A DNA stretch of 64,000 nucleotides from NCBI GenBank assembly GCA_035308425.1, contig DATGGP010000015.1:23521-87520 (forward strand). The letters run 5' to 3'. The position numbers were made by a program, and so were the translations under genes. This stretch comes from Casimicrobiaceae bacterium. Lineage in GTDB: Bacteria > Pseudomonadota > Gammaproteobacteria > Burkholderiales > Casimicrobiaceae. Below the pieces are notes generated by a model. It saw only the letters and a list, made by a program, of their open reading frames with translations. It searched no databases and was not told the DNA's origin. The first letter of the stretch is position 1, and each line of letters begins with the position of its first letter. Shown here piece after piece: positions 1-64,000 of the stretch.

Positions 1-346
1 TATGCGCTGTTCGGTGGAATTTTTGGCACAGCGTTTCTGCTAGGCGTGTTCGTGGCCTCAGTAAGGGACCCTGCCTTCTGGTCGCCTACAGCAGTGATAG
101 GGAGCCTTTCTCTTGTGGATGGCGACGACGTCGCTGACCTTGGACAGCGATTCCATTCATGACCAATCGCTATTCGTGACCAGGAACGTGCCATTGAAAG
201 ACATCGTCAAGGCGCAGCTTGTCGTTGGATTTGGCGTGGCAAGCCGCACCGACGCCTTGTTGTCACGCTCCGTGAGCCGCACAGACCCAGCGAGATCGCG
301 ATTAATCTGGGATTGTTCGACCGCACCGATATTTCGCGCTGGGTAG
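1..346 (+). pseudogene. Fragment of a small membrane protein gene, apparently frameshifted near 100 (5' end outside window)
   Basis: Frame 1 reads hydrophobic YALFGGIFGTAFLLGVFVASVRDPAFWSPTAVI. Removing one G from the GGG at 100-102 continues it as GAFLLWMATTSLTLD... in frame 2 (ORF 113-346). Region is visibly more AT-rich than the rest. Confidence 0.35.
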
Positions 347-399
347 ACGCTTTGCATGCTCGATTATCGTAGGTTCCATGTCGATGCACGGATGCACGC

Positions 400-735
400 G
401 TGGTTATGGGGTATCTGCACCGTCCCTTCACGCGCCGAATAATTTCCCGACCGAACGAAATCCTCACGCCAACACGGCACAAGCTCTCCGTCGAGGATTA
501 CCACAAGCTCGGTGCCACAGGGGTGCTGAACGCGGACAGCCGCGTCGAACTGATCGACGGGGAGCTGATCGACATGGCGCCTATCGACAGCGTGCACCTG
601 AGCGTGGTGAACGCGCTTTCGATGTCGTTCGCACGCCAGGTCGCAGACCTCGCGATCGTATCCACGCAGAACCCCGTCAGCCTCCCAACGTTGCCCGGCA
701 TCTTCGTGGGACTGAGCGAACTGCTCGAAGCATGA
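400..735 (+). pseudogene. Uma2/DUF820-family PD-(D/E)xK endonuclease, internally deleted
   Basis: HKLSVEDYHKLG..GVL..DSRVELIDGELIDMAPI..H...V..L...VSTQNPV is the Uma2 N-terminus. It runs directly into a C-terminus-like PTLPGIFVGLSELL, with no EPD/PD or VEV motif. Start codon uncertain. Confidence 0.75.
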
Positions 736-851
736 CGAGCGGCCGAAGTGTCGCGATAACCGCGAACGCTCCAACGTTGCTTAGCGCCTGCCGCGGCTAT
801 GCACCGCGTGCAGGCGCGTGTTCCCCGATCGCCGCTCGACGATCGGACAGC

Positions 852-1535
852 TCACTTTGCGGTGATCCTCGCGACCGCATTCAACAATGGGCCGGCCTTC
901 GCATTGTGGTACTTGTTGCGCATGATGATGTCCGGCGGGAGCACGCTTCTCGCGTTGTAGTACGCGTGGTTCCAGTCGTCGCTCGCATGTACCACCGTGC
1001 CGTCGAGATTCAAGCCGCCGTAAACGCCCTTCGATCGGGTGAACGACACGAGGTCCGCCGTGACCGTCGACTTCGCACCGGCGCCCACCGGTCCTGCCGC
1101 GATGCTCGCGTCGCCGCCGATCTTGAACGTCGATGCCATCAGCGAGTTGAGGCCCTTTTCCGTCATGACGACGATGATCGCCTCCGACACTTCGAGGCCC
1201 GCCTGAAAGCCGACGCTCGCTGTCGCGAGGTCGTAGAACGCCGGGCCGGTCCACGTGCGTCCATTTCGTGCGACGAGCACCGCGCGACCGCCCGAACCGC
1301 CGAAGATGAATCCCGCCTTGACGATCTGCGGCGCAATCAGGAGCGCCTTCGCGCGACCGATGTTGTCGTGGATCCACGTCTGGTCGGGATCGCGCATGAA
1401 GTTCGCAATCGTCTTCTGCGCATCGTTGACGAGCTTCTGCTGATCGGCTTGTGCAGCGGCAAGCGTGGGTAGCGCGAGCCACGCCAGGGTCGCGGCAGCA
1501 ACGAACAACGCCCGCGCTTTGTTACGAGTGATCAT
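852..1535 (-). CDS. SYLF (YSC84/DUF500) lipid-binding domain protein with Sec signal peptide
   Basis: KAGFIFGGSGGRAVL, ASVGFQAGLE and SKGVYGGLNLDG motifs. Start reassigned to ATG at 1535 (MITRNK), with GGGGGA upstream and an AAA-Q cleavage-like site. Confidence 0.9.
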   Translation of the reverse strand: MITRNKARALFVAAATLAWLALPTLAAAQADQQKLVNDAQKTIANFMRDPDQTWIHDNIGRAKALLIAPQIVKAGFIFGGSGGRAVLVARNGRTWTGPAFYDLATASVGFQAGLEVSEAIIVVMTEKGLNSLMASTFKIGGDASIAAGPVGAGAKSTVTADLVSFTRSKGVYGGLNLDGTVVHASDDWNHAYYNARSVLPPDIIMRNKYHNAKAGPLLNAVARITAK

Positions 1536-1764
1536 GACAAGAGTCCCCCATTGGAATGCCGGTTCACGATGACTTCGCCTGTGCCTGCTTTCTTGTTGCC
1601 GCACGCCGAGGCGCGCGAGCGCGAAGTCTACTCGATTCGACATCGTCGCAGGCGAAGTCGTCGCTTCCGTTCGGTTGAAACCGATTCGCCCCGTCAAGCA
1701 CCCGCCGAGGTGTATCGTAGGCCGTTCCAACATTCATCGACACGCGATCGAAAGAGGAGGACAC

Positions 1765-2469
1765 ATGGTTGCTCGCTCAATGGCCTCGCTTCATGGGATT
1801 GCCCTCGTCCTCGTGGGCATCGCAGCCTTGACCGGATGTTCGACGACCGGTCCGAATGGAAGCCGCGTCTCGCCGTACGAGCCGGAAAGCCTCGTGAGCG
1901 ATGCGCAGATCTCGTTCGACAATTTCCTGCGCGACCCCGACCAGACATGGGTGCAGGACAATCTCGGTCGAGCGAAGGCGGTTCTGATCGCCCCGCGGAT
2001 CGTCAAGGCGGGCTTCATTTTCGGCGGGTCGGGTGGCAGAGCCGTCCTCCTCGCCCGAAATGGCCGCGCGTGGGTTGGCCCCGCCTTCTACAACCTGGCA
2101 ACGGCGAGCGTCGGATTCCAGGCAGGTCTCGAGGTATCGGAGGCGCTCATCCTCGTGATGACCGACAAGGGACTCAATTCGCTGATGGCGTCGACGTTCA
2201 AGATCGGTGGCGACGCGAGCATTGCCGCGGGACCGGTCGGCGCCGGCGCGAAATCGACGGTTACCGCGGACCTGATCGCGTTCACGCGCGCGAAGGGCGT
2301 GTATGGCGGCGTCAACCTCGACGGTACGGTGGTGCATACGAACATCGCGTGGAACGACGCATACTACGACGCCAACAATGTCCTTCCTCCCGACATCCTG
2401 ATTCGCGGGACGGCGCGCACGCAGAAGGGAGCGGCATTGCGCAGCGAAATCGCGCGCGCGGCAAGGTAG
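1765..2469 (+). CDS. SYLF (YSC84/DUF500) domain lipoprotein
   Basis: Same SYLF motifs. AGGAGG RBS before ATG 1765; lipobox LTGC. Confidence 0.9.
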   Translation: MVARSMASLHGIALVLVGIAALTGCSTTGPNGSRVSPYEPESLVSDAQISFDNFLRDPDQTWVQDNLGRAKAVLIAPRIVKAGFIFGGSGGRAVLLARNGRAWVGPAFYNLATASVGFQAGLEVSEALILVMTDKGLNSLMASTFKIGGDASIAAGPVGAGAKSTVTADLIAFTRAKGVYGGVNLDGTVVHTNIAWNDAYYDANNVLPPDILIRGTARTQKGAALRSEIARAAR

Positions 2470-2490
2470 GTGCGCGGTTGCGTTAGCCGA

Positions 2491-2525
2491 CGGGGTGCCG
2501 GCGTCGGCCGGCACCCCGCGCCTTT
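2491..2525 (+). terminator. Putative intrinsic terminator after the SYLF lipoprotein gene
   Basis: Perfect 12-bp stem CGGGGTGCCGGC/GCCGGCACCCCG with 4-nt loop, but only a weak U-tract. Confidence 0.45.
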
Positions 2526-2666
2526 GCCTCCTCGCTCGTCTATCGAGCGGCCATGTCGCGCGACTCACCGTTCGCGATCAAGCGGCTTGCCGGGCAATGC
2601 ACGAAGTGAGCTTCCAGGTGCGCCGGCGAGTGCGCATCGCTCGCGCTAAACTCCGCAAAACGACAA

Positions 2667-5228
2667 ATGCAGCTCCCCGGCACAAGCTACGTCCTCGAGG
2701 TCAACCCGGTCATTCCGCGCGCGCTCGCACGGCTGTCCGATCTCGCGAACGACCTCTGGTATAGCTGGGACCGGCCCACGCGCGAGCTCTTCGCGCGGCT
2801 TCATCCCGGTCTGTGGAACGCGGTTGGTCATAGCCCGAAGGCGTTCCTGAAGCGCGTCGATCAGGGCCGCCTCGACGCCGCGACGAAGGACCCCGTCTTT
2901 CTCTACAACTTCCATCGCGTACTGTCGACGCACGACACGTACGATGAGATGGGCTCGCGCGACGCGACAGCGGCCGCGCTTGGCCCGGACGATCACGTCG
3001 CTTACCTCTGCGCGGAGTTCGGCTTCCACGAAAGCCTGCCGATCTATTCGGGCGGCCTCGGCATTCTCGCTGCCGATCACTGCAAGGCCGCAAGCGACAG
3101 CAATGTGCCGCTGACCGGCGTGGGTCTTCTGTATCGGCAGGGTTATTTCTCGCAGATGATCGACGCGGAAGGCAACCAGCACGCGAACTACACCGATTCG
3201 AGCTTCGACGAGCTTCCGGTCGAGCTCATGCGCGGCAGGGATGGCCAGGAGCTTCGCGTCGAGGTGGAGCTTCCCGAGCGAAATGTTTCCGTGCGCGTAT
3301 GGCGCGCAAGAGCCGGGCACGTGACGCTTTGCCTGCTCGACACCGACGTCGCCGAGAATGCGGAGCACGATCGGCTCGTCACCTATCGTCTCTATGGCGG
3401 CGATCGCACGACGCGCATCGAGCAGGAGATCGTGCTCGGCATCGGGGGCGTGCGGGCACTCGCCGCACTTGGCATCAAGCCGACGATCTGGCACATGAAC
3501 GAGGGTCACGCGGCCTTCATGGTGCTGGAGCGCGTGCGCATGCTCGCACGTGAGGGAACGCCTTTCGAGACGGCGCTCGAGGCCGTCGCGGCGAGCAGCG
3601 TGTTCACGAGCCATACGCCGGTTGCCGCGGGCCACGACCAGTTCGCGGCGCAGGTGATCGCGCAATATTTCGAGACGTACTGCGGCGATGTCGGCACGAC
3701 GATGCCGGCACTTCTCGATCTCGGCCGCGCGCCAGGCAGCGACGAGTTCAACATGACGGCGCTCGCGATCCGCGGCTCGCGTTACCACAACGGCGTGTCG
3801 CGGATACACGGCGAAGTCACGTCGCGAACGCTCCAGGGCCTGTGGCCCGAAGTGCCGCCGGAGGAGAACCCCGTCGACTACGTGACCAACGGCGTGCACG
3901 TGCGCACGTTCCTCGCCGTCGAATGGTTCGACCTGTTCGATCGCTATCTCGGGCCGGAATGGACGCACCGCTTGCGCGACAGCACCGAGTGGCGCGACAT
4001 CGACCGCATTCCCGATCACCTGTTCTGGTCGGTGCATCAGCACTTGAAGTCGGCGATGCTGCAGATCGTGGGCGAACGCCTGCGCAGGCAGCATTTCCGC
4101 AACCAGGTCAGCGAATCGCACCTCGACCGCATCCTGCGTTACGCGAATCCCGGCGATCCGACGGTGCTGACCATCGGCTTCGCGCGTCGCTTCGCGACCT
4201 ACAAACGCGCAACGCTGCTCTTCAACGATCTCGACTGGCTGCGCGCGATCGTGAGCGATCCAAAGCGTCCGGTCGTGTTCGTCTTCGCGGGCCGCGCGCA
4301 TCCCGCCGACGTTCCGGGGCAGGATCTGATTCGCGAAATCGCGCGCGTTGCGCGCCTGCCGGAATTCGAGGGTCGCATCCTCTTGGTCGAAGGTTACGAT
4401 CTGCGCCTCGCGCGGCGGCTCGTCACCGGCGTCGACATCTGGCTCAACAATCCGATCTACCCGCTCGAAGCGTCCGGCACGTCGGGGATGAAGGCGGGCA
4501 TGAACGGCGTCATCAACCTCTCCGTTCAGGACGGATGGTGGGGCGAGGGCTATCAGCACGGCAACGGGTGGGCGATCAAGCCGGCCACCGGCACGACGGA
4601 CCCGCAGCGACGCGACCGGGACGAGGCACGTTCGCTCTACGAAATCCTCCAGGACCACACGCTGCCGACGTACTACGATCGCTCGCCGGCAGGCTATTCG
4701 CCAGCGTGGCTGCGCATGGCGAAGCAATCGATGGCCACGCTTCTGCCGCGCTTCAACGCGGGCCGGATGTTGCGCGAATATGTCGAGAAGCTCTACGCAC
4801 CGGCGGCGGCGCAGGGACGCCGCTACATGGCCGACGATCGCGCGGTCGCCAAGACGGTCGCGCAGTTCAAGCGGCGTGTCCGCGATGCGTGGCCGCGCGT
4901 CTCGCTTCGCGTGCGAAGCGGCGGTGCGCAGAAGATCACGTTCGGAGACCGCTTCTCGGTCGAAGTCGACGTCGACCTGGCCGGGCTCGATCCAGACGAT
5001 GTTGTCGTCGAGCTCGTGCTCGAACGCATCGACGAGCGCAGCGGTCGCGGCGAGCGGCGCAGCTATCCATTGCGGCCCAAGGACGGCGTCGACGAATCGG
5101 GACACCACCGATACGGCATCGAGCTTGCCCCGGAATTGTGCGGGCATCTGCGGTACCGTGTGCGCGCGTATCCATGCCACCGTGATCTTGCACATCCTCA
5201 CGAAACGGGGTTGATGCGCTGGGCGTGA
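2667..5228 (+). CDS. glgP: Alpha-glucan (glycogen) phosphorylase
   Basis: 853 aa; AEFG..ESLPIYSGGLG, HMNEGHAAF, ARRFATYKRA and EASGTSGMKA (PLP lysine) motifs. Confidence 0.95.
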   Translation: MQLPGTSYVLEVNPVIPRALARLSDLANDLWYSWDRPTRELFARLHPGLWNAVGHSPKAFLKRVDQGRLDAATKDPVFLYNFHRVLSTHDTYDEMGSRDATAAALGPDDHVAYLCAEFGFHESLPIYSGGLGILAADHCKAASDSNVPLTGVGLLYRQGYFSQMIDAEGNQHANYTDSSFDELPVELMRGRDGQELRVEVELPERNVSVRVWRARAGHVTLCLLDTDVAENAEHDRLVTYRLYGGDRTTRIEQEIVLGIGGVRALAALGIKPTIWHMNEGHAAFMVLERVRMLAREGTPFETALEAVAASSVFTSHTPVAAGHDQFAAQVIAQYFETYCGDVGTTMPALLDLGRAPGSDEFNMTALAIRGSRYHNGVSRIHGEVTSRTLQGLWPEVPPEENPVDYVTNGVHVRTFLAVEWFDLFDRYLGPEWTHRLRDSTEWRDIDRIPDHLFWSVHQHLKSAMLQIVGERLRRQHFRNQVSESHLDRILRYANPGDPTVLTIGFARRFATYKRATLLFNDLDWLRAIVSDPKRPVVFVFAGRAHPADVPGQDLIREIARVARLPEFEGRILLVEGYDLRLARRLVTGVDIWLNNPIYPLEASGTSGMKAGMNGVINLSVQDGWWGEGYQHGNGWAIKPATGTTDPQRRDRDEARSLYEILQDHTLPTYYDRSPAGYSPAWLRMAKQSMATLLPRFNAGRMLREYVEKLYAPAAAQGRRYMADDRAVAKTVAQFKRRVRDAWPRVSLRVRSGGAQKITFGDRFSVEVDVDLAGLDPDDVVVELVLERIDERSGRGERRSYPLRPKDGVDESGHHRYGIELAPELCGHLRYRVRAYPCHRDLAHPHETGLMRWA

Positions 5229-5292
5229 TCCCGGCAATGTGTGCGGGCCCGCGGCTCCGTCGGGCATGCCGCGGCCCGTTGGGAACCCGATC

Positions 5293-5318
5293 TGAACCAA
5301 ACGGGGCGTTTGCTGGTC
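5293..5318 (+). promoter_or_regulatory. Possible ECF-sigma promoter (TGAACC-N17-GTC) upstream of glgB
   Basis: Pattern resembles RpoE-type GAAC...GTC promoters; a similar motif occurs at 23699-23726. Short motif, may be chance. Confidence 0.25.
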
Positions 5319-5415
5319 CGCTTGTCGGAGCGGCAGAAAATGCGGGGCAGGTCGCGGACCGCCCGGCGAACCGAAAAGCCGCATCGATCGCGCCGATTGA
5401 AGGGGAACCGATGAC

Positions 5416-7318
<1,903 letters not shown>

Positions 7319-7332
<14 letters not shown>

Positions 7333-9343
7333 CGTGGCGGCGGGCGATCGTGCGGCACTCTCCGCCGAAGGACGCGCACGCGCCGTCATCGAGAACGTCG
7401 CGCCGCAAGTCGATGGCGGGCGATTCGCGATCAAGCGCATCGCGGGCGATCGGATCGAAGTCGAAGCCGACTGTTTCGCCGACGGGCATGATGTGCTCGC
7501 ATGCAGGCTTCGCCATCGGCGCGAGGACGACGCAAAGTGGAACGAAGCGCCAATGGCGCCGCTTGGCAACGATCGGTGGCGCGGCGAATTCGTCGTGACC
7601 GACATCGGCCGCTATCGCTATGCGATCTCTGCGTGGGTCGACACGTTCCTGTCCTGGCGCCATGATTTCGAGCGCCGCGTCGATCCAGACGATCTGAGCG
7701 TGGCGGCGCAGGTGGGCGCGCAGATCGTCGCGTCGGCGTCACGGCGTGCGCGTGGCGAGGATCGCAAGCGCCTCGCCGAATGGGCCCGATTGCTCGGCGA
7801 GACGACGGACGTCGATGCGCTATGCGAGCTCGCGCTCGACGAGACGCGTGCCTCACTCGCGATGCGCTATCCCGATCGACGCTTCGAGACGAAGCACCCC
7901 GTCGAATTTCCCGTCGTCGTCGACCGCGCGCGCGCTGGCTTCTCGAGCTGGTACGAGCTCTTCCCGCGCTCGACGGCGCAACGCGAAGGCGTGCATGGCA
8001 CGTTCGGAGATTGCGAGGCGCGCCTGCCTTACGTTGCGCAAATGGGCTTCGACGTCGTTTACCTGCCGCCGATCCATCCGATCGGCCGCGTGCGACGCAA
8101 GGGCCCGAACAACAGTCTCATCGCGGGACCGGACGACGTCGGAAGCCCGTGGGCGATCGGCGCCGACGAGGGCGGACACAAGGCGCTGCATCCGCAACTC
8201 GGCACGTTCGACGACTTCGCGCGCTTCCTCGCGCGCGCGACATCGCTCGGCCTCGAGGTCGCGATCGACATCGCGTTCCAGTGCGCGCCGGATCATCCGT
8301 ACGTGAACGAGCATCCGGAGTGGTTCCGGCATCGGCCGGACGGCAGCGTGCAGTACGCGGAGAATCCGCCGAAGAAATACCAGGACATCTATCCGTTCAA
8401 TTTCGATTCGGATCAGAGGCGGACGCTGTGGGAAGAGCTTCACGACGTCATGACGTTCTGGCTCGAGCACGACATTCGCATCTTCCGCGTCGACAACCCG
8501 CACACCAAGCCGTTCGCGTTCTGGGAATGGGCGATCGCGCGGATCAAGCATGCTCATCCCGACGCGATCTTCCTCTCCGAGGCGTTTACGCGGCCGAAGG
8601 TGATGCACCGGCTCGCGAAGCTTGGCTTCACGCAGTCGTACACCTATTTCACGTGGCGCAACGACAAGCGCGAGGTCACCGAATATTTCACCGAGCTCAC
8701 CAAGGGACCGGGGCGCGAATACTTCCGACCGAATTGCTGGCCCAATACGCCGGACATCCTCGCTGAAGCCTTGCAGATCGGCGGTCGGCCGGCGTTCATG
8801 GCGCGGCTCGTTCTCGCCGCCACGCTTTCCGCCAACTACGGCATCTACGGTCCCGCGTTCGAGCTGCTCGAGCACACGCCGCGCGAGCCAGGCTCCGAGG
8901 AATACCTGAACTCCGAGAAGTACGAGCTCAAGCACTGGGACCTGGAGCGCGCCGATTCGCTCGCGCCTTTCATCGCGCGCGTCAATGCCGCGCGCAAGGA
9001 CAATCCGGCGCTGCAGCGCGACGGCGGCCTGACGTTCTTTCCAACGGACAACGACGAGCTCCTGTGCTACGCGCGCGTCGATGCAACAGGTTCCAACGCG
9101 ATCATCGTCGCCGTGAACCTCGATCCGCACCACGCGCAATCGGGCTTCGTCACGATCGATCTCGAGGCGCTCGGCATCGGCGCCGACCAGCCTTTCCAGG
9201 TGCACGACCTCTTGACCGACGCGCGCTATGCCTGGCACGGCGCGCGCAATTTCGTGATGCTCGACCCGATGCACGTGCCGGCGCATCTGTTCCGTGTGCG
9301 CCGACAGACGCGCGACGAGCACGACTTCCTCTACTTTGAATAA
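7319..9343 (+). CDS. glgE: Alpha-1,4-glucan:maltose-1-phosphate maltosyltransferase
   Basis: 674 aa; [38 protein letters not shown] and WPNTPDIL motifs. Confidence 0.95.
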
Positions 9344-9352
9344 GAGGACCTT

Positions 9353-12300
9353 TTGAACGACCCGATCACGACCGCGCTCGCCACGCCCGACACGTCGCAG
9401 CCGATCGAGCGTCCGTACTGGTACAAGGACGCGATCATCTACCAGCTTCACATCAAGGCGTTCTACGACTCGAACGGCGATGGCATCGGTGATTTCCACG
9501 GATTGACCGAAAAGCTCGACTACATCAAGGACCTCGGCGTCAACACGATCTGGCTTTTGCCGTTCTACCCGTCGCCGCTTCGCGACGATGGCTACGACGT
9601 CGCCGACTACCGCGGCGTCAACCCGCTGTACGGCACGCGCGCCGACTTCCACCATTTCGTCCGTGAGGCGCACCGGCACGAGCTTCGCGTCATCACCGAG
9701 CTGATCGTCAACCACACGTCCGACCAGCATCCGTGGTTCCAGGCCGCGCGGCGTGCGCCGAAAGGCTCGAACAAGCGCAACTACTACGTCTGGAGCGACG
9801 ACCCGACGAAGTACAGCGGCACGCGGATCATCTTCACCGACACCGAGAAGTCGAACTGGGCGTGGGACGACGTCGCGAAGGCGTACTACTGGCATCGCTT
9901 CTTCAGCCACCAGCCCGATCTCAATTTCGACAATCCGCAGGTGCTGAAGGCGGTCCTTCGCGTGATGCGCTTCTGGCTCGACATGGGGGTCGACGGTTTC
10001 CGCCTCGACGCGATTCCATACCTGTGCGAGCGTGAAGGGACGAACAACGAGAACCTGCCCGAGACGCACGGGGTGCTGAAGCGGCTGCGCGCGCAGCTCG
10101 ATGCGCAGTACCCGAACGTGCTGCTGCTCGCCGAGGCGAACCAGTGGCCGGAGGATGTGCGCGAGTATTTCGGCGAGGGCGACGAGTGCCACATGGCGTA
10201 CCACTTTCCGCTGATGCCGCGGATGTACATGGCGATCGCGCAGGAGGAGCGACATCCGATCACCGAGATCATGGCGCAGACGCCGGACATTCCGGAGAGC
10301 TGTCAGTGGGCGATCTTCCTGCGCAACCACGACGAGCTCACGCTCGAGATGGTGACCTCGCGCGAGCGCGACTACATGTACAACATGTACGCGGCCGACA
10401 AGCGTGCGCGGATCAACCTCGGCATTCGGCGCCGGCTTGCGCCATTGCTCGAAAACGACATGGGCCGCATCAAGCTGATGAACAGCCTGCTTTTGTCGAT
10501 GCCCGGCTCGCCGACGCTCTATTACGGCGACGAGATCGGCATGGGCGACAACATCTATCTCGGCGATCGCGACGGCGTGCGCACGCCGATGCAATGGGCG
10601 CCCGAGCGCAACGGCGGGTTTTCGCGCGCCGATCCGCAGCGGCTGTACCTGCAGCCGATCATGGATCCAGTGTACGGCTACGAGGCCGTCAATGTCGAGG
10701 CGCAATGGCGCGCGCCCGCGTCGCTTTTGCACTGGACGCGCCGGATGCTCGCGGTGCGCAAGGCGTTCGTCGCGTTCGGCCGCGGGACGCTTTCGTTCCT
10801 GCGGCCGGCGAATCGCAAGATCCTCGCGTACCTGCGCGAATACGGCGACGAGACGATCCTTTGCGTCGCCAATCTCGCGCGCTCGGCGCAGCCGGTCGAG
10901 CTCGACCTCGCAGCCTACAAGGGTCGCATTCCGATCGAGCTCCTCGGGCGCACGCCGTTCCCGCCGATCGGCGAGTTGCCCTATATGCTGACGCTCGCGA
11001 GCCACGCGTTCCTGTGGTTTCGGCTCGCGCCTGCGCAGCTCGTGCCGTCGGGTCGCGAGGAGCAGGTCGCCACGCAGGAGTTGCCGGTGCTCGTGCTGTT
11101 CGACGGCTGGGCGAGCCTCTTTCGCGAGCGCGTCGTGCCGTGGCGGATGGGCATGTCCGACAAGGTGCGTCGCCAGCTCGAAGAGGATGCGCTGCCGGCG
11201 TTCGTCGCCGGGCGTCGGTGGTACGCGGCGAAGAGCCAGGCTGTGCGCCGCGTCGAGATCGCCGACCACGTCGAATGGAAGCCGCACGATCGCACGTGGC
11301 TGATCACGCTCGCACGCGTGCACGCGGGCAACGAGACGCAGGCGTATTTCCTGCCGTTGTCGCTCGCGTGGGAGGATTTCGACGAGCCGCTGATGCGGGC
11401 GCTCGCGCCGTTCGCGATCGCGAAGGTCCGCCAGCAGGCGCAGGTCGGGATACTTGCCGACGCGTTCGGCGACGAGTCGTTCGTGCGCGCGCTCGTGCAG
11501 GCGACCGGCGACGGCGCCAGCGTCAAATCCGCGCGCGGCACGATCCATTTCAAGCCGACGAGCGCGTTCGCGCAGATCGCCGGCAGCGATTTCATCACGC
11601 TGCCGGTGTCGACACCCGGCGCGCACAGCAGCAATACGATCGTCGCGCTCGCCGATCGACTCTTCGTCAAGGGCTATCGCAGGTTGCAGGTCGGCGTGAA
11701 TCCCGAAGTGGAGATCGGCCGCTATCTGACGGAGGTCGCGCATTTCGCGCACGCCGTTCCGGTGGCCGGCAGCGTCGAGTTCGTCGCGGACGACGGCCGG
11801 GTGGCAACGCTCGTCCTGATCCAGGGGTACGTGCTGAACCAGGGGGACGGCTGGGACTACACGCAGCACTATCTCGACCGATTCTTCGACGACATCGCGC
11901 GAGGCGTCGCGAACGTCGCCGGCGCCGAAGTGCATGGCGCGTACACGACGCTCGCCCGAACGCTCGGCATGCGCACGGCGGAGTTGCATCGCGCGTTCGC
12001 GCAGGCGAGCGGCATTCCCGCATTCGACCCCGAGCCGATGACCACGGAGGACGTCGCGCAACTGATCGAGCGCGTGCGCACCGAGGCGAACGCGTCGCTC
12101 GATCGGCTGGCGCAGCGGCTCGGCGCGTTGAACGAATCGGTCCGCGCCGATGCGGAGCGCGTGCTCGGCGAGCGCGAGCGCCTGCTTGCCCGCATCGCGC
12201 GCCACGCGGGCGATGCGCGCGCCGGCCGCAAGACGCGCATCCATGGCGACTATCACCTGGGCCAGGTGCTGCTCGTGCAAAACGATTTCGTCATCACCGA

Positions 12301-12682
12301 CTTCGAGGGCGAGCCATCGCGTCCGCTGGCCGAGCGAACGCGCAAGCAGTCGCCGCTGAAGGATGTTGCCGGCATGCTGCGCTCGTTCGACTATGCGGTG
12401 CACGCCGCCCTCATGGATCTCGCGAGCGAGCGTGGCGACGTGCGCGAGCGCGTCGAGGAAGCGGCGCGCCAATGGCGCGCGCAGGCGATAGGCGCTTTCA
12501 TCGACGGCTACGACGAGATCGCACGCGCGGGCGGGCTCGCATCACCGCGCGGTGAGGCGTCGGGACTCCTCGAGCTCTTCGTGCTCGAGAAAGCGGTGTA
12601 CGAGCTTCACTACGAAAGCGAGAACCGGCCCGATTGGCTCGCGATCCCGCTTCGCGGGCTCCTCGGCGTTCTCGGGTCGTGA
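9353..12682 (+). CDS. treS: Trehalose synthase-maltokinase fusion (TreS-Mak)
   Basis: 1109 aa. N-terminal GH13 TreS ([30 protein letters not shown]) and C-terminal maltokinase ([29 protein letters not shown]). TTG start. Confidence 0.95.
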
Positions 12683-12755
12683 TCGCGGTTCTGATCGGTC
12701 ATGTTTGAGAGGCGGAGGGCGGTTCGCCCGTTCGCCATCGTGCTGGGAGAACGTC

Positions 12756-13466
12756 ATGGATAACGTGAACATGCTGGTCGAGCCGATCCGCGAATCGCTG
12801 CATCAGATCGGCGCTTTCCTGCCGCGGCTACTCCTCGCGATCGTCGTGCTCCTCATCGGCTGGCTGATCGCGAAGCTCGTCCGCTTCGCGATCGTCAAGG
12901 CGCTGTACGCGATCAACTTCAACGTCGTCACGGAGAAGGCGGGCGTCGATCGCTTTCTCGCGCAGGGCGGCGCCGAGATCGATACGATCCGCGTGCTCGG
13001 TGGCCTCTTCTACTGGCTCGTGATCCTCGCCGCGCTGATGATCGCGTTCAATACGCTCGATCTCGCGTACGTGACGGACCTGCTCGGCCGGATCGTGCTG
13101 TTCGTGCCGCGCGTGATGGTCGCCGTCGTGATCCTCGTTTTCGGCGCGTACTTCGCCCGTTTCGTCGCGACGGCCCTTTCGACCTATCTTCGCAACATCG
13201 GCGCGCGCGAGGCGGGTCTCATGGGGCGCTTCGCGCTCTACGCGATCATGGTGTTCGTCGTCATGATCGCGCTCGATCAGCTCGGCCTCGGCGACATCAT
13301 CCGCGAGACGTTCCTCGTGCTCGTCGCGGCGATCGCGCTCGCGCTCGCGCTCGCCTTCGGCCTCGGCGGACAAAGGCGCGCGGCGGACCTGCTGGAGCGC
13401 TGGTCGCGCCACGAGATCGACGAGACGCGCGACGCGCGGCCGCGCAGCAAGTCATCCGTGCTGTGA
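12756..13466 (+). CDS. CmpX-like / conserved TM-helix membrane protein (MscS-associated TM repeat, no cytoplasmic MscS domain)
   Basis: 236 aa; two FLPRLLLAIVVLLIGWLIAK / FVPRVMVAVVILVFG repeats and a C-terminal ALAFGLGG motif. GGGAG RBS before ATG 12756. Confidence 0.8.
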   Translation: MDNVNMLVEPIRESLHQIGAFLPRLLLAIVVLLIGWLIAKLVRFAIVKALYAINFNVVTEKAGVDRFLAQGGAEIDTIRVLGGLFYWLVILAALMIAFNTLDLAYVTDLLGRIVLFVPRVMVAVVILVFGAYFARFVATALSTYLRNIGAREAGLMGRFALYAIMVFVVMIALDQLGLGDIIRETFLVLVAAIALALALAFGLGGQRRAADLLERWSRHEIDETRDARPRSKSSVL

Positions 13467-13469
13467 GCG

Positions 13470-13509
13470 CCCCTCACCCCGACCTCTCCCTGCGAGCGGG
13501 GAGAGGGGG
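13470..13509. repeat. BoxC/REP-like palindromic intergenic element
   Basis: CCCCTCACCCCGACCTCTCCC-tgcgagc-GGGGAGAGGGGG matches the widespread CCCTCACCC..CCCTCTCCC..GGGAGAGGG repeat type. Confidence 0.65.
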
Positions 13510-13539
13510 CCGAAGACCCGTGCGCGTATCTGACCCCTT

Positions 13540-15665
<2,126 letters not shown>

Positions 15666-15669
<4 letters not shown>

Positions 15670-17492
15670 AGCGATGTCACGTGATGCCTTTCGGCGCGAC
15701 GTACGCAAGGGAGGCGACGGCGTTCCGGTTGTGGGCGCCGGGCGCCGCGCGCGTCGACCTGATGCTCGACGCCGATGGCGCTTCGCGCGAGCTTACGATG
15801 CAGCGCGCCGGCGATGGCTTTTACGAGCGAAGCGTCGAAGGCATCGCGCTCGGCGCGCGTTACGCATTTCGCATCGACGAACGCAACACCGTTCCGGATC
15901 CCGCGTCGCGCGGGAATCCCGACGGCGTGCACGCGCCGAGCATGGTCGTCGATCCGGCGAGCTACGACTGGCGCGATCGCGCGTGGCGAGGACGGCCATG
16001 GCCGGAGGCCGTCGTCTACGAGCTGCACGTCGGAACGTTCACGCCTGCCGGGACGTTCGCGGCCGCGATCGAGCATCTCGATGCGCTCGTCGATCTCGGC
16101 GTCACCGCGGTCGAGCTGATGCCGCTGGCGGCGTTCGGCGGTACGCGAAACTGGGGCTACGACGGCGTGCTGCCGTTCGCGCCTGCGGCAAGCTACGGCA
16201 CGCCCGACGATCTCAAGCGCCTCGTCGACGCCGCGCATGCGCGCGGCTTGATGATGCTTGTCGACGTCGTCTACAACCATTTCGGTCCCGACGGCAATTA
16301 CCTGCACCTCTACGCGCCGCAATTCTTCAACCCCCGGCATCGGACGCCGTGGGGCGCGGCGATCAACTTCGATGCCGAGGGGAGCGGCACGGTGCGCGAC
16401 TTTTTCATTCACAATGCGCTTTACTGGCTCGAGGAGTTCCACTTCGACGGGTTGCGGCTCGATGCGGTGGACACGATCGCCGACGACTCGCGTCCCGATT
16501 TCGTGACCGAGATCGCGACACGCGTTCGCGAATGGGCGGGCGAACGCGATGTCCACCTCGTCCTCGAGAACGACCGCAACGAGGCGCGCTATCTTCGGCG
16601 GGACGAACGCGGCCGGCCGATCCTCGCGACGGCGCAATGGAACGACGATGTCCATCACGCGCTGCACGTGATCGCGACCGGCGAGCGCGAAGCCTATTAC
16701 GCCGATTACGAGGCGCAACCGGTTCAGTCCTTGGCGCGCGCGCTCGCCGAGGGCTTCGTCTACCAGGGGCAGCCGTCGCTGTATCGTGAAGGCCGGCCTC
16801 GCGGCGAGCGAAGCGGCGACCTGCCGCCCGACGTTTTCGTATCGTTCGCGCAGGACCACGACCAAGTGGGCAATCGTGCGTTCGGCGAGCGTCTCGTGTC
16901 CCTCGCCGATCACGAGCGGCTGCGCGCCCTCGTGGCCTGCATCCTTCTCTCCCCGCAGGTGCCAATGCTGTTCATGGGCGAGGAGTTCGGCGCGACGACG
17001 CCGTTCCTGTTCTTCTGCGATTTCGAGGGCGATCTCGCGAAGGCGGTCACCGAAGGTCGGCGACAGATGTTCGCGTGCTTTGCGCGCTTTCGCGATCGTT
17101 CCGAGCGGGAGTCGATTCCAGATCCGAATGCGCTTTCGACGTTCACGGCAAGCAAGCTTGACTGGGGCGAAGCGACATCGGCGCACGGCGAACACTGGCG
17201 ACATTTCTATCGTCGCTGCCTGACGATCCGGCATCGCCACATCGTGCCGCTCCTTCGCCGGATGTCACGTGGCGGAACGTTCGATGTCGACGACGATGCG
17301 CTGATCCGCGTCACATGGCCGGCCGGCGATGCGCGATTGCATCTCGTCGCGAATCTGTCGTCCGGCGCATCGATCGAGACGCCGATGCCGCCGGGCGAGT
17401 CGATCTTCGCGAGCGATGCGATGCCCGAGCCCGGAGTGGCGGGCGGGGTCCCGCGTTACGGCGTCGCGTTCGTCGTCGAAGGTCGAGTATGA
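15666..17492 (+). CDS. treZ: Malto-oligosyltrehalose trehalohydrolase
   Basis: 608 aa; YELHVGTFT, NWGYDGV, DVVYNHFGPDGNY, DGLRLDAV and QDHDQVGNRAFGER motifs. GTGA overlap with glgX. Confidence 0.95.
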
Positions 17493-19677
17493 ACACGCTG
17501 CTGCACCGGCTGGCGCGCGCGCACGGCATCGCGCTCGAATATCGCAACGCGTGGGGCAACGTGCAGCGAATCTCCGACGGCGTGCTGCGCGCGGTCCTCG
17601 CCGCGATGCATGTCGATATCGCGACCGAGGAGGCGATTGCACGCGCGCTCGACGCGCTCGACTTCGCGCGATGCGGGCAATGCCTGCCGCCGATGAGCGT
17701 GGTTCGGAAAGCCTCGCGTCCCTGGCGCATCGAAGTGAACCTGCCGCTGCGCTATGCCTCGCAGGCGCTCGCGTGGCGCGTGATCGCCGAGGACGCCGGC
17801 GAATATCGTTTCGCGATTCCCGATGCCGAGTTGCGCATCGCGACGGCGTCCAGCGGACCTTGCATCAAGGTTCGTCTTTCGCTCGATGCGCCGCTTTCGA
17901 TCGGCTATCACACGATCGAGCTTGTCGCGAACGGCGTCACGATCGCGCATGGCATGCTGGCCGTTGCGCCCACCAAATGCCATCGACCGGCGGCGCTACG
18001 CAATGGCGGCCGTACGTGGGGTGTCGCCGTGCAGCTTTACGGCGTTCGCTCGGCACGCAACTTCGGCATGGGTGATTTCACCGATCTCGCCAATCTTGTC
18101 GGCCGCGTCGGCGCCGAGGGCGCCGACGTCGTCGGCGTCAATCCTCTGCACGCGCTCTTTCCGCACAACCCGACGCATGCGAGCCCGTACAGCCCGTCGA
18201 GCCGCATGTTCGTCAACGTCTTCTATCTCGACGTGGAGGCAATTGCCGAATTCGCGCGTTGCGCGCATGCGCGCGAGCGTGTCAACTCATCGACGTTCCG
18301 CTCGGCGCTTGCGAAGGTTCGCGCAGCGCCGCTCGTCGATTACGCGGGCGTCGCGGCGTTGAAGATGCCGCTGCTCGAATTGCTCTACGTCCAGGCAAGG
18401 GGGGATGCGCGCTCGGGCGCCACGTCGCGCTGGTTGGAGTTCGATGCGTACAAGACGGCTGGTGGCGAGGCGTTGCGCCGCCAGGCGCTGTTCGACGCGC
18501 TGCAGGCGCACTTCCATGCGCGCGATCCGGCGATCTGGGGATGGCCGGTGTGGCCCTCCGATTATCGCGACCCGGCATCGCGTGCCGTTCGCGCATTCGC
18601 CGACGAGCATGGCGAGCGCGTCGGTTTCTTCGCATGGCTGCAATGGCAGGCGGATCTGCAGCGTGAGTCCATCGCAACGCGCGCGCGACAATCGGGGCTC
18701 GCGATCGGCCTCTACACCGACCTCGCCGTGTCGATCGATCGCGGCGGTGCGGAAGCGTGGGCGAATCAAGCGCTGTACGCGGTCCGCGCGAGCGTCGGCG
18801 CGCCGCCCGACATCTTCAACGTTCGCGGCCAGGACTGGGGCCTGCCGCCGATGATTCCGACGCGGCTTCGCGATGCCGGCTACGCGCCGTTCATCGCGAC
18901 GCTGCGCGCGAACATGCGCGCTTCGGGCGCGCTGCGCATCGATCATGTGATGGGGCTCATGCGTCTCTACTGGGTGCCGTCCGGCGCGACGCCCGCCGAC
19001 GGCGCGTACGTCCACTATCCGCTCGACGATCTCGCGGGCCTGCTCGCGCTCGAAAGCGAGCGCCACCGCTGTCTCGTGATCGGCGAGGATCTCGGCACCG
19101 TGCCCGACGAGGTGCGCATCGCGCTCGCGTCGAATGACCTGCTCTCGTACCGCGTGCTGCTCTTCGAGCGAAACGAGCAAGGCGAATTCAATCCGCCATC
19201 CGCGTATCCGGAAGCGGCGCTCGCCACCGCAAGCACACACGACCTGCCCACGCTTGCCGGCTGGTGGGAAGGCCATGACATTGCGCTTCGCGCGGCACAC
19301 GGCCATCTTGGCGCGAATGCCAATCTTGAATCCGCGATGGCGGAGCGCATTCGTGACCGCGGCCAACTGCTCGCGGCGCTTGTGCGTGAAGGCTTGCTGC
19401 CCGAGGGCACGCCGCTCGATCCGAACGCGGTCCCGACGCTCACGCTGGCGCTCGCCGCCGCGCTGCAGGCGTATCTGGCGCGAACGCCGTGCGCGCTGTT
19501 CGTCGTGCAGCCGGAAGACGTGTTCGGCGCGATCGAGCAGGCGAACCTGCCCGGCACGACGACCGAGCATCCGAACTGGCGACGCAAGTTGCCCGTTTCG
19601 CTCGATGACATGGCAACGGACGGACGGCTGCACGCGCTCGCCGCCCGCATCGCCACCGAACGTTCACGCGCGACGCC

Positions 19678-19681
<4 letters not shown>
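17489..19681 (+). CDS. malQ: 4-alpha-glucanotransferase (amylomaltase)
   Basis: GH77 motifs SPYSPSSR, GAPPD..N..GQDWGLPP, LRIDHVMGL, IGEDLGTVP, STHDLPT and HPNWRRKL. ATGA overlap with treZ. Confidence 0.95.
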
Positions 19682-22608
<2,927 letters not shown>

Positions 22609-22614
22609 CGCGCG

Positions 22615-23691
22615 ATGGCGACGCTGCGTTGGCTCGTCGTGCTCGTGCCGATCGCGCTCGGCGTTCGCTACCTGCTCGATGTCGCACCGATCGTCACGTT
22701 CGTCGTCGCGATCATCGCCATCGTTCCGCTCGCCGACTGGATTCGCCGCGCGACCGAGCAGATCTCGCGGCGAACCGGCTCGGCGATCGGGGGGTTGCTG
22801 AACGCGACGTTCGGCAATACCGCGGAGCTCGTGCTCGCGATCTTCGTACTGTTCGCAGGACACGCTACAGTCGTCAAGGCGCAGATCACCGGATCGATCA
22901 TCGGCAACGGCCTTCTCGGGTTCGGCCTCGCGATCGTCGCCGGCACGTGGGGGCGGCGCGAACTTCGCTTCAACCGCGAGCGCGCGGGATTGCTTGCGAG
23001 CCTGCTCGTGCTGGTCGTGATTGCACTCCTGGTGCCGGCGCTTTTCCACTACACCGAGCATGCGGTGCTCGCGGCGGCCGAAACCGAAGCGCTCGACGAC
23101 AAGCTGTCGATCTGCGTCGCGATCGTGCTGATCGTCGTCTATGCGGCGAACCTGGTCTACACGCTCGTCACGCATCGCGACGTGTTCGCGCTCGACGAAG
23201 CGCCCGACGACGAAGGTGCCACGTGGTCGCTCGCGCGCGCGGTCGTCGTGCTCGTCGCCGCGACCGCGGGGACCGCCGTCATGGCCGAGCTCGTCTCCGC
23301 TGCGCTCGTATCGGCCGCGAACGCGATCGGCGTGTCGACGTTCTTTCTCGGCGTGGTCGTGCTCGCCGTCGTCGGCAATGCCGCCGAATACTTCTCGTCG
23401 ATTTACTTCGCGCGGCAGTCGCGGATGGGCCTCGTTGCGACCATTACCCTCGGATCGACGATCCAGGTCGGTTTGCTCGTCGCACCGATCCTGGTGCTCG
23501 CGTCGCACCTGACCTCCCATCCGATGAGCCTCGTTTTCGACAACCCGCTCGAGCTCGTCGCGATCGCGAGCGTCGCGTTCGTCGTCAACGCGATCACGCG
23601 CGACGGCGAAGCGACGTGGTTCGAGGGCGTGCTGCTGATCGGCGTCTACGCGCTGCTGGCGTTCGCCTTCTTTTTCGCGACGCCTTTATAA
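22615..23691 (+). CDS. Ca2+/H+ antiporter (CAX/ChaA family)
   Basis: 358 aa, multiple TM helices; alpha-repeat motifs LNATFGNTAEL and VGNAAEY; GSIIGN. Confidence 0.92.
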   Translation: MATLRWLVVLVPIALGVRYLLDVAPIVTFVVAIIAIVPLADWIRRATEQISRRTGSAIGGLLNATFGNTAELVLAIFVLFAGHATVVKAQITGSIIGNGLLGFGLAIVAGTWGRRELRFNRERAGLLASLLVLVVIALLVPALFHYTEHAVLAAAETEALDDKLSICVAIVLIVVYAANLVYTLVTHRDVFALDEAPDDEGATWSLARAVVVLVAATAGTAVMAELVSAALVSAANAIGVSTFFLGVVVLAVVGNAAEYFSSIYFARQSRMGLVATITLGSTIQVGLLVAPILVLASHLTSHPMSLVFDNPLELVAIASVAFVVNAITRDGEATWFEGVLLIGVYALLAFAFFFATPL

Positions 23692-23698
23692 CCGACGA

Positions 23699-23726
23699 TG
23701 AACCCGCACGCGCCGCGCGGGTCACA
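23699..23726 (+). promoter_or_regulatory. Possible ECF-sigma promoter (TGAACC-N16-GTCACA) upstream of the metallothionein-like gene
   Basis: Resembles RpoE-type -35/-10 elements; about 35 nt before the RBS-bearing start. Confidence 0.3.
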
Positions 23727-23761
23727 ACGGATGCGGATCAACCGAGCACGAGGAGGAAATC

Positions 23762-23956
23762 ATGGCCAATGCACCAGGCAAATGCGCGCACGCGGCGTGT
23801 CGCTGCGACGTCCAGCCGGGCCAGAGGTATTGCAGCACGTCGTGCGCGCAGCAGGCGCAGCAGCAGGGAGGATCGAGCCGGCAGCAGGGCCAGCAGCAAT
23901 CGGCGTCGGGGGCGTCGCATTGCAACTGCGACCACCCGAGCTGCCAGCACGGCTGA
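23762..23956 (+). CDS. Bacterial metallothionein-like Cys/His-rich protein with Gln-rich linker
   Basis: 64 aa, strong GAGGAGG RBS. CAHAACRC...YCSTSC...HCNCDHPSC (8 Cys, 4 His) matches the proteobacterial BmtA-like pattern. Confidence 0.8.
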   Translation: MANAPGKCAHAACRCDVQPGQRYCSTSCAQQAQQQGGSSRQQGQQQSASGASHCNCDHPSCQHG

Positions 23957-23967
23957 CGCAACTCGCG

Positions 23968-24402
23968 CTACCGCCCCGCTTCGACGAACTCCCACGGCGA
24001 TTTGCCGTGGTGATGGCGGTAGTAGTGATCGTGCAGCGTGGCGAGCTCACTCGCGATCGCGAGCGGAAAGCCTTTGCGGCCGCCGCGACGATCGGTCATC
24101 AGATCGTCGAGAAAGCGCTCGCATTTGACCGGATCGCTCCAAAGCTTCGCGATCCGGTTGGCAAGCCGTCCGTAGCGAAGCGCGAGCTGGCGCGGACGCA
24201 CCGACTCCGGCAACTCCGCCATCCACGCATTCGCCTCGTCGGAAAGCGGCTCGGGCGGCGTCGACGTGCGCTTTTCTTCCCAGTTCTCCGGCGACTTCCG
24301 CACCGCATACGCGGCAGGACCGGTTTCGTCGAGCGCCTTGCGCGCTTCGGTCAAGGAAACTTTTTCGAACTCAAGCGAGCCTGAATCGCCAGAACCCGGC
24401 AT
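23968..24402 (-). CDS. Conserved hypothetical protein (LPxxVRP..L...RLANRIA.LW.DP...DDL..DRRGGR.GFP family)
   Basis: 144 aa; AGGAG RBS before ATG 24402. Motif recalled from uncharacterised betaproteobacterial proteins. Confidence 0.75.
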   Translation of the reverse strand: MPGSGDSGSLEFEKVSLTEARKALDETGPAAYAVRKSPENWEEKRTSTPPEPLSDEANAWMAELPESVRPRQLALRYGRLANRIAKLWSDPVKCERFLDDLMTDRRGGRKGFPLAIASELATLHDHYYRHHHGKSPWEFVEAGR

Positions 24403-24618
24403 GACCGCTCTCCTCTCGCGCTTGCGGGTGACTGCAGCCCGATGCGCCGTGTAGCCCACATCATGCGTGCCTCGGCGACTCGTAAGGCGTCCTGTCGCCG
24501 GACCGCATCACCCTCGCGTCCATCGTAATGACGATGGGCGCTTCGCGCACGACCGCGCGTCGTGGCGGCGTGCTTTCACCGACGAACGGCGCAGCGTGCA
24601 CGCAACATGCGCTGAATG

Positions 24619-24649
24619 AAAAAAGGCCGGGCAGCGCCCGGCCTTTTTT
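24619..24649. terminator. Intrinsic terminator of the csp gene (bidirectional architecture)
   Basis: AAAAAAGGCCGGGC-agc-GCCCGGCCTTTTTT perfect stem with A6/T6 tails. Confidence 0.9.
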
Positions 24650-24670
24650 CCTGTGCGGGAAAGCGCGACG

Positions 24671-24874
24671 TCAGACCGCCTGGATGTTCGAGGCTTGCTT
24701 GCCCTTCGGACCTTGCGTCACCTCGAAGCTGACCTTCTGGCCTTCCTTGAGCGTTTTGAAGCCCTGCATGTTGATCGCCGAGAAGTGAGCGAACAGATCC
24801 TCGCCCCCGCCATCGGGAGTGATGAATCCGAAGCCCTTCGCGTCGTTGAACCACTTCACAGTTCCGGTTGCCAT
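24671..24874 (-). CDS. cspA: Cold-shock protein (CspA family)
   Basis: 67 aa; [12 protein letters not shown] (RNP1) and LFAHFSAI (RNP2). Exact paralogue name uncertain. Confidence 0.95.
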
Positions 24875-25024
24875 GTTCTCTTTGATTCCTCAAGTACGAG
24901 AAGTAAACGGGACGTTGCCCGGCCGATGTTTCGATCTCAAGGAAAGTACGGCGGTCGAACGACTGCGTGGCGGTCGTACAGAGCGTGCCTTTACTGCCTG
25001 GAACAAAACACGGCGCGCACTATA
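24875..25024 (-). promoter_or_regulatory. Putative -10 element (TATAGT, 25019-25024) and ~140-nt 5' UTR of csp
   Basis: TATAGT followed by a GC-rich discriminator on the minus strand; no good -35. Long leaders are typical of csp genes. Confidence 0.35.
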
Positions 25025-25186
25025 CGTCAGATTTTCCAAAAAAGCGACAACTTTCCGGCGGGCGGCGCGGTTAAGTGTTGCGCGGAAAGCCACGCCAGAC
25101 GCGGGATTCCGCGCGCCGGCCGGCCGGGCCGGCGAGGCGCGTTAAGCACGCTCTGAAACAACTCCCTCCGTGGCGCGCCGGCCGCC

Positions 25187-26212
25187 CTACGCCAGTTCCC
25201 CGCGGACGACCGCGGCGCCTTCGCCCAACGCCCGAAGCTTTCGCCGCGCCACGTCTCGTGCGAGCGGCACCATGCCGCAGTTGGTGCAGGGATAAAGGCG
25301 TCCGGCCGGGACATGGCGAAGTGCCGCCCGTATCACCTCCGCGACCTCTTCGGGGGTCTCGACGCGGTCGGTCGCGACATCGATCGCGCCGACGAGCACG
25401 TCCTTGCCCTCCAGGAGCCCGATCAGGTCGATGGGCACGTGGGAATGCGCGCATTCGAGCGACACCTGATCGATCGACGAGGCGGCAAGCTGCGGGAACG
25501 TCTGCTCGTACTGGCGCCACTCGCCGCCAAGCGTCTTCTTCCAGTCGATGTTCGCCTTGATCCCGTAGCCGTAGCAGATATGCACCGCCTTGGTGCAGCG
25601 AAGGCCAGCGGCCGCTCGCTCGAGCGTTGCGATGCCCCAGTCGCGAACCTCGTCGAAGTAGACGTTGAAGGCCGGCTCGTCGAACTGGATCACATCGATG
25701 CCGGCAGCCTCGATCGCGCGCGCTTCCTCGTTCAGGATCTCCGCGAACGCCCACGCGAGCTTCTCCCGGCTGCCGTAATGGGCGTCGTGCAGGGTGTCGA
25801 CCATCGTCATCGGTCCGGGCAGCGTGAATTTGACGGCGCGATCCGTTTGCGAGCGCAGGAACGCGGCGTCGTCCACGTAAATCGGGCGCCGGCGTGCGAC
25901 CGCGCCGACGACGACAGGGACATCCGCGTCGTAGCGGTTGCGAATGCGTACCGTCTTGCGGTGCTCGAAATCCACGCCGTCCAGGCCTTCGATGAACGTC
26001 GTCACGAAGTGGCGGCGCGTCTGCTCGCCGTCGCTCACGATGTCGATGCCGGCCTGTTCCTGATCGCGAAGCACGAGGCGCACCGCGTCGCGCTTGCCTT
26101 CGGCGAGCGCTTCGCCTTCGAGCTTCCACGCGGCCCACAGCTTCTCGGGTTCGGCGAGCCACGACGGCTTCGGAAGGCTTCCGGCGATCGTCGTACGTAG
26201 CGGCTTCGTCAT
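25187..26212 (-). CDS. Short cobalamin-independent methionine synthase, MesD-like (MetE catalytic-domain family)
   Basis: 341 aa; AGSLPKPSWLAEPEKLW, DGEQTRRHFVTTFIE, VHICYGYGIKAN..WKKTLG.EWRQYE and YPCTNCGM (Zn ligands H, C, C). AGGAG RBS. Confidence 0.9.
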   Translation of the reverse strand: MTKPLRTTIAGSLPKPSWLAEPEKLWAAWKLEGEALAEGKRDAVRLVLRDQEQAGIDIVSDGEQTRRHFVTTFIEGLDGVDFEHRKTVRIRNRYDADVPVVVGAVARRRPIYVDDAAFLRSQTDRAVKFTLPGPMTMVDTLHDAHYGSREKLAWAFAEILNEEARAIEAAGIDVIQFDEPAFNVYFDEVRDWGIATLERAAAGLRCTKAVHICYGYGIKANIDWKKTLGGEWRQYEQTFPQLAASSIDQVSLECAHSHVPIDLIGLLEGKDVLVGAIDVATDRVETPEEVAEVIRAALRHVPAGRLYPCTNCGMVPLARDVARRKLRALGEGAAVVRGELA

Positions 26213-26254
26213 GCGTGAATCTCCTGATTCGCGGCCTTTCTCGATTCTATGCCC

Positions 26255-26284
26255 TTGACGCTCGCTCGCCCTGCCGCGTACCTT
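26255..26284 (+). promoter_or_regulatory. Putative sigma70 promoter for the dehydrogenase-ABC operon
   Basis: TTGACG-N18-TACCTT upstream of ATG 26328. Confidence 0.45.
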
Positions 26285-26327
26285 CTGCGAGCCGCGCGAG
26301 CGCACCTTCGCGCCTGGCCCCCGCCGT

Positions 26328-27302
26328 ATGCCACGCGTCCTCTTCGCCGACCACGACTTTCCCGACGTCGACCTCGAGCGCGAGATCTTCGCGGAGGCGG
26401 AGCTGTCGCTCGTCGTCGCGCAATGCCGGCGAGAAGAGGAAGTCATCGAGGCGGCGCGCGATTGCGTCGCGATCCTTCTGCAATACGCACCGATCGGCGC
26501 GCGCGTGGTCGATGCGATGCCGCGGCTTGGGATCGTGAGCCGGATCGGCGCAGGCTACGACACCGTCGACACGAAGGCGTGCGAAGCGCACGGCGTCTGG
26601 GTCGCGAATTCACCCGATTACGGAATTGGTGAGGTGGCGACGCACGCGCTCGCGCTTGCGCTCGCGTCGCTTAGAAACGTCGTCGGCTACGATGCCGACG
26701 TGCGCGCGGGCCGCTGGCAGTACCTGTCTGGCGGCGAGCTTCGCCGACCCGGTACGCTGACGCTCGGCATCGTCGGCCTCGGCCGCATCGGCAAGCGGAT
26801 GGCGCACGTGTCACGCAATGTCGTCGGCCGCGTGATCGCGTACGATCCGTACCTGATCGACGGCGACTTTCCTGCGTACGTCGAGCGTGCGCACACGCTC
26901 GACGCGCTCGCCGCGCAGGCGGACGTCGTCTCGCTGCATACGCCCCTCGATTCGACGACGCGCGGCATGATCGACCGGCGCTTCTTCGCCGCCGCGAAGC
27001 GCGGAATGACGCTCGTCAACACATCGCGCGGCGGCGTCGTCGACGTCGCCGATTTGCTCGCGGCGCTCGATGCTGGAATACTGCGGGGCGCCGCGCTCGA
27101 CGTGCTGCCCGATGAGCCGGTGCCGGCCGGCTCGCCGCTTGTTCGCGATCGGCGCGTGATCCTGACGCCGCACGCTGCGTTCTACTCGGTCGAGGCAGAA
27201 CGCGAGCTTCGACGCAAGGCGGCGCGGAACATCGTCGCATGGTGGCGAAGCGGCCGGCCCGACTATCCGGTGGTCGAGGGGACGCGGCGGCCCGAGTCGT
27301 GA
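26328..27302 (+). CDS. D-isomer-specific 2-hydroxyacid dehydrogenase (CtBP-like)
   Basis: 324 aa; [36 protein letters not shown] and LTPHAAFYS motifs. Confidence 0.92.
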
Positions 27303-27324
27303 GCGAGGAAAGGAAGTTCAGTCG

Positions 27325-28395
27325 ATGGCAGCGGTGAATATCACGGGCGTGCACAAGTGGTTCGGCCAGACGCACGTGATTCGCGGCGTCGACGTCGCGA
27401 TCGCCGACGGCCGCTTCTGCGTGCTCGTCGGCCCCTCGGGCTGCGGCAAATCGACGCTCCTTCGCATGATCGCGGGACTCGAGCAGATCAGCGAAGGCGA
27501 AATCGCCATCGGCGGGCGCGTCGTCAACAAAGTGCGGCCCAAGGAGCGCGACATCGCGATGGTGTTCCAGAACTATGCGCTCTATCCGCACATGACCGTG
27601 CGGGACAACATGTCGTTCGCGCTCAAGCTCGCGAAGTTCGGCAGCGCCGACATCGCGGCGCGCGTCAAGCGCGCCGCCGAGATCCTGGGCCTTGCCGACT
27701 ATCTCGACCGCTATCCGCGCCAGCTTTCGGGCGGCCAACGCCAGCGCGTCGCCATGGGACGCGCGATCGTGCGCGACCCGCAGGTGTTCCTGTTCGACGA
27801 GCCCCTGTCGAACCTCGACGCCAAGCTTCGCGTGCAGATGCGAACGGAGATCAAGGAACTCCACCAGCGGCTTCGCACGACGTCGATTTACGTCACGCAC
27901 GATCAGATCGAGGCGATGACGATGGCCGATCGAATCGTCGTGATGCGCGAAGGGATCGTCGAGCAGGCCGGCGATCCGCTCGATCTCTACGACAAGCCGG
28001 CCAACACGTTCGTCGCCGGCTTCATCGGCTCGCCTGCGATGAATCTTCTGCCCGGCGTGGCGCGCCTAAACGGCGGCGCGTCGGTTGTCGAGTTCGAAGG
28101 CGGCATACGCCTGCCGATGCCCGTCGGCGCGCGTGCCGACGATGGCCAGCCGGTGTTCTACGGCATGCGTCCCGAGCACTGCGCGGTCGCCGGAACGGGA
28201 TTGCCGGCGGAAGTGGTTGTCGTCGAGCCGACCGGCGCCGACACGCAGCTCTTCTGCCGTTTCAACGGCCAGGAGGTGACCTCGCTCGTGCGTGACCGTG
28301 TCGCCTGCCGCGCGGGCGAGCGCATCGGGCTCATGCCCGATCTTTCGCGCGCGCATCTTTTCGACGTCGCGACCGGCGCACGGCTCGCGGCGTAG
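27325..28395 (+). CDS. Carbohydrate ABC transporter ATP-binding protein (UgpC/MalK-like)
   Basis: [34 protein letters not shown] and FDEPLSNLD motifs. Confidence 0.95.
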
Positions 28396-28452
28396 TGTTC
28401 CAAAAAAACAGGGAGAGCGTTTTCGCTTTTGTCGCTTAACGGAGGAGAAGCC

Positions 28453-29778
28453 ATGAGCAGTTTCAAGCGTCGTGAATTTTTGAAAACGTCCGCCGGGCTT
28501 GCCGCCGGCGCCGCGGTCGGCCCGATGATCTTCGTCAAGGACGCGAACGCGCAGGCGTGGCACAACACGCCGGAGAAGGGCGCGAAGCTTCGCGTCTTGC
28601 GCTGGAGCCAGTTCGTCCCGGCCGACTGGGATATGTATCTCAAGAACGTCAAGAAATTCGAGGACAAGTACCAGATCGAGGTGCGCGTCGACAAGGAAGG
28701 TTGGGAAGACGTGCGTCCGAAAGCGGCCGTCGCCGCGAATACCGGCGCGGGCCCGGACATCATCCTCGGCACGAACGACGATGCGAATCTCTATCCCGAG
28801 AAGCTCGTGGACGTGACCGACGTCTGCAACTACCTCGGCGCCAAATACGGCGGCTTTTATCCGGTCTGCGAGCCGTATCTCAAGCCTGATGGCAAGAAGT
28901 GGATCGGCGTGCCGCTCGGCGTCGCGGGCGTTTGCATGGTGTATCGCCAAAGCGCCGTCAAGGCGGCCGGGTTCGACACGTTCCCGAAGGACACCGACGG
29001 CTTCCTGAAACTCTGCAAGGCGCTCAAGGAGAAGAACACACCGCCCGCGTTCGCGCTGGGCAACGCGACCGGCGACGCGAACACGTGGTGCCAATGGATC
29101 GTCTGGGCCCACGGCGGCAAGCTCGTCGACACCAGCAACAAGGTCGTCATCGACAGCCCCGAGACGCTGAAGGCGCTCGAGTACGTGAAGGATCTCTATC
29201 CGACGTTCGCGCCGGGAACGTTGTCGTGGCTCGATCCGAACAACAACAAGGCGTTCCTCGACAACCAGATCTTCCTCACGAACAACGGAATCTCGATCTA
29301 CTACGCCGCGAAAAATTCGCCGGACCCGAAGCTCAAAGAGATGGCCGCTGACATCTATCACGCGAACATGCCGATCGGGCCCGCCGGCAAGCCGACGGAG
29401 TTCCAGCTCTTCTTCAACCAGATGATCTTCAAGTACAGCAAGTACCCGAAGGCGGCGAAGGAGTTTCTGCGTTTCATGATGGAGCCCGAGCAGATGGACC
29501 CGTGGGTCGAGGCGTCGATCGGTTACGTGACGCCGGCGCTTCGGCACTACGAGAAGAATCCGATCTGGACGGTCGATCCCAAGCACACCCCGTATCGCGA
29601 CTCGATGAAGAACATGCTGCCGTCGGGCTACGCGGGCAAGATGGGCTACGCGTCGGCAGGCGCGCTCGCGGACTTCATCGTCGTCAACATGGTGGCGGAG
29701 GCAGCGTCCGGATCGAAGACGCCGAAGGACGCGGCGGAGCGGGCGCAGAAGCGGGCGGAGCGCTACTACAAGGTTTGA
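28453..29778 (+). CDS. Carbohydrate ABC transporter substrate-binding protein, Tat-exported
   Basis: GGAGGAG RBS; KRREFLK twin-arginine motif; ~440 aa SBP of sugar type. Confidence 0.9.
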   Translation: MSSFKRREFLKTSAGLAAGAAVGPMIFVKDANAQAWHNTPEKGAKLRVLRWSQFVPADWDMYLKNVKKFEDKYQIEVRVDKEGWEDVRPKAAVAANTGAGPDIILGTNDDANLYPEKLVDVTDVCNYLGAKYGGFYPVCEPYLKPDGKKWIGVPLGVAGVCMVYRQSAVKAAGFDTFPKDTDGFLKLCKALKEKNTPPAFALGNATGDANTWCQWIVWAHGGKLVDTSNKVVIDSPETLKALEYVKDLYPTFAPGTLSWLDPNNNKAFLDNQIFLTNNGISIYYAAKNSPDPKLKEMAADIYHANMPIGPAGKPTEFQLFFNQMIFKYSKYPKAAKEFLRFMMEPEQMDPWVEASIGYVTPALRHYEKNPIWTVDPKHTPYRDSMKNMLPSGYAGKMGYASAGALADFIVVNMVAEAASGSKTPKDAAERAQKRAERYYKV

Positions 29779-29841
29779 TATTACGTCGCGCCGGCGAACT
29801 TCGTCGTGCTTGCCATCGACTCATCGGCGCGACGCAATATC
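29777..29841 (+). other. Long intercistronic stem-loop immediately after the SBP stop codon
   Basis: Arms GATATTACGTCGCGCCGGCGA / TCATCGGCGCGACGCAATATC pair at 18 of 21 positions. Confidence 0.65.
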
Positions 29842-30003
29842 GGCGCGCGTTGAACACGGCGCCACGGGCGCCGGTTAACGCGCGCAACACCCGACGCAGC
29901 ACGTTTTGCGCACATAATCACGTCGCCGGACTTCGGCGACTTCGTCGGGTGCGCCGCGCGCCGCGCACCCGGATTTGCTTCCCGGCATTCCACCGTCCTC
30001 TCC

Positions 30004-30912
30004 TTGGCTTCCTTCGCTGCCCGCCTGCAGGACAACCGTAACGCGCTGGGACTTCTGTTCCTGCTGCCGTCGGCGGTGCTGCTGCTCGTGTTCCTCACGT
30101 ACCCGCTCGGTCTCGGCACCTGGCTCGGGTTCACCGACGCGAAGGTCGGGCGGCCCGGCGAGTTCATCGGGCTCGGCAACTTCGATTTCCTCTGGCACGA
30201 CCAGGTCACGCGGCTCGCGCTCTTCAACACGATCTTCTATACGACCATCGCGAGCGTCATCAAATTCGGCCTGGGCCTCTGGCTCGCGCTGATCCTGAAC
30301 GAGCATTTGCCGTTCAAGGCGTTCCTGCGCGCGATCGTCCTCCTGCCGTTCATCGTACCTACGGCGTTATCGGCGATCGCGTTCTGGTGGATCTACGACT
30401 CGCAGTTCTCGATCATCAGTTGGCTGCTCGAGAAGATGGGCCTCATCCACCAGTACATCGACTTTCTCGGCGATCCGTGGAACGCGCGCTTCTCGACGAT
30501 CGCGGCGAACATCTGGCGCGGCGTGCCGTTCGTTGCCATCACGCTGCTTGCGGGCCTGCAGACGATTTCGCCCTCGTACTACGAAGCGGCAAGCCTGGAC
30601 GGCGCATCGCCGTTCCAGCAATTCCGCTACGTCACGCTGCCGCTTCTGACGCCGATCATCGCGGTCGTGATGACCTTCTCGGTGCTGTTCACGTTCACCG
30701 ATTTCCAGTTGATCTACGTGCTGACGCGCGGCGGCCCGCTCAACGCAACGCATTTGATGGCCACGCTTTCGTTCCAGCGCGCGATTCCTGGCGGCAGCCT
30801 GGGCGAGGGCGCGGCGATCGCGACCGCGATGGTGCCGTTCCTGCTTGCCGCGATCCTGATCTCGTACTTCGGCTTGCAACGACGCGCGTGGCAGCAGGGC
30901 GGGAAAGACTGA
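30004..30912 (+). CDS. Carbohydrate ABC transporter permease 1
   Basis: 302 aa, TM helices, EAA motif YEAASLDGAS. TTG start is approximate. Confidence 0.92.
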   Translation: MASFAARLQDNRNALGLLFLLPSAVLLLVFLTYPLGLGTWLGFTDAKVGRPGEFIGLGNFDFLWHDQVTRLALFNTIFYTTIASVIKFGLGLWLALILNEHLPFKAFLRAIVLLPFIVPTALSAIAFWWIYDSQFSIISWLLEKMGLIHQYIDFLGDPWNARFSTIAANIWRGVPFVAITLLAGLQTISPSYYEAASLDGASPFQQFRYVTLPLLTPIIAVVMTFSVLFTFTDFQLIYVLTRGGPLNATHLMATLSFQRAIPGGSLGEGAAIATAMVPFLLAAILISYFGLQRRAWQQGGKD

Positions 30913-30917
30913 GCTCG

Positions 30918-31805
30918 ATGGCTGCCACCATCGCCACGCCGCGCGTGACCGACTCCGAGGGGATGAGCTATCTCGTCTCGCTGCCGCGGCGGATTGTCAC
31001 GATCTGGATTCCGCTTGGCGTATTCCTGATCGTGCTGCTGTTTCCGTTCTATTGGATGGTCGTCACGAGCGTGAAGCCCGACGACGAGCTGCTCTCGCGC
31101 GAAGGGAATCCGTTCTGGGTCCACCATCCGACGTTCGCGCATATCCATAAGCTGTTCTTCGAGACCTCGTATCCCGAGTGGTTGTGGAACACGCTGTTGA
31201 TCTCGGTCGTGTCGACGTTGGTTTCGATCGCGTGCAGCGTCCTTGCCGCGTATGCGATCGAGCGGCTGCGCTTTCGCGGCTCGCGCCTCGTCGGCATGGC
31301 GATCTTCCTCGCGTACCTGGTGCCGCCGTCGATCCTGTTCATTCCGCTCGCCACGATGGTGTACGAACTGCATCTGTTCGACACGCGGCTTGCGCTGATC
31401 CTCACTTATCCCACGTTCCTGATCCCGTTCTGCACCTGGCTTCTGATGGGCTATTTCAAGACGATCCCGTTCGAGCTCGAGGAGTGCGCGCTGATCGACG
31501 GCGCGAGCCGCTGGCAGATTCTCGTGCGGATCGTCCTGCCGCTCGCGGTGCCGGGACTCATTTCCGCCGGCATCTTTGCGTTCACGCTGTCGTGGAACGA
31601 GTTCATCTACGCGCTGACGTTCATTTCGTCGTCCGAAGTGAAGACCGTGCCGATCGGGGTCGTGACCGAACTGGTCGAAGGCGACGTCTACCACTGGGGA
31701 TCGCTGATGGCCGGTGCGTTGTTCGGATCGCTGCCCGTCGCGATCCTGTACTCGTTCTTCGTCGAGTACTACGTCTCCGGGCTCACCGGGGCCGTGAAGG
31801 AGTAG
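30918..31805 (+). CDS. Carbohydrate ABC transporter permease 2
   Basis: ELEECALIDGAS EAA motif and SWNEFIYA. Confidence 0.92.
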   Translation: MAATIATPRVTDSEGMSYLVSLPRRIVTIWIPLGVFLIVLLFPFYWMVVTSVKPDDELLSREGNPFWVHHPTFAHIHKLFFETSYPEWLWNTLLISVVSTLVSIACSVLAAYAIERLRFRGSRLVGMAIFLAYLVPPSILFIPLATMVYELHLFDTRLALILTYPTFLIPFCTWLLMGYFKTIPFELEECALIDGASRWQILVRIVLPLAVPGLISAGIFAFTLSWNEFIYALTFISSSEVKTVPIGVVTELVEGDVYHWGSLMAGALFGSLPVAILYSFFVEYYVSGLTGAVKE

Positions 31806-31828
31806 TTCCTTGAAGCCCCGGCCGTCGG

Positions 31829-31959
31829 CCGATTAAAAGGGGCCAGGGTCGGATTTCCGGACCCTGTCGCGTCCTTTGTGCGGGGGGCAGTGCACGGAAA
31901 TTCGACCTTGGCCCCTTTTAATCGGAGCCCGGAAATCCGACCCTGGCCCCTTTCAATCG
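31829..31959. repeat. Cluster of three ~31-bp repeats (one forward, two reverse), REP/BIME-like
   Basis: CCGATTAAAAGGGGCCAGGGTCGGATTTCCG(G) at 31829-31860, with reverse copies at 31895-31925 (2 mismatches) and 31929-31959 (1 mismatch). Confidence 0.9.
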
Positions 31960-32046
31960 CCGGAAGACAAGACGCTTGTGACCGAAGCCGTCCGGCCGCA
32001 TGTGGGTAGAATCCACTATCGAGCGGACCGATTCGGGAGCTACCAC

Positions 32047-32367
32047 ATGAGCGACATCAAGGACACGATCAAGGACCAGGTCAGGCAGAACCGGGTCGTC
32101 CTCTACATGAAGGGGACGCCGGACTTCCCTCAATGCGGCTTCTCGGCAACGGCGACCGAAATCCTCCGCCGCTGCGGCGTCGATCAATTCGCGTCGTTCA
32201 ACGTCCTTGCCGACGACGATCTCCGCCACGGCATCAAGGCATTCTCGAACTGGCCGACGATCCCGCAGCTTTACGTCGACGGCGAATTCGTCGGCGGTTG
32301 CGACATCATGCGCGAGATGTACCAGTCGGGCGAGTTGCAGAAGCTTCTCGCGAAGGAGCCCGCCTGA
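32047..32367 (+). CDS. grxD: Monothiol glutaredoxin (Grx4)
   Basis: MKGTPDFPQCGFS and WPTIPQLYVDGEFVGGCDI motifs. Confidence 0.95.
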   Translation: MSDIKDTIKDQVRQNRVVLYMKGTPDFPQCGFSATATEILRRCGVDQFASFNVLADDDLRHGIKAFSNWPTIPQLYVDGEFVGGCDIMREMYQSGELQKLLAKEPA

Positions 32368-32418
32368 TCGAAGCGGCGCCGCGCCCGGCGGGTTAGCCGG
32401 GGATCGCTGACCGCGGAC

Positions 32419-34554
32419 CTACGTCCGCGCGCGCTGCACGCGCCGCACGTGCGGGATCCGGTGGAGCGCGCGCATCACGTTCGCGAGGTGGCGGCGATCG
32501 CGCACCTGCACGCCGAAGAACATCGCGACGTCGTTTCCGTCGGGACGCTCCATCGACACCGTATCGATATTCGCGTCCGCGTTGCCGACCGCGGTCGCGA
32601 GGTCCGCGAGCAAGCCTCGGCGATCGGCGACCAGCACGCGAAGCCCCGACTCGAACACGCCCTGCACGTCGGAGGCCCACTCGACGTCGACCAACTCGCT
32701 GCCATCGATGCGCTGCTTGCGAAGCGTTGCGCAATCGCGCAGGTGGACCATCAGTCCCTGTCCCTTGCGAAACTGCCCGACGATCGCGTCGCCCGGCACG
32801 GGTCGGCAGCATTTCGCGTACTGAATCGCCACCCCTTCGACGCCACGCAGCGTCAATGCCGCGGGCTTCGTGGACGTGCCCTGTGGAGAATGCGTCGGTT
32901 CGTCGGCCTTGCCGGGCTGGCGCGTAAGCGCCTGCGCGACGACGAACGACAGCCGCTTGCCGAGACCGATGTCGGCGAGAATTTCGAGCTCGCTCTTCGC
33001 GCCGTATTCTTTCGCGAGCGCCTCCCAGCGCTCCCATGTGATCGACTCGGGCTCGACCTTGAGTGTCGCGAGTGCCTGGTTCAGGAGCCGCTCGCCGAGC
33101 GCCGCCGATTCCTTCTGTTGCAGGCTTTTCAGGTAATGCCGAATCCGCGAACGCGCCTTGCCGGTGGCGACGAACGACAGCCACGACGGATTGGGGCGTG
33201 CGGTCGGCGAGGTCAGGATCTCGACGTGGTCGCCGTTCTTGAGCTCGGTGCGCAGCGGCAATAGCTCGTAGTTGATCCGCGCCGCGACGCAATGATGGCC
33301 GATGTCGGTGTGCACGCCATACGCGAAATCGACCGCGGTGGCGCCGCGTGGCAGCGCCATGATCTTGCCCTTCGGCGTGAAGAGGTAGATCTCGTCGGGG
33401 AAGAGGTCGCCCTTGACGTGCTCGAGAAATTCCTTCGAATCGCGCGACTCGGACTGGATTTCGAGCAGGCTTTGGAGCCAGCGATGCGTCTCGCGCTGCG
33501 CTTCCGCGAGATCGAGCTGACCGCCCGACTTGTAGAGCCAGTGCGCCGCGACACCCGCTTCGGCGACGCGATGCATGTCGTGCGTGCGCAATTGCGCTTC
33601 GAGCGGCGTGCCGAACGGCCCGAACAGCGTCGTGTGCAGCGACTGATAGCCGTTCGCCTTCGGGATCGCGATGTAGTCCTTGAACTTGCCGGGAATCGGC
33701 TTGTACAGCTCGTGCAACACACCGAGCGCCGCGTAGCACGTCGGTTTGTCGGCGACGAGCACGCGCACGCCGTAGATGTCGAACACCTGCGAGAACGTGT
33801 AGTGCTTCTCGCGCATCTTCTTGTAGACCGAAAAGACGGTCTTCTCGCGGCCGGTGACCACCGCGGCGATGTTTGCGCGTGCGAGCCCGTCGCGGATGAC
33901 GTCGAGCAAGCGGTTCATCACCTCGCGGCGGTTGCCGCGGGCGGTCTTGATCGCGTGCGCGAGGATTCGATAGCGCAGCGGATAGAGGTGCTTGAACGAG
34001 AGATCCTGCAGCTCGAGAAACAGCGCGTTCAGGCCGAGGCGGTTCGCGATCGGCGCGTAGATGTCCATCGTTTCGCGCGCGATCCGCTTGCGATGTCCGG
34101 GCGCCATCGCGTCGAGCGTGCGCATGTTGTGCAGCCGATCCGCGAGCTTGATCAGGATGACGCGCACGTCGCGCGCCATCGCGAGCAGCATCTTGCGAAA
34201 GCTCTCGGCCTGCGCATCCTCGCGCGTCGCGAACTCGATCTGGTCGAGCTTCGAGAGCCCGTCGACGATTGCGGCGACCGGCTTGCCGAACGTCGTCTCG
34301 ATCTCGCTGCGCTTCACCGACGTGTCTTCCATCACGTCGTGCAGGAGCGCGGCCGCCAACCCCTCCGCGTCGAGACGCCACTCGGAGAGGATGCTCGCGA
34401 CCGCGAGCGGATGCGTGATGAACGGCTCGCCGGACTTTCGGAACTGTCCGCGGTGCGCCGATTCGGAGAACTCGAATGCGCGCTCGACGAGCGCGATGTC
34501 GCGCGGCACCATGTAATGCCCGAGGTGCCGCGTGAATTCGGCAATCTCGGACAT
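32419..34554 (-). CDS. spoT: Bifunctional (p)ppGpp synthetase/hydrolase
   Basis: 711 aa; HD domain (HPLAVA, LLHDVMED), KPKxNGYQSLHT-like synthetase motif, TGS and ACT domains. Lies downstream of gmk-rpoZ. Confidence 0.95.
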   Translation of the reverse strand: MSEIAEFTRHLGHYMVPRDIALVERAFEFSESAHRGQFRKSGEPFITHPLAVASILSEWRLDAEGLAAALLHDVMEDTSVKRSEIETTFGKPVAAIVDGLSKLDQIEFATREDAQAESFRKMLLAMARDVRVILIKLADRLHNMRTLDAMAPGHRKRIARETMDIYAPIANRLGLNALFLELQDLSFKHLYPLRYRILAHAIKTARGNRREVMNRLLDVIRDGLARANIAAVVTGREKTVFSVYKKMREKHYTFSQVFDIYGVRVLVADKPTCYAALGVLHELYKPIPGKFKDYIAIPKANGYQSLHTTLFGPFGTPLEAQLRTHDMHRVAEAGVAAHWLYKSGGQLDLAEAQRETHRWLQSLLEIQSESRDSKEFLEHVKGDLFPDEIYLFTPKGKIMALPRGATAVDFAYGVHTDIGHHCVAARINYELLPLRTELKNGDHVEILTSPTARPNPSWLSFVATGKARSRIRHYLKSLQQKESAALGERLLNQALATLKVEPESITWERWEALAKEYGAKSELEILADIGLGKRLSFVVAQALTRQPGKADEPTHSPQGTSTKPAALTLRGVEGVAIQYAKCCRPVPGDAIVGQFRKGQGLMVHLRDCATLRKQRIDGSELVDVEWASDVQGVFESGLRVLVADRRGLLADLATAVGNADANIDTVSMERPDGNDVAMFFGVQVRDRRHLANVMRALHRIPHVRRVQRART

Positions 34555-34574
34555 CGGGCGAAGCGCTGTCCCGG

Positions 34575-34793
34575 TCAGATCGTCGGGGTCGGCGCCATCT
34601 TGTGCAGCATTTCGATGCCGACCTTGCCGGCCGCGAGCTCGCGCAGCGCGATGACCGTCGGTTTGTCGCGGTCAGGCTCGACCAGGGGCGCTGCGCCCGA
34701 CGTGATCTGGCGTGCGCGGTTGGTGGCCGCGAGCGTGAGCTCGAAGCGGTTGGGAATCCTGGCGAGAACGTCGTCGATCGTGATGCGTGCCAT
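34575..34793 (-). CDS. rpoZ: RNA polymerase omega subunit
   Basis: [32 protein letters not shown]; 72 aa. Confidence 0.95.
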
Positions 34794-34801
34794 GGTGACC
34801 T

Positions 34802-35449
34802 TCAGGAATCTCGGGAGAGGAGTTGCGCGAGCACCTTCGCGTGGCGAGCCTGCTGTCGAGCCGACGTGAGCCGCGCCGCACGAACGATTGCGGACAGGTC
34901 GTCGACTGCGCGCGCAAAGTCCTGATTCATAATAACATAGTCGAACTCGCCGCAGTGGCGGATCTCCTCGATCGCGGCGGCGAGCCGCTTCTCGATCACG
35001 TCGCTCGCATCCTGCGCGCGCTTCATCAGGCGCTCCTCCAGCGCTGCGAGCGAGGGCGGCAGTATGAAGATGTGCACGGAGTCGGGAATCAGGCGGCGTA
35101 CCTGCGCGGCACCCTGCCAATCGATTTCCAACAGCACGTCCTGGCCCGCCGTGACCTGGGCTTTGAGCCAGGTCGCCGATGTAGCGTACCAATTGCCGTG
35201 GACAAACGCGTACTCGAGAAATTCGCCTTTCGCGCGCAGCGCCTCGAACGTTTGCACGTCGATGAAGTGATAGTGCCGTCCCTCCGATTCGCCGGGGCGC
35301 GGTGGGCGCGTCGTGTACGACACGGACAACCGAATGCCCGGCTCGCGCTCGAGAAGCGCATTGACCATGCTGCTCTTGCCGCCGCCCGACGGCGCGGCAA
35401 CGACGAACAGTACGCCCGACGCACCCGGGGCCTGCGTCGTGATCGTCAC
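34802..35449 (-). CDS. gmk: Guanylate kinase
   Basis: [28 protein letters not shown] and LEIDWQGA motifs. Confidence 0.95.
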
Positions 35450-35531
35450 GCGCGAAGAGCGGCAGGATTGCGGCGGGACATCGCCGTAATGTTACCAATC
35501 GACGCGCGGGCTCACGGCAGAGAACCTCGCG

Positions 35532-36398
35532 TTACTCGAGATTCTGCACCTGCTCGCGCATCTGCTCGATCAGCACCTTGAGCTCGAGCGACACCTGCGA
35601 AAGCTCGGCGTCGATCGACTTGGAACCGAGCGTGTTCGCCTCGCGATGCAACTCCTGCGCGAGGAAATCGAGGCGCTTGCCGACGCTGCCGCCCTGCGCC
35701 AGCACCCGCCGCACCTCGGCAACGTGCGTCGCGAGGCGCGCGACTTCCTCGGCGACGTCGATCTTCGTCGCGAAGAACGCGAGCTCCTGCTTCAGGCGAT
35801 CTTCGTTGGGATCGAGACCCGCTTCCGCGAGGCGCGCGCCGAGCTTCGACAGGAACGCCGCGTGGAGCGCGGGAATTCGAGGCGCGACGCGTGCGATCTG
35901 GGTCTCGATGTCCGCGCATCGCGCATCGAGCACCTCGCGAAGCCTTGCGCCTTCGCGCGCGCGCGCTGCGGTCAGTTCCGAGAGCGCCTGCTGGACGAGG
36001 GTGTCGACCTGCTCGGCGAGCGCTTCCTGAGATATCGCCGCATCGACCATCACGCCGGGCCAGCGCAGGATGTCGGCCGCCGTGAGCGGCGGCGTGCCGG
36101 GGATCGTGCGCGCGACCGCCGCAGCCGCGCCCGCGATCTGCTGCACGCGCTCGGTGTTGATGGCGATCGTCCCTGATGCGCCGAGCGTGCGCAAAAGCGT
36201 CACGCGGCATTCGAGCTTGCCGCGCCGTTGCGCCGACGCGAGCCGTTCGCGGAGCGGCGATTCCAGCATACGCAATTCCTCGGGCAGCTTGACAGTGACG
36301 TCGAGGTAGCGGTGATTGACCGACCGAAGCTCGACAGCAAGCGAAATGCCCGGCAGCTCCGCGCTCGCGGACGCGAAGCCCGTCATGCTGAGAATCAT
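35532..36398 (-). CDS. yicC: YicC/YloC-family endoribonuclease
   Basis: MILSMTGFA, RSVNHRYLD and GKRLDFLAQELHREANTLGSK motifs. Confidence 0.93.
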   Translation of the reverse strand: MILSMTGFASASAELPGISLAVELRSVNHRYLDVTVKLPEELRMLESPLRERLASAQRRGKLECRVTLLRTLGASGTIAINTERVQQIAGAAAAVARTIPGTPPLTAADILRWPGVMVDAAISQEALAEQVDTLVQQALSELTAARAREGARLREVLDARCADIETQIARVAPRIPALHAAFLSKLGARLAEAGLDPNEDRLKQELAFFATKIDVAEEVARLATHVAEVRRVLAQGGSVGKRLDFLAQELHREANTLGSKSIDAELSQVSLELKVLIEQMREQVQNLE

Positions 36399-36571
36399 CG
36401 TGAAACGAATGGTCGAAATGCCGGCATGATCGTCGATTCCCGCTTTACAGTGAGCATTCGCATCGGGAGAATGTATGCGCTGCGCGCTCCTCGCGCAAGG
36501 CAGCGAGGAGTTCTGGCACGCCGCTTGCGGCGTCCACATATCGCGCGCGTCCACCGCCTACCTGTTCCCCG

Positions 36572-37510
36572 ATGGCCGTCACCAATCAAGCGCTGCCGAG
36601 CAGCTACGCGCTTCTCAATTACCGCATCGATCGCCAGATCAGCCGGGGCGGCTTTTCGATCGTATACCGGGCGTTCGACGAGACCGGCCAGCCGGTCGCG
36701 ATCAAGGAATATCTGCCGTCGTCGCTCGTGCTTCGTACCGAGGGCGACATCGTGCGCGCGAGCTCGGCCGAGAACCTGACCTCGTTCCGCTACGGGATGA
36801 AGTGCTTTTTCGAGGAAGGCCGGGCGCTCGCGAAGATCAACCATCCGAACGTCGTGCGCGTGCTGAACTTCTTCCGCGCGAACGAGACCGTGTACATGGT
36901 GATGCGCTACGAGCGCGGGCGCACGCTGCAACAGCAGATCCAGATGCGCCAGGACCAGATGTCCGAGCGGTTCGTGCGGCACGTGTTCATGCAGCTTCTG
37001 AACGGGCTGCGCGAGGTGCATACGCACAAGGTCCTGCACCTCGATATCAAGCCGGCGAACATTTACCTGCGCACCGACGGCAGCCCGGTGTTGCTCGATT
37101 TTGGCGCCGCGCGCCAGACGCTCACGACCAACCGGCCCAAGCTCGCGCCGATGTACACGCCGGGCTTCGCCGCGCCCGAGCAGTACCGCGATCACGACCG
37201 GCTCGGACCGTGGACCGACGTCTACGGCACCGGCGCGTCGATGTTCGCGTGCCTCGCCGCCTTCGCCCCGCAGGCCGCCGACGCGCGCTTGCAGGAAGAC
37301 CATCTCGTCTCGGCGAAGAAGATCTGGTCCGGCCAGTACTCCGACAATCTGCTCGAAGTGATCGACTGGTGCCTGCGCCTCGATCCGCTCGAGCGTCCGC
37401 AAAGCATTTTCGCGCTGCAGCGCGCGATACGCGATATCGCGCCGATCAAGCGCAAGCTCACCTTCTTCGGCAATCTGAAGCGCCTGCTATTCTCCGAGAT
37501 CGGCGTCTAG
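36572..37510 (+). CDS. Hanks-type Ser/Thr protein kinase (cytoplasmic)
   Basis: GGFSIVY, VAIKEY, HLDIKPANI, LLDFGAAR and APEQY motifs; no TM or sensor domain. Confidence 0.93.
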   Translation: MAVTNQALPSSYALLNYRIDRQISRGGFSIVYRAFDETGQPVAIKEYLPSSLVLRTEGDIVRASSAENLTSFRYGMKCFFEEGRALAKINHPNVVRVLNFFRANETVYMVMRYERGRTLQQQIQMRQDQMSERFVRHVFMQLLNGLREVHTHKVLHLDIKPANIYLRTDGSPVLLDFGAARQTLTTNRPKLAPMYTPGFAAPEQYRDHDRLGPWTDVYGTGASMFACLAAFAPQAADARLQEDHLVSAKKIWSGQYSDNLLEVIDWCLRLDPLERPQSIFALQRAIRDIAPIKRKLTFFGNLKRLLFSEIGV

Positions 37511-37520
37511 GTTCTCGCGC

Positions 37521-38435
37521 ATGCGTTTCACGATCTTCCAGGAATCCCGCAAGGGCGCGCGCGAGGTCAACCAGGACCGCATCGCGTACACGTACAGCCG
37601 CGAGACGCTGCTTCTCGTCATCGCCGATGGCATGGGTGGCCACGTCGGCGGCGAGATCGCGGCGCAGATCGCCGTGCGCCTTTTCATCGAGCGCTTCCAC
37701 CAGGAAGCGAAGCCGATCCTGCGCAATCCGATGAAGTTCATGCAGGACACGATGCTTCGCGCGCACGCGGCGCTCGGCTCGTACGCGAGCCAGTTCTCGA
37801 TGCTCGAAACGCCGCGTACGACCTGCGTTGCCGTCGTCGTGCAGGGCGATCATGCGTACTGGACGCACGCCGGCGACTCGCGTTTCTATCTATTGCGGCA
37901 GGGTCGGCTGATCGGGTCGACGAAGGATCACTCGAAGGTCCAGTACCTCGTCGACCAGGGACTGATCAAGCCCGAGGAAGTGCTGATGCATCCCGACCGC
38001 AACAAGATCTTCAGTTGCCTCGGCGGCGCCAGCGAGCCGGTCATCGACATGTCGCGGCGCACGGCATTGCAAAACGGCGACATCATGATCCTTTGCACCG
38101 ACGGGCTCTGGAACGTCTTCCCGCATCGCGAAATGGCGACGATGCTGACATCGACGCCGATCCTGACAACGGCGCCGCAGATGATGCGCGAGGCCGAGAG
38201 TCGGGCGGGCCCCGAAGGCGACAATCTGTCGGCGATCGTCGTGCGCTGGGGTCCGGAAACGCTGGCCGAAGAGCCGACGACGACGGACAATCTCGAGCTC
38301 GGGCAGTTCGAGACGCAGGTCGACGCGACGGTGACGCTCGCCGATCGCGCCGGCGGTCCACGCGATTTGACCGACGACGAGATCGAGCGCGCGATCGCGG
38401 AGATACAGGCGACGATACAAAAATACAGGAAGTAA
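37521..38435 (+). CDS. PP2C-family Ser/Thr protein phosphatase
   Basis: NQDR, IADGMGGH, HAGDSR, CTDGLW and GDNLS motifs. Confidence 0.93.
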   Translation: MRFTIFQESRKGAREVNQDRIAYTYSRETLLLVIADGMGGHVGGEIAAQIAVRLFIERFHQEAKPILRNPMKFMQDTMLRAHAALGSYASQFSMLETPRTTCVAVVVQGDHAYWTHAGDSRFYLLRQGRLIGSTKDHSKVQYLVDQGLIKPEEVLMHPDRNKIFSCLGGASEPVIDMSRRTALQNGDIMILCTDGLWNVFPHREMATMLTSTPILTTAPQMMREAESRAGPEGDNLSAIVVRWGPETLAEEPTTTDNLELGQFETQVDATVTLADRAGGPRDLTDDEIERAIAEIQATIQKYRK

Positions 38436-38442
38436 TATCGAT

Positions 38443-38599
38443 CCCCCCACGCTCGCTCCACTCGCTGCCCCGCACCAGGAGTCACATGTCAGTCAACAGT
38501 TGTCAGAAGCGCCGGCGCGACGCGGCTTTCGGTGGCGCGCCATCCAGGTGCGGCTTGGCGCCGTGACTGAAAACTGTCAACTGACAACTGACAACTGAC
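38443..38599. repeat. Composite intergenic element, copy 1: leader + inverted CTGACAA heptamer arrays around a 60-bp core
   Basis: Leader CCCCCCACGCTCGCT..CTCGCTGCCCCGCACCAGGAG. Left arm 38487-38506; right arm 38567-38599 (CTGAAAA CTGTCAA CTGACAA CTGACAA CTGAC). Arms pair at 17/20. Confidence 0.9.
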
Positions 38600-39346
38600 G
38601 TGCGCCAACTTCTCCTCGACACCGAAACCACCGGCCTCGACCCGAAGCAGGGCCATCGGATCATCGAGCTCGCGGCGGTCGAGGTCGTGAACCGGCGCAT
38701 CACGGGGCGCCATCTGCACTACCGGCTCGATCCCGATCGCGACATTGACGCCGCGGCTACCGACGTGCACGGATTGACGCGCGACGACCTTCGCGGCAAG
38801 CCGCGCTTCGCCGACATCGCCGCCGAGTTCATCGATTTCGCGCGCGGCGCCGAATGGATCATCCACAACGCGCCCTTCGACATCGCGTTCTTCGACATCG
38901 AGCTCGATCTCGCCGGACTGCCGCGCTCGCCGTCGATCTACACCGCGCTCGTCGACACGCTCGCGCTCGCGCGCGAAAGCTTCCCGGGAAAGCGCAACAA
39001 CCTGGACGCGCTGTGCGAGCGCTTCGGCGTATCGAACGCGCATCGGACGCTGCACGGCGCGCTGCTCGACGCGCAGCTTCTGGCCGAGGTCTACCTCGCG
39101 ATGACGCGGGGACAGGAGAGCCTCGTCATCGACATGTACACGCCGGCGCCCGCGACCGAGGGTGCGCTGTCAACCGATGATCGCGGGATCGCGCGCGAGC
39201 GCTACGTCGTCCATCGAATCGTTGTCGACGCCGACGAGGTCGCCGCGCATCGCGCTTACCTCGAAGCGCTCGCCCGCGAGTGCAAGGCTGGCTGCCTGTG
39301 GCTTGCGCTCGAAACGGATGATGCGGCCGAAGTTGCGGCAGCGTGA
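38600..39346 (+). CDS. dnaQ: DNA polymerase III epsilon subunit
   Basis: LLLDTETTG, IHNAPFD, RNNLDALC and HGALLDAQLLAEVY motifs. GTG start without SD. Confidence 0.95.
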   Translation: MRQLLLDTETTGLDPKQGHRIIELAAVEVVNRRITGRHLHYRLDPDRDIDAAATDVHGLTRDDLRGKPRFADIAAEFIDFARGAEWIIHNAPFDIAFFDIELDLAGLPRSPSIYTALVDTLALARESFPGKRNNLDALCERFGVSNAHRTLHGALLDAQLLAEVYLAMTRGQESLVIDMYTPAPATEGALSTDDRGIARERYVVHRIVVDADEVAAHRAYLEALARECKAGCLWLALETDDAAEVAAA

Positions 39347-39385
39347 ACGAGCCTTCGACCTGCATCCCATAGCGCGACGCGCGCG

Positions 39386-39835
39386 ATGGAGGTAATCCTG
39401 TGGCGGCACTGCGACGCCGCGCCCGGCGTGCCGGACGAGTCGCGCACGCTCACACCGCGGGGTCTTCGTCAAGCGGAAGCGATGGCGCGTCGGCTTCTTT
39501 CGCGATTGCCCGCCGATTGCCGCATCATCGCGTCGCCCGCGGTGCGCGCGCAGCAAACCGCGCAGACGCTCGGCCACGCGTTTGTGACCGATCAACGCCT
39601 CGCGTCCGGCGCCGAGCCGGAAGACGTGCTCGCCGCGATCGGCTGGCCCGACGCGGGCGGCACGGTGCTCGTCGTCGGCCACCAGCCGACGCTCGGACGT
39701 GTTGCATCGCTCGTGCTCGACGGCGAAGCCGACGATCGCACCATGCGAACCGGCGAAGCACTCTGGCTTTCGAGCGGTGAAGACGATGGTTCGCGCGCGA
39801 TGCTCGTTCGCAGCATGGCACCCGATGTGACTTAA
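39386..39835 (+). CDS. sixA: SixA-like phosphohistidine phosphatase
   Basis: LWRHCDA, SPAVRAQQTA and LVVGHQPTL motifs of the histidine phosphatase superfamily. Confidence 0.85.
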   Translation: MEVILWRHCDAAPGVPDESRTLTPRGLRQAEAMARRLLSRLPADCRIIASPAVRAQQTAQTLGHAFVTDQRLASGAEPEDVLAAIGWPDAGGTVLVVGHQPTLGRVASLVLDGEADDRTMRTGEALWLSSGEDDGSRAMLVRSMAPDVT

Positions 39836-39917
39836 GCGAGGGTTTCATCCGGATGCGGATGCGAGAAGCGCGCCTGCTACTCTCGATAGTTGCCGGCACG
39901 TTTCACGCCGCATCCAG

Positions 39918-41432
39918 ATGCCGACCGACTACCTCCAGAAAATCCTTACCGCGAAGGTCTACGACGTCGCGGTCGAAACACCGCTCGAGCTCGCGCCGGC
40001 GCTTTCGGCGCGCCTCGGAAATCGCCTGCTTCTGAAGCGCGAGGACGAGCAGCCGATCTTCTCGTTCAAGCTCCGCGGCGCGTACAACAAGATGGCGCAC
40101 ATGAGCGCTGCCGAGCGCGCGCGCGGCGTCATCGCGGCCTCCGCCGGCAATCACGCGCAAGGCGTCGCGCTCGCGGCGCAACGGCTCGGTTGCGCGGCGA
40201 CGATCGTCATGCCGATCACCACGCCACGAATCAAGGTCGCGGCCGTCGAGGCGCGCGGCGCAAACGTCGTTCTGCACGGCGATTCGTATTCGGAAGCGTA
40301 TGAAAGGGCGCAGGCGCTCGAAAAGGAGCTTGGCGCAACCTTCGTGCATCCGTACGACGACCCGGACGTCATCGCGGGACAGGGCACGATCGGGATGGAA
40401 ATCCTGCGCCAGTGGCAGGGTCCGCTCGACGCGATCTTCGTTGCGATCGGCGGCGGCGGCTTGATCAGCGGCATCGCCGCGTATGTGAAGCGCGTGCGGC
40501 CCGACGTTGCGATCATCGGCGTCCAGCCCGAGGACTCCGATGCGATGGTGCGCTCGATCGCGGCCGGCCGGCGCGTGACGCTGCCGCATGTCGGGCTCTT
40601 CGCCGACGGAGTCGCGGTCAAGCAGGTCGGACGCGAGACGTTTCGCCTCGCGCGTAAGTACGTCGACGAGATCGTCGTCGTCGACACCGACGCGACGTGT
40701 GCCGCGTTGAAGGACGTCTTCGAGGACACGCGCGCGATCCTCGAGCCAGCCGGCGCGCTCGCGATCGCCGGCGTCAAGGCCTGGGTTTCGAAGAAGCGTG
40801 CGAAGGGCGAGACCTATGTTGCCGTCGCGTGTGGCGCCAACATGAACTTCGACCGCCTGCGCTTCGTCGCCGAGCGGGCGGAGCTCGGAGAGCAGCGCGA
40901 GGCGATTCTCGCGGTGACGATACCCGAGCGGCCGGGGAGCTTTCGCGAGTTCTGCGCGCTGCTCGGCAAGCGGTCGATCACAGAGTTCAACTACCGTTAT
41001 GCGGATCCCTCGGTCGCGCACCTGTTCGTCGGCATCGAGGTCGCCGACCGGGGCGAAACCGATCACCTGCTGTCGGCGCTGCGACGTGCGCGGATCGAGG
41101 CTTACGACCTCTCCGACAACGAGATGGCGAAGCTTCACGTCCGCCACCTGGTCGGCGGCCATGCACCGGCGGCCGAGCACGAGATCCTCTATCGCTTCGA
41201 GTTCCCGGAGCGCCCGGGCGCCCTGATGCGCTTTCTCGACCGGATGAGCGCGCGCTGGAACATCAGCTTGTTCCACTATCGCAACCACGGCGACGACTAC
41301 GGCCGCGTGCTCGTCGGGATGCAGGTGCCCCCCGGCGACAGCGCCGCCTTCCGCGCCTTCCTCGACGGGCTGGGCTACGACTACGTCGAGGAAACGGCCA
41401 ATCCCGCGTACAGGATGTTTCTCGGCCGCTAG
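39918..41432 (+). CDS. ilvA: Threonine ammonia-lyase, biosynthetic
   Basis: LKREDEQPIFSFKLRGAYNK and SAGNHAQG motifs; two C-terminal regulatory domains (FPERPG). Confidence 0.96.
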   Translation: MPTDYLQKILTAKVYDVAVETPLELAPALSARLGNRLLLKREDEQPIFSFKLRGAYNKMAHMSAAERARGVIAASAGNHAQGVALAAQRLGCAATIVMPITTPRIKVAAVEARGANVVLHGDSYSEAYERAQALEKELGATFVHPYDDPDVIAGQGTIGMEILRQWQGPLDAIFVAIGGGGLISGIAAYVKRVRPDVAIIGVQPEDSDAMVRSIAAGRRVTLPHVGLFADGVAVKQVGRETFRLARKYVDEIVVVDTDATCAALKDVFEDTRAILEPAGALAIAGVKAWVSKKRAKGETYVAVACGANMNFDRLRFVAERAELGEQREAILAVTIPERPGSFREFCALLGKRSITEFNYRYADPSVAHLFVGIEVADRGETDHLLSALRRARIEAYDLSDNEMAKLHVRHLVGGHAPAAEHEILYRFEFPERPGALMRFLDRMSARWNISLFHYRNHGDDYGRVLVGMQVPPGDSAAFRAFLDGLGYDYVEETANPAYRMFLGR

Positions 41433-41560
41433 AGGGGCCCCTTCGCAAGCGCGGAGGCCGATTCAGGGCGCGTCATCTCATGCCGCGGAACGGCAACGGG
41501 GCGGGAAAAAAGCTGTGTTCTTTGTTGCGTTTTCGCCCGAATCGAAGCGCAACGCGGATT

Positions 41561-41577
41561 CCGGCAAGCTTTATGCT
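41561..41577 (+). promoter_or_regulatory. Possible sigma54 (-24/-12) promoter upstream of pilG
   Basis: CCGGCAAGCTTTATGCT has GG-N10-GC spacing resembling TGGCAC-N5-TTGCW. Confidence 0.3.
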
Positions 41578-41660
41578 CTAGGCAACCGGCCCGGGCCATG
41601 GCAGACTCGGGTTCGGTGCGGCGCCGCATGCCGCGTGATCGCATGCAAGTGACCTTGCCG

Positions 41661-42068
41661 ATGGGGAACGACATTCCAAGCGCGAGCCCGCTCGCAGGCA
41701 TCAAGGTGATGGTGATCGACGACTCGAACACCATCCGCCGAAGCGCCGAAATCTTCCTGCTTCAGGCCGGCTGCACCGTCATCCTGGCCGAGGATGGGTT
41801 CGACGCACTCGCCAAGATCGCCGACCACCAGCCGGACATGGTGTTCGTCGACATCATGATGCCAAGGCTCGATGGCTACCAGACGTGCGCGCTCATCAAG
41901 AAAAGCAGCCGCTTCCATGCGACGCCGGTCGTGATGCTTTCTTCGAAGGACGGACTCTTCGATAGGGCGCGCGGGCGGATGGTCGGCTCCGACCAGTACC
42001 TGACGAAGCCGTTCACCAAGGAAAGCCTGCTGAAGGCCGTGTCCGCGCACGTGCGCGCGGCGGCGTAA
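41661..42068 (+). CDS. pilG: Twitching-motility response regulator PilG
   Basis: KVMVIDDSNTIRRSAEIFL, DIMMPRLDGYQTC and YLTKPF motifs. Start could be 41643. Confidence 0.92.
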   Translation: MGNDIPSASPLAGIKVMVIDDSNTIRRSAEIFLLQAGCTVILAEDGFDALAKIADHQPDMVFVDIMMPRLDGYQTCALIKKSSRFHATPVVMLSSKDGLFDRARGRMVGSDQYLTKPFTKESLLKAVSAHVRAAA

Positions 42069-42160
42069 GGGCGCCGCGCATGACGGATCCCGGCCATACC
42101 ACCGCGCGGGCGATCGTCGCGGAAGCCCGTTCGAGCGAGCCCGGCCGGAAGGGAGCTACG

Positions 42161-42526
42161 ATGGGCATCAAGAGAATCCTGATCGTCGACGATTCAGCGA
42201 CCGAGCGCCACATGCTGAAGGACCTTCTGACGAAAGCCGGTTACGACGTCATCTCGAGCGAGAACGGCGAGGACGCGATCGTCAAGGCGCGCCAGGTCAA
42301 GCCCGACCTGATCCTGATGGATGTCGTCATGCCGGGCTTGAACGGCTTCCAGGCGACGCGCGCGATCAGCCGTGATCCCGAGACCAGATCGATCCCGGTC
42401 ATCATGTGCACGTCGAAGAGCCAGGAAACGGACAAGATCTGGGGCCTTCGCCAGGGCGCGAAGGACTACGTGGTGAAGCCGGTCGATCGCGAGGCACTGC
42501 TCGCGAAGATCGCCTCGCTCGGCTGA
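42161..42526 (+). CDS. pilH: Twitching-motility response regulator PilH
   Basis: [25 protein letters not shown] and SQETDKIWG motifs; GGGAG RBS. Confidence 0.92.
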
Positions 42527-42557
42527 AAGCCGGCGCAAACGCTCCCGCCACGACGCC

Positions 42558-43079
42558 ATGTCTCGCGCCGCCCGCCTCGATCTGCGCTCGTTCCAGCAGG
42601 AGCTGGCGACACGGCTCGCGAGCAAGACGGCGGCGCAGGTCGAATCGTCGCGGCTCGGCGTCGGCTGTGGCGGCGCACGCTACCTGATCCGCCTGGGCGA
42701 TGCGGGCGAGGTGATCGCCGTGCCGCCGGTCGTTCCGGTGCCGCTCACAAAGGCCTGGTTTCTCGGGCTCGCGAACATTCGCGGCAATCTGGTGAGCGTG
42801 ATCGACTTCGCGGCGTTCCAGGGCGAGGCGCCCCTTGCGCTCGGCGGTCTCGCCCGCCTGATCGTGCTTTCGACGAGAAATGGCTTCGAGCGCGCCGGCA
42901 TCGTCGTCGAACGCGTGCTGGGCCTTCGCAATCTCGCGCAGTTCGAGCGCGACCAGCTTCCCGAACGCGCGCCCGCGTGGCAGATCGGCGCATGGCACGA
43001 CGCGGAGGGCTGCATCTGGCGGGAAATGGACCTCGGCACGCTTTCGCGCGACCCGGCGTTCCTGCAGGTCGGTACATGA
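42558..43079 (+). CDS. pilI: CheW-like coupling protein PilI
   Basis: [24 protein letters not shown] motif; position in pil-chp operon. Confidence 0.9.
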
Positions 43080-43215
43080 GCGCGACGGGCCGTCCAGTGA
43101 GCGCGACGAGCCGCTTGCGAGTGCGAATTGGCCCCGAAGCGCGCAGCGCGGAGGGACGTCCAAGGGGGCAATCGCTGCACAGACACCGGGACTCCAGGTC
43201 CGGGGAGGCACCGTG

Positions 43216-45417
43216 ATGGCACTCAAAATGGCGAAGCTGTTCGGCGGCGAAGGGCGCGCGGCGGAGAACATGGACTTCGACGTGCCGACGACGCAGGTGC
43301 GCATGGGCATCCGTTCTCCGGAAGGATTCGATCCGCTGACGGCGATGTCGAGCACGGACACGATGCGCACGGCGAGCAACACGCCGCCGCCGTCACGCCT
43401 TCCGCTGATCGGCAAGCTGCCGGTCGTCCGCCAGTTCCAGATCCTCGGCGTGCTGACGGTCGCGTTCGTCGCGATCGCCGTATTCCTGGTCTACCTCGAC
43501 AATCGCGCCGCCACGCAGCGGGCGTTGCATTCGTCGGCGGCCACGGAGATGCAGATGCTGTCGCAGCGGCTTGCGCGCGGCTCCGCACTCGCCGCGCAAG
43601 GGCAGGCCCTTGCGTTCGCCGCGATTCGCGAAAGCCGCGAGCGTTTCAAAGCCGACCTGCGCGCGCTCGCTTCCGGCGGCCCGTTTCGCGGTGCGACGCT
43701 CGATCCGACGCAGGACCCCGGCGCTGTCGTCACGCTCAATGCCATCAAGACGCGCTGGGAACGCGTCGATGCCGCCGCCTCGCGCCTAGTCGACAACGAG
43801 AAGAGCTTGACGTCGCTCGCGCGCGGCCTTTCCTCGATCAACAGCGGCAACAGCGCGCTGCTCGAGCTTTCGCAGCAGGCCGCGCAACAGATCGGACAGG
43901 GAGGCGGGGCGCTGCGCGAGGTCGATTACGCGAACCAGCTCGCGATCCTGTCGCAGCGCATCGCGAAGAACGCGAACACGCTCGCCTCCGCCGACGAGAT
44001 CGATCCCGAGGTCGCATTCCTCTTCGGCAAGGACGCCTCCGCGTTTCGCGATGTCGTCAACGGTCTTCTGAAGGGTAGCGATGCGTTGCGCCTGCCGCCG
44101 GTCAAATCGGACGACGCGCGCACGACGCTCGTCGAGCTCGCGAAGCGCTTCGGCGATTACGAGAGCGCCGTCAACGCGATCCTCGCCAACATGGCGAACC
44201 TCGTCGTCGCGAAACAGGCGGCACGCAGCATCAACAACGATTCGGACGTTCTGCTCAACGACTCGACGACGCTCGCCCAGCAATACGAGGCGGTCGACGC
44301 CGCGCATCCGCTGACGCTCGGGCTCGCGATCGGCTTCGGCGTGATCGCGCTCGCATGCCTCGCGTTGATCGCGAAAGTGTTCCTCGACGACGCGCGCATC
44401 CGCGCCGAGGACAGCGAACGCGAGAACAAGCGCAATCAAGAAGCGATTCTGCGGCTGCTGAACGAGATGGGCAACCTCGCGGACGGCGACCTGACGGTGC
44501 AGGCGTCGGTCACCGAGGACGTGACCGGGGCGATCGCCGATTCGATCAACTTCACGATCGAGGAATTGCGCACGCTCGTGCGCGGAATCAACTCGGCGAC
44601 CGAGCAGGTGACGAAGGCCACGCAGGAGACGCAGGCGATCTCCAATCGTCTGTTCGAGGCGTCGCAACGCCAGAACCGCGAGATTCAGCAGGCGTCGGCG
44701 TCGGTTCTGACGATGGCCGAATCGATCAGCGAAGTGGCGAGCAATGCCGCGCAGTCGGCGAAGGTCGCGCAGACGCAGCTCGCGGCTGCCGAGAAGGGCG
44801 GCAGCGCCGTGCAGAACCAGATCGCGGGCATGAACGACATCCGCTCGCAAATCCAGGAGACGTCGAAGCGGATCAAGCGCCTCGGCGAATCGTCGCTCGA
44901 GATCGGCGAGATCGTCGAGTTGATCGCGGACATCACCGAGCAGACGAACGTGCTCGCGCTCAACGCCGCGATTCAGGCGGCCTCCGCGGGCGAAGCGGGG
45001 CGCGGTTTCACGGTCGTCGCCGAGGAAGTGCAGCGGCTTGCCGAGCGCTCCGGCGAAGCGACCAAGCAGATCGAAGCGATCGTCAAGACGATTCAGGCCG
45101 ATACGCAGGATGCTGTCGCGGCGATGGAAAAGTCGACCGTCGGCGTCGTGGAAGGCGCGAAGCTTTCCGATGCCGCGGGCGGGGCGCTCGCGGAAATCCA
45201 GCGCGTGTCGCGCGAGCTCGCGGCGCTGATCGGGCGTATCTCCGCGCAGACGCAGCGCCAGTCGTCGTCGGTGACCGATGTGACGCGCGGCATGCAGGGC
45301 ATCCTGCGCATCTCCGAAGAGACGACGGACGGCACGAAGCAGACGAACGTGTCGATCGGCCAGTTGACGAAGCTCGCTGCCGAGTTGCGTAGCTCGGTCG
45401 CGGGATTCAAGGTTTGA
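43216..45417 (+). CDS. pilJ: Methyl-accepting chemotaxis protein PilJ
   Basis: Two TMs flanking PilJ periplasmic domains, HAMP, and signalling tip [33 protein letters not shown]. Confidence 0.93.
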
Positions 45418-48400
45418 AAAGCCTCGCGATGGAGAGCGCGCGCGTGCTGACGGAAACCGCACCGGAGTTCGACCTCGGTCCGCTCACCTGGGTGCAGGGC
45501 GAGATCGACGAGGCGTTGTCGCGCGGAAGCGATGCGCTCGCGTCGTTGCGAGCCGCGCCCGGCGACACGAACGCGCTCAATCACGCGCGCTCGCATATCC
45601 ATCAGGCGGCGGGCGCGATCCAGATGGTGAGCCTCGATGGCGTCGTCGCGTTCACCGACGAGATCGAGCGGCACGTGAGCCGCATGCAGGAGCTTTCCGC
45701 CGATGCGATGCCGGCCGCCGTCGACGTCGTCGTGCGCGCTGTCGATCGACTGCGCGTCTTTCTCGATGAGGTCGCGAACGGCGCGCCGCCGATACCGCTC
45801 GCCCTGGCGCCCGAGTACGAGGCCATGCGTCGCTCGCGCGGCTGCGAGACGACGTCGGCCGCCGATCTTTTCTATCCCGAGCTCAACGTCCGATCGCCGC
45901 GGCCGTCGCCTGCGGAGATCATGCCCGCCGCGCGGCTTTCGTCGCATCTTGTCAAGGAGCGGCGCCAATATCAGCGCGGATTGCTCGAATGGCTGCGCGG
46001 CGCGCCAAGCGGCGCGGCGATGATGCGCGAGGCGATCCTGTCGATCGAGGACGTGACGGCGCAGCCGGCGCTTCGCGCGTTCTGGTGGACCGCGGGCGCG
46101 CTCCTCGACGCGCTCGAGAAGAACGCGATCGAGCCCTCGTTCAACGTGAAGCAGCTCGTCGCGCGGATCGACATGCAGATCCGCCGCGTCACCGAAGGAA
46201 GCGCGAAAGTCGCCGATCGCCTGCGTCGCGAGGTGCTCTACCAGATCGCGATGGCGAAGCCCGCGACGCCTTCGATCGAAGCGGTGCAGCGCACGTATCG
46301 CCTGGCGGCGCTCGTGCCCTCGCCCGAGGCGCTCGATGCCGACATGGTGCGCATCAAGCCACTGCTGCGCGAAGGGCGCGATCAGATCGCGGGTGCGAAG
46401 GACGCATGGCTCAAGGCCGCATCGGGACGCGGCGAAGGCAACGCGAAGGTCGCGCAGCTTCTTGCCGCGGCGCATGCGAAGGCGCGGGACATCAACCATC
46501 CGGCGCTCGTGAAACTGACGGGCGGTCTCGTCGAGCGCTTCTCGACGTTGCCGGCGAGCGACGCGTCGGAACCGCTCGCGATGGAATTCGCGACGGCGCT
46601 CCTGCTCGCCGAAAGCGCGTTCGAGAACTTCGGCAATCTGTCGCGCGATTTCGACGCGCAGGTCGATGCGATGCTCGCGAGGCTTTCGTCGGCGAACGCG
46701 GGACAAGCCGCGGGCGCGCCGGTGCTCGACGAGATGTCGCGCCGCGCGCAGGAACGCGTGCTGTTGTCGCAGGTGTTGCGCGAGGTGCAGGTGAACCTGC
46801 GTCACATGGAGCAGGTGCTCGACGCGTTCTTCCGCGATCACACGCGGCGCGCCGATCTCGCGGGCCTCGCCAAGGAGAGCCGGCAGATTCGCGGTGCGCT
46901 TCGGATGCTCGAGCTCGACCATGCCGATCGCCTGCTCGCGCTATGCGAAGCGCAAATCGAAAGTTACGCGGACCCGACAACGCCGGTCGACGAGGAAGGT
47001 CTCGAGCTTCTCGCCGAATCGCTGTCGGGTCTCGGTTTTTATATCGAAGCGGTGCTGCATCAGCGACCCGATCGCGAACGCATCATCGCGCCGCTGATCG
47101 CCAAGCGCGAAGGCGCCGCGCCGCCGCCGGTCCTGGTCGAAGCGTCGGTCGAGGAATCGGTCGCCGAATTGCGCGCCTCGCTGCCGAAGCTTCTGGCCGA
47201 CGTGCGCGACGCGCCGTCCGATCCGCTCGCACGCGGCGAGTTGCGCGAGAAGCTCGTCGCCCTTCGCGACGACGCCGATCTAATCGGTGACAGCGAGCTC
47301 GTCGCGCAAGTCAAGACGGCGATTCGCGAGATCGACGGCGGCGCCGGCGAATCCGCGCTCGCGGCGAGCGTCGATCTCATCGTCGAATCGGGCACGGCGC
47401 CGGCGCCGGCGATCTCCGAGGAAACGCAGCGGCTGCTCGCCACCGACGCGAGCGCCCTCGACGCGGAGCTTCTCGACATCTACCTGACCGAGGCGAACGA
47501 AGTGCTCGACACGGTCGATGCGCATCTCGCCGTGCTCCAGCATTCGCCGGGCGAACGTGACGCGCTCGTCACCGTTCGCCGCCAGTTTCATACGCTGAAG
47601 GGCAGCGGGCGCATGGTGGGCCTGACCGGGTTGGGCGACCTCGCATGGGGCGTCGAGCGCGCGCACAACCGCGTTCTCGAGGAGGATCGCCGCGTCACGC
47701 CGAACATGCTCGCGTTGATCGGCGTCGCCGCGACGTCGTTTCGCAAGTGGGTCGGAGAGTTGCGCGAGAACGGTCGTTTCGCGACCGACGCGGCGCCGCT
47801 GCTTGCCGCGATTCGTGCGGTCGAGACGGAATGGCCGGGCTCGAGCGCCGCTGATTCGCACACGATCGCGACACAGGACGTTGCCATCGCGCACGAGCGC
47901 GGATCGAAGGATGTCGCGGCCGCGCCGGTGGCCGAGTCGCATGACGCGAGCGAAATTTCCGAAGAGGCCGCGAACGCGCCGGACCTCGAGCTCGTCACGT
48001 TTCCCGAGCTCGGCGCGCCGCTCGCCGACGACGCCACGCCGACGGTCACCGTGCTCGAGCAATCGCTCGGCGAGACGATCGACGTGGGACTTCCGCTCGA
48101 TTCGCGCGATGCAGGCAAGCCGATGCTTCGGGTCGTCGCCGACAATACTTCGACGCACGCAGGCGATGCGCGCGCGCGTCCGCCTTCGGGGCACGCGCGC
48201 GACCTGACGCTTCTAAGCGACGCATCGCGCGCCGAACCTTCGACGACACCGGAGTCCGACGAGGTCGCGTTCGGCGACGTGCGCCTGTCGTCGTCGCTGT
48301 GGCGAATCCTGTGCGACGAAGCGGAGCAGCACATCGCGCTCCTGCAGCACGAGATCTCGGTGTTGCAGTTCGATCCCGAGCATTGGCCGATCGCGACGAT

Positions 48401-51400
48401 GGTTCGCGCGAGCCACACGCTTTGCGGCATTCACCGCACCGGCGGCATCGCGTTGATCGCGTCGACGGCGCGCGCGCTCGAGCAGTCGCTGCTCGCGCTC
48501 GAGGAGCACGGCGCGCCGTTCCCGGGCGTCGCGCAGCCGGTGCTCGCGCGCGCGGTCGCGGGGCTCGCGCATTTCGTCGGCCGCGTCAAGGCCAGGGACC
48601 CGTTCACGTCGAGCGACGAACGCGAAGCCGCCGATGTCGCGCGCGAGCTCGACGAGTTGCGCCAGGAAGCGCTTGCCAACCTTCCGCCGGCCGAGCCGCT
48701 GATTCCCGTCGATGAGGCGAGCGACAGGCTCGAGCTCGTCGCCGACGAGCCCGTGGTTCCTGTCAAGGAGACCGTCCCCGCCGCGGAAGCGCAGCCGACG
48801 TTGGAAATGGCCGAAGCCGAAGCGGGCGTGGACGACGACACCACGGAGGTCGCGCTCGACGATGTGGCGGACGAAACGTCGGCCGAGACGTCGATGTCGG
48901 AAGTGGCGCCGTCCGATGTGGCGACGCCACAGCGCGAAACACCGGAGTTCCCGGCTTTCGAAATCGCGTCATCGGAAATCTCGACCGCGGAAGTCGCATC
49001 ACCGGAAACTGCGACACCGCAAATCGCATCATCGGAAACGGCGACAGATACCGAAGCGACGTCGGAAGCTGCGCCCGATGCATCGTGGCAGGCCGCCGCA
49101 TTGATCGCCGCCGCCGCGGAAGCGAAGGCGCCGAGCGACGAATCGCTGCTCGATGTCGTCGACGATCTCGATGCGACGATCCTGCCGATCTTCCTCGAGG
49201 AGGCGGGCGAACTGTTCCCGCAGGCCGGCGAGCTTCTGCGCGGATGGCGCCGCGAGCCCGACGATGGCGCGAGCGCCGCGCAATTGCGCCGCATGCTGCA
49301 TACCCTCAAAGGCAGCGCGCGGATGGCGGGTGCGATGCGCTTGGGCGAGCTCGCGCATCGGATGGAATCGCGCCTCACGTTCGGCGACAAGGCGGTGATG
49401 CCGAGCGGCGAGCTGTTCGAGGCGCTCGACACCGATCTCGACCGCGTGAGCTTCGTGCTCGACGCATTGCGCGAAGGCAAGGCGAACGTCGCGCTGCCGT
49501 GGCTCGCGCCGATCGCGACGCTGCCCGAGCCGCGTACGCCCGAACCGCAACCCGAGGCGGCGCCACCGGACGATGCGCCTGCGTGGCAGCCGGGCGCCGC
49601 GACGACCGATACACCGCGCCGGCGCGCGTCCGATCGCGTCGAAAGCGACGGTGCCCGCGCGATGCTGCGCGTGCGCGCCGACGTCGTCGACCAGCTCGTC
49701 AACGAGGCGGGCGAGGTCGCGATCGCACGTGCGCGCGTCGAAGGCGAATTGCGCGCGCTGAAGGCGAACCTGCTCGAGCTCACGGGCAGCGTGATCAGGC
49801 TGCGAAGCCAGGTGCGCGAGATCGAGCTCGCCGCCGAGACGCAGATCCAGTCGCGGATGTCGTCGGTGACGCCGTCGCAGGAGGATTTCGATCCGCTGGA
49901 GCTCGACCGCTACACGCGCTTCCAGGAGTTGACGCGCTCGCTCGCCGAAGGCGTGAACGACGTGTCGACGGTGCAGCAATCTCTGCTCAAGAATCTCGAC
50001 GACGCCGATGCGGCGCTGCTCGCGCAGGCGCGACTGTCGCGTGACGTGCAGCAGCGGCTCTTCGCGATTCGCACGGTGCCCTTCGCGAGCCTGTCCGAGC
50101 GGCTGTACCGGATCCTGCGCAAGACGGCGCGCGAGCTCGACAAGCGCGCGAACCTCGAAATTCACGGCGGCCAGACCGAGCTCGATCGCTCGGTGCTCGA
50201 GAAGCTCGTCGGACCCCTCGAGCATCTGCTGCGAAACGCCCTCGACCATGGTCTCGAAACGCGCGCGGCGCGGGTCGCGGCGGGCAAGTCCGAGACGGGC
50301 GAGATCTCGCTTTCCGTGCGCCAGGTCGGCAACGAGATCGCCATCGAGCTTGCCGACGACGGCGCGGGCATCGACTTCGAGCGCGTGCGCGAACGCGCCG
50401 TGGCGCTGTCGATCCTCGCACCCGGCAGCGAGCCGACGATCCACGAGCTCGTCGAGTGCCTGTTCCATCCCGGATTCTCGACCGCGTCGCGTGTCACCCA
50501 GATTTCGGGTCGCGGCATCGGCATGGACGTCGTGCGAAACGAGATCGCCGCGCTCGGCGGGCGGATCGACATTCACACGACACCGGGCAAGGGGACGCGA
50601 TTCAATCTGTTCCTGCCGCTGACGCTCGCCGTCGCCCAGGCCGTTCTCGTGCGCGCGAGCGGACGCACGTGGGCGTTGCCCGCGCAGATGGTCGAGCAGG
50701 TGCAGCAGGTCAAGGCCGACGTGCTTCGCTCGCTTTATGCCGATGCGCGGGTGCAATGGCAGGGTCGCGCATGGCCGTTCCACTATCTGCCGCGATTGCT
50801 CGGCGATACGTGGAGCACGCCGGTGATGGCGCGCTACAACGCCGTGCTGCTCGCCCGGAGCGGGCAGGGCATCGCCGCGATCCACGTCGACGAGATGCTC
50901 GGCAACCAGGAAGTCGTGGTGAAGAACATCGGGTCGCAGCTCGCGCGCGTGCCCGGCATCTCGGGCGCCACCGTGCTTGGCACCGGGGAGATCGTGCTGA
51001 TCATCAATCCGGTGCAGCTCACGCAGCGAAGCGGCGTGGTTCGCTACGATCCTTCGGAAGAGTCAGGACTCGGCGGCGAGCACCATGCCGCGAGCTCCGT
51101 GGCGCCGGCGCGGCCGCTCGTGATGGTCGTCGACGATTCGCTGACGGTTCGCAAGTTCACGACGCGACTGCTTTCGCGCGAAGGCTACGACGTCGTCACC
51201 GCGCGCGACGGCATCGACGCGTTGAAGATGCTGTCCGACCATACGCCGCAGGCGATCCTCCTCGACATCGAGATGCCGCGCATGGACGGCTTCGAGTTCG
51301 CGAAGACGATCAAGGGTGACGCGCGCACCGCCGCGATCCCGGTGATCATGATCACGTCGCGCACCGCCGACAAGCATCGCAACCGCGCGGCGGAGCTCGG

Positions 51401-51476
51401 CGTCAGGCGTTTCCTCGGCAAGCCGTACCAGGAGGACGAACTGCTGGGTGCGATGCGCGGGGTACTGCGTCCGTGA
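45414..51476 (+). CDS. chpA: Hybrid CheA-like kinase ChpA/PilL (multiple Hpt, HATPase, CheW, REC)
   Basis: 2020 aa; Hpt motifs [10 protein letters not shown] and [31 protein letters not shown]-terminal VDDSLTVR...DIEMPRMDG. Start TTG 45414 or ATG 45429. Confidence 0.93.
48900..49049 (+). repeat. Degenerate 15-bp (pentapeptide) tandem repeat inside chpA
   Basis: Encodes [50 protein letters not shown]. The last six units are clearly related at the DNA level (GAAATCGCATCATCG-like). Confidence 0.75.
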
Positions 51477-51477
51477 T

Positions 51478-52437
51478 CTAAACCGTATGCAGCCCTCTCG
51501 GCGGCTGCCCGACCGGCTCCCATTCGATCCGCTCGTATTCGGCGATCACCTGTGCGCCGAAGAGCAGCACGATCGCCGCGAGCTCGAGCGACAGCAGCAC
51601 GACGATCGACGTCGTGAGCGATCCATACACCGTCTGCACCTGCGACAGTGTCGCGAAGTACCAGACGAGAACGTGACGCGATATTTCCCATAGAATCGTC
51701 GCGCTGCCGCCGCCGATCAGCGCGTGGCGCCACGAAAGACGTCCCACCGGCATGACAAAGTAGATCGACGCGAGGACGAACACTTCGCCGAGCACGCCGA
51801 TCAGGTAAAAGAGCGTGCGCGACACGACGGAGAGCGACAGCTCGTGGCCGAGCACGTCGAGCCGCGCGAGCGCGAGCGATTGCAGCGCGCCCGCCATCAG
51901 CGTCACGACGAGCAAGCCCACGCCGAGCAGCAGAATGTAGAGATAGGGAATCAGCACCGAGATCATGAACGGGCGCCGGCGCTTCAGCACCCGGTGGTAG
52001 AAGATCACCGACATCGCGGTCTCGAGCACCGAGAACGCGAGCGAGCTGAAGAAGATCAGCGTGATGGCGAGCGTCCAGCCGATCACCTCGCGATGCGCGA
52101 TGAATGCGCGAAGCTCGCGGATCAGGGGCGCCGATTGTCCCGGCGCCACGATTTCGAGATAACGCGCGAGCGTGGCCATCAACTGCCCGGCATCGATGGC
52201 ATGCGAGAGGATGATCACGAGCAGGATCATCAGCGGCACGATCGACAGCAGCGTGTAATAGGCGACGCCGCCCGCCAGCAGCAGACCCTGATTGGCGCGA
52301 AACGCGCGGATCGTCGACAGCGCGAATCCGAGCGGATCGCGCGCGATCTTGCGCGCCGCGCGGGAAACTCCGGGCCGGGGAGCCGCGCTGTCGCGCACCT
52401 CGTCGATGCCGTTCCGTCGTCGGGGCGGCGACTGCAT
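51478..52437 (-). CDS. YihY/BrkB family membrane protein
   Basis: AGGVAYYTLLSIVPL and YGSLTTSIVVLLSL..AAIVLLFGAQV motifs; multiple TMs. Start approximate. Confidence 0.88.
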   Translation of the reverse strand: MQSPPRRRNGIDEVRDSAAPRPGVSRAARKIARDPLGFALSTIRAFRANQGLLLAGGVAYYTLLSIVPLMILLVIILSHAIDAGQLMATLARYLEIVAPGQSAPLIRELRAFIAHREVIGWTLAITLIFFSSLAFSVLETAMSVIFYHRVLKRRRPFMISVLIPYLYILLLGVGLLVVTLMAGALQSLALARLDVLGHELSLSVVSRTLFYLIGVLGEVFVLASIYFVMPVGRLSWRHALIGGGSATILWEISRHVLVWYFATLSQVQTVYGSLTTSIVVLLSLELAAIVLLFGAQVIAEYERIEWEPVGQPPRGLHTV

Positions 52438-52552
52438 CCTACCTGCTTCGCGAAAGCGGAGCGTGCCGCTTGTGCTCGATGCAACGCGCTCGGGCTGACA
52501 GGAGCAGACATCGGCGGTACATTTCCCTCCATACCCGACGAAGGAGACGACG

Positions 52553-54604
52553 ATGGCGGATTACGCGACGGAAAACATTCGTACCGTAGCGTGGGTGGGC
52601 GACGGGGGTGCGGGCAAGACCACCCTCGTCGAGGCGCTGCTTGCAAAGGCGGGCGCGATTCAGGCCGCGGGCAGCGTGGAGCGGGGCAGCACCGTCAGCG
52701 ATTTCGACCCGCTCGAGAAGACGTATCAGCATTCGCTTCGCGCGTCCGTCGTCCATCTCGAGACCGATGGCACGCGCATCCACATGATCGACACACCGGG
52801 GCTGCCCGACTTCATCGGACAAGCGATCGGCGCGCTCGATGCGGTCGAAACCGCGGCCATCGTGGTCAATGCCGCGACGAGCGTTCAGATGATTGGCGCG
52901 CGGATGATGGAATGGGCGGGCGAGCGCAAGCTTTGCAGGCTCGTCGTGATCAATCGCATCGATGCCGAGAACGTCGACCTGCCCGCGGTGCTGGAAGCGG
53001 TGCGCACGGCATTCGGCAAGGAATGTCTGCCGATCAATCTGCCCGCCGACGGCGGCAAGCGCGTCGTCGACTGCTTCTTCAACCCTTCCGGGGATTCCGA
53101 TTTTTCGTCGGTCGAGCACGCGCATGGCGCGCTGGTCGATCAGGTCGTCGAGGTCGACGAGGAACTGATGTCGCTCTACCTCGAGCAGGGCGAGGTCGCG
53201 CCCGAGCAATTGCATGCGCCGTTCGAGAAGGCGTTGCGCGAAGGGCATCTCGTTCCGGTCTGTTTCGTCTCGGCGCGCACAGGCACCGGCGTCTCGGAGT
53301 TGCTCGACATCCTGGTCAAGCTCGCGCCGAACCCCGCCGAGGGCAACCCGCCGCTTTTCATCAAAGGGGAGGGCGAAAGCGCGACGGAGTTCCATTCGGC
53401 GCCCGATCCGAAGCTGCACGTGCTCGCGCACGTCTTCAAGGTCGTGGTGGACCCGTTCGTCGGCAAGCTCGGCGTGTTTCGCGTCCATCAGGGGACCGTG
53501 ACGCGCGACACGCAGCTTTTTGTCGGCGACGGCCGCAAGCCGTTCAAGGTCGGACATCTCTTCATTGTGCAGGGAGGAAAATATATCGAGATCGACCGCG
53601 CGGTGCCCGGCGATCTCGCGGCGATCGCGAAGGTCGACGAGATCGTGTTCGACTGCGTGCTGCACGACTCGCACGACGAGGATCAGATCCACATGCGGCC
53701 GCTTCGCTTCCCGGTGCCGATGCATGGCTTCGCGATCACGCCGAAGCGCCGGGGCGACGAGCAGCGCATTTCCGACGTGCTGCACAAGATGATCGCCGAG
53801 GATCCGACGCTCGTCGTCGCGCACGACGCCGTAGCGAACGAGACGGTGCTGCGCGGCTTGGGCGAGCTCCATTTGCGTTCGGTCTTCGAGCGGATGGCGA
53901 CGCAGTTCAAGCTCGAGGTCGAGACGCGTCCCCCACGCGTGCCCTATCGCGAGACCGTCACCGCGAAAGCCGAAGGCCATCATCGGCACAAGAAGCAGAC
54001 CGGCGGTGCGGGGCAGTTCGGCGAAGTGTATTTGCGCATCGAGCCGCTACCGCGCGGCACGGGCTTCGAGTTCGTCGATCAGGTGAAGGGCGGCGCGATT
54101 CCGAACACGTTGATCCCCGCGGTGCAAAAGGGGGTCGAGCAGGTGTTGACCGCCGGGCCGGTCGCCGGCTTCCCGCTGCAGGACGTGCGCGTGACCGTCT
54201 ACGACGGCAAGTATCACCCGGTCGACTCGAAGGAGGTCGCGTTCGTCGCGGCCGGTCGCAAGGCGTTCCTCGATGCGATCGGGAAGGCGAAACCGATCGT
54301 GCTCGAGCCGATCGTCGGCGTCGAGATCAATTGCCCCGCGAACACGATGGGCGATGTCGCCGGCGACCTGTCATCGCGGCGCGGCCAGGTGACCGGCACG
54401 CAGACGCTGCAGGCGAACATGCTCGCGGTCAACGGCTACGCCCCGCTTGCCGAGCTCGACGGCTACGCCGCGCGCCTCAAATCGATGACCGGCGGCCACG
54501 GCGCCTGGACGATGTCGCTTTCGCATTACGAGCAGGCACCGCCAAATCTGCAGAGCCAGCTCGCGACCGAATATGCGAAGCATCGGCGGCACGAGGAGGA
54601 GTAG
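52553..54604 (+). CDS. Elongation factor G paralogue (EF-G2/FusA-like)
   Basis: 683 aa; GDGGAGKTT, DTPG, NRID, LRGLGELHL, KKQTGGAGQFG and YHPVDS motifs. Lacks the canonical RGITI effector motif. AAGGAG RBS. Confidence 0.92.
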   Translation: MADYATENIRTVAWVGDGGAGKTTLVEALLAKAGAIQAAGSVERGSTVSDFDPLEKTYQHSLRASVVHLETDGTRIHMIDTPGLPDFIGQAIGALDAVETAAIVVNAATSVQMIGARMMEWAGERKLCRLVVINRIDAENVDLPAVLEAVRTAFGKECLPINLPADGGKRVVDCFFNPSGDSDFSSVEHAHGALVDQVVEVDEELMSLYLEQGEVAPEQLHAPFEKALREGHLVPVCFVSARTGTGVSELLDILVKLAPNPAEGNPPLFIKGEGESATEFHSAPDPKLHVLAHVFKVVVDPFVGKLGVFRVHQGTVTRDTQLFVGDGRKPFKVGHLFIVQGGKYIEIDRAVPGDLAAIAKVDEIVFDCVLHDSHDEDQIHMRPLRFPVPMHGFAITPKRRGDEQRISDVLHKMIAEDPTLVVAHDAVANETVLRGLGELHLRSVFERMATQFKLEVETRPPRVPYRETVTAKAEGHHRHKKQTGGAGQFGEVYLRIEPLPRGTGFEFVDQVKGGAIPNTLIPAVQKGVEQVLTAGPVAGFPLQDVRVTVYDGKYHPVDSKEVAFVAAGRKAFLDAIGKAKPIVLEPIVGVEINCPANTMGDVAGDLSSRRGQVTGTQTLQANMLAVNGYAPLAELDGYAARLKSMTGGHGAWTMSLSHYEQAPPNLQSQLATEYAKHRRHEEE

Positions 54605-54623
54605 CGAAAAGCGCGATCGCAAC

Positions 54624-54687
54624 GGCGATTCACCTGGAAACTCGGGCCCCCGGCGGTTCAAAGCGGGACGAGCTCTACGAGGAACGC
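54624..54687 (+). pseudogene. Relic of an antitoxin C-terminus (VapC partner)
   Basis: With one -1 frameshift it reads GDSPGNSGPRRFKRDELYEER, resembling the G..RF.RDELY.R C-termini of antitoxins upstream of PIN toxins. Confidence 0.45.
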
Positions 54688-54765
54688 ATCGCCGTTATCG
54701 ACCGCGATGAGAGCGACGAGCTGTGCGGATCGCGAACCGCGTGCCCGTTGGCGCTGGCCAGGCGC

Positions 54766-55050
54766 GTGAGCCCTGCGAGTCGCGCCAAGGGCGAGCACGT
54801 CTTCGTCGATACGAACATCTTCGTCTACGCCGACGACCGAAGTGCGAAGGCGAAGCGGCCCCGTGCGCGAGCGGCGCGACTAAATTCGTGAGCGCCGCGA
54901 AATAATCCTCGGGGCTATCGACCTCCATCGGTTGCACAAGCTCTCCTTTTGGGATGCGCTGGTCGTCAAAGCAGCGAGCGCAACGGGTTGCCCGCGCCTG
55001 CTGAGCGAAGATCTCGCCGACGGCCAGGCTATCGACGTCCGTCGTCAAAA
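54766..55050 (+). pseudogene. vapC: PIN-domain (VapC) toxin pseudogene
   Basis: VFVDTNIFVYADD (stop at 54891), then in another frame HKLSFWDALVVKAA..GCPRLLSEDL.DGQ; the middle of the domain is missing. Confidence 0.8.
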
Positions 55051-55791
55051 CTCGTACTCGACCTGCGCGCGGAACGTCCTCGCCGGCGCTGCGTCGGACA
55101 GTCTGAACAGCACCGCCGCGTCGTACTTCAGCACCTGCCGGCCGCCGAGCGGGAACTTGCCGAAGATCGCCGGCCCCGCCATGTGCTCCTGCGCTCGCGC
55201 GGGCGCCCAGTCGTTCCACTGACCGACCTCGCCGAATCCCTGTGCGCCGAAATCGAGCGCCGGCTGCCACCGGTAACGAAGCTGCCATTGGTATTCGAGC
55301 TCGGTGACCTCGGGCTCGCTCGCGTGATAGTGGCGTTCGAGAAACACGTTGAAATTCGCCTGTACGGGCCCGAAGTCCTTCTGCATCAACGGTCCGATCC
55401 GCAACTCGTAACCTTCGGCGTGATCGTGAGGAAACTCGGTCTCGACGAGCAGCCCGAAGTCGGCGAAATACTGGCCGGGCTCGGTCAACTGAAATTTGTT
55501 TTCCCATTCGACTGCGTCGAAGCTCGTCGCGCCGCTGCGATGCCATTTGCCGTAGATCTCGGTCGCCCACCACGGCGTCACGCCATAACCGAACGCGAGC
55601 GACGCCGCCGATTGACGATGCGGATCGTCGGTCGGGCTCGCAGTCCCGAGCCGAAGCTCGATCTCGCGCTCGCCGTATTCGACCGCCGGCACCGCAACGT
55701 AGTCGTCGGGATCGGCATGCGCGAGCGGCGCGAGCGACAACAGCGGAAGCGCAGCGGCGACGATCGCCAGCACGTGCGCGGGCGTTCTCAT
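55045..55791 (-). CDS. Putative outer-membrane beta-barrel protein
   Basis: 248 aa; signal peptide ending AHA, alternating amphipathic segments, C-terminal VEYEF (BAM-type terminal Phe). ATGA-coupled to the cupredoxin gene. Confidence 0.75.
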
Positions 55792-56123
55792 TGCGCGACC
55801 ACGATGCCTTGCGCCGTGTCGGCGTGGAATTCGCCCATGAACGAATAGCGTCCGGGCGCAAGCGGGCCGATGAAGACCGTCGCTTTCGATTTGCCAGCGA
55901 TCACTTTTTCGCGATTGAGCGCATGGCTGTCGAACTCCTCGGGTGTCGCGTCCTGGTTGTCGACGACGAGCTTCACCTTCGTGTTCGCCGGGATGCGGAC
56001 CTCGGCGGGCGTGAACTTGTGGTCGCGAATGGTCAGCGCGAATTCGGGCTCGCCGGCGGCCTGCGCGAGGCCGACGGCGCACGCAAGCGCGAGCGACAGC
56101 AAGAGGCGGATCGGCACGGTCAT
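55788..56123 (-). CDS. Periplasmic cupredoxin-domain protein, FtrB/EfeO-cupredoxin-like
   Basis: 111 aa; GAGGAG RBS, signal peptide, [23 protein letters not shown] and [11 protein letters not shown] motifs. Confidence 0.88.
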
Positions 56124-56149
56124 CTCCTCGGTTCTAGGTTTGAAACGAG

Positions 56150-56168
56150 GATGATAACCATTCTCATT
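56150..56168. promoter_or_regulatory. Fur box
   Basis: TGATAAC-C-ATTCTCA (56152-56166) matches the 7-1-7 consensus TGATAAT-N-ATTATCA at 12/14; about 30 nt upstream of the cupredoxin start. Confidence 0.8.
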
Positions 56169-56297
56169 CGCATGCGACAAGCGGTTTGGACGGACGGTCA
56201 ACGTTCGCTGGCGCCCTGTTCGGTCGCGCTTGCGGCCGGCCTTCGATTGTGCGGGCCGGGGCGCGCCGGCTACAATTCGAGTCGAGTGGGCGAATCG

Positions 56298-56849
56298 GTG
56301 AACCTCACACACCATTTCCTGATCGCCATGCCGGCCATGGCCGATCCCCACTTCGCCAATTCGCTCACCTATGTCTGCGAGCACAACGACGAGGGAGCGC
56401 TCGGCATCGTCATCAACAAGCCGATCGACCTGACGCTCGAAGCGCTGTTCGAGCAGATCGAGATTCCGCTTTCCGACCGCGCGCTGTCCGAGGCGCAGGT
56501 CCACTTCGGCGGGCCCGTCCAGCTCGACCGGGGATTCGTGCTGCATCGGCCGATCGGCAACTGGCAGTCGACGCTTCCGATCCACAACGAGGTCGGCCTG
56601 ACGACGTCCAAGGACGTGCTCGAGGCGGCCGGCCGCGGCGAGGGCCCGAAGGATATGTTCGTATCGCTCGGCTACGCCGGCTGGCAGGCCGGGCAGCTCG
56701 AGCACGAGCTCGCGCAGAACGCGTGGCTCACCGTCGAGGCCGACCCCGACGTGCTCTTCGATCTGCCGGCCGAGCGCCGGCTACCCGCCGCGGTGCGCTT
56801 GCTCGGGATCGACATTTCGCGGCTCTCCGATACCGCCGGCCACGGGTGA
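56298..56849 (+). CDS. yqgE: YqgE/AlgH family protein
   Basis: [29 protein letters not shown] and [17 protein letters not shown] motifs. GTG start. Confidence 0.92.
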
Positions 56850-56856
56850 GCGTGCG

Positions 56857-57279
56857 ATGGGACCGGACGCGACCGTGCTCGCGTTCGATTTCGGTACGCG
56901 GCGGATCGGCGTCGCCGTCGGCAACACGTTGACGCGCACCGCGCATCCGCTCGCGACGATCGAGGCCGCGGATTCGCGCGCGCGCTTCGCGTCGATCGGC
57001 GCGCTGATCGGGGAATGGCAGCCGGCGCGCCTTGTCGTAGGCCTGCCCGTTCATGTGGATGGCAGCGAGCACGCGATGACCGGCAAGGCGCGCGCCTTCG
57101 CCGGCGAGGTTTCGCGTCGCTTCGCCTTGCCCGTCGAATTCGAGGACGAGCGGCATTCGTCGCAGGTCGCGCGCGAAACGCTCGCCTCGCACGGACGCGG
57201 CGGACGAACCGACCGAGCGCTGCGCGACCAGGTCGCCGCGCAGATCATCCTGCAGGCCTGGCTCGATCGGAACGCATGA
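56857..57279 (+). CDS. ruvX: Pre-16S rRNA nuclease / Holliday junction resolvase-like RuvX
   Basis: LAFDFGTRRIGVAVG, VVGLP, EDERHSS and DQVAAQIIL motifs. Confidence 0.93.
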   Translation: MGPDATVLAFDFGTRRIGVAVGNTLTRTAHPLATIEAADSRARFASIGALIGEWQPARLVVGLPVHVDGSEHAMTGKARAFAGEVSRRFALPVEFEDERHSSQVARETLASHGRGGRTDRALRDQVAAQIILQAWLDRNA

Positions 57280-57815
57280 ATCAGGAACAAGCGCTGCCCG
57301 ATGCGGAACACGCGCTCGCGACGCTCGTCCTGCGCATGGGCGGCGCCGTCGCACACGATGCGGCGCTCGTCGGCATCTATTCCGGTGGCGCGTGGGTCGC
57401 CGAGCGGCTCGCCGCGCAATTGCCCGGTGCGCACCCACTCGGATTCATCGATGTCTCCTACTATCGCGATGACTACGAGATCTCGGGACTCAAGGCGAAC
57501 GCTCGGCGCACGTCGCTGCCGTTCGACGTCGCGGGCGCGTCGATCGTGCTGATCGACGACGTGCTCTACACCGGGCGCAGCGTGCGCGCGGCGATCAACG
57601 AGCTCTTCGACTTCGGGCGACCCGAACGGATCGAGCTCGCCGTTCTTGTCGACCGCGGCGGCCGCGAGCTTCCGGTCGAGCCGACGTACACCGGCGCGCG
57701 CCTTGCCGTCGCGCGCGATCTGTCGATCGTGCTGTCCCGCGATCCGGACGGGAAACTCGCTTTCGGCGTCGAGCCCGCGCGTCGGCGCGAGCGGGCCGAG
57801 CCGCGCGCGCGATGA
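57276..57815 (+). CDS. pyrR: PyrR uracil phosphoribosyltransferase / pyr regulator
   Basis: [24 protein letters not shown] and VDRGGRELP motifs. Confidence 0.93.
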
Positions 57816-57822
57816 CACGCGC

Positions 57823-58785
57823 ATGACTCGCAATCCGCAGATCAACCGCAATGGCGAGCTCACGCATCTGCTGACGCTCGAGGGTCTTCCGCCCGCGATC
57901 ATCACGCACATCCTCGACACCGCCGATCCTTTCGTGTCGATCGCCGAGCGCGAGGTCAAGAAGGTGCCGCTGCTTCGCGGCAAGGCGATGTTCAACCTCT
58001 TCTTCGAGAACTCGACGCGCACGCGCACGACGTTCGAAATCGCGGCCAAGCGGCTCTCCGCCGACGTGATCAACCTGAACATCGGCGTCTCGTCGACATC
58101 GAAGGGCGAGACGCTGCTCGACACCGTCGACAATCTCTGCGCGATGAACGCGGACCTTTTTGTAGTCCGACATTCCCAGTCGGGTGCGCCGCACCTGATC
58201 GCGTCGCATTTGACGCAGACCGGCCGCACGCACGTGCATGTCGTCAATGCCGGCGATGGCCGCCACGCGCATCCTACGCAAGGGTTGCTCGACCTTTACA
58301 CGATCCGCCACTACAAAAAGGAGTTTCGCGAGCTGACCGTCGCGATCGTCGGCGACATCCTGCATTCGCGCGTCGCGCGCTCGCTGATCCACGGACTCAC
58401 GACGATGCAGGTGCCACGCGTCCGCGTGATCGCCCCGCGTACGCTCTTGCCAACGGCGGTGCAATCGCTCGGCGTCGAGGTCGTGAATGACATGCGCGAG
58501 GGCCTTCGCGGCTGCGATGTGATCGTCATGCTGCGCCTGCAAAGCGAGCGGATGAAGGGGGCGCTTCTGCCCTCCGCCGGCGAATACTTCAAGCATTACG
58601 GACTCACCGCCGAGAAGCTCGCGCTCGCGAAACCCGACGCGATTGTCATGCATCCGGGACCGATGAATCGTGGCGTCGAGATCGATTCGTCGGTCGCGGA
58701 CGGTGCGCGCTCGGTGATCCTGCCACAGGTCACGTTCGGCATTGCTGTGCGAATGGCCGTGCTGTCGATCATCGCCGGAACATAG
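57823..58785 (+). CDS. pyrB: Aspartate carbamoyltransferase catalytic subunit
   Basis: [29 protein letters not shown] and [12 protein letters not shown] motifs. Confidence 0.96.
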
Positions 58786-58795
58786 ATGACGACCT

Positions 58796-58937
58796 CCACG
58801 CTCGCTGCCGCACGCCAGGAGCCAGTTGTCAGTTGTCAGTAAAGCCGTCGATCGCGCGTGAATCGCCCGCCACCGAAGACGACACAACGCCGCCGCGTCT
58901 GACAACTGTCAACTGTCAACTGACAACTGCCAACTGA
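58796..58937. repeat. Composite intergenic element, copy 2: leader + inverted CTGACAA heptamer arrays around a 59-bp core
   Basis: Leader CCACGCTCGCTGCCGCACGCCAGGAG. Left arm 58823-58839; right arm 58899-58937 (CTGACAA CTGTCAA CTGTCAA CTGACAA CTGCCAA CTGA). Arms pair at 16/17. Confidence 0.9.
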
Positions 58938-58938
58938 G

Positions 58939-60213
58939 ATGAAAATCGAACTCCGCGACGGCCGCGTCATCGATCCGGCCAGCAACCTCGATCGCGAGGC
59001 GACGCTTTTCATCGACGACGGTATCGTCGCGGGTATCAGCGAGCGGCCGCGCGAATGGCGCGCGGAGCGCGTGATCGAAGCGCGCGGTTGCGTCGTGAGT
59101 CCCGGCTTCGTCGATCTCGCGGCGCGCCTGCGCGAGCCCGGCCTCGAGCACAAGGCGACGCTCGAGTCGGAGCTTGCCGCCGCAGCGGCCGGCGGCGTGA
59201 CGCGACTCGCATGCCCGCCCGACACCGATCCGCCGCTCGACGAGCCCGGCCTCGTGCAGATGCTTAAGCACCGCGCCCGTCAGATCGGCATCGCGGAGAT
59301 TCATCCCGTCGGTGCGCTGACCGTGGGATTGAAAGGCACGACGCTGACCGAAATGGGCGAGCTTGCACAAGCGGGTTGTGTCGCGTTCTCGCAAGCCGAC
59401 GAGCCCGTTCATGACACGCTGATGCTCTTTCGCGCGCTGCAGTACGCGGGGACGTTTGGCCATCGCGTCTGGCTTCGGCCGCAGGATCCGTATCTCGCGC
59501 AGGGCGGCGTCGCGCACGACGGCGAGGTGGCGACGCGGCTCGGTCTTCCCGGGATTCCGGTCGCCGGCGAGACGATCGCGCTCGCGAAGATTTTCGGCTT
59601 GATCCGCGAGAGCGGCGTCAGCGTGCATCTTTGCCGGCTCTCGTCGGCAGCGGGCGTTGCGATGGTGCGCGCGGCGAAAGCGGAAGGGTTGCCGATCACC
59701 TGCGACGTCGACGTGCATCACCTGCATCTCTGCGACGTCGACATCGGCTGGTTCGATCCGCTGGCGCATCTCGTTCCGCCGCTGCGCGGCGTCGGCGATC
59801 GCGACGCTCTATCGAGCGGCGTCGCCGATGGCACGATCGACGCGATCTGCTCGGATCACGCGCCGGTCGACGACGACGGTAAGCAGATGCCATTCGGCGA
59901 ATCGGAGCCTGGCGCGAGCGCACTCGAATTGCTGCTGCCGCTGACGCTCGAATGGGCGCGCGTCGCGAAGGTGCCGCTCGTCGATGCGCTGTCGACGATC
60001 ACGATACGGCCGGCTGCGATTCTCGGCGTCGAAACGCCGTCACTCGCGATTGGCGCGTCGGCCGATGTCTGCGTGTTCGATCCGAAGGCGGCGTGGACGG
60101 TCGGTCCCGGGACACTGCGAAGCCAGGGCAAGAACACGCCGTTCCTGGGGCTTGAAGTCGTCGGCCGCGTGCGCGCGACGCTTCTCGCCGGACGCATCGT
60201 GCACGAAGGCTGA
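58939..60213 (+). CDS. pyrC': Dihydroorotase-like protein, probably the inactive PyrC'/PyrX partner of PyrB
   Basis: 424 aa amidohydrolase fold; DLAARLREPG replaces the metal-binding DLHVHLREPG; SDHAP retained. Confidence 0.88.
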   Translation: MKIELRDGRVIDPASNLDREATLFIDDGIVAGISERPREWRAERVIEARGCVVSPGFVDLAARLREPGLEHKATLESELAAAAAGGVTRLACPPDTDPPLDEPGLVQMLKHRARQIGIAEIHPVGALTVGLKGTTLTEMGELAQAGCVAFSQADEPVHDTLMLFRALQYAGTFGHRVWLRPQDPYLAQGGVAHDGEVATRLGLPGIPVAGETIALAKIFGLIRESGVSVHLCRLSSAAGVAMVRAAKAEGLPITCDVDVHHLHLCDVDIGWFDPLAHLVPPLRGVGDRDALSSGVADGTIDAICSDHAPVDDDGKQMPFGESEPGASALELLLPLTLEWARVAKVPLVDALSTITIRPAAILGVETPSLAIGASADVCVFDPKAAWTVGPGTLRSQGKNTPFLGLEVVGRVRATLLAGRIVHEG

Positions 60214-60259
60214 CTATTCGGAGCGTCGCGGATTCCGCCGAGTCCTCGCAACCTACGCT

Positions 60260-61705
60260 TCATTCGGTCCGATGCTCCGACGCCGGCGCGCCGGTCGAAA
60301 CCGTCATGTCGGATGCAATCGCAACCCAGCCGCCGCCCATTGCCTTGTAGAGGTTCACGCTCGACGCCAAAAGCGATGCGCGGATGTTCGCGAGCGTAAG
60401 CTCGGCCGGAAACAGCGCCTGCTCGGCCTGCAGCACCGTCGAATAGGACGTATAGCCGCCGTTGTATTGCAATGTCGCGAGGTGGTCGTAGTCCTTAAGT
60501 GCGGCGACGAGCTCCGTTTGCGCAGCGAGCTGCGCGGAGAGCTTCTGCTTCACGACAAGCGCATTGTCGACGTCGCCGAACGCGTTGTGGATCGCCTGCT
60601 GATAGTTGAGAAGCGCGGCTTCGCGCGCGGCTTCTGCCTGCGCGACCTGTCCGCGGATCAGGCCGGCGGTGAAAATGGGGCCGGTTACCTGGCCCGCGTA
60701 GCTCCAGACGCGGGCAGGCCCCGTGAAAAGGTTGGACAGGTCGCTGCTCGAGGCGCCGAATGCGCCGGTCAGCGAAATCGTCGGGAAATAGAGCGCCCGC
60801 GCAGCGCCGATCTGCGCGTTCGCCGCGACGAGCTGCTCTTCCGACTGCATGAGATCGGGCCGCCGCGAAAGCAGATCCGACGGCACGCCCGAAGGAACCG
60901 GCGGCATCGCGAGGTCGTCGATCGACTTCCCGCGCACGATCGCGCCCGGATCGCGGCCGACGAGAATCGAAAGCGCGTGCTCGGCCTGTGCGATTTGCGA
61001 CTCGATCACCGGGATCTGCGCGGCGGCCGTCTCGTACTGCGATTGCGCCTGCGCGACATTCATCCGCGAGATGCGGCCGTACTTGAACTGCAGCTCGAAG
61101 AGGCGCACCGATTCGCCGTAGGCCTTGAGCGTCTGGTTCGCGATCGCAAGCTGGCGGTCGAGCCCGCGCAGTTGAATGTAGTCGCTCGCCACGGAGGCCA
61201 CGAGCGACAGAACGACCGCGCGTCGCGCATCTTCGCTCGCGAGCGCGTTGGCGCGCGCGGCTTCGCTCAGGCGCCGGACGCGTCCCCACAGGTCGAGCTC
61301 CCAGCTCGCGGAAAGCAACGCCTCGTAGCTCGTCTGGGGATTCGGGAACCTCGGAATGATCGCGACGAGCCCGACGTCGGGCACCTTCGTGCGCTGCGCG
61401 GTGGTCGCGTAGCCGATCTGCGGAAAGGCGCCGGCGCGCGCTTGCTCGAGCAGCGCGAATGCCTGCTGGACGTTGGCGGCCGCGATCATGACGTTGCGGT
61501 TGTGCGCGAGCGCTTCGGCGATCAGCGCATCGAGGACGGGATCGCCGTACTGCGTCCACCATTTCGTGTCCGCGGAATCGGCGGTCGACGAAGGCTCGAA
61601 CCGAAACCTGGCCGGCGCATCGACGGCGGGTCGCACGTAATCGGGTCCCATCGTGCAAGCGGCCAGCGACGCTGAAACAACGATGACGAAGACCGCGCGG
61701 CGCAT
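60260..61705 (-). CDS. RND efflux outer-membrane factor lipoprotein (NodT/OprM family)
   Basis: 481 aa; lipobox LAAC then MGPDYVRP, SWELDLWG, RRPDL and LYKAMGGGW motifs. Confidence 0.93.
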   Translation of the reverse strand: MRRAVFVIVVSASLAACTMGPDYVRPAVDAPARFRFEPSSTADSADTKWWTQYGDPVLDALIAEALAHNRNVMIAAANVQQAFALLEQARAGAFPQIGYATTAQRTKVPDVGLVAIIPRFPNPQTSYEALLSASWELDLWGRVRRLSEAARANALASEDARRAVVLSLVASVASDYIQLRGLDRQLAIANQTLKAYGESVRLFELQFKYGRISRMNVAQAQSQYETAAAQIPVIESQIAQAEHALSILVGRDPGAIVRGKSIDDLAMPPVPSGVPSDLLSRRPDLMQSEEQLVAANAQIGAARALYFPTISLTGAFGASSSDLSNLFTGPARVWSYAGQVTGPIFTAGLIRGQVAQAEAAREAALLNYQQAIHNAFGDVDNALVVKQKLSAQLAAQTELVAALKDYDHLATLQYNGGYTSYSTVLQAEQALFPAELTLANIRASLLASSVNLYKAMGGGWVAIASDMTVSTGAPASEHRTE

Positions 61706-61707
61706 CG

Positions 61708-64000
61708 TCAATCGCCTTCGCTCGGCTGCGGCGTGGCCGCGCCAGCGTCGCCTGGCGTTTGCGCAACGACGCGCTTTTCGCTTCCGCGCTCCTTCAACCG
61801 GTCGAACAGATAGAAGAGCAGCGGCACGTACAGCATCGCAAGCGTCGTCTCGCCGATCATCCCGCCGATGATCCCCGTGCCGATCGAGTGGCGTGCGTTC
61901 GCACCGACGCCGACCGCGATCGCGAGTGGCAGCACCCCGAACGCGAAGGCGAGCGAGGTCATGATGATCGGCCGCAAGCGCTGCTCGCCGGCAAGGATCG
62001 TCGCTTCCATGATCGATTTGCCCTGCTTGCGGAAATCGACCGCGGCCGACACGCGCAGCACCGCGTTCTTCGCGCCGAGTCCGATCAAAACGAGAAGCCC
62101 GATCTGGAAGTACACGTCGTTTTCGAGCCCGCGCAGCCAGTTCGTGAGCAGCGCGCCAAGAATCCCGAACGGCACCGCGCTCATGACGGCGCCGGGCAGC
62201 GACCACGACTCGTATTGGGCGGCGAGCACGAGGAACACGAGGACGAAGCCGAACGCGAACGCGAGCATCGACGTCGCGCCCGATTTCTTCTCCTCGTATG
62301 CAAGCCCCGACCAGGCGAACGTATAGCCGTGCGGCAACACTTCGCGCGCGACGTCTTCCATCGCCGCGATGGCCTGTCCCGAGCTGTAGCCCGGCGCGGC
62401 GTTGCCGATCACCTTCGCGGCCGGGAAGCCGTTGAAATGCGGCAACAGGTCCGGACCCGATTCCCACCGCGTACTCACGAGCGACGACAGCGGCACCATC
62501 TGCGCGGATCGTGGCGGCGAAGTGCCGGGCGCCGACGTATCCGCTTTCGTCGATCGCACATAGAGCCGCGTCAGGTCGCTGGGGTCCTGCCGAAACTTTG
62601 CATCCGATTGCAGGATCACCTGCCAGACGCGGCTCGACTCGTTGTACTGGCTCACCGTCAGTGACCCGAACTGCGCCTGGATCGCGCTGTAGACATCTTC
62701 GATCGGAACGCCGAGGAGTGACGCTTTTTCGCGATCGACGTCGGCGCGCAATTGCTGCGTGTTCGCGCGATACGTGGTGTTGAGCGATGCGAGCTCGGGC
62801 CGTGCGCGCGCTTTCGCCAGAAAGCGCTGCGTCGTCTCGTCGAGTTGCACCGGGTCGCCGGTGCCCGTGTCCTGGATCCAGAACTCGAAGCCGCCGGTCG
62901 TTCCGATGCCGGGAATCGGCGGCGGCGCGATCGGGATCACGAAACCGCCGGGGATGTGCCGCGATTCCTGGAACAGGTTCACGAGCACCGCGCGCGCATT
63001 CTCCGCGCGTGCCTTGGCGACCGATGCATAGCGCTCCTTGAAGTCCTCGAGCGTCACGAAAAACGTCGCCGCATTCGTCTTGTAGCCGCCGTCGAGGAGG
63101 CTGTAGCCGGTCACCATCGTGCGCCGGTCGACGCCTTGCGTCTTCGCGAAGATCGCGTCGACATCCTCGGCCACGCTTTGCGTGCGATCGAGGCTCGCCG
63201 ACGACGGCATGACGACCGCCGCCATCACGTAGCCCTGGTCCTCGTTCGGAACGAAGCTCGTCGGCAGCACGGTGAACAGGTGATAGATGCTCCACAGGAA
63301 GAAGGCCAGCAGCGCGAGCGCGATCACGGCACGGGCGATCACGAATCCGACCGCATGGCCGAACGCGCGCGTGACCGCGTCGACCTTGCGGTTGAACCAC
63401 GCGAAGAAGCCGCGCTTTGGCGCCGCCGCGTGCTTCAGCATGACGGCGCACATCGCCGGCGTGAGCGTCAGCGCGATGAACCCGGACACTGACACCGAAA
63501 CGACGATCGTGATGGCGAACTGGCGATAGAGCTGGCCGGTGGTGCCGGGAAGGAACGCCGCCGGAATGAACACCGCGGCCATCACCAGCACGACCGCGAC
63601 GAGCGAGTTCGCGATCTCGCCCATCGAGTGCAGCGTCGCTTCGCGCGGTGCAAGACGAAACTGCGCCATGTTCCGTTCGACGTTCTCGACGACGACGATC
63701 GCGTCGTCGACGACCATGCCGATCGCGAGGATCAGCCCGAACAGCGTCAGCAGGTTGATCGAAAAGCCAAGCGCCAGCATGCCGCCGAACGTGGCAACGA
63801 GCGACACGACGATGGCAACCGTGCAGATCACGGTCGTGCGCAGGCTCTGAAGGAAGAGGTAGACGACCGCGACGACCAGCACGACCGCCTCGATCAGCGT
63901 GTGGATCACCTCCTCGATCGAGAGGCGGACGAAGTCGTTCGTGTCGAGCGCGACGATGTAGTCGATGCCCGCCGGAAAACGCGGCTTCATCTCGGCGAGC
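61708..64000 (-). CDS. RND efflux permease (HAE1/AcrB family), 5' part outside window
   Basis: IGMVVDDAIVVVENVER, LAAQYESW, RLRPIIMTSLAF and R.SIGTGIIGGM motifs; frame is open to the window edge. Confidence 0.93.
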   Translation of the reverse strand, partial: LAEMKPRFPAGIDYIVALDTNDFVRLSIEEVIHTLIEAVVLVVAVVYLFLQSLRTTVICTVAIVVSLVATFGGMLALGFSINLLTLFGLILAIGMVVDDAIVVVENVERNMAQFRLAPREATLHSMGEIANSLVAVVLVMAAVFIPAAFLPGTTGQLYRQFAITIVVSVSVSGFIALTLTPAMCAVMLKHAAAPKRGFFAWFNRKVDAVTRAFGHAVGFVIARAVIALALLAFFLWSIYHLFTVLPTSFVPNEDQGYVMAAVVMPSSASLDRTQSVAEDVDAIFAKTQGVDRRTMVTGYSLLDGGYKTNAATFFVTLEDFKERYASVAKARAENARAVLVNLFQESRHIPGGFVIPIAPPPIPGIGTTGGFEFWIQDTGTGDPVQLDETTQRFLAKARARPELASLNTTYRANTQQLRADVDREKASLLGVPIEDVYSAIQAQFGSLTVSQYNESSRVWQVILQSDAKFRQDPSDLTRLYVRSTKADTSAPGTSPPRSAQMVPLSSLVSTRWESGPDLLPHFNGFPAAKVIGNAAPGYSSGQAIAAMEDVAREVLPHGYTFAWSGLAYEEKKSGATSMLAFAFGFVLVFLVLAAQYESWSLPGAVMSAVPFGILGALLTNWLRGLENDVYFQIGLLVLIGLGAKNAVLRVSAAVDFRKQGKSIMEATILAGEQRLRPIIMTSLAFAFGVLPLAIAVGVGANARHSIGTGIIGGMIGETTLAMLYVPLLFYLFDRLKERGSEKRVVAQTPGDAGAATPQPSEGD

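Follow-up and report, generated by a model that had tools for sequence, protein, structure and literature searches.

The window, that is, the whole 64,000-nt stretch of DNA analyzed here, comes from a soil Casimicrobiaceae bacterium and contains glgX-like, treZ, malQ, treY, and cax genes in that order, followed by a small gene of 64 codons on the forward strand (positions 23762 to 23956). This gene order confirmed the position at the tail of a glucan/trehalose-Ca2+ antiporter cluster that the first-pass annotation had given. The cax gene (22615 to 23691, forward strand; TIGR00378, E value of 2.4e-85, and PF01699), which encodes a Ca2+/H+ exchanger, ends 70 nt upstream of the small gene. On the 3' side, the small gene is bounded by a convergent gene (23968 to 24459, reverse strand) for a conserved hypothetical protein of 163 aa with no Pfam or NCBIfam match, which also adjoins the homologous small gene in two other loci, L002 (87% identity) and L032 (72%).

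The product of positions 23762 to 23956 is MANAPGKCAHAACRCDVQPGQRYCSTSCAQQAQQQGGSSRQQGQQQSASGASHCNCDHPSCQHG, exactly as quoted previously, with 8 Cys and 5 His among its 64 residues. A Shine-Dalgarno sequence read from the DNA, GAGGAGG (23750 to 23756, forward strand), lies 5 nt ahead of the ATG, and its core, CGAGGAGGA, recurs in a sister genome and in contig L032 (56% identity), being the only conserved element in the alignment of the upstream regions of these three sequences. The in-frame GC3 value was 0.83, compared with 0.61 to 0.64 out of frame, and the orthologue in the sister genome was 95% identical, with all family-invariant ligands intact and the nonconserved H53 as the sole ligand-type difference. 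The 64-codon open reading frame (ORF) is a real gene, and the description of a 64-aa ORF with a strong ribosome-binding site was borne out by the Shine-Dalgarno sequence and its spacing, the GC3 value, and the homologues described below. Of the interval proposed earlier, 23699 to 23956, the end was correct, whereas the start fell 63 nt upstream of the ATG, in the intergenic leader between the two genes. An out-of-frame ATG at 23698 opens an ORF of 228 aa, which is spurious because it overlaps a conserved gene on the opposite strand. The gene had been thought easily missed by annotation pipelines; gene callers do find it, and the protein and its relatives are present in public protein sets, although they are labeled solely "hypothetical protein."

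Ligand segments and conservation of an unnamed family

The three ligand motifs reported for the protein, C8-x-H10-x2-C13-x-C15, Y23-C24-S-x2-C28, and H53-C54-x-C56-x-H58-x2-C61, were all present. The N-terminal segment (residues 7 to 29; 23780 to 23848, forward strand) reads K-C8-A-H10-A-A-C13-R-C15-D-V17 ... Y23-C24-S-T-S-C28-A29 and is predicted to form a treble-clef zinc-finger core; hhalign aligned these residues with KCACEPCLCNV...YCSEACA of SmtA, and AF2 gave pLDDT values of 83 to 86 across the core, with a helix from residue 26 and strand contacts at residues 7 and 16. The C-terminal ligand segment (residues 53 to 63; 23918 to 23950, forward strand) reads H53-C54-N-C56-D-H58-P-S-C61-Q-H63. 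Its first residue, H53, is not conserved, being replaced by Arg in the sister genome and matched by His in 13 of 240 relatives, and position 63 is His in 37 of the 240. Between the two segments lies the Gln/Gly/Ser-rich spacer of 24 aa, AQQAQQQGGSSRQQGQQQSASGAS (residues 29 to 52; 23846 to 23917, forward strand), as originally described; the AF2 pLDDT fell below 50 at residues 46 to 51, and the spacer DNA contains weak GCAGCAG-type tandem repeats.

A word-indexed homologue search with the query alone returned only the self-match, owing to the Q-rich loop and the short length of the protein, and single-sequence searches of Pfam, NCBIfam, and PDB with the query yielded nothing useful; the locus had no match in Rfam. 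The family was opened by seeding with two weak six-frame matches from the same genus (L004 and L012). It comprises over 100 clusters when grouped at 90% identity, and a profile search (E ≤ 0.001) collected 1,856 representatives at 50% identity; every source names its members "hypothetical." The family pattern is KCAHxxCxCxV-x5-YCSxxC-(8-30 aa)-CxCGHxxC. In a 49-sequence alignment, C8, C13, C15, C24, S25, C28, C54, C56, H58, and C61 were invariant, and among 240 relatives position 10 was His in 228 (95%), position 23 was Tyr or Phe in 239, and position 29 was Ala in just 63, while exactly eight Cys occurred in 222 of the proteins. The mean column identity was 33% and was contributed almost entirely by Cys, His, Tyr, and Ser.

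The loop between the two segments ranged from 8 to 30 aa in the family, with a median of 14, compared with 25 aa in the query (C28 to C54) and about 10 in SmtA; the linker is longer than usual, as had been expected. Among the short-loop relatives is the P0051 type, at 49 aa. Q-rich loops were found in about 10 of 225 sequences, a small subgroup, whereas most loops were acidic, with a mean D+E fraction of 0.22 versus 0 in the query. As judged from the aligned relatives, the Q-rich spacer is a local variant of the family's hypervariable loop. Moreover, one protein (P0103) carries two complete tandem copies of the whole family pattern, which, together with loops as short as 8 aa, argues that the N- and C-terminal segments form one unit.

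Relationship to SmtA/BmtA and Pseudomonas metallothioneins

The Pfam model for proteobacterial metallothioneins (PF02069, Metallothio_Pro), which the first-pass annotation had named as a check, scored the query at 9.6 bits (E = 1.4), below the gathering threshold of 33 bits, and matched 35 of 49 family members, all below threshold (best E value, 0.002). No NCBIfam model reached threshold for the 64-aa protein, and no canonical BmtA (PF02069 above the cutoff) was found in 41 related genomes. Nevertheless, when the family profile was compared with 177,635 PDB sequences at E ≤ 10, the only matches were SmtA (1JJD) and the Pseudomonas fluorescens metallothionein (6GV6, 6GV7, and 6GRV), with weak E values of 1.2 to 4.7 for the Pseudomonas entries. 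Profile-profile comparison of the family with the BmtA alignment by hhalign gave a probability of 95.9% (E = 5.4e-9) over 44 columns with a score of 45.5, whereas 100 column-shuffled controls reached at most 21.0 and the reversed alignment 13.2. On these alignments, the family is a remote homologue of BmtA, and the metallothionein-like character proposed for the protein is upheld, specifically as the SmtA/BmtA type. A Foldseek search of PDB with two AF2 models (mean pLDDT of 69 and 71; built without metal ions) gave no significant match and did not recover 1JJD or 6GV6, a null that is uninformative for small folds dependent on metal ions.

Nine of the 11 SmtA ligand positions, assigned site by site from the sequence alignment and PMC3323870 only, could be mapped onto the family, namely, C9 to C8, C11 to H10, C14 to C13, C16 to C15, C32 to C24, and C36 to C28 in the N-terminal part and C47 to C56, H49 to H58, and C52 to C61 in the tail. 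The zinc-finger site A of SmtA consists of C9, C14, C32, and C36, which are fully conserved in BmtAs (PMC3323870), and the aligned C8, C13, C24, and C28 were invariant in 49 of 49 family sequences. In addition, Y23 and A29, both present in the query, aligned with the conserved residues Tyr31 and Ala37 of SmtA, through which its hairpin packs onto the helix (PMC3323870). Features in common with SmtA (Zn4Cys9His2) are the K-C-A-x-x-x-C-x-C-x-V opening, the start of the helix at YCSxxCA with its conserved Tyr and Ala, the C-G-H-x-x-C tail, and a protein size of about 55 to 65 aa. There are also differences. The family has ten conserved ligands (eight Cys and two His), with one Cys-to-His swap relative to SmtA, at the second ligand, and one new invariant Cys two residues ahead of the CGH motif; its hairpin is 8 residues shorter, and its loop is 8 to 30 aa long instead of about 10. 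Neither His40 nor Cys54 of SmtA has an invariant counterpart, the former having no equivalent and the latter falling at a variable position that is His in the 64-aa protein, and there is no smtB-type regulator near the gene.

The Pseudomonas metallothioneins (PflQ2 MT/PmtA; Zn3Cys9His or Cd4Cys9His) share with the family ten conserved ligands, a proteobacterial host, the lack of a dedicated metal regulator, and tolerance of a variable disordered nonligand segment, which is a C-terminal tail in those proteins and an internal loop in the 64-aa family. They differ in passing PF02069 and in carrying the patterns CxCxxCxC and CxxxxCxC. The statement that the query follows the proteobacterial metallothionein ligand pattern, CxCxxCxC, did not hold for its opening, CxHxxCxC, which is the pattern of the unnamed family and of mycobacterial MymT. 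PflQ2 MT, which contains a Zn3Cys9His cluster, shows stationary-phase induction and is dispensable for metal resistance (PMC7387436); it holds 3 Zn, compared with 4 Zn in SmtA (PMC10612145). Its role in stationary phase and long-term survival (PMC7387436) fits the stress-type neighborhoods of the family described below.

We favor, with moderate confidence, the reading that the gene product is a small metal-cluster protein of the cytosol that belongs, as a divergent member, to the SmtA/BmtA superfamily. With regard to metal binding, stoichiometry, single-cluster topology, and physiological role, we infer the following. The N-terminal segment would fold as an SmtA-type treble clef, with C8, C13, C24, and C28 as the structural site and Y23 and A29 stabilizing it, while H10, C15, C54, C56, H58, and C61 would complete a single polynuclear thiolate/imidazole cluster, possibly helped by H63 in the 64-aa protein. 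By homology to SmtA, the two Cys-rich segments would close round one cluster with the spacer looped out. Because the ten conserved ligands equal in number those of the Zn3Cys9His Pseudomonas protein, each molecule of the 64-aa protein probably binds about three Zn(II) or as many as four Cd(II). The 24-aa spacer would take the place of the short SmtA loop that carries His40 and would protrude from the cluster as a disordered loop; slippage of CAG-type repeats is its probable origin, and it may be tolerated rather than required. With the Pseudomonas metallothionein as a precedent, the role may be zinc buffering or storage, or thiol protection in stationary phase or under stress, rather than metal resistance.

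Genomic neighborhood and alternative readings

The linkage to cax was confined to the 95%-identical sister genome and occurred in none of the 29 other Casimicrobiaceae loci; L032, the closest nonsister relative and a syntenic one, keeps the downstream genes and lacks cax. As a functional partner of the small gene, cax was rejected on the basis of synteny. The 70-nt leader between the two genes yielded no sigma-70-like promoter, Zur box, or terminator, and the hairpin there was no better than in shuffled sequences (z = 0.61). Given the 70-nt gap and the lack of a terminator, read-through from cax into the small gene is possible in this genome. Regulators of the ArsR/SmtB, MerR/CadR, and Zur types and metal pumps were absent from the nine neighborhoods examined. 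Elsewhere, the family neighbors include csp, HSP20, 1-Cys peroxiredoxin, Ku/ligase/topoisomerase IB, and DUF6496, the last recurring in nine loci, and a sigma-54 motif, with the element GG-N10-GC, occurs upstream of 10 of 30 homologues; the window contains no such motif.

These neighborhoods bear on the first alternative, an unlikely one, in which the protein is a single-zinc "SmtA-like zinc finger" of the GatA type, or another treble-clef adaptor, that contacts a protein or nucleic acid partner and stores no metal, its extra Cys and His being structural (a second small site) or redox sensing. Metal-homeostasis neighbors were not found, DUF6496 recurs like a partner, and the sigma-54-like promoters ahead of some relatives suggest a regulated, specific role. 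Moreover, the YCSxxC treble-clef pattern is common to many nonmetallothionein fingers, weak matches were obtained to DUF2116, a "probable treble clef" (6 of 49 members), and to Zf_WRKY19 (9 of 49), and the top Foldseek match, though nonsignificant, was zf-HIT. SmtA-like zinc fingers of the Escherichia coli GatA type were reported by Blindauer et al. (2002; reference 55 in PMC10119931) to have a single site; they share the treble-clef site A and the aromatic packing with the family and lack the additional cluster ligands, whereas the family keeps H10, C15, C54, C56, H58, and C61. These six ligands beyond the finger cysteines are invariant or nearly so in about 240 sequences and lie at SmtA cluster-ligand positions, and no conserved basic or hydrophobic surface was found outside the ligand columns, both of which argue for a metal cluster over an adaptor.

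It is improbable that the protein is instead a Cu(I)-binding metallothionein of the MymT kind, serving copper buffering or detoxification and not zinc. The 53-aa MymT of Mycobacterium tuberculosis binds Cu(I) and is induced by copper, and CxC and CxH motifs are suited to trigonal or digonal Cu(I) coordination. The opening C-x-H-x2-C-x-C-x-V of the family is the pattern of TCSHEGCGCRV in MymT, the sequence of which was verified by exact look-up, and hhalign aligned 21 N-terminal columns with a probability of 55% (E = 1.2e-4). However, the similarity ends after these 21 residues. Full-length similarity, including the CHC and CTC motifs in the C-terminal half of MymT, was not observed; past residue 29, MymT has neither the YCSxxC helix nor the CxCGHxxC tail, both of which align with BmtA instead. 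CsoR, CopA, CopZ, and other copper genes were absent from all neighborhoods examined.

The original proposal of a two-lobed metallothionein, with independent sites on a Q-rich tether, coregulation with the trehalose and cax genes, and linker-driven condensation, now appears very improbable. It is true that cax and the small gene share a strand, with the latter starting 70 nt downstream and neither a terminator nor a significant hairpin between them; the sister genome has the same arrangement, and disorder is predicted for the long spacer. In most relatives, however, the loop is 8 to 14 aa, too short for independent lobes, and Q-rich loops are scarce among the mostly acidic ones. Coregulation with the trehalose and cax genes finds no backing in the other 29 loci, where the arrangement is not conserved, and condensation promoted by the linker is pure speculation for what is the hypervariable part of the family, which carries weak repeats in this gene. 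Last, the conservation data effectively refute a chance ORF. In a genome of 66% G+C, spurious long ORFs are indeed frequent, and several overlap the locus on both strands, but a gene is indicated by the strong Shine-Dalgarno sequence, the in-frame GC3 value, and homologues that number in the hundreds, show invariant Cys/His columns, and each have a Shine-Dalgarno-led ATG.

Significance of the family

The Q-rich spacer and the cax neighborhood appear to be local accidents, and the main interest lies elsewhere. To our knowledge, bacterial metallothioneins are considered rare, and characterization is limited to the SmtA/BmtA and MymT families. The present family comprises about 1,800 clusters at 50% identity, mostly from soil metagenomes, with a patchy occurrence in Burkholderiales. 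We raise tentatively, as a conjecture that may well prove wrong, that the 64-aa protein is the first to be noticed from a third large branch of bacterial metallothioneins, linking SmtA/BmtA and MymT to one ancestral treble clef. The combination of a MymT-like CxHxxCxCxV opening with a BmtA-like core and tail would therefore tie the two known families together. If so, the branch would have an architecture of its own, in which a Cys8His2 ligand set is combined with a short hairpin and an extruded, hypervariable loop, and the apparent sigma-54-type promoters and the DUF6496 pairing of some lineages would point to a regulated function in stress or dormancy, not detoxification. The natural loop-length variants (8 to 30 aa) would offer material for work on the tolerance of a metal cluster to insertions, and a family of this size left as "hypothetical" by Pfam and NCBIfam would widen the known metallothionein repertoire and supply a new annotation model.

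Identification of the metallothionein-like gene and its family

An ORF scan of the region from 23400 to 24300 revealed a metallothionein (MT)-like gene of 64 codons (23762-23956, + strand; translation MANAPGKCAHAACRCDVQPGQRYCSTSCAQQAQQQGGSSRQQGQQQSASGASHCNCDHPSCQHG) in this Casimicrobiaceae bacterium (Burkholderiales), which is known from a metagenome-assembled genome (MAG). The translation is identical to the protein reported in the first-pass annotation, while the start proposed there, 23699, falls in the 70-nt leader that separates the gene from its upstream neighbor. The true ATG is at 23762, 5 nt downstream of a Shine-Dalgarno sequence, GAGGAGG (23750-23756, +). A 228-aa ORF from ATG 23698, in a different frame, lies antisense to a conserved gene and was rejected as an artefact of high G+C content (66%). 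GC3 was 0.83 in frame versus 0.61 to 0.64 in the other two frames, with values of 0.87 for cax and 0.81 for treY in the window. Among 185,579 species genomes, the sole close match was found in another Casimicrobiaceae MAG (the sister genome; 95% identity, same treY-cax-MT order), and the two copies differ by four synonymous and four non-synonymous changes, sparing every family-invariant residue but including a replacement of H53 by Arg in the sister copy. Single-sequence searches with the query against Pfam, NCBIfam, homologue clusters, and the PDB returned nothing beyond itself; with this codon usage and residue conservation, a chance ORF is so improbable that it can be set aside.

Two weak six-frame matches in genomes of the same genus proved to be true relatives, keeping the Cys/His skeleton with different loops, and a small alignment of the query with these relatives, used as search input, recovered 102 clusters at 90% identity. 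Searching 1.84 billion proteins with a 49-sequence family profile yielded 1,856 representatives at 50% identity (E≤0.001), 66 of which reached E≤1e-10. The members are named "hypothetical protein" in every naming source, and none of the family entries found carries a precomputed Pfam domain. They follow the pattern K-C-A-H-x-x-C-x-C-x-V-x5-[YF]-C-S-D-Y-C-(loop)-C-x-C-G-H-x-x-C, in which C8, C13, C15, C24, S25, C28, C54, C56, H58, and C61 are invariant and the loop is free of Cys in the sequences at hand. Moreover, of 240 sequences, 228 have His at position 10, 222 contain exactly eight Cys, and 233 share one hairpin length, with a Shine-Dalgarno-led ATG just 5' of the motif in nearly all homologues checked at the DNA level. 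Most members come from soil-type metagenomes, and the distribution is patchy: carriers accounted for 30/151 Casimicrobiaceae genomes (3/12 genera) and 8/401 Burkholderiales genomes, while a sample of 300 more genomes from across the phylum contained none.

Relationship to SmtA/BmtA and the variable loop

The Metallothio_Pro HMM (PF02069), which covers the bacterial zinc metallothioneins SmtA/BmtA and was the check proposed in the first-pass annotation, gave the query only 9.6 bits (E 1.4) against a cut-off of 33 bits, and no NCBIfam model matched. Of 49 family members, 35 matched PF02069, all below threshold (best E 0.002). When the family profile was searched against 177,635 distinct PDB sequences (E≤10), there were four matches only, namely, Synechococcus SmtA (1JJD) and the Pseudomonas fluorescens Q2-87 metallothionein (6GV6, 6GV7, and 6GRV). 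Profile-profile comparison with a BmtA alignment (SmtA, nine PF02069-bearing cyanobacterial homologues, and the Pseudomonas fragment) gave 95.9% probability (E 5.4e-9, 44 columns). The score of 45.5 compares with 21.0 for the best of 100 column shuffles and 13.2 for the reversed alignment, which served as controls for a cysteine-composition artefact. Judged from these alignments, the query is not a PF02069 member by the curated test, yet its homology to that family is demonstrable, with the defining finger apparently kept.

Conserved family residues occupy 9 of the 11 SmtA ligand positions: SmtA C9, C11, C14, C16, C32, C36, C47, H49, and C52 align with query C8, H10, C13, C15, C24, C28, C56, H58, and C61, respectively. 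Likewise, query Y23 and A29 match SmtA Tyr31 and Ala37, the pair that packs the hairpin against the helix (PMC3323870), and SmtA C9, C14, C32, and C36 form the fully conserved zinc-finger site A (PMC3323870). In contrast to SmtA, the family has a hairpin 8 residues shorter, lacks a counterpart to His40 because this residue falls in the variable loop, is variable at the Cys54 position (His63 in the query, His in 37/240 relatives), and adds an invariant Cys, C54, two positions N-terminal to the CGH motif. The family is best classed as a large unannotated sister family of bacterial metallothioneins, with the query a long-loop, Q-rich member. The best-supported reading is that of a divergent BmtA-superfamily metal-cluster protein, in which six more conserved ligands would join an SmtA-type zinc-finger core to close one cluster, probably holding about three Zn(II), and the His40 loop would be replaced by a disordered Q/G/S loop. 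A single-zinc treble-clef adaptor is an unlikely alternative. A MymT-like Cu(I) protein is more doubtful still. The opening of this mycobacterial copper metallothionein, C-x-H-x2-C-x-C-x-V (sequence confirmed by exact look-up), is that of the family, but the similarity stops after 21 columns (55% probability), so that a motif is held in common and the domain is not.

AlphaFold2 models were of medium confidence (mean pLDDT 68.6 for the query and 71.1 for a 49-aa short-loop relative). In the query model, the core reached 83 to 86, with a helix directly after C24, while the spacer stayed below 50; the initial seven residues of the spacer prolong the predicted helix and the remainder of it is predicted to be disordered. 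Foldseek searches of the PDB with both models found nothing significant, which we consider uninformative for a fold of 50 to 60 residues that takes shape only around metal ions.

The C28-C54 loop ranges from 8 to 30 aa (median, 14) in 225 family sequences, and that of the query (25 aa) is among the longest. Family loops are mostly acidic, with a mean D+E fraction of 0.22, but that of the query has no D or E. At least 30% Gln was found in the loops of about ten sequences with N- and C-terminal flavour like the query's, among them one Casimicrobiaceae entry and several proteins from metagenomes, and also in that of locus L057. The spacer DNA contains weak GCAGCAG/GCGCAGCAG repeats, consistent with expansion by slippage. 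Two lobes, as first proposed, are made unlikely by the 8-aa loops and by P0103 (132 aa, JGI metagenome), which carries two full tandem copies of the Cys8His2 domain in one polypeptide. Since loops shrink so far and the whole domain is duplicated, the Cys segments at the two ends make up a single autonomous unit, and the spacer is best seen as a putative loop that is extruded and tolerated, not as a tether linking two lobes.

Genomic neighborhoods

The trehalose genes followed by cax were present upstream as originally described. After a mechanosensitive-channel-like gene (12552-13466), a glgX-like/treZ-like/malQ/treY-like block for trehalose from alpha-glucan (13540-22608, +) leads straight into cax (Ca2+/H+ exchanger; TIGR00378, 2.4e-85), directly 5' of the MT gene, with overlapping or 7-nt gene junctions; this complete block has the appearance of an operon for osmotic or desiccation stress. 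Within the 70-nt cax-MT gap, no terminator-like site was found, the intergenic hairpin was no better than shuffles, and neither a sigma-70-like promoter nor an AT-rich Zur-type palindrome was visible, so that read-through from cax may be possible in this genome.

Downstream are a convergent conserved hypothetical gene (163 aa, 23968-24459, -; no Pfam or NCBIfam match), a CspA-type cold-shock gene (67 aa, 24671-24874, -), and, beyond it, a MetE-like gene (-). A 167-aa ORF (24653-25156, +) covering the cold-shock gene is spurious. The 163-aa neighbor, at 87% identity in the sister genome and 72% in L032, adjoins the MT gene in both; L032 is the locus of the closest non-sister relative (56% identity). 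L032 also retains csp, the MetE-like gene, and genes for a 2-hydroxyacid dehydrogenase and a MalK-like ABC ATPase, while upstream of its MT gene lie 425 nt of intergenic DNA and a DUF1571 gene in divergent orientation. Because downstream genes are kept there and cax is not, the MT gene belongs with its downstream neighborhood, and the trehalose/cax block joined it recently. The proposed coupling to cax holds as adjacency here and in the sister genome only; no cax homologue lies within 1.5 kb of a family member in any of the 29 other Casimicrobiaceae loci. A two-lobed metallothionein coupled to cax, as the first-pass annotation had it, is therefore very improbable. The Q-rich linker and cax/trehalose neighborhood are local features, probably incidental ones.

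Other family members adjoin genes of several kinds: Ku, a DNA-ligase fragment, topoisomerase IB, UDG, and CHRD; HSP20; 1-Cys peroxiredoxin; a crystallin/glycine-zipper protein; a response regulator; and MlaE/F/D. No ArsR/SmtB, MerR-family, or Zur regulators or metal pumps occurred in the neighborhoods examined. A DUF6496 gene (PF20106) adjoins the MT-like gene in nine loci (L033:4544-4990, L046:1825-2325, L049:1720-2223, L050:951-1415, and five others), preceding it in one lineage and following it in another, and its product may be a functional partner. In addition, a sigma-54-type GG-N10-GC element was found 50 to 86 nt before the start in 10/30 homologue leaders (shuffled leaders: mean, 1.6; maximum, 6). 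Such -24/-12 elements, for example, TGGCAAGCTTCTTGCT, CGGAACGTTTTTTGCT, and GGGCCCGTGAGTTGCA, precede MT-like starts in Casimicrobiaceae loci L046 to L051 and L054 and metagenome contigs L035 and L073; the window's own MT leader has none.

Proposed role

The Pseudomonas metallothionein has ten conserved ligands, equal to the count in the MT family, and forms Zn3Cys9His or Cd4Cys9His (PMC7387436), stoichiometries that PMC10612145 confirms. It is induced in stationary phase and contributes to survival of prolonged starvation rather than to metal resistance (PMC7387436). The MT family resembles it in its stress-type neighborhoods and absent metal regulators, and we therefore favor a zinc-buffering or thiol-protective role, which would operate under stress or dormancy. 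The family itself is a more useful result than the Q-rich linker or the cax/trehalose setting that first drew attention to the gene.

Follow-up and report, generated by a model that had tools for sequence, protein, structure and literature searches.

A lineage-restricted family of palindromic heptamer repeats at gene starts in a Casimicrobiaceae soil genome

Two intergenic regions of the 64,000-nucleotide stretch of DNA analysed here (the window) carry inverted TTGNCAG/CTGNCAA arrays around a GC-rich core of ~60 bp, raising the question of whether they are invertible segments, copies of a mobile repeat, or regulatory leaders of the genes that follow. Copy 1 is located upstream of a DnaQ-type exonuclease gene, and copy 2 lies in the junction between pyrB (identified by its OTCace domains) and the dihydroorotase-like gene pyrC'. 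A preliminary description assigned both loci a shared layout, in which a leader remnant precedes the arrays and the core, and this layout was recovered at each of them (Table 1). It further proposed a two-copy element with its core flipped between copies, representing either a mini-inverton that switches by way of its heptamer inverted repeats or a non-autonomous element inserting in either orientation beside the leader.

Table 1. Components of the two repeat loci and the genes that follow them, in window positions
Feature	Position	Strand	Details
Copy 1 leader remnant	38443..38476	+	CCCCCCACGCTCGCTCCACTCGCTGCCCCGCACC; 5' module of the generic mosaic family, which is abundant
Copy 1 left (upstream) arm	38477..38506	+	Degenerate heptamers AGGAGTC ACATGTC AGTCAAC AG
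Copy 1 core, type A orientation	38507..38570	+	nhmmer + strand, E=4.5e-7, window copies excluded from profile
Copy 1 right (start-proximal) arm	38567..38599	+	CTGAAAA CTGTCAA CTGACAA CTGACAA CTGAC
DnaQ-type exonuclease gene	38600..39346	+	Pfam RNase_T, E=1.4e-33; N-terminus aligned in relatives
Copy 2 leader remnant	58786..58825	+	ATGACGACCTCCACGCTCGCTGCC GCACGCC AGGAGCCAG; 5' module of the generic mosaic family
Copy 2 left (upstream) arm	58826..58839	+	2x TTGTCAG
Copy 2 core, type B orientation	58840..58898	-	nhmmer - strand, E=2.2e-11, window copies excluded from profile
Copy 2 right (start-proximal) arm	58899..58938	+	CTGACAA CTGTCAA CTGTCAA CTGACAA CTGCCAA CTGAG
Dihydroorotase-like (PyrC') amidohydrolase gene	58939..60213	+	Pfam Amidohydro

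In copy 1, the left arm contains a single perfect heptamer, TTGTCAG, at its end (38500-38506), and the core includes TTCGGTGG at 38528-38535 and a central hairpin, CGCGCC-ATCCA-GGTGCG, at 38536-38552. The final TGA of the right arm lies 1 nt upstream of the GTG start that immediately follows the arm, and a Shine-Dalgarno scan found none ahead of this gene. In copy 2, the leader remnant directly follows the pyrB stop codon TAG (58783-58785); the plus strand of the core reads through a hairpin, CGCGCG-TGAAT-CGCCCG (58853-58869), into CCACCGAA (58870-58877), and the final TGA of the right arm is likewise 1 nt upstream of the start, here the ATG of pyrC', which also has no Shine-Dalgarno sequence.

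The core identities given in the preliminary description were reproduced: with one core reverse-complemented, the two align without gaps at 34/59 positions, including 20/25 in the TTCGGTGG... block, compared with 22/58 for the same-strand comparison. As a pair, the cores are only marginally more similar than shuffled controls, with a local score of 25 (shuffle mean 17.8, sd 3.2) that was reached by 81/2000 dinucleotide shuffles and 61/5000 random genomic 59-mers, but their similarity is solid at the level of the family, as established by searching the 4.57-Mb genome with a core profile built from ten other genomic copies, both window copies being left out. The claim of an inverted core is upheld, the core of copy 2 being in the reverse-complement orientation of that of copy 1 and homology existing in opposite orientation only. 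The flipped core represents one copy of the element in each orientation: because the ends of the element are mirror images, it is found in either orientation.

The proposed two-copy status, on the other hand, gave way to 13 full copies and 48 arms in the genome. In this Casimicrobiaceae (Burkholderiales) soil MAG, both loci are members of a lineage-restricted repeat family that is intergenic, palindromic, and non-autonomous, each element comprising inverted CTGNCAA arrays (CAACTGN in the other phase) around the GC-rich core of ~60 bp and spanning 100-170 bp. Besides the 13 full two-armed copies, ~20 more loci are partial, one-armed, or possess another core; the 48 arms, each containing two or more perfect heptamers, are distributed over about 34 loci, and about 20 loci are inverted pairs round a core. 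The variable base N of the heptamer is most often A (69) or T (47), followed by C (16) and G (4). At E<1e-6, the 13 full cores fall on both strands (7 plus, 6 minus), and with respect to transcription they are oriented 9 to 4 in favour of type A. The elements are positioned in operon junctions and 5' leaders, with some copies between tRNA genes. The core contains a conserved 6-7 bp hairpin with one compensatory pair, C:G to G:C (8 vs 4 copies), and its alignments hold 1-2-nt indels that break any reading frame, indicating that it has no coding capacity. Between paired heptamers of the two arms, the variable middle base is often non-complementary, indicating that a perfect stem is not under strong selection.

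The arm asymmetry shared by the two copies is no intrinsic polarity of the element; across the family, the longer arm tracks the downstream gene. Among the 13 full copies, perfect units are more numerous in the start-proximal arm than in its partner in 9, equally numerous in 3, and less numerous in 1 (Wilcoxon p=0.006), and the longer start-proximal arm is seen in both core orientations. This feature could be a local signature of selection or of biased slippage.

The preliminary description likened the leader to a CCCCCACGCTC...TCGCTGCCCC repeat, an identification that proved correct, this repeat being abundant here and in other Casimicrobiaceae. The leader forms no part of the heptamer element but supplies the 5' module of another mosaic repeat family, the more abundant of the two, with about 112 occurrences of the leader seed across the genome. 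The heptamer hairpin occupies the usual place of the leader family's own terminal hairpin (GTCAGTCG...CGACTGAC), pointing to a mosaic architecture resembling that of BIMEs, in which palindromic units are combined with other conserved extragenic motifs; as in those elements, a palindromic unit in either orientation is joined here to a conserved leader motif. In the closest relative, G018 (DnaQ 94% and PyrC' 91% identical), and elsewhere in this genome, the leader is joined to a different hairpin. Tabulation of core orientation against the leader, as the preliminary description had suggested, recovered both arrangements at a ratio of 4:1. Four copies form a leader-linked subfamily whose cores are 85-92% identical (85-87% between copy 2 and the cores at C3, C27, and C36); copy 2 alone is flipped among them, and one historical inversion of the hairpin module at copy 2 is a plausible account. 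Core identity among copies is 63-92%, so that no very recent movement is documented.

Comparison with relatives revealed empty and differently filled sites. Empty pyrB-pyrC' alleles, which the preliminary description had proposed to look for, are present in G018 and the majority of 80 relatives, in which the pyrB stop and the start of the pyrC' orthologue mostly overlap or are a few nucleotides apart. At the dnaQ junction, G018 has the orthologous leader followed by a generic hairpin ending CTGAC-ATG, and its genome contains one heptamer element only, orthologous to that at C74:65065. In soil runs X3 and X5, related strains have 20-22 nt replacing both inserts. No repeat copy-number polymorphism was observed on soil-run contigs. 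The pattern (CTGNCAA)x3 has 40 matches in the present genome and 0-1 in 34/36 congeners, compared with 11 in G009 and 17 in G117, a member of another family. Both of the latter genomes share the arm architecture of the present elements but have unrelated cores; across lineages, the conserved part is the arms and not the core.

Taken together, multiple copies, both orientations, and empty or differently filled orthologous sites make the second option of the preliminary description, a non-autonomous element in either orientation beside the leader, essentially right. The distribution among relatives is consistent with recent amplification in this lineage, which may have proceeded via transposition or gene conversion into resident hairpins. 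Inspection of the flanks identified no transposase adjoining the arrays, and neither a target-site rule nor a consistent target-site duplication was found; a 6-bp direct repeat, AGATGA, flanks the copy 2 composite, with no comparable duplication at copy 1 or the other copies inspected. Two Y1_Tnp (RAYT-like) genes, at C75:12498 and C74:103615, have GGTGCCAGAGATGCATTT repeats on their flanks in place of heptamers or the leader.

Read outward, 28/48 arms abut a start codon (~32 by eye, about two-thirds), whereas ~9 abut a gene end, and some reach or cover the stop codon of the preceding gene. The outward array typically reaches the next gene as (CAACTGN)n-CAACTGA-N-ATG, in the place of the Shine-Dalgarno region, and only 3/28 arm-adjacent starts have a Shine-Dalgarno sequence as defined by MacGregor (2015). 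A TGA ends between -1 and +1 nt from the start in 18/28 cases (5% in the background), and in 12-13 of 28 the gap is exactly 1 nt (1.9% in the background). The downstream genes are unrelated housekeeping genes, encoding DnaQ, PyrC', S13, HU/IHF, TrmD, PurF, GltX, HisZ, SecE, and PilT.

As a whole, these observations are probably best explained by a family of palindromic repeats that forms mosaics with the leader, presents its arrays to start codons, and has spread recently. In the mRNA, inner heptamers of the two arms would pair to form a stem, and the extra start-proximal units would remain single-stranded as a CA-rich landing or re-initiation pad; in predicted RNA folds, the arms are paired and the start codons lie outside the arm-arm stem, with modest z-scores of about -2. 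In addition to the TGA 1 nt before the start, at least three consecutive CTGACAA units (as at dnaQ) would offer TGA in all three frames; most arrays also include CTGTCAA, CTGCCAA, or CTGGCAA units, which have no TGA on that strand. Translation of the downstream gene may thus continue without a Shine-Dalgarno sequence, which, as proposed here, would make the insertions tolerable.

A more specific and tentative possibility is that the arrays function as the ends of a mobile hairpin that brings along its own Shine-Dalgarno-independent translation module, allowing it to land in tight operon junctions without silencing the next gene. The upstream arm would supply TTG start codons on the mRNA strand and the downstream arm TGA stops, which would cover all three frames only in runs of at least three CTGACAA units and the last of which precedes the true start by 1 nt, and because the element is palindromic this supply would hold in both orientations. 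The start-proximal arm would grow by slippage and be selected as a single-stranded landing pad. If correct, this would give a first vehicle and a mechanistic rationale for YAACTGA repeats in Beggiatoaceae, Cyanobacteria, Bacteroidetes, and Burkholderiales.

Selection by the host offers another account of the strongly nonrandom placement directly upstream of starts that have lost their Shine-Dalgarno sequences: the arrays could be cis-regulatory leaders that bind an RNA- or DNA-binding protein (S1, Csp-like, CsrA-like, or other) in a post-transcriptional regulon, the core being accessory. Retention of the heptamer consensus across lineages with varying cores fits this idea, as does the polarity of one-armed modules toward the gene, which is always identical, and a cis-regulatory leader has also been proposed for TAACTGA repeats (PMC4679880). 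Such a role is nonetheless doubtful, since the downstream genes lack functional coherence, conserved housekeeping junctions of the closest species differ in whether a copy is present, copies also occur between tRNA genes, where translation is irrelevant, and half of each two-armed element is wrongly oriented for such a site.

Proximity to start codons might instead be a mere effect of short intergenic spacers if the elements were REP-type mRNA stabilisers or terminators, given that they are extragenic, GC-rich, multicopy palindromes in operon junctions, with some arms at or over the upstream stop codon. This is very unlikely: classical REPs are biased to 3' ends, whereas 28-32 arms face gene starts and ~9 face gene ends; the TGA-N-ATG register is enriched >20-fold over background; arm length is systematically greater on the start-proximal side; the hairpins are not followed by a T-run; and the RAYT-like genes are flanked by another repeat.

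The least probable explanation is an active mini-inverton, with expression of the downstream gene switched whenever a site-specific recombinase inverts the ~60-bp core within its flanking heptamer arrays; the inverted arrays flanking a short segment, the occurrence of the core both ways relative to a fixed leader, the flipped state of copy 2 within its close subfamily, and the two serine recombinase genes of the genome speak for it, but at least 13 loci have one assembled orientation each, the assembled contigs examined from X1 and X2, the two soil runs holding the organism, show the window orientation only, with no strand-changing joints (contigs drop minority forms), the Resolvase-family recombinase genes are confined to contigs C80 and C81, both without arrays, with no recombinase gene near any copy, the core has no Rfam match and no sigma-70-like -35/-10 pair with correct spacing by eye, housekeeping genes such as dnaQ, rpsM, and secE are unlikely phase-variation targets, a 60-bp segment is very short for invertase synapsis, and arm asymmetry tracks the gene in either core orientation. 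Many loci with fixed and differing orientations form the pattern of a repeat family, leaving switching through the heptamer repeats unsupported.

Among known systems, the closest resemblance is to the TAACTGA direct heptamer repeats described in intergenic regions of marine Beggiatoaceae, Cyanobacteria, and Bacteroidetes (MacGregor 2015, Front Microbiol 6:1397, PMC4679880). CAACTGN matches TAACTGA at 6/7 positions when N=A, which is resemblance and not identity. In both systems, sets of 2-6 units run forward toward the start, the commonest class ending 1 nt upstream; Shine-Dalgarno sequences are rare (about 10% in BOGUAY vs 3/28 here); and the downstream genes show no functional pattern, with copies inside ribosomal-protein operons and a patchy phylogenetic distribution. 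The present repeats differ in having C as the first base and a variable last base (A>T>C>G), in their GC-rich betaproteobacterial soil host, and in occurring mostly as inverted pairs, or halves thereof, round a GC-rich hairpin core, whereas only 1 of 170 sets in BOGUAY is inverted. Homologous cores and empty sites in relatives, a further difference, make a vehicle for spread visible. Judged by resemblance, the heptamer family looks like a mobile variant of the TAACTGA repeats. Arrays of the kind described in 2015, 1 nt upstream of starts, would thereby gain a vehicle in the form of palindromic-element arms with homologous cores and sister-species empty sites, accompanied by a recent rise in copy number, from one in G018 to dozens here. 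The host range of start-codon heptamer arrays is also widened to GC-rich soil Betaproteobacteria.

Likenesses to other repeat classes are partial. Enterobacterial REP/BIME sequences and the REPINs of Pseudomonas (PMC3116915) are similarly multicopy extragenic GC-rich palindromes that occur in either orientation, in mosaics, and in operon junctions; here, however, the RAYT-like genes are flanked by a different repeat, which sets the family apart from REPIN-RAYT systems, the arms are tandem heptamers, and the bias is to 5' ends and start codons of genes rather than to 3' ends. With MITEs such as the Correia elements of Neisseria and ERIC (reviewed in PMC3184786), the family shares a size of 100-170 bp, non-autonomy, terminal inverted repeats, either orientation, co-transcription with neighbours, potential for long RNA hairpins, and presence/absence polymorphism. 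It is small, multicopy, and non-coding, with inverted termini and empty sites in relatives, as expected of MITEs, but it has no known parent IS or transposase and no consistent target-site duplication, and its termini are slippage-prone tandem 7-mers in variable number.

Cyanobacterial STRR sequences, as Mazel et al. reportedly described in 1990, are tandem heptanucleotide repeats dispersed intergenically at many loci. They consist of other heptamers and are not known to form inverted pairs round a conserved core or to keep a fixed start-codon register. The term STRR is used in PMC2670836. A 7-nt tandem repeat likewise occupies the 5' leader of hmw1A/hmw2A in Haemophilus influenzae (PMC8262952, PMC12721329), where, as may be the case here, copy number could tune expression via RNA structure and processing; there the repeat serves graded phase variation as a contingency locus of specific adhesin genes, whereas the present arrays are dispersed at housekeeping genes. 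For annotation, gene callers may misplace the starts of array-preceded genes that have no Shine-Dalgarno sequence.

The heptamer-armed hairpins upstream of the dnaQ-type gene (copy 1) and of pyrC′ (copy 2) belong to a multicopy palindromic repeat that is free in orientation, forms mosaics with a second repeat family and has undergone lineage-specific expansion. Where the preliminary description had proposed a two-copy element, the genome (a 4.57-Mb, 65% GC assembly of 86 contigs, numbered C, from soil metagenomes, in which the window occupies C15:23521-87520) holds 13 full copies, each with two arms of CTGNCAA heptamers (TTGNCAG when inverted) around a homologous, GC-rich core of ~60 bp (seven on the + and six on the − strand); one further copy is partial. 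There are 48 arms containing two or more perfect heptamers, at ~34 loci; in the remaining two-armed loci the core is different or interrupted, and ~14 one-armed modules have a constant layout, GC hairpin-CCACCGAAA-~12 nt-(CTGNCAA)n-start codon. Pairwise core identity averages 75% (range 63-92%), and the cores have in common the hairpin GCGCGC(C/G)-ATTCA-(G/C)GCGCG, including one compensatory C:G to G:C pair (8 versus 4 copies). The two window copies fall in separate subfamilies, the core of copy 2 being 85-87% identical to those on C3, C27 and C36, and the nearest core to copy 1, on C54, being 79% identical. A degenerate sequence, CTGACTCCTG, recurs as the ending of many arms, on either side. 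Within the infA-rpmJ-rpsM ribosomal-protein cluster (C62:11980-12230), elements occupy two consecutive junctions, the one before rpmJ being a partial core and the one before rpsM a two-armed copy whose short core differs.

Layout of the two window copies, and examples of the leader family on other contigs (C) and at relatives' loci (L)
Feature	Position	Composition or boundaries
Copy 1, location	38433-38435 to 38600	PP2C-phosphatase gene stop TAA (38433-38435) to GTG start (38600) of the DnaQ-type exonuclease gene
Copy 1, leader remnant	38443-38476	
Copy 1, left arm	38500-38506 (final unit)	degenerate; final unit is one perfect TTGTCAG
Copy 1, core	38507-38570	
Copy 1, right arm	38567-38599	CTGAAAA CTGTCAA CTGACAA CTGACAA CTGAC
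Copy 2, location	58783-58785 to 58939	pyrB stop TAG (58783-58785) to ATG (58939) of the dihydroorotase-like pyrC′ gene
Copy 2, leader remnant	58786-58825	
Copy 2, left arm	58826-58839	TTGTCAG x2
Copy 2, core	58840-58898	
Copy 2, right arm	58899-58938	CTGNCAA x5 + CTGAG
Leader family, examples	C28:~7230-7308, C6, C27, C45, C48, C82:110517-110660; L002, L004 ~1300-1500	

The layout first described for both loci (leader, left array, core and right array) is present in the window, and the core identities reported after reverse-complementing one copy (20/25 and 34/59, versus 22/58 on the same strand) were reproduced. Taken alone, this pair is marginal, since its score was reached by 81 of 2000 dinucleotide shuffles; a profile search was therefore used in its place, using a profile of ten genomic copies other than the two in the window. 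This profile hit the plus strand at copy 1 (E=4.5e-7) but the minus strand at copy 2 (E=2.2e-11), so the inverted relation of the two cores is real. Because the arms are inverted copies of one heptamer, turning an element round leaves its arms looking the same and presents the core as its reverse complement. With respect to the transcription of the neighboring genes, the full copies comprise nine with one core orientation (type A) and four with the other (type B). Leader remnants accompany five copies, on the ACGCGGC side of the core in four and on the other side in copy 2 only. Since copy 2 shares a close subfamily with three of the other four leader-linked copies, a past inversion of its hairpin module through the arms is plausible, as is a reversed insertion. 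The original observation is largely borne out. Its reading as a non-autonomous element in either orientation beside a leader is supported, given the multiple copies in both orientations, and its reading as an inverton is unsupported: judged from the contigs, an active inverton is unlikely, and both serine recombinase genes found in the genome lie on contigs without arrays.

The leader is the 5′ module of the second, more abundant repeat family, whose seed, CCCACGCT[CT][GA], occurs 112 times in the genome, including a few chance occurrences inside genes. A typical copy reads GACCCCCACGCTCGC..GCTCGCTGCCCCC..GGGGG, followed by a terminal hairpin (e.g., GTCAGTCGC-TCGGGGCGGCCCTTC-GCGACTGAC) that often ends right at a start codon. 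Upstream of dnaQ in the closest relative, G018 (DnaQ 94% identical), the orthologous leader is followed by this generic hairpin (...GGGGGCGGGTCGGTGCCTCGGGACGGCCCGCCGGGACTGAC-ATG) with no heptamer hairpin; the heptamer hairpin is thus an exchangeable 3′ module of a mosaic element. The heptamer arms themselves resemble the generic stem (GTCAGT.G versus GTCAGTTG), and one or two tandem copies of the leader family occupy the pyrB-pyrC′ junction of several other Casimicrobiaceae. The generic family (~100 copies of CCCCCACGCTCGC..GCTCGCTGCCCCC..GGGGG plus hairpin) also displays mini-cistron-like behavior: ten copies form exact ORFs of 28 codons (MSAKGRPERELRPLRGQRSGEAASVGAQ*), the TGA of which overlaps the ATG of the following gene (CAATGA), and copies in the opposite orientation open with ATGA at the stop codon of the preceding gene and close with CTGAC-ATG.

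Comparison with relatives points to mobility and recent expansion of the elements. Three consecutive heptamers, (CTGNCAA)x3, occur 40 times in the genome under study, 0-1 times in 34 of 36 congeners and 11 times in G009; among 400 further Burkholderiales they are substantial only in G117, from another family. Both G009 and G117 share the arm architecture and its closeness to start codons, with unrelated cores. G018 carries a single element, an orthologue of C74:65065, the most diverged copy in the genome. Empty pyrB-pyrC′ alleles, which the preliminary description had suggested seeking, were found: G018 lacks any insert at this junction (TAGgccATG), as do most of 80 relatives, whose pyrB stop and pyrC′ start overlap or lie a few nucleotides apart. 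In related strains from two other soil runs, 22 nt replace copy 2 and 20 nt replace copy 1. No transposase linked to the elements was found. A 6-bp direct repeat, AGATGA (58781-58786 and 58937-58942), brackets the whole leader-plus-hairpin composite of copy 2, and could be a target-site duplication or mere stop/start context; copy 1 has no similar flanking repeat.

The arms abut start codons that lack a Shine-Dalgarno sequence, in a TGA-N-ATG register and with the start-proximal arm the longer. By script, 28 of the 48 arms (~32 by eye) directly adjoin the start codon of a gene read outward, the usual junction being (CTGNCAA)n-(CTGACnn)0-3-CTGAC-ATG/GTG; ~9 lie at gene ends, where in several cases a TTGACAG unit provides the TGA stop codon, and two abut tRNA genes. 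Only 3 of the 28 arm-adjacent starts have a Shine-Dalgarno sequence as defined by MacGregor (2015, PMC4679880). In 18/28, the end of a TGA falls between −1 and +1 nt of the start (5% of background ORF starts), and in 12-13/28 it lies exactly 1 nt before the start (1.9% of background). The downstream genes have unrelated housekeeping roles (DnaQ, PyrC′, ribosomal protein S13, HU/IHF, TrmD, PurF, GltX, HisZ, SecE and PilT). Counted in perfect units, the start-proximal arm of the 13 full copies is the longer in nine, equal to the other arm in three and the shorter in one (Wilcoxon p=0.006), with either core orientation. The arm asymmetry reported to stay constant while the core flips is thus indeed constant, but it follows gene context and is not a property of the element. 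Heptamer-armed elements were also observed at C32:111878-111944 and C52:14247-14502, one lying in the spacer between two tRNA genes and the other between secE and a tRNA gene, so that the family extends to spacers of untranslated RNA operons.

These features suggest a mechanism acting on translation. The elements would be co-transcribed with their operons and, as RNA folds indicate, the inner heptamers may pair in the RNA, leaving surplus start-proximal units unpaired as a putative CA-rich loading or re-initiation site. At least three consecutive CTGACAA units would place a TGA in all three frames; dnaQ has a run of this kind (CTGACAA CTGACAA CTGAC), which some arrays lack. An array could thereby sustain the expression of genes whose translation had been coupled before the insertion. 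The register SD+4 nt+NTG-TCA-G recurs in three of the leader-linked copies (copy 1, copy 2 and C36:163876), and is taken only as part of a speculative relay idea.

A less likely alternative is that the arrays define a regulon of the host, in which a protein recognizes the heptamers. A small ORF led by a Shine-Dalgarno sequence was rejected, as its AGGAG is the reverse complement of the degenerate arm end and the core alignments hold 1-2-nt indels, leaving no conserved peptide; nor is a stop-free core a sign of translation, with only about one stop codon expected in 60 nt at 70% GC. As to a sigma-70 promoter, TTGACA is contained in the TTGACAG units, and inspection showed no correctly spaced −10 element. 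The variable middle base is often non-complementary between arms, so that covariation provides no argument for arm pairing. At E≤1, Rfam returned nothing relevant for window positions 38300-59100 or for the relatives' junctions with the generic repeat.

The closest published parallel to the arrays flanking start codons comes from marine Beggiatoaceae, Cyanobacteria and Bacteroidetes, whose TAACTGA direct repeats were described as 169 sets of 2-6 copies (MacGregor 2015, PMC4679880). Most of these sets point forward to a start codon, and the largest class stops 1 nt short of it, with a Shine-Dalgarno sequence in only ~10%; the downstream genes show no functional pattern, some copies lie in ribosomal-protein operons or overlap upstream ORF ends, and the distribution is patchy with no evident transfer mechanism (PMC4679880). 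Read in the phase of those repeats, the present unit is CAACTGN, and its register with the start codon is the same. In contrast, its first base is C, its last base is variable and its host lineage is different; above all, the arrays form inverted pairs around a conserved hairpin core whose copies are homologous, and empty sites exist. A literature text search for CTGACAACTGACAA or TTGTCAGTTGTCAG found no match. The elements add to a known but unexplained repeat type. Architecturally, REP/BIME mosaics and MITEs are the closest classes. No fixed target-site duplication was seen, and a RAYT/REPIN link was rejected, the Y1 transposase genes being flanked by a different repeat. One such RAYT-like gene (C75:12498-12839) adjoins uvrA and has inverted GGTGCCAGAGATGCATTT repeats on both sides, constituting a separate REP-type system.

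Three arm-adjacent genes (C9:23392-23412, C74:79478-79498 and C66:17151-17164; encoding an ABC ATPase, an HldE-like adenylyltransferase and a membrane protein) have no in-frame ATG, GTG or TTG near the conserved N terminus, which leaves, as the sole candidate start, a CTG lying in frame within a degenerate heptamer. Summed contig depth over the heptamer arms far exceeds that of the flanks in each of the four soil metagenomes examined (700-3300 versus ~2-100 at dnaQ, 38566-38617; 45-244 versus ~0-40 at pyrC′, 58890-58941). Many loose contig ends at the window arms run on into further heptamers, and heptamer arrays seem to be common in soil communities.
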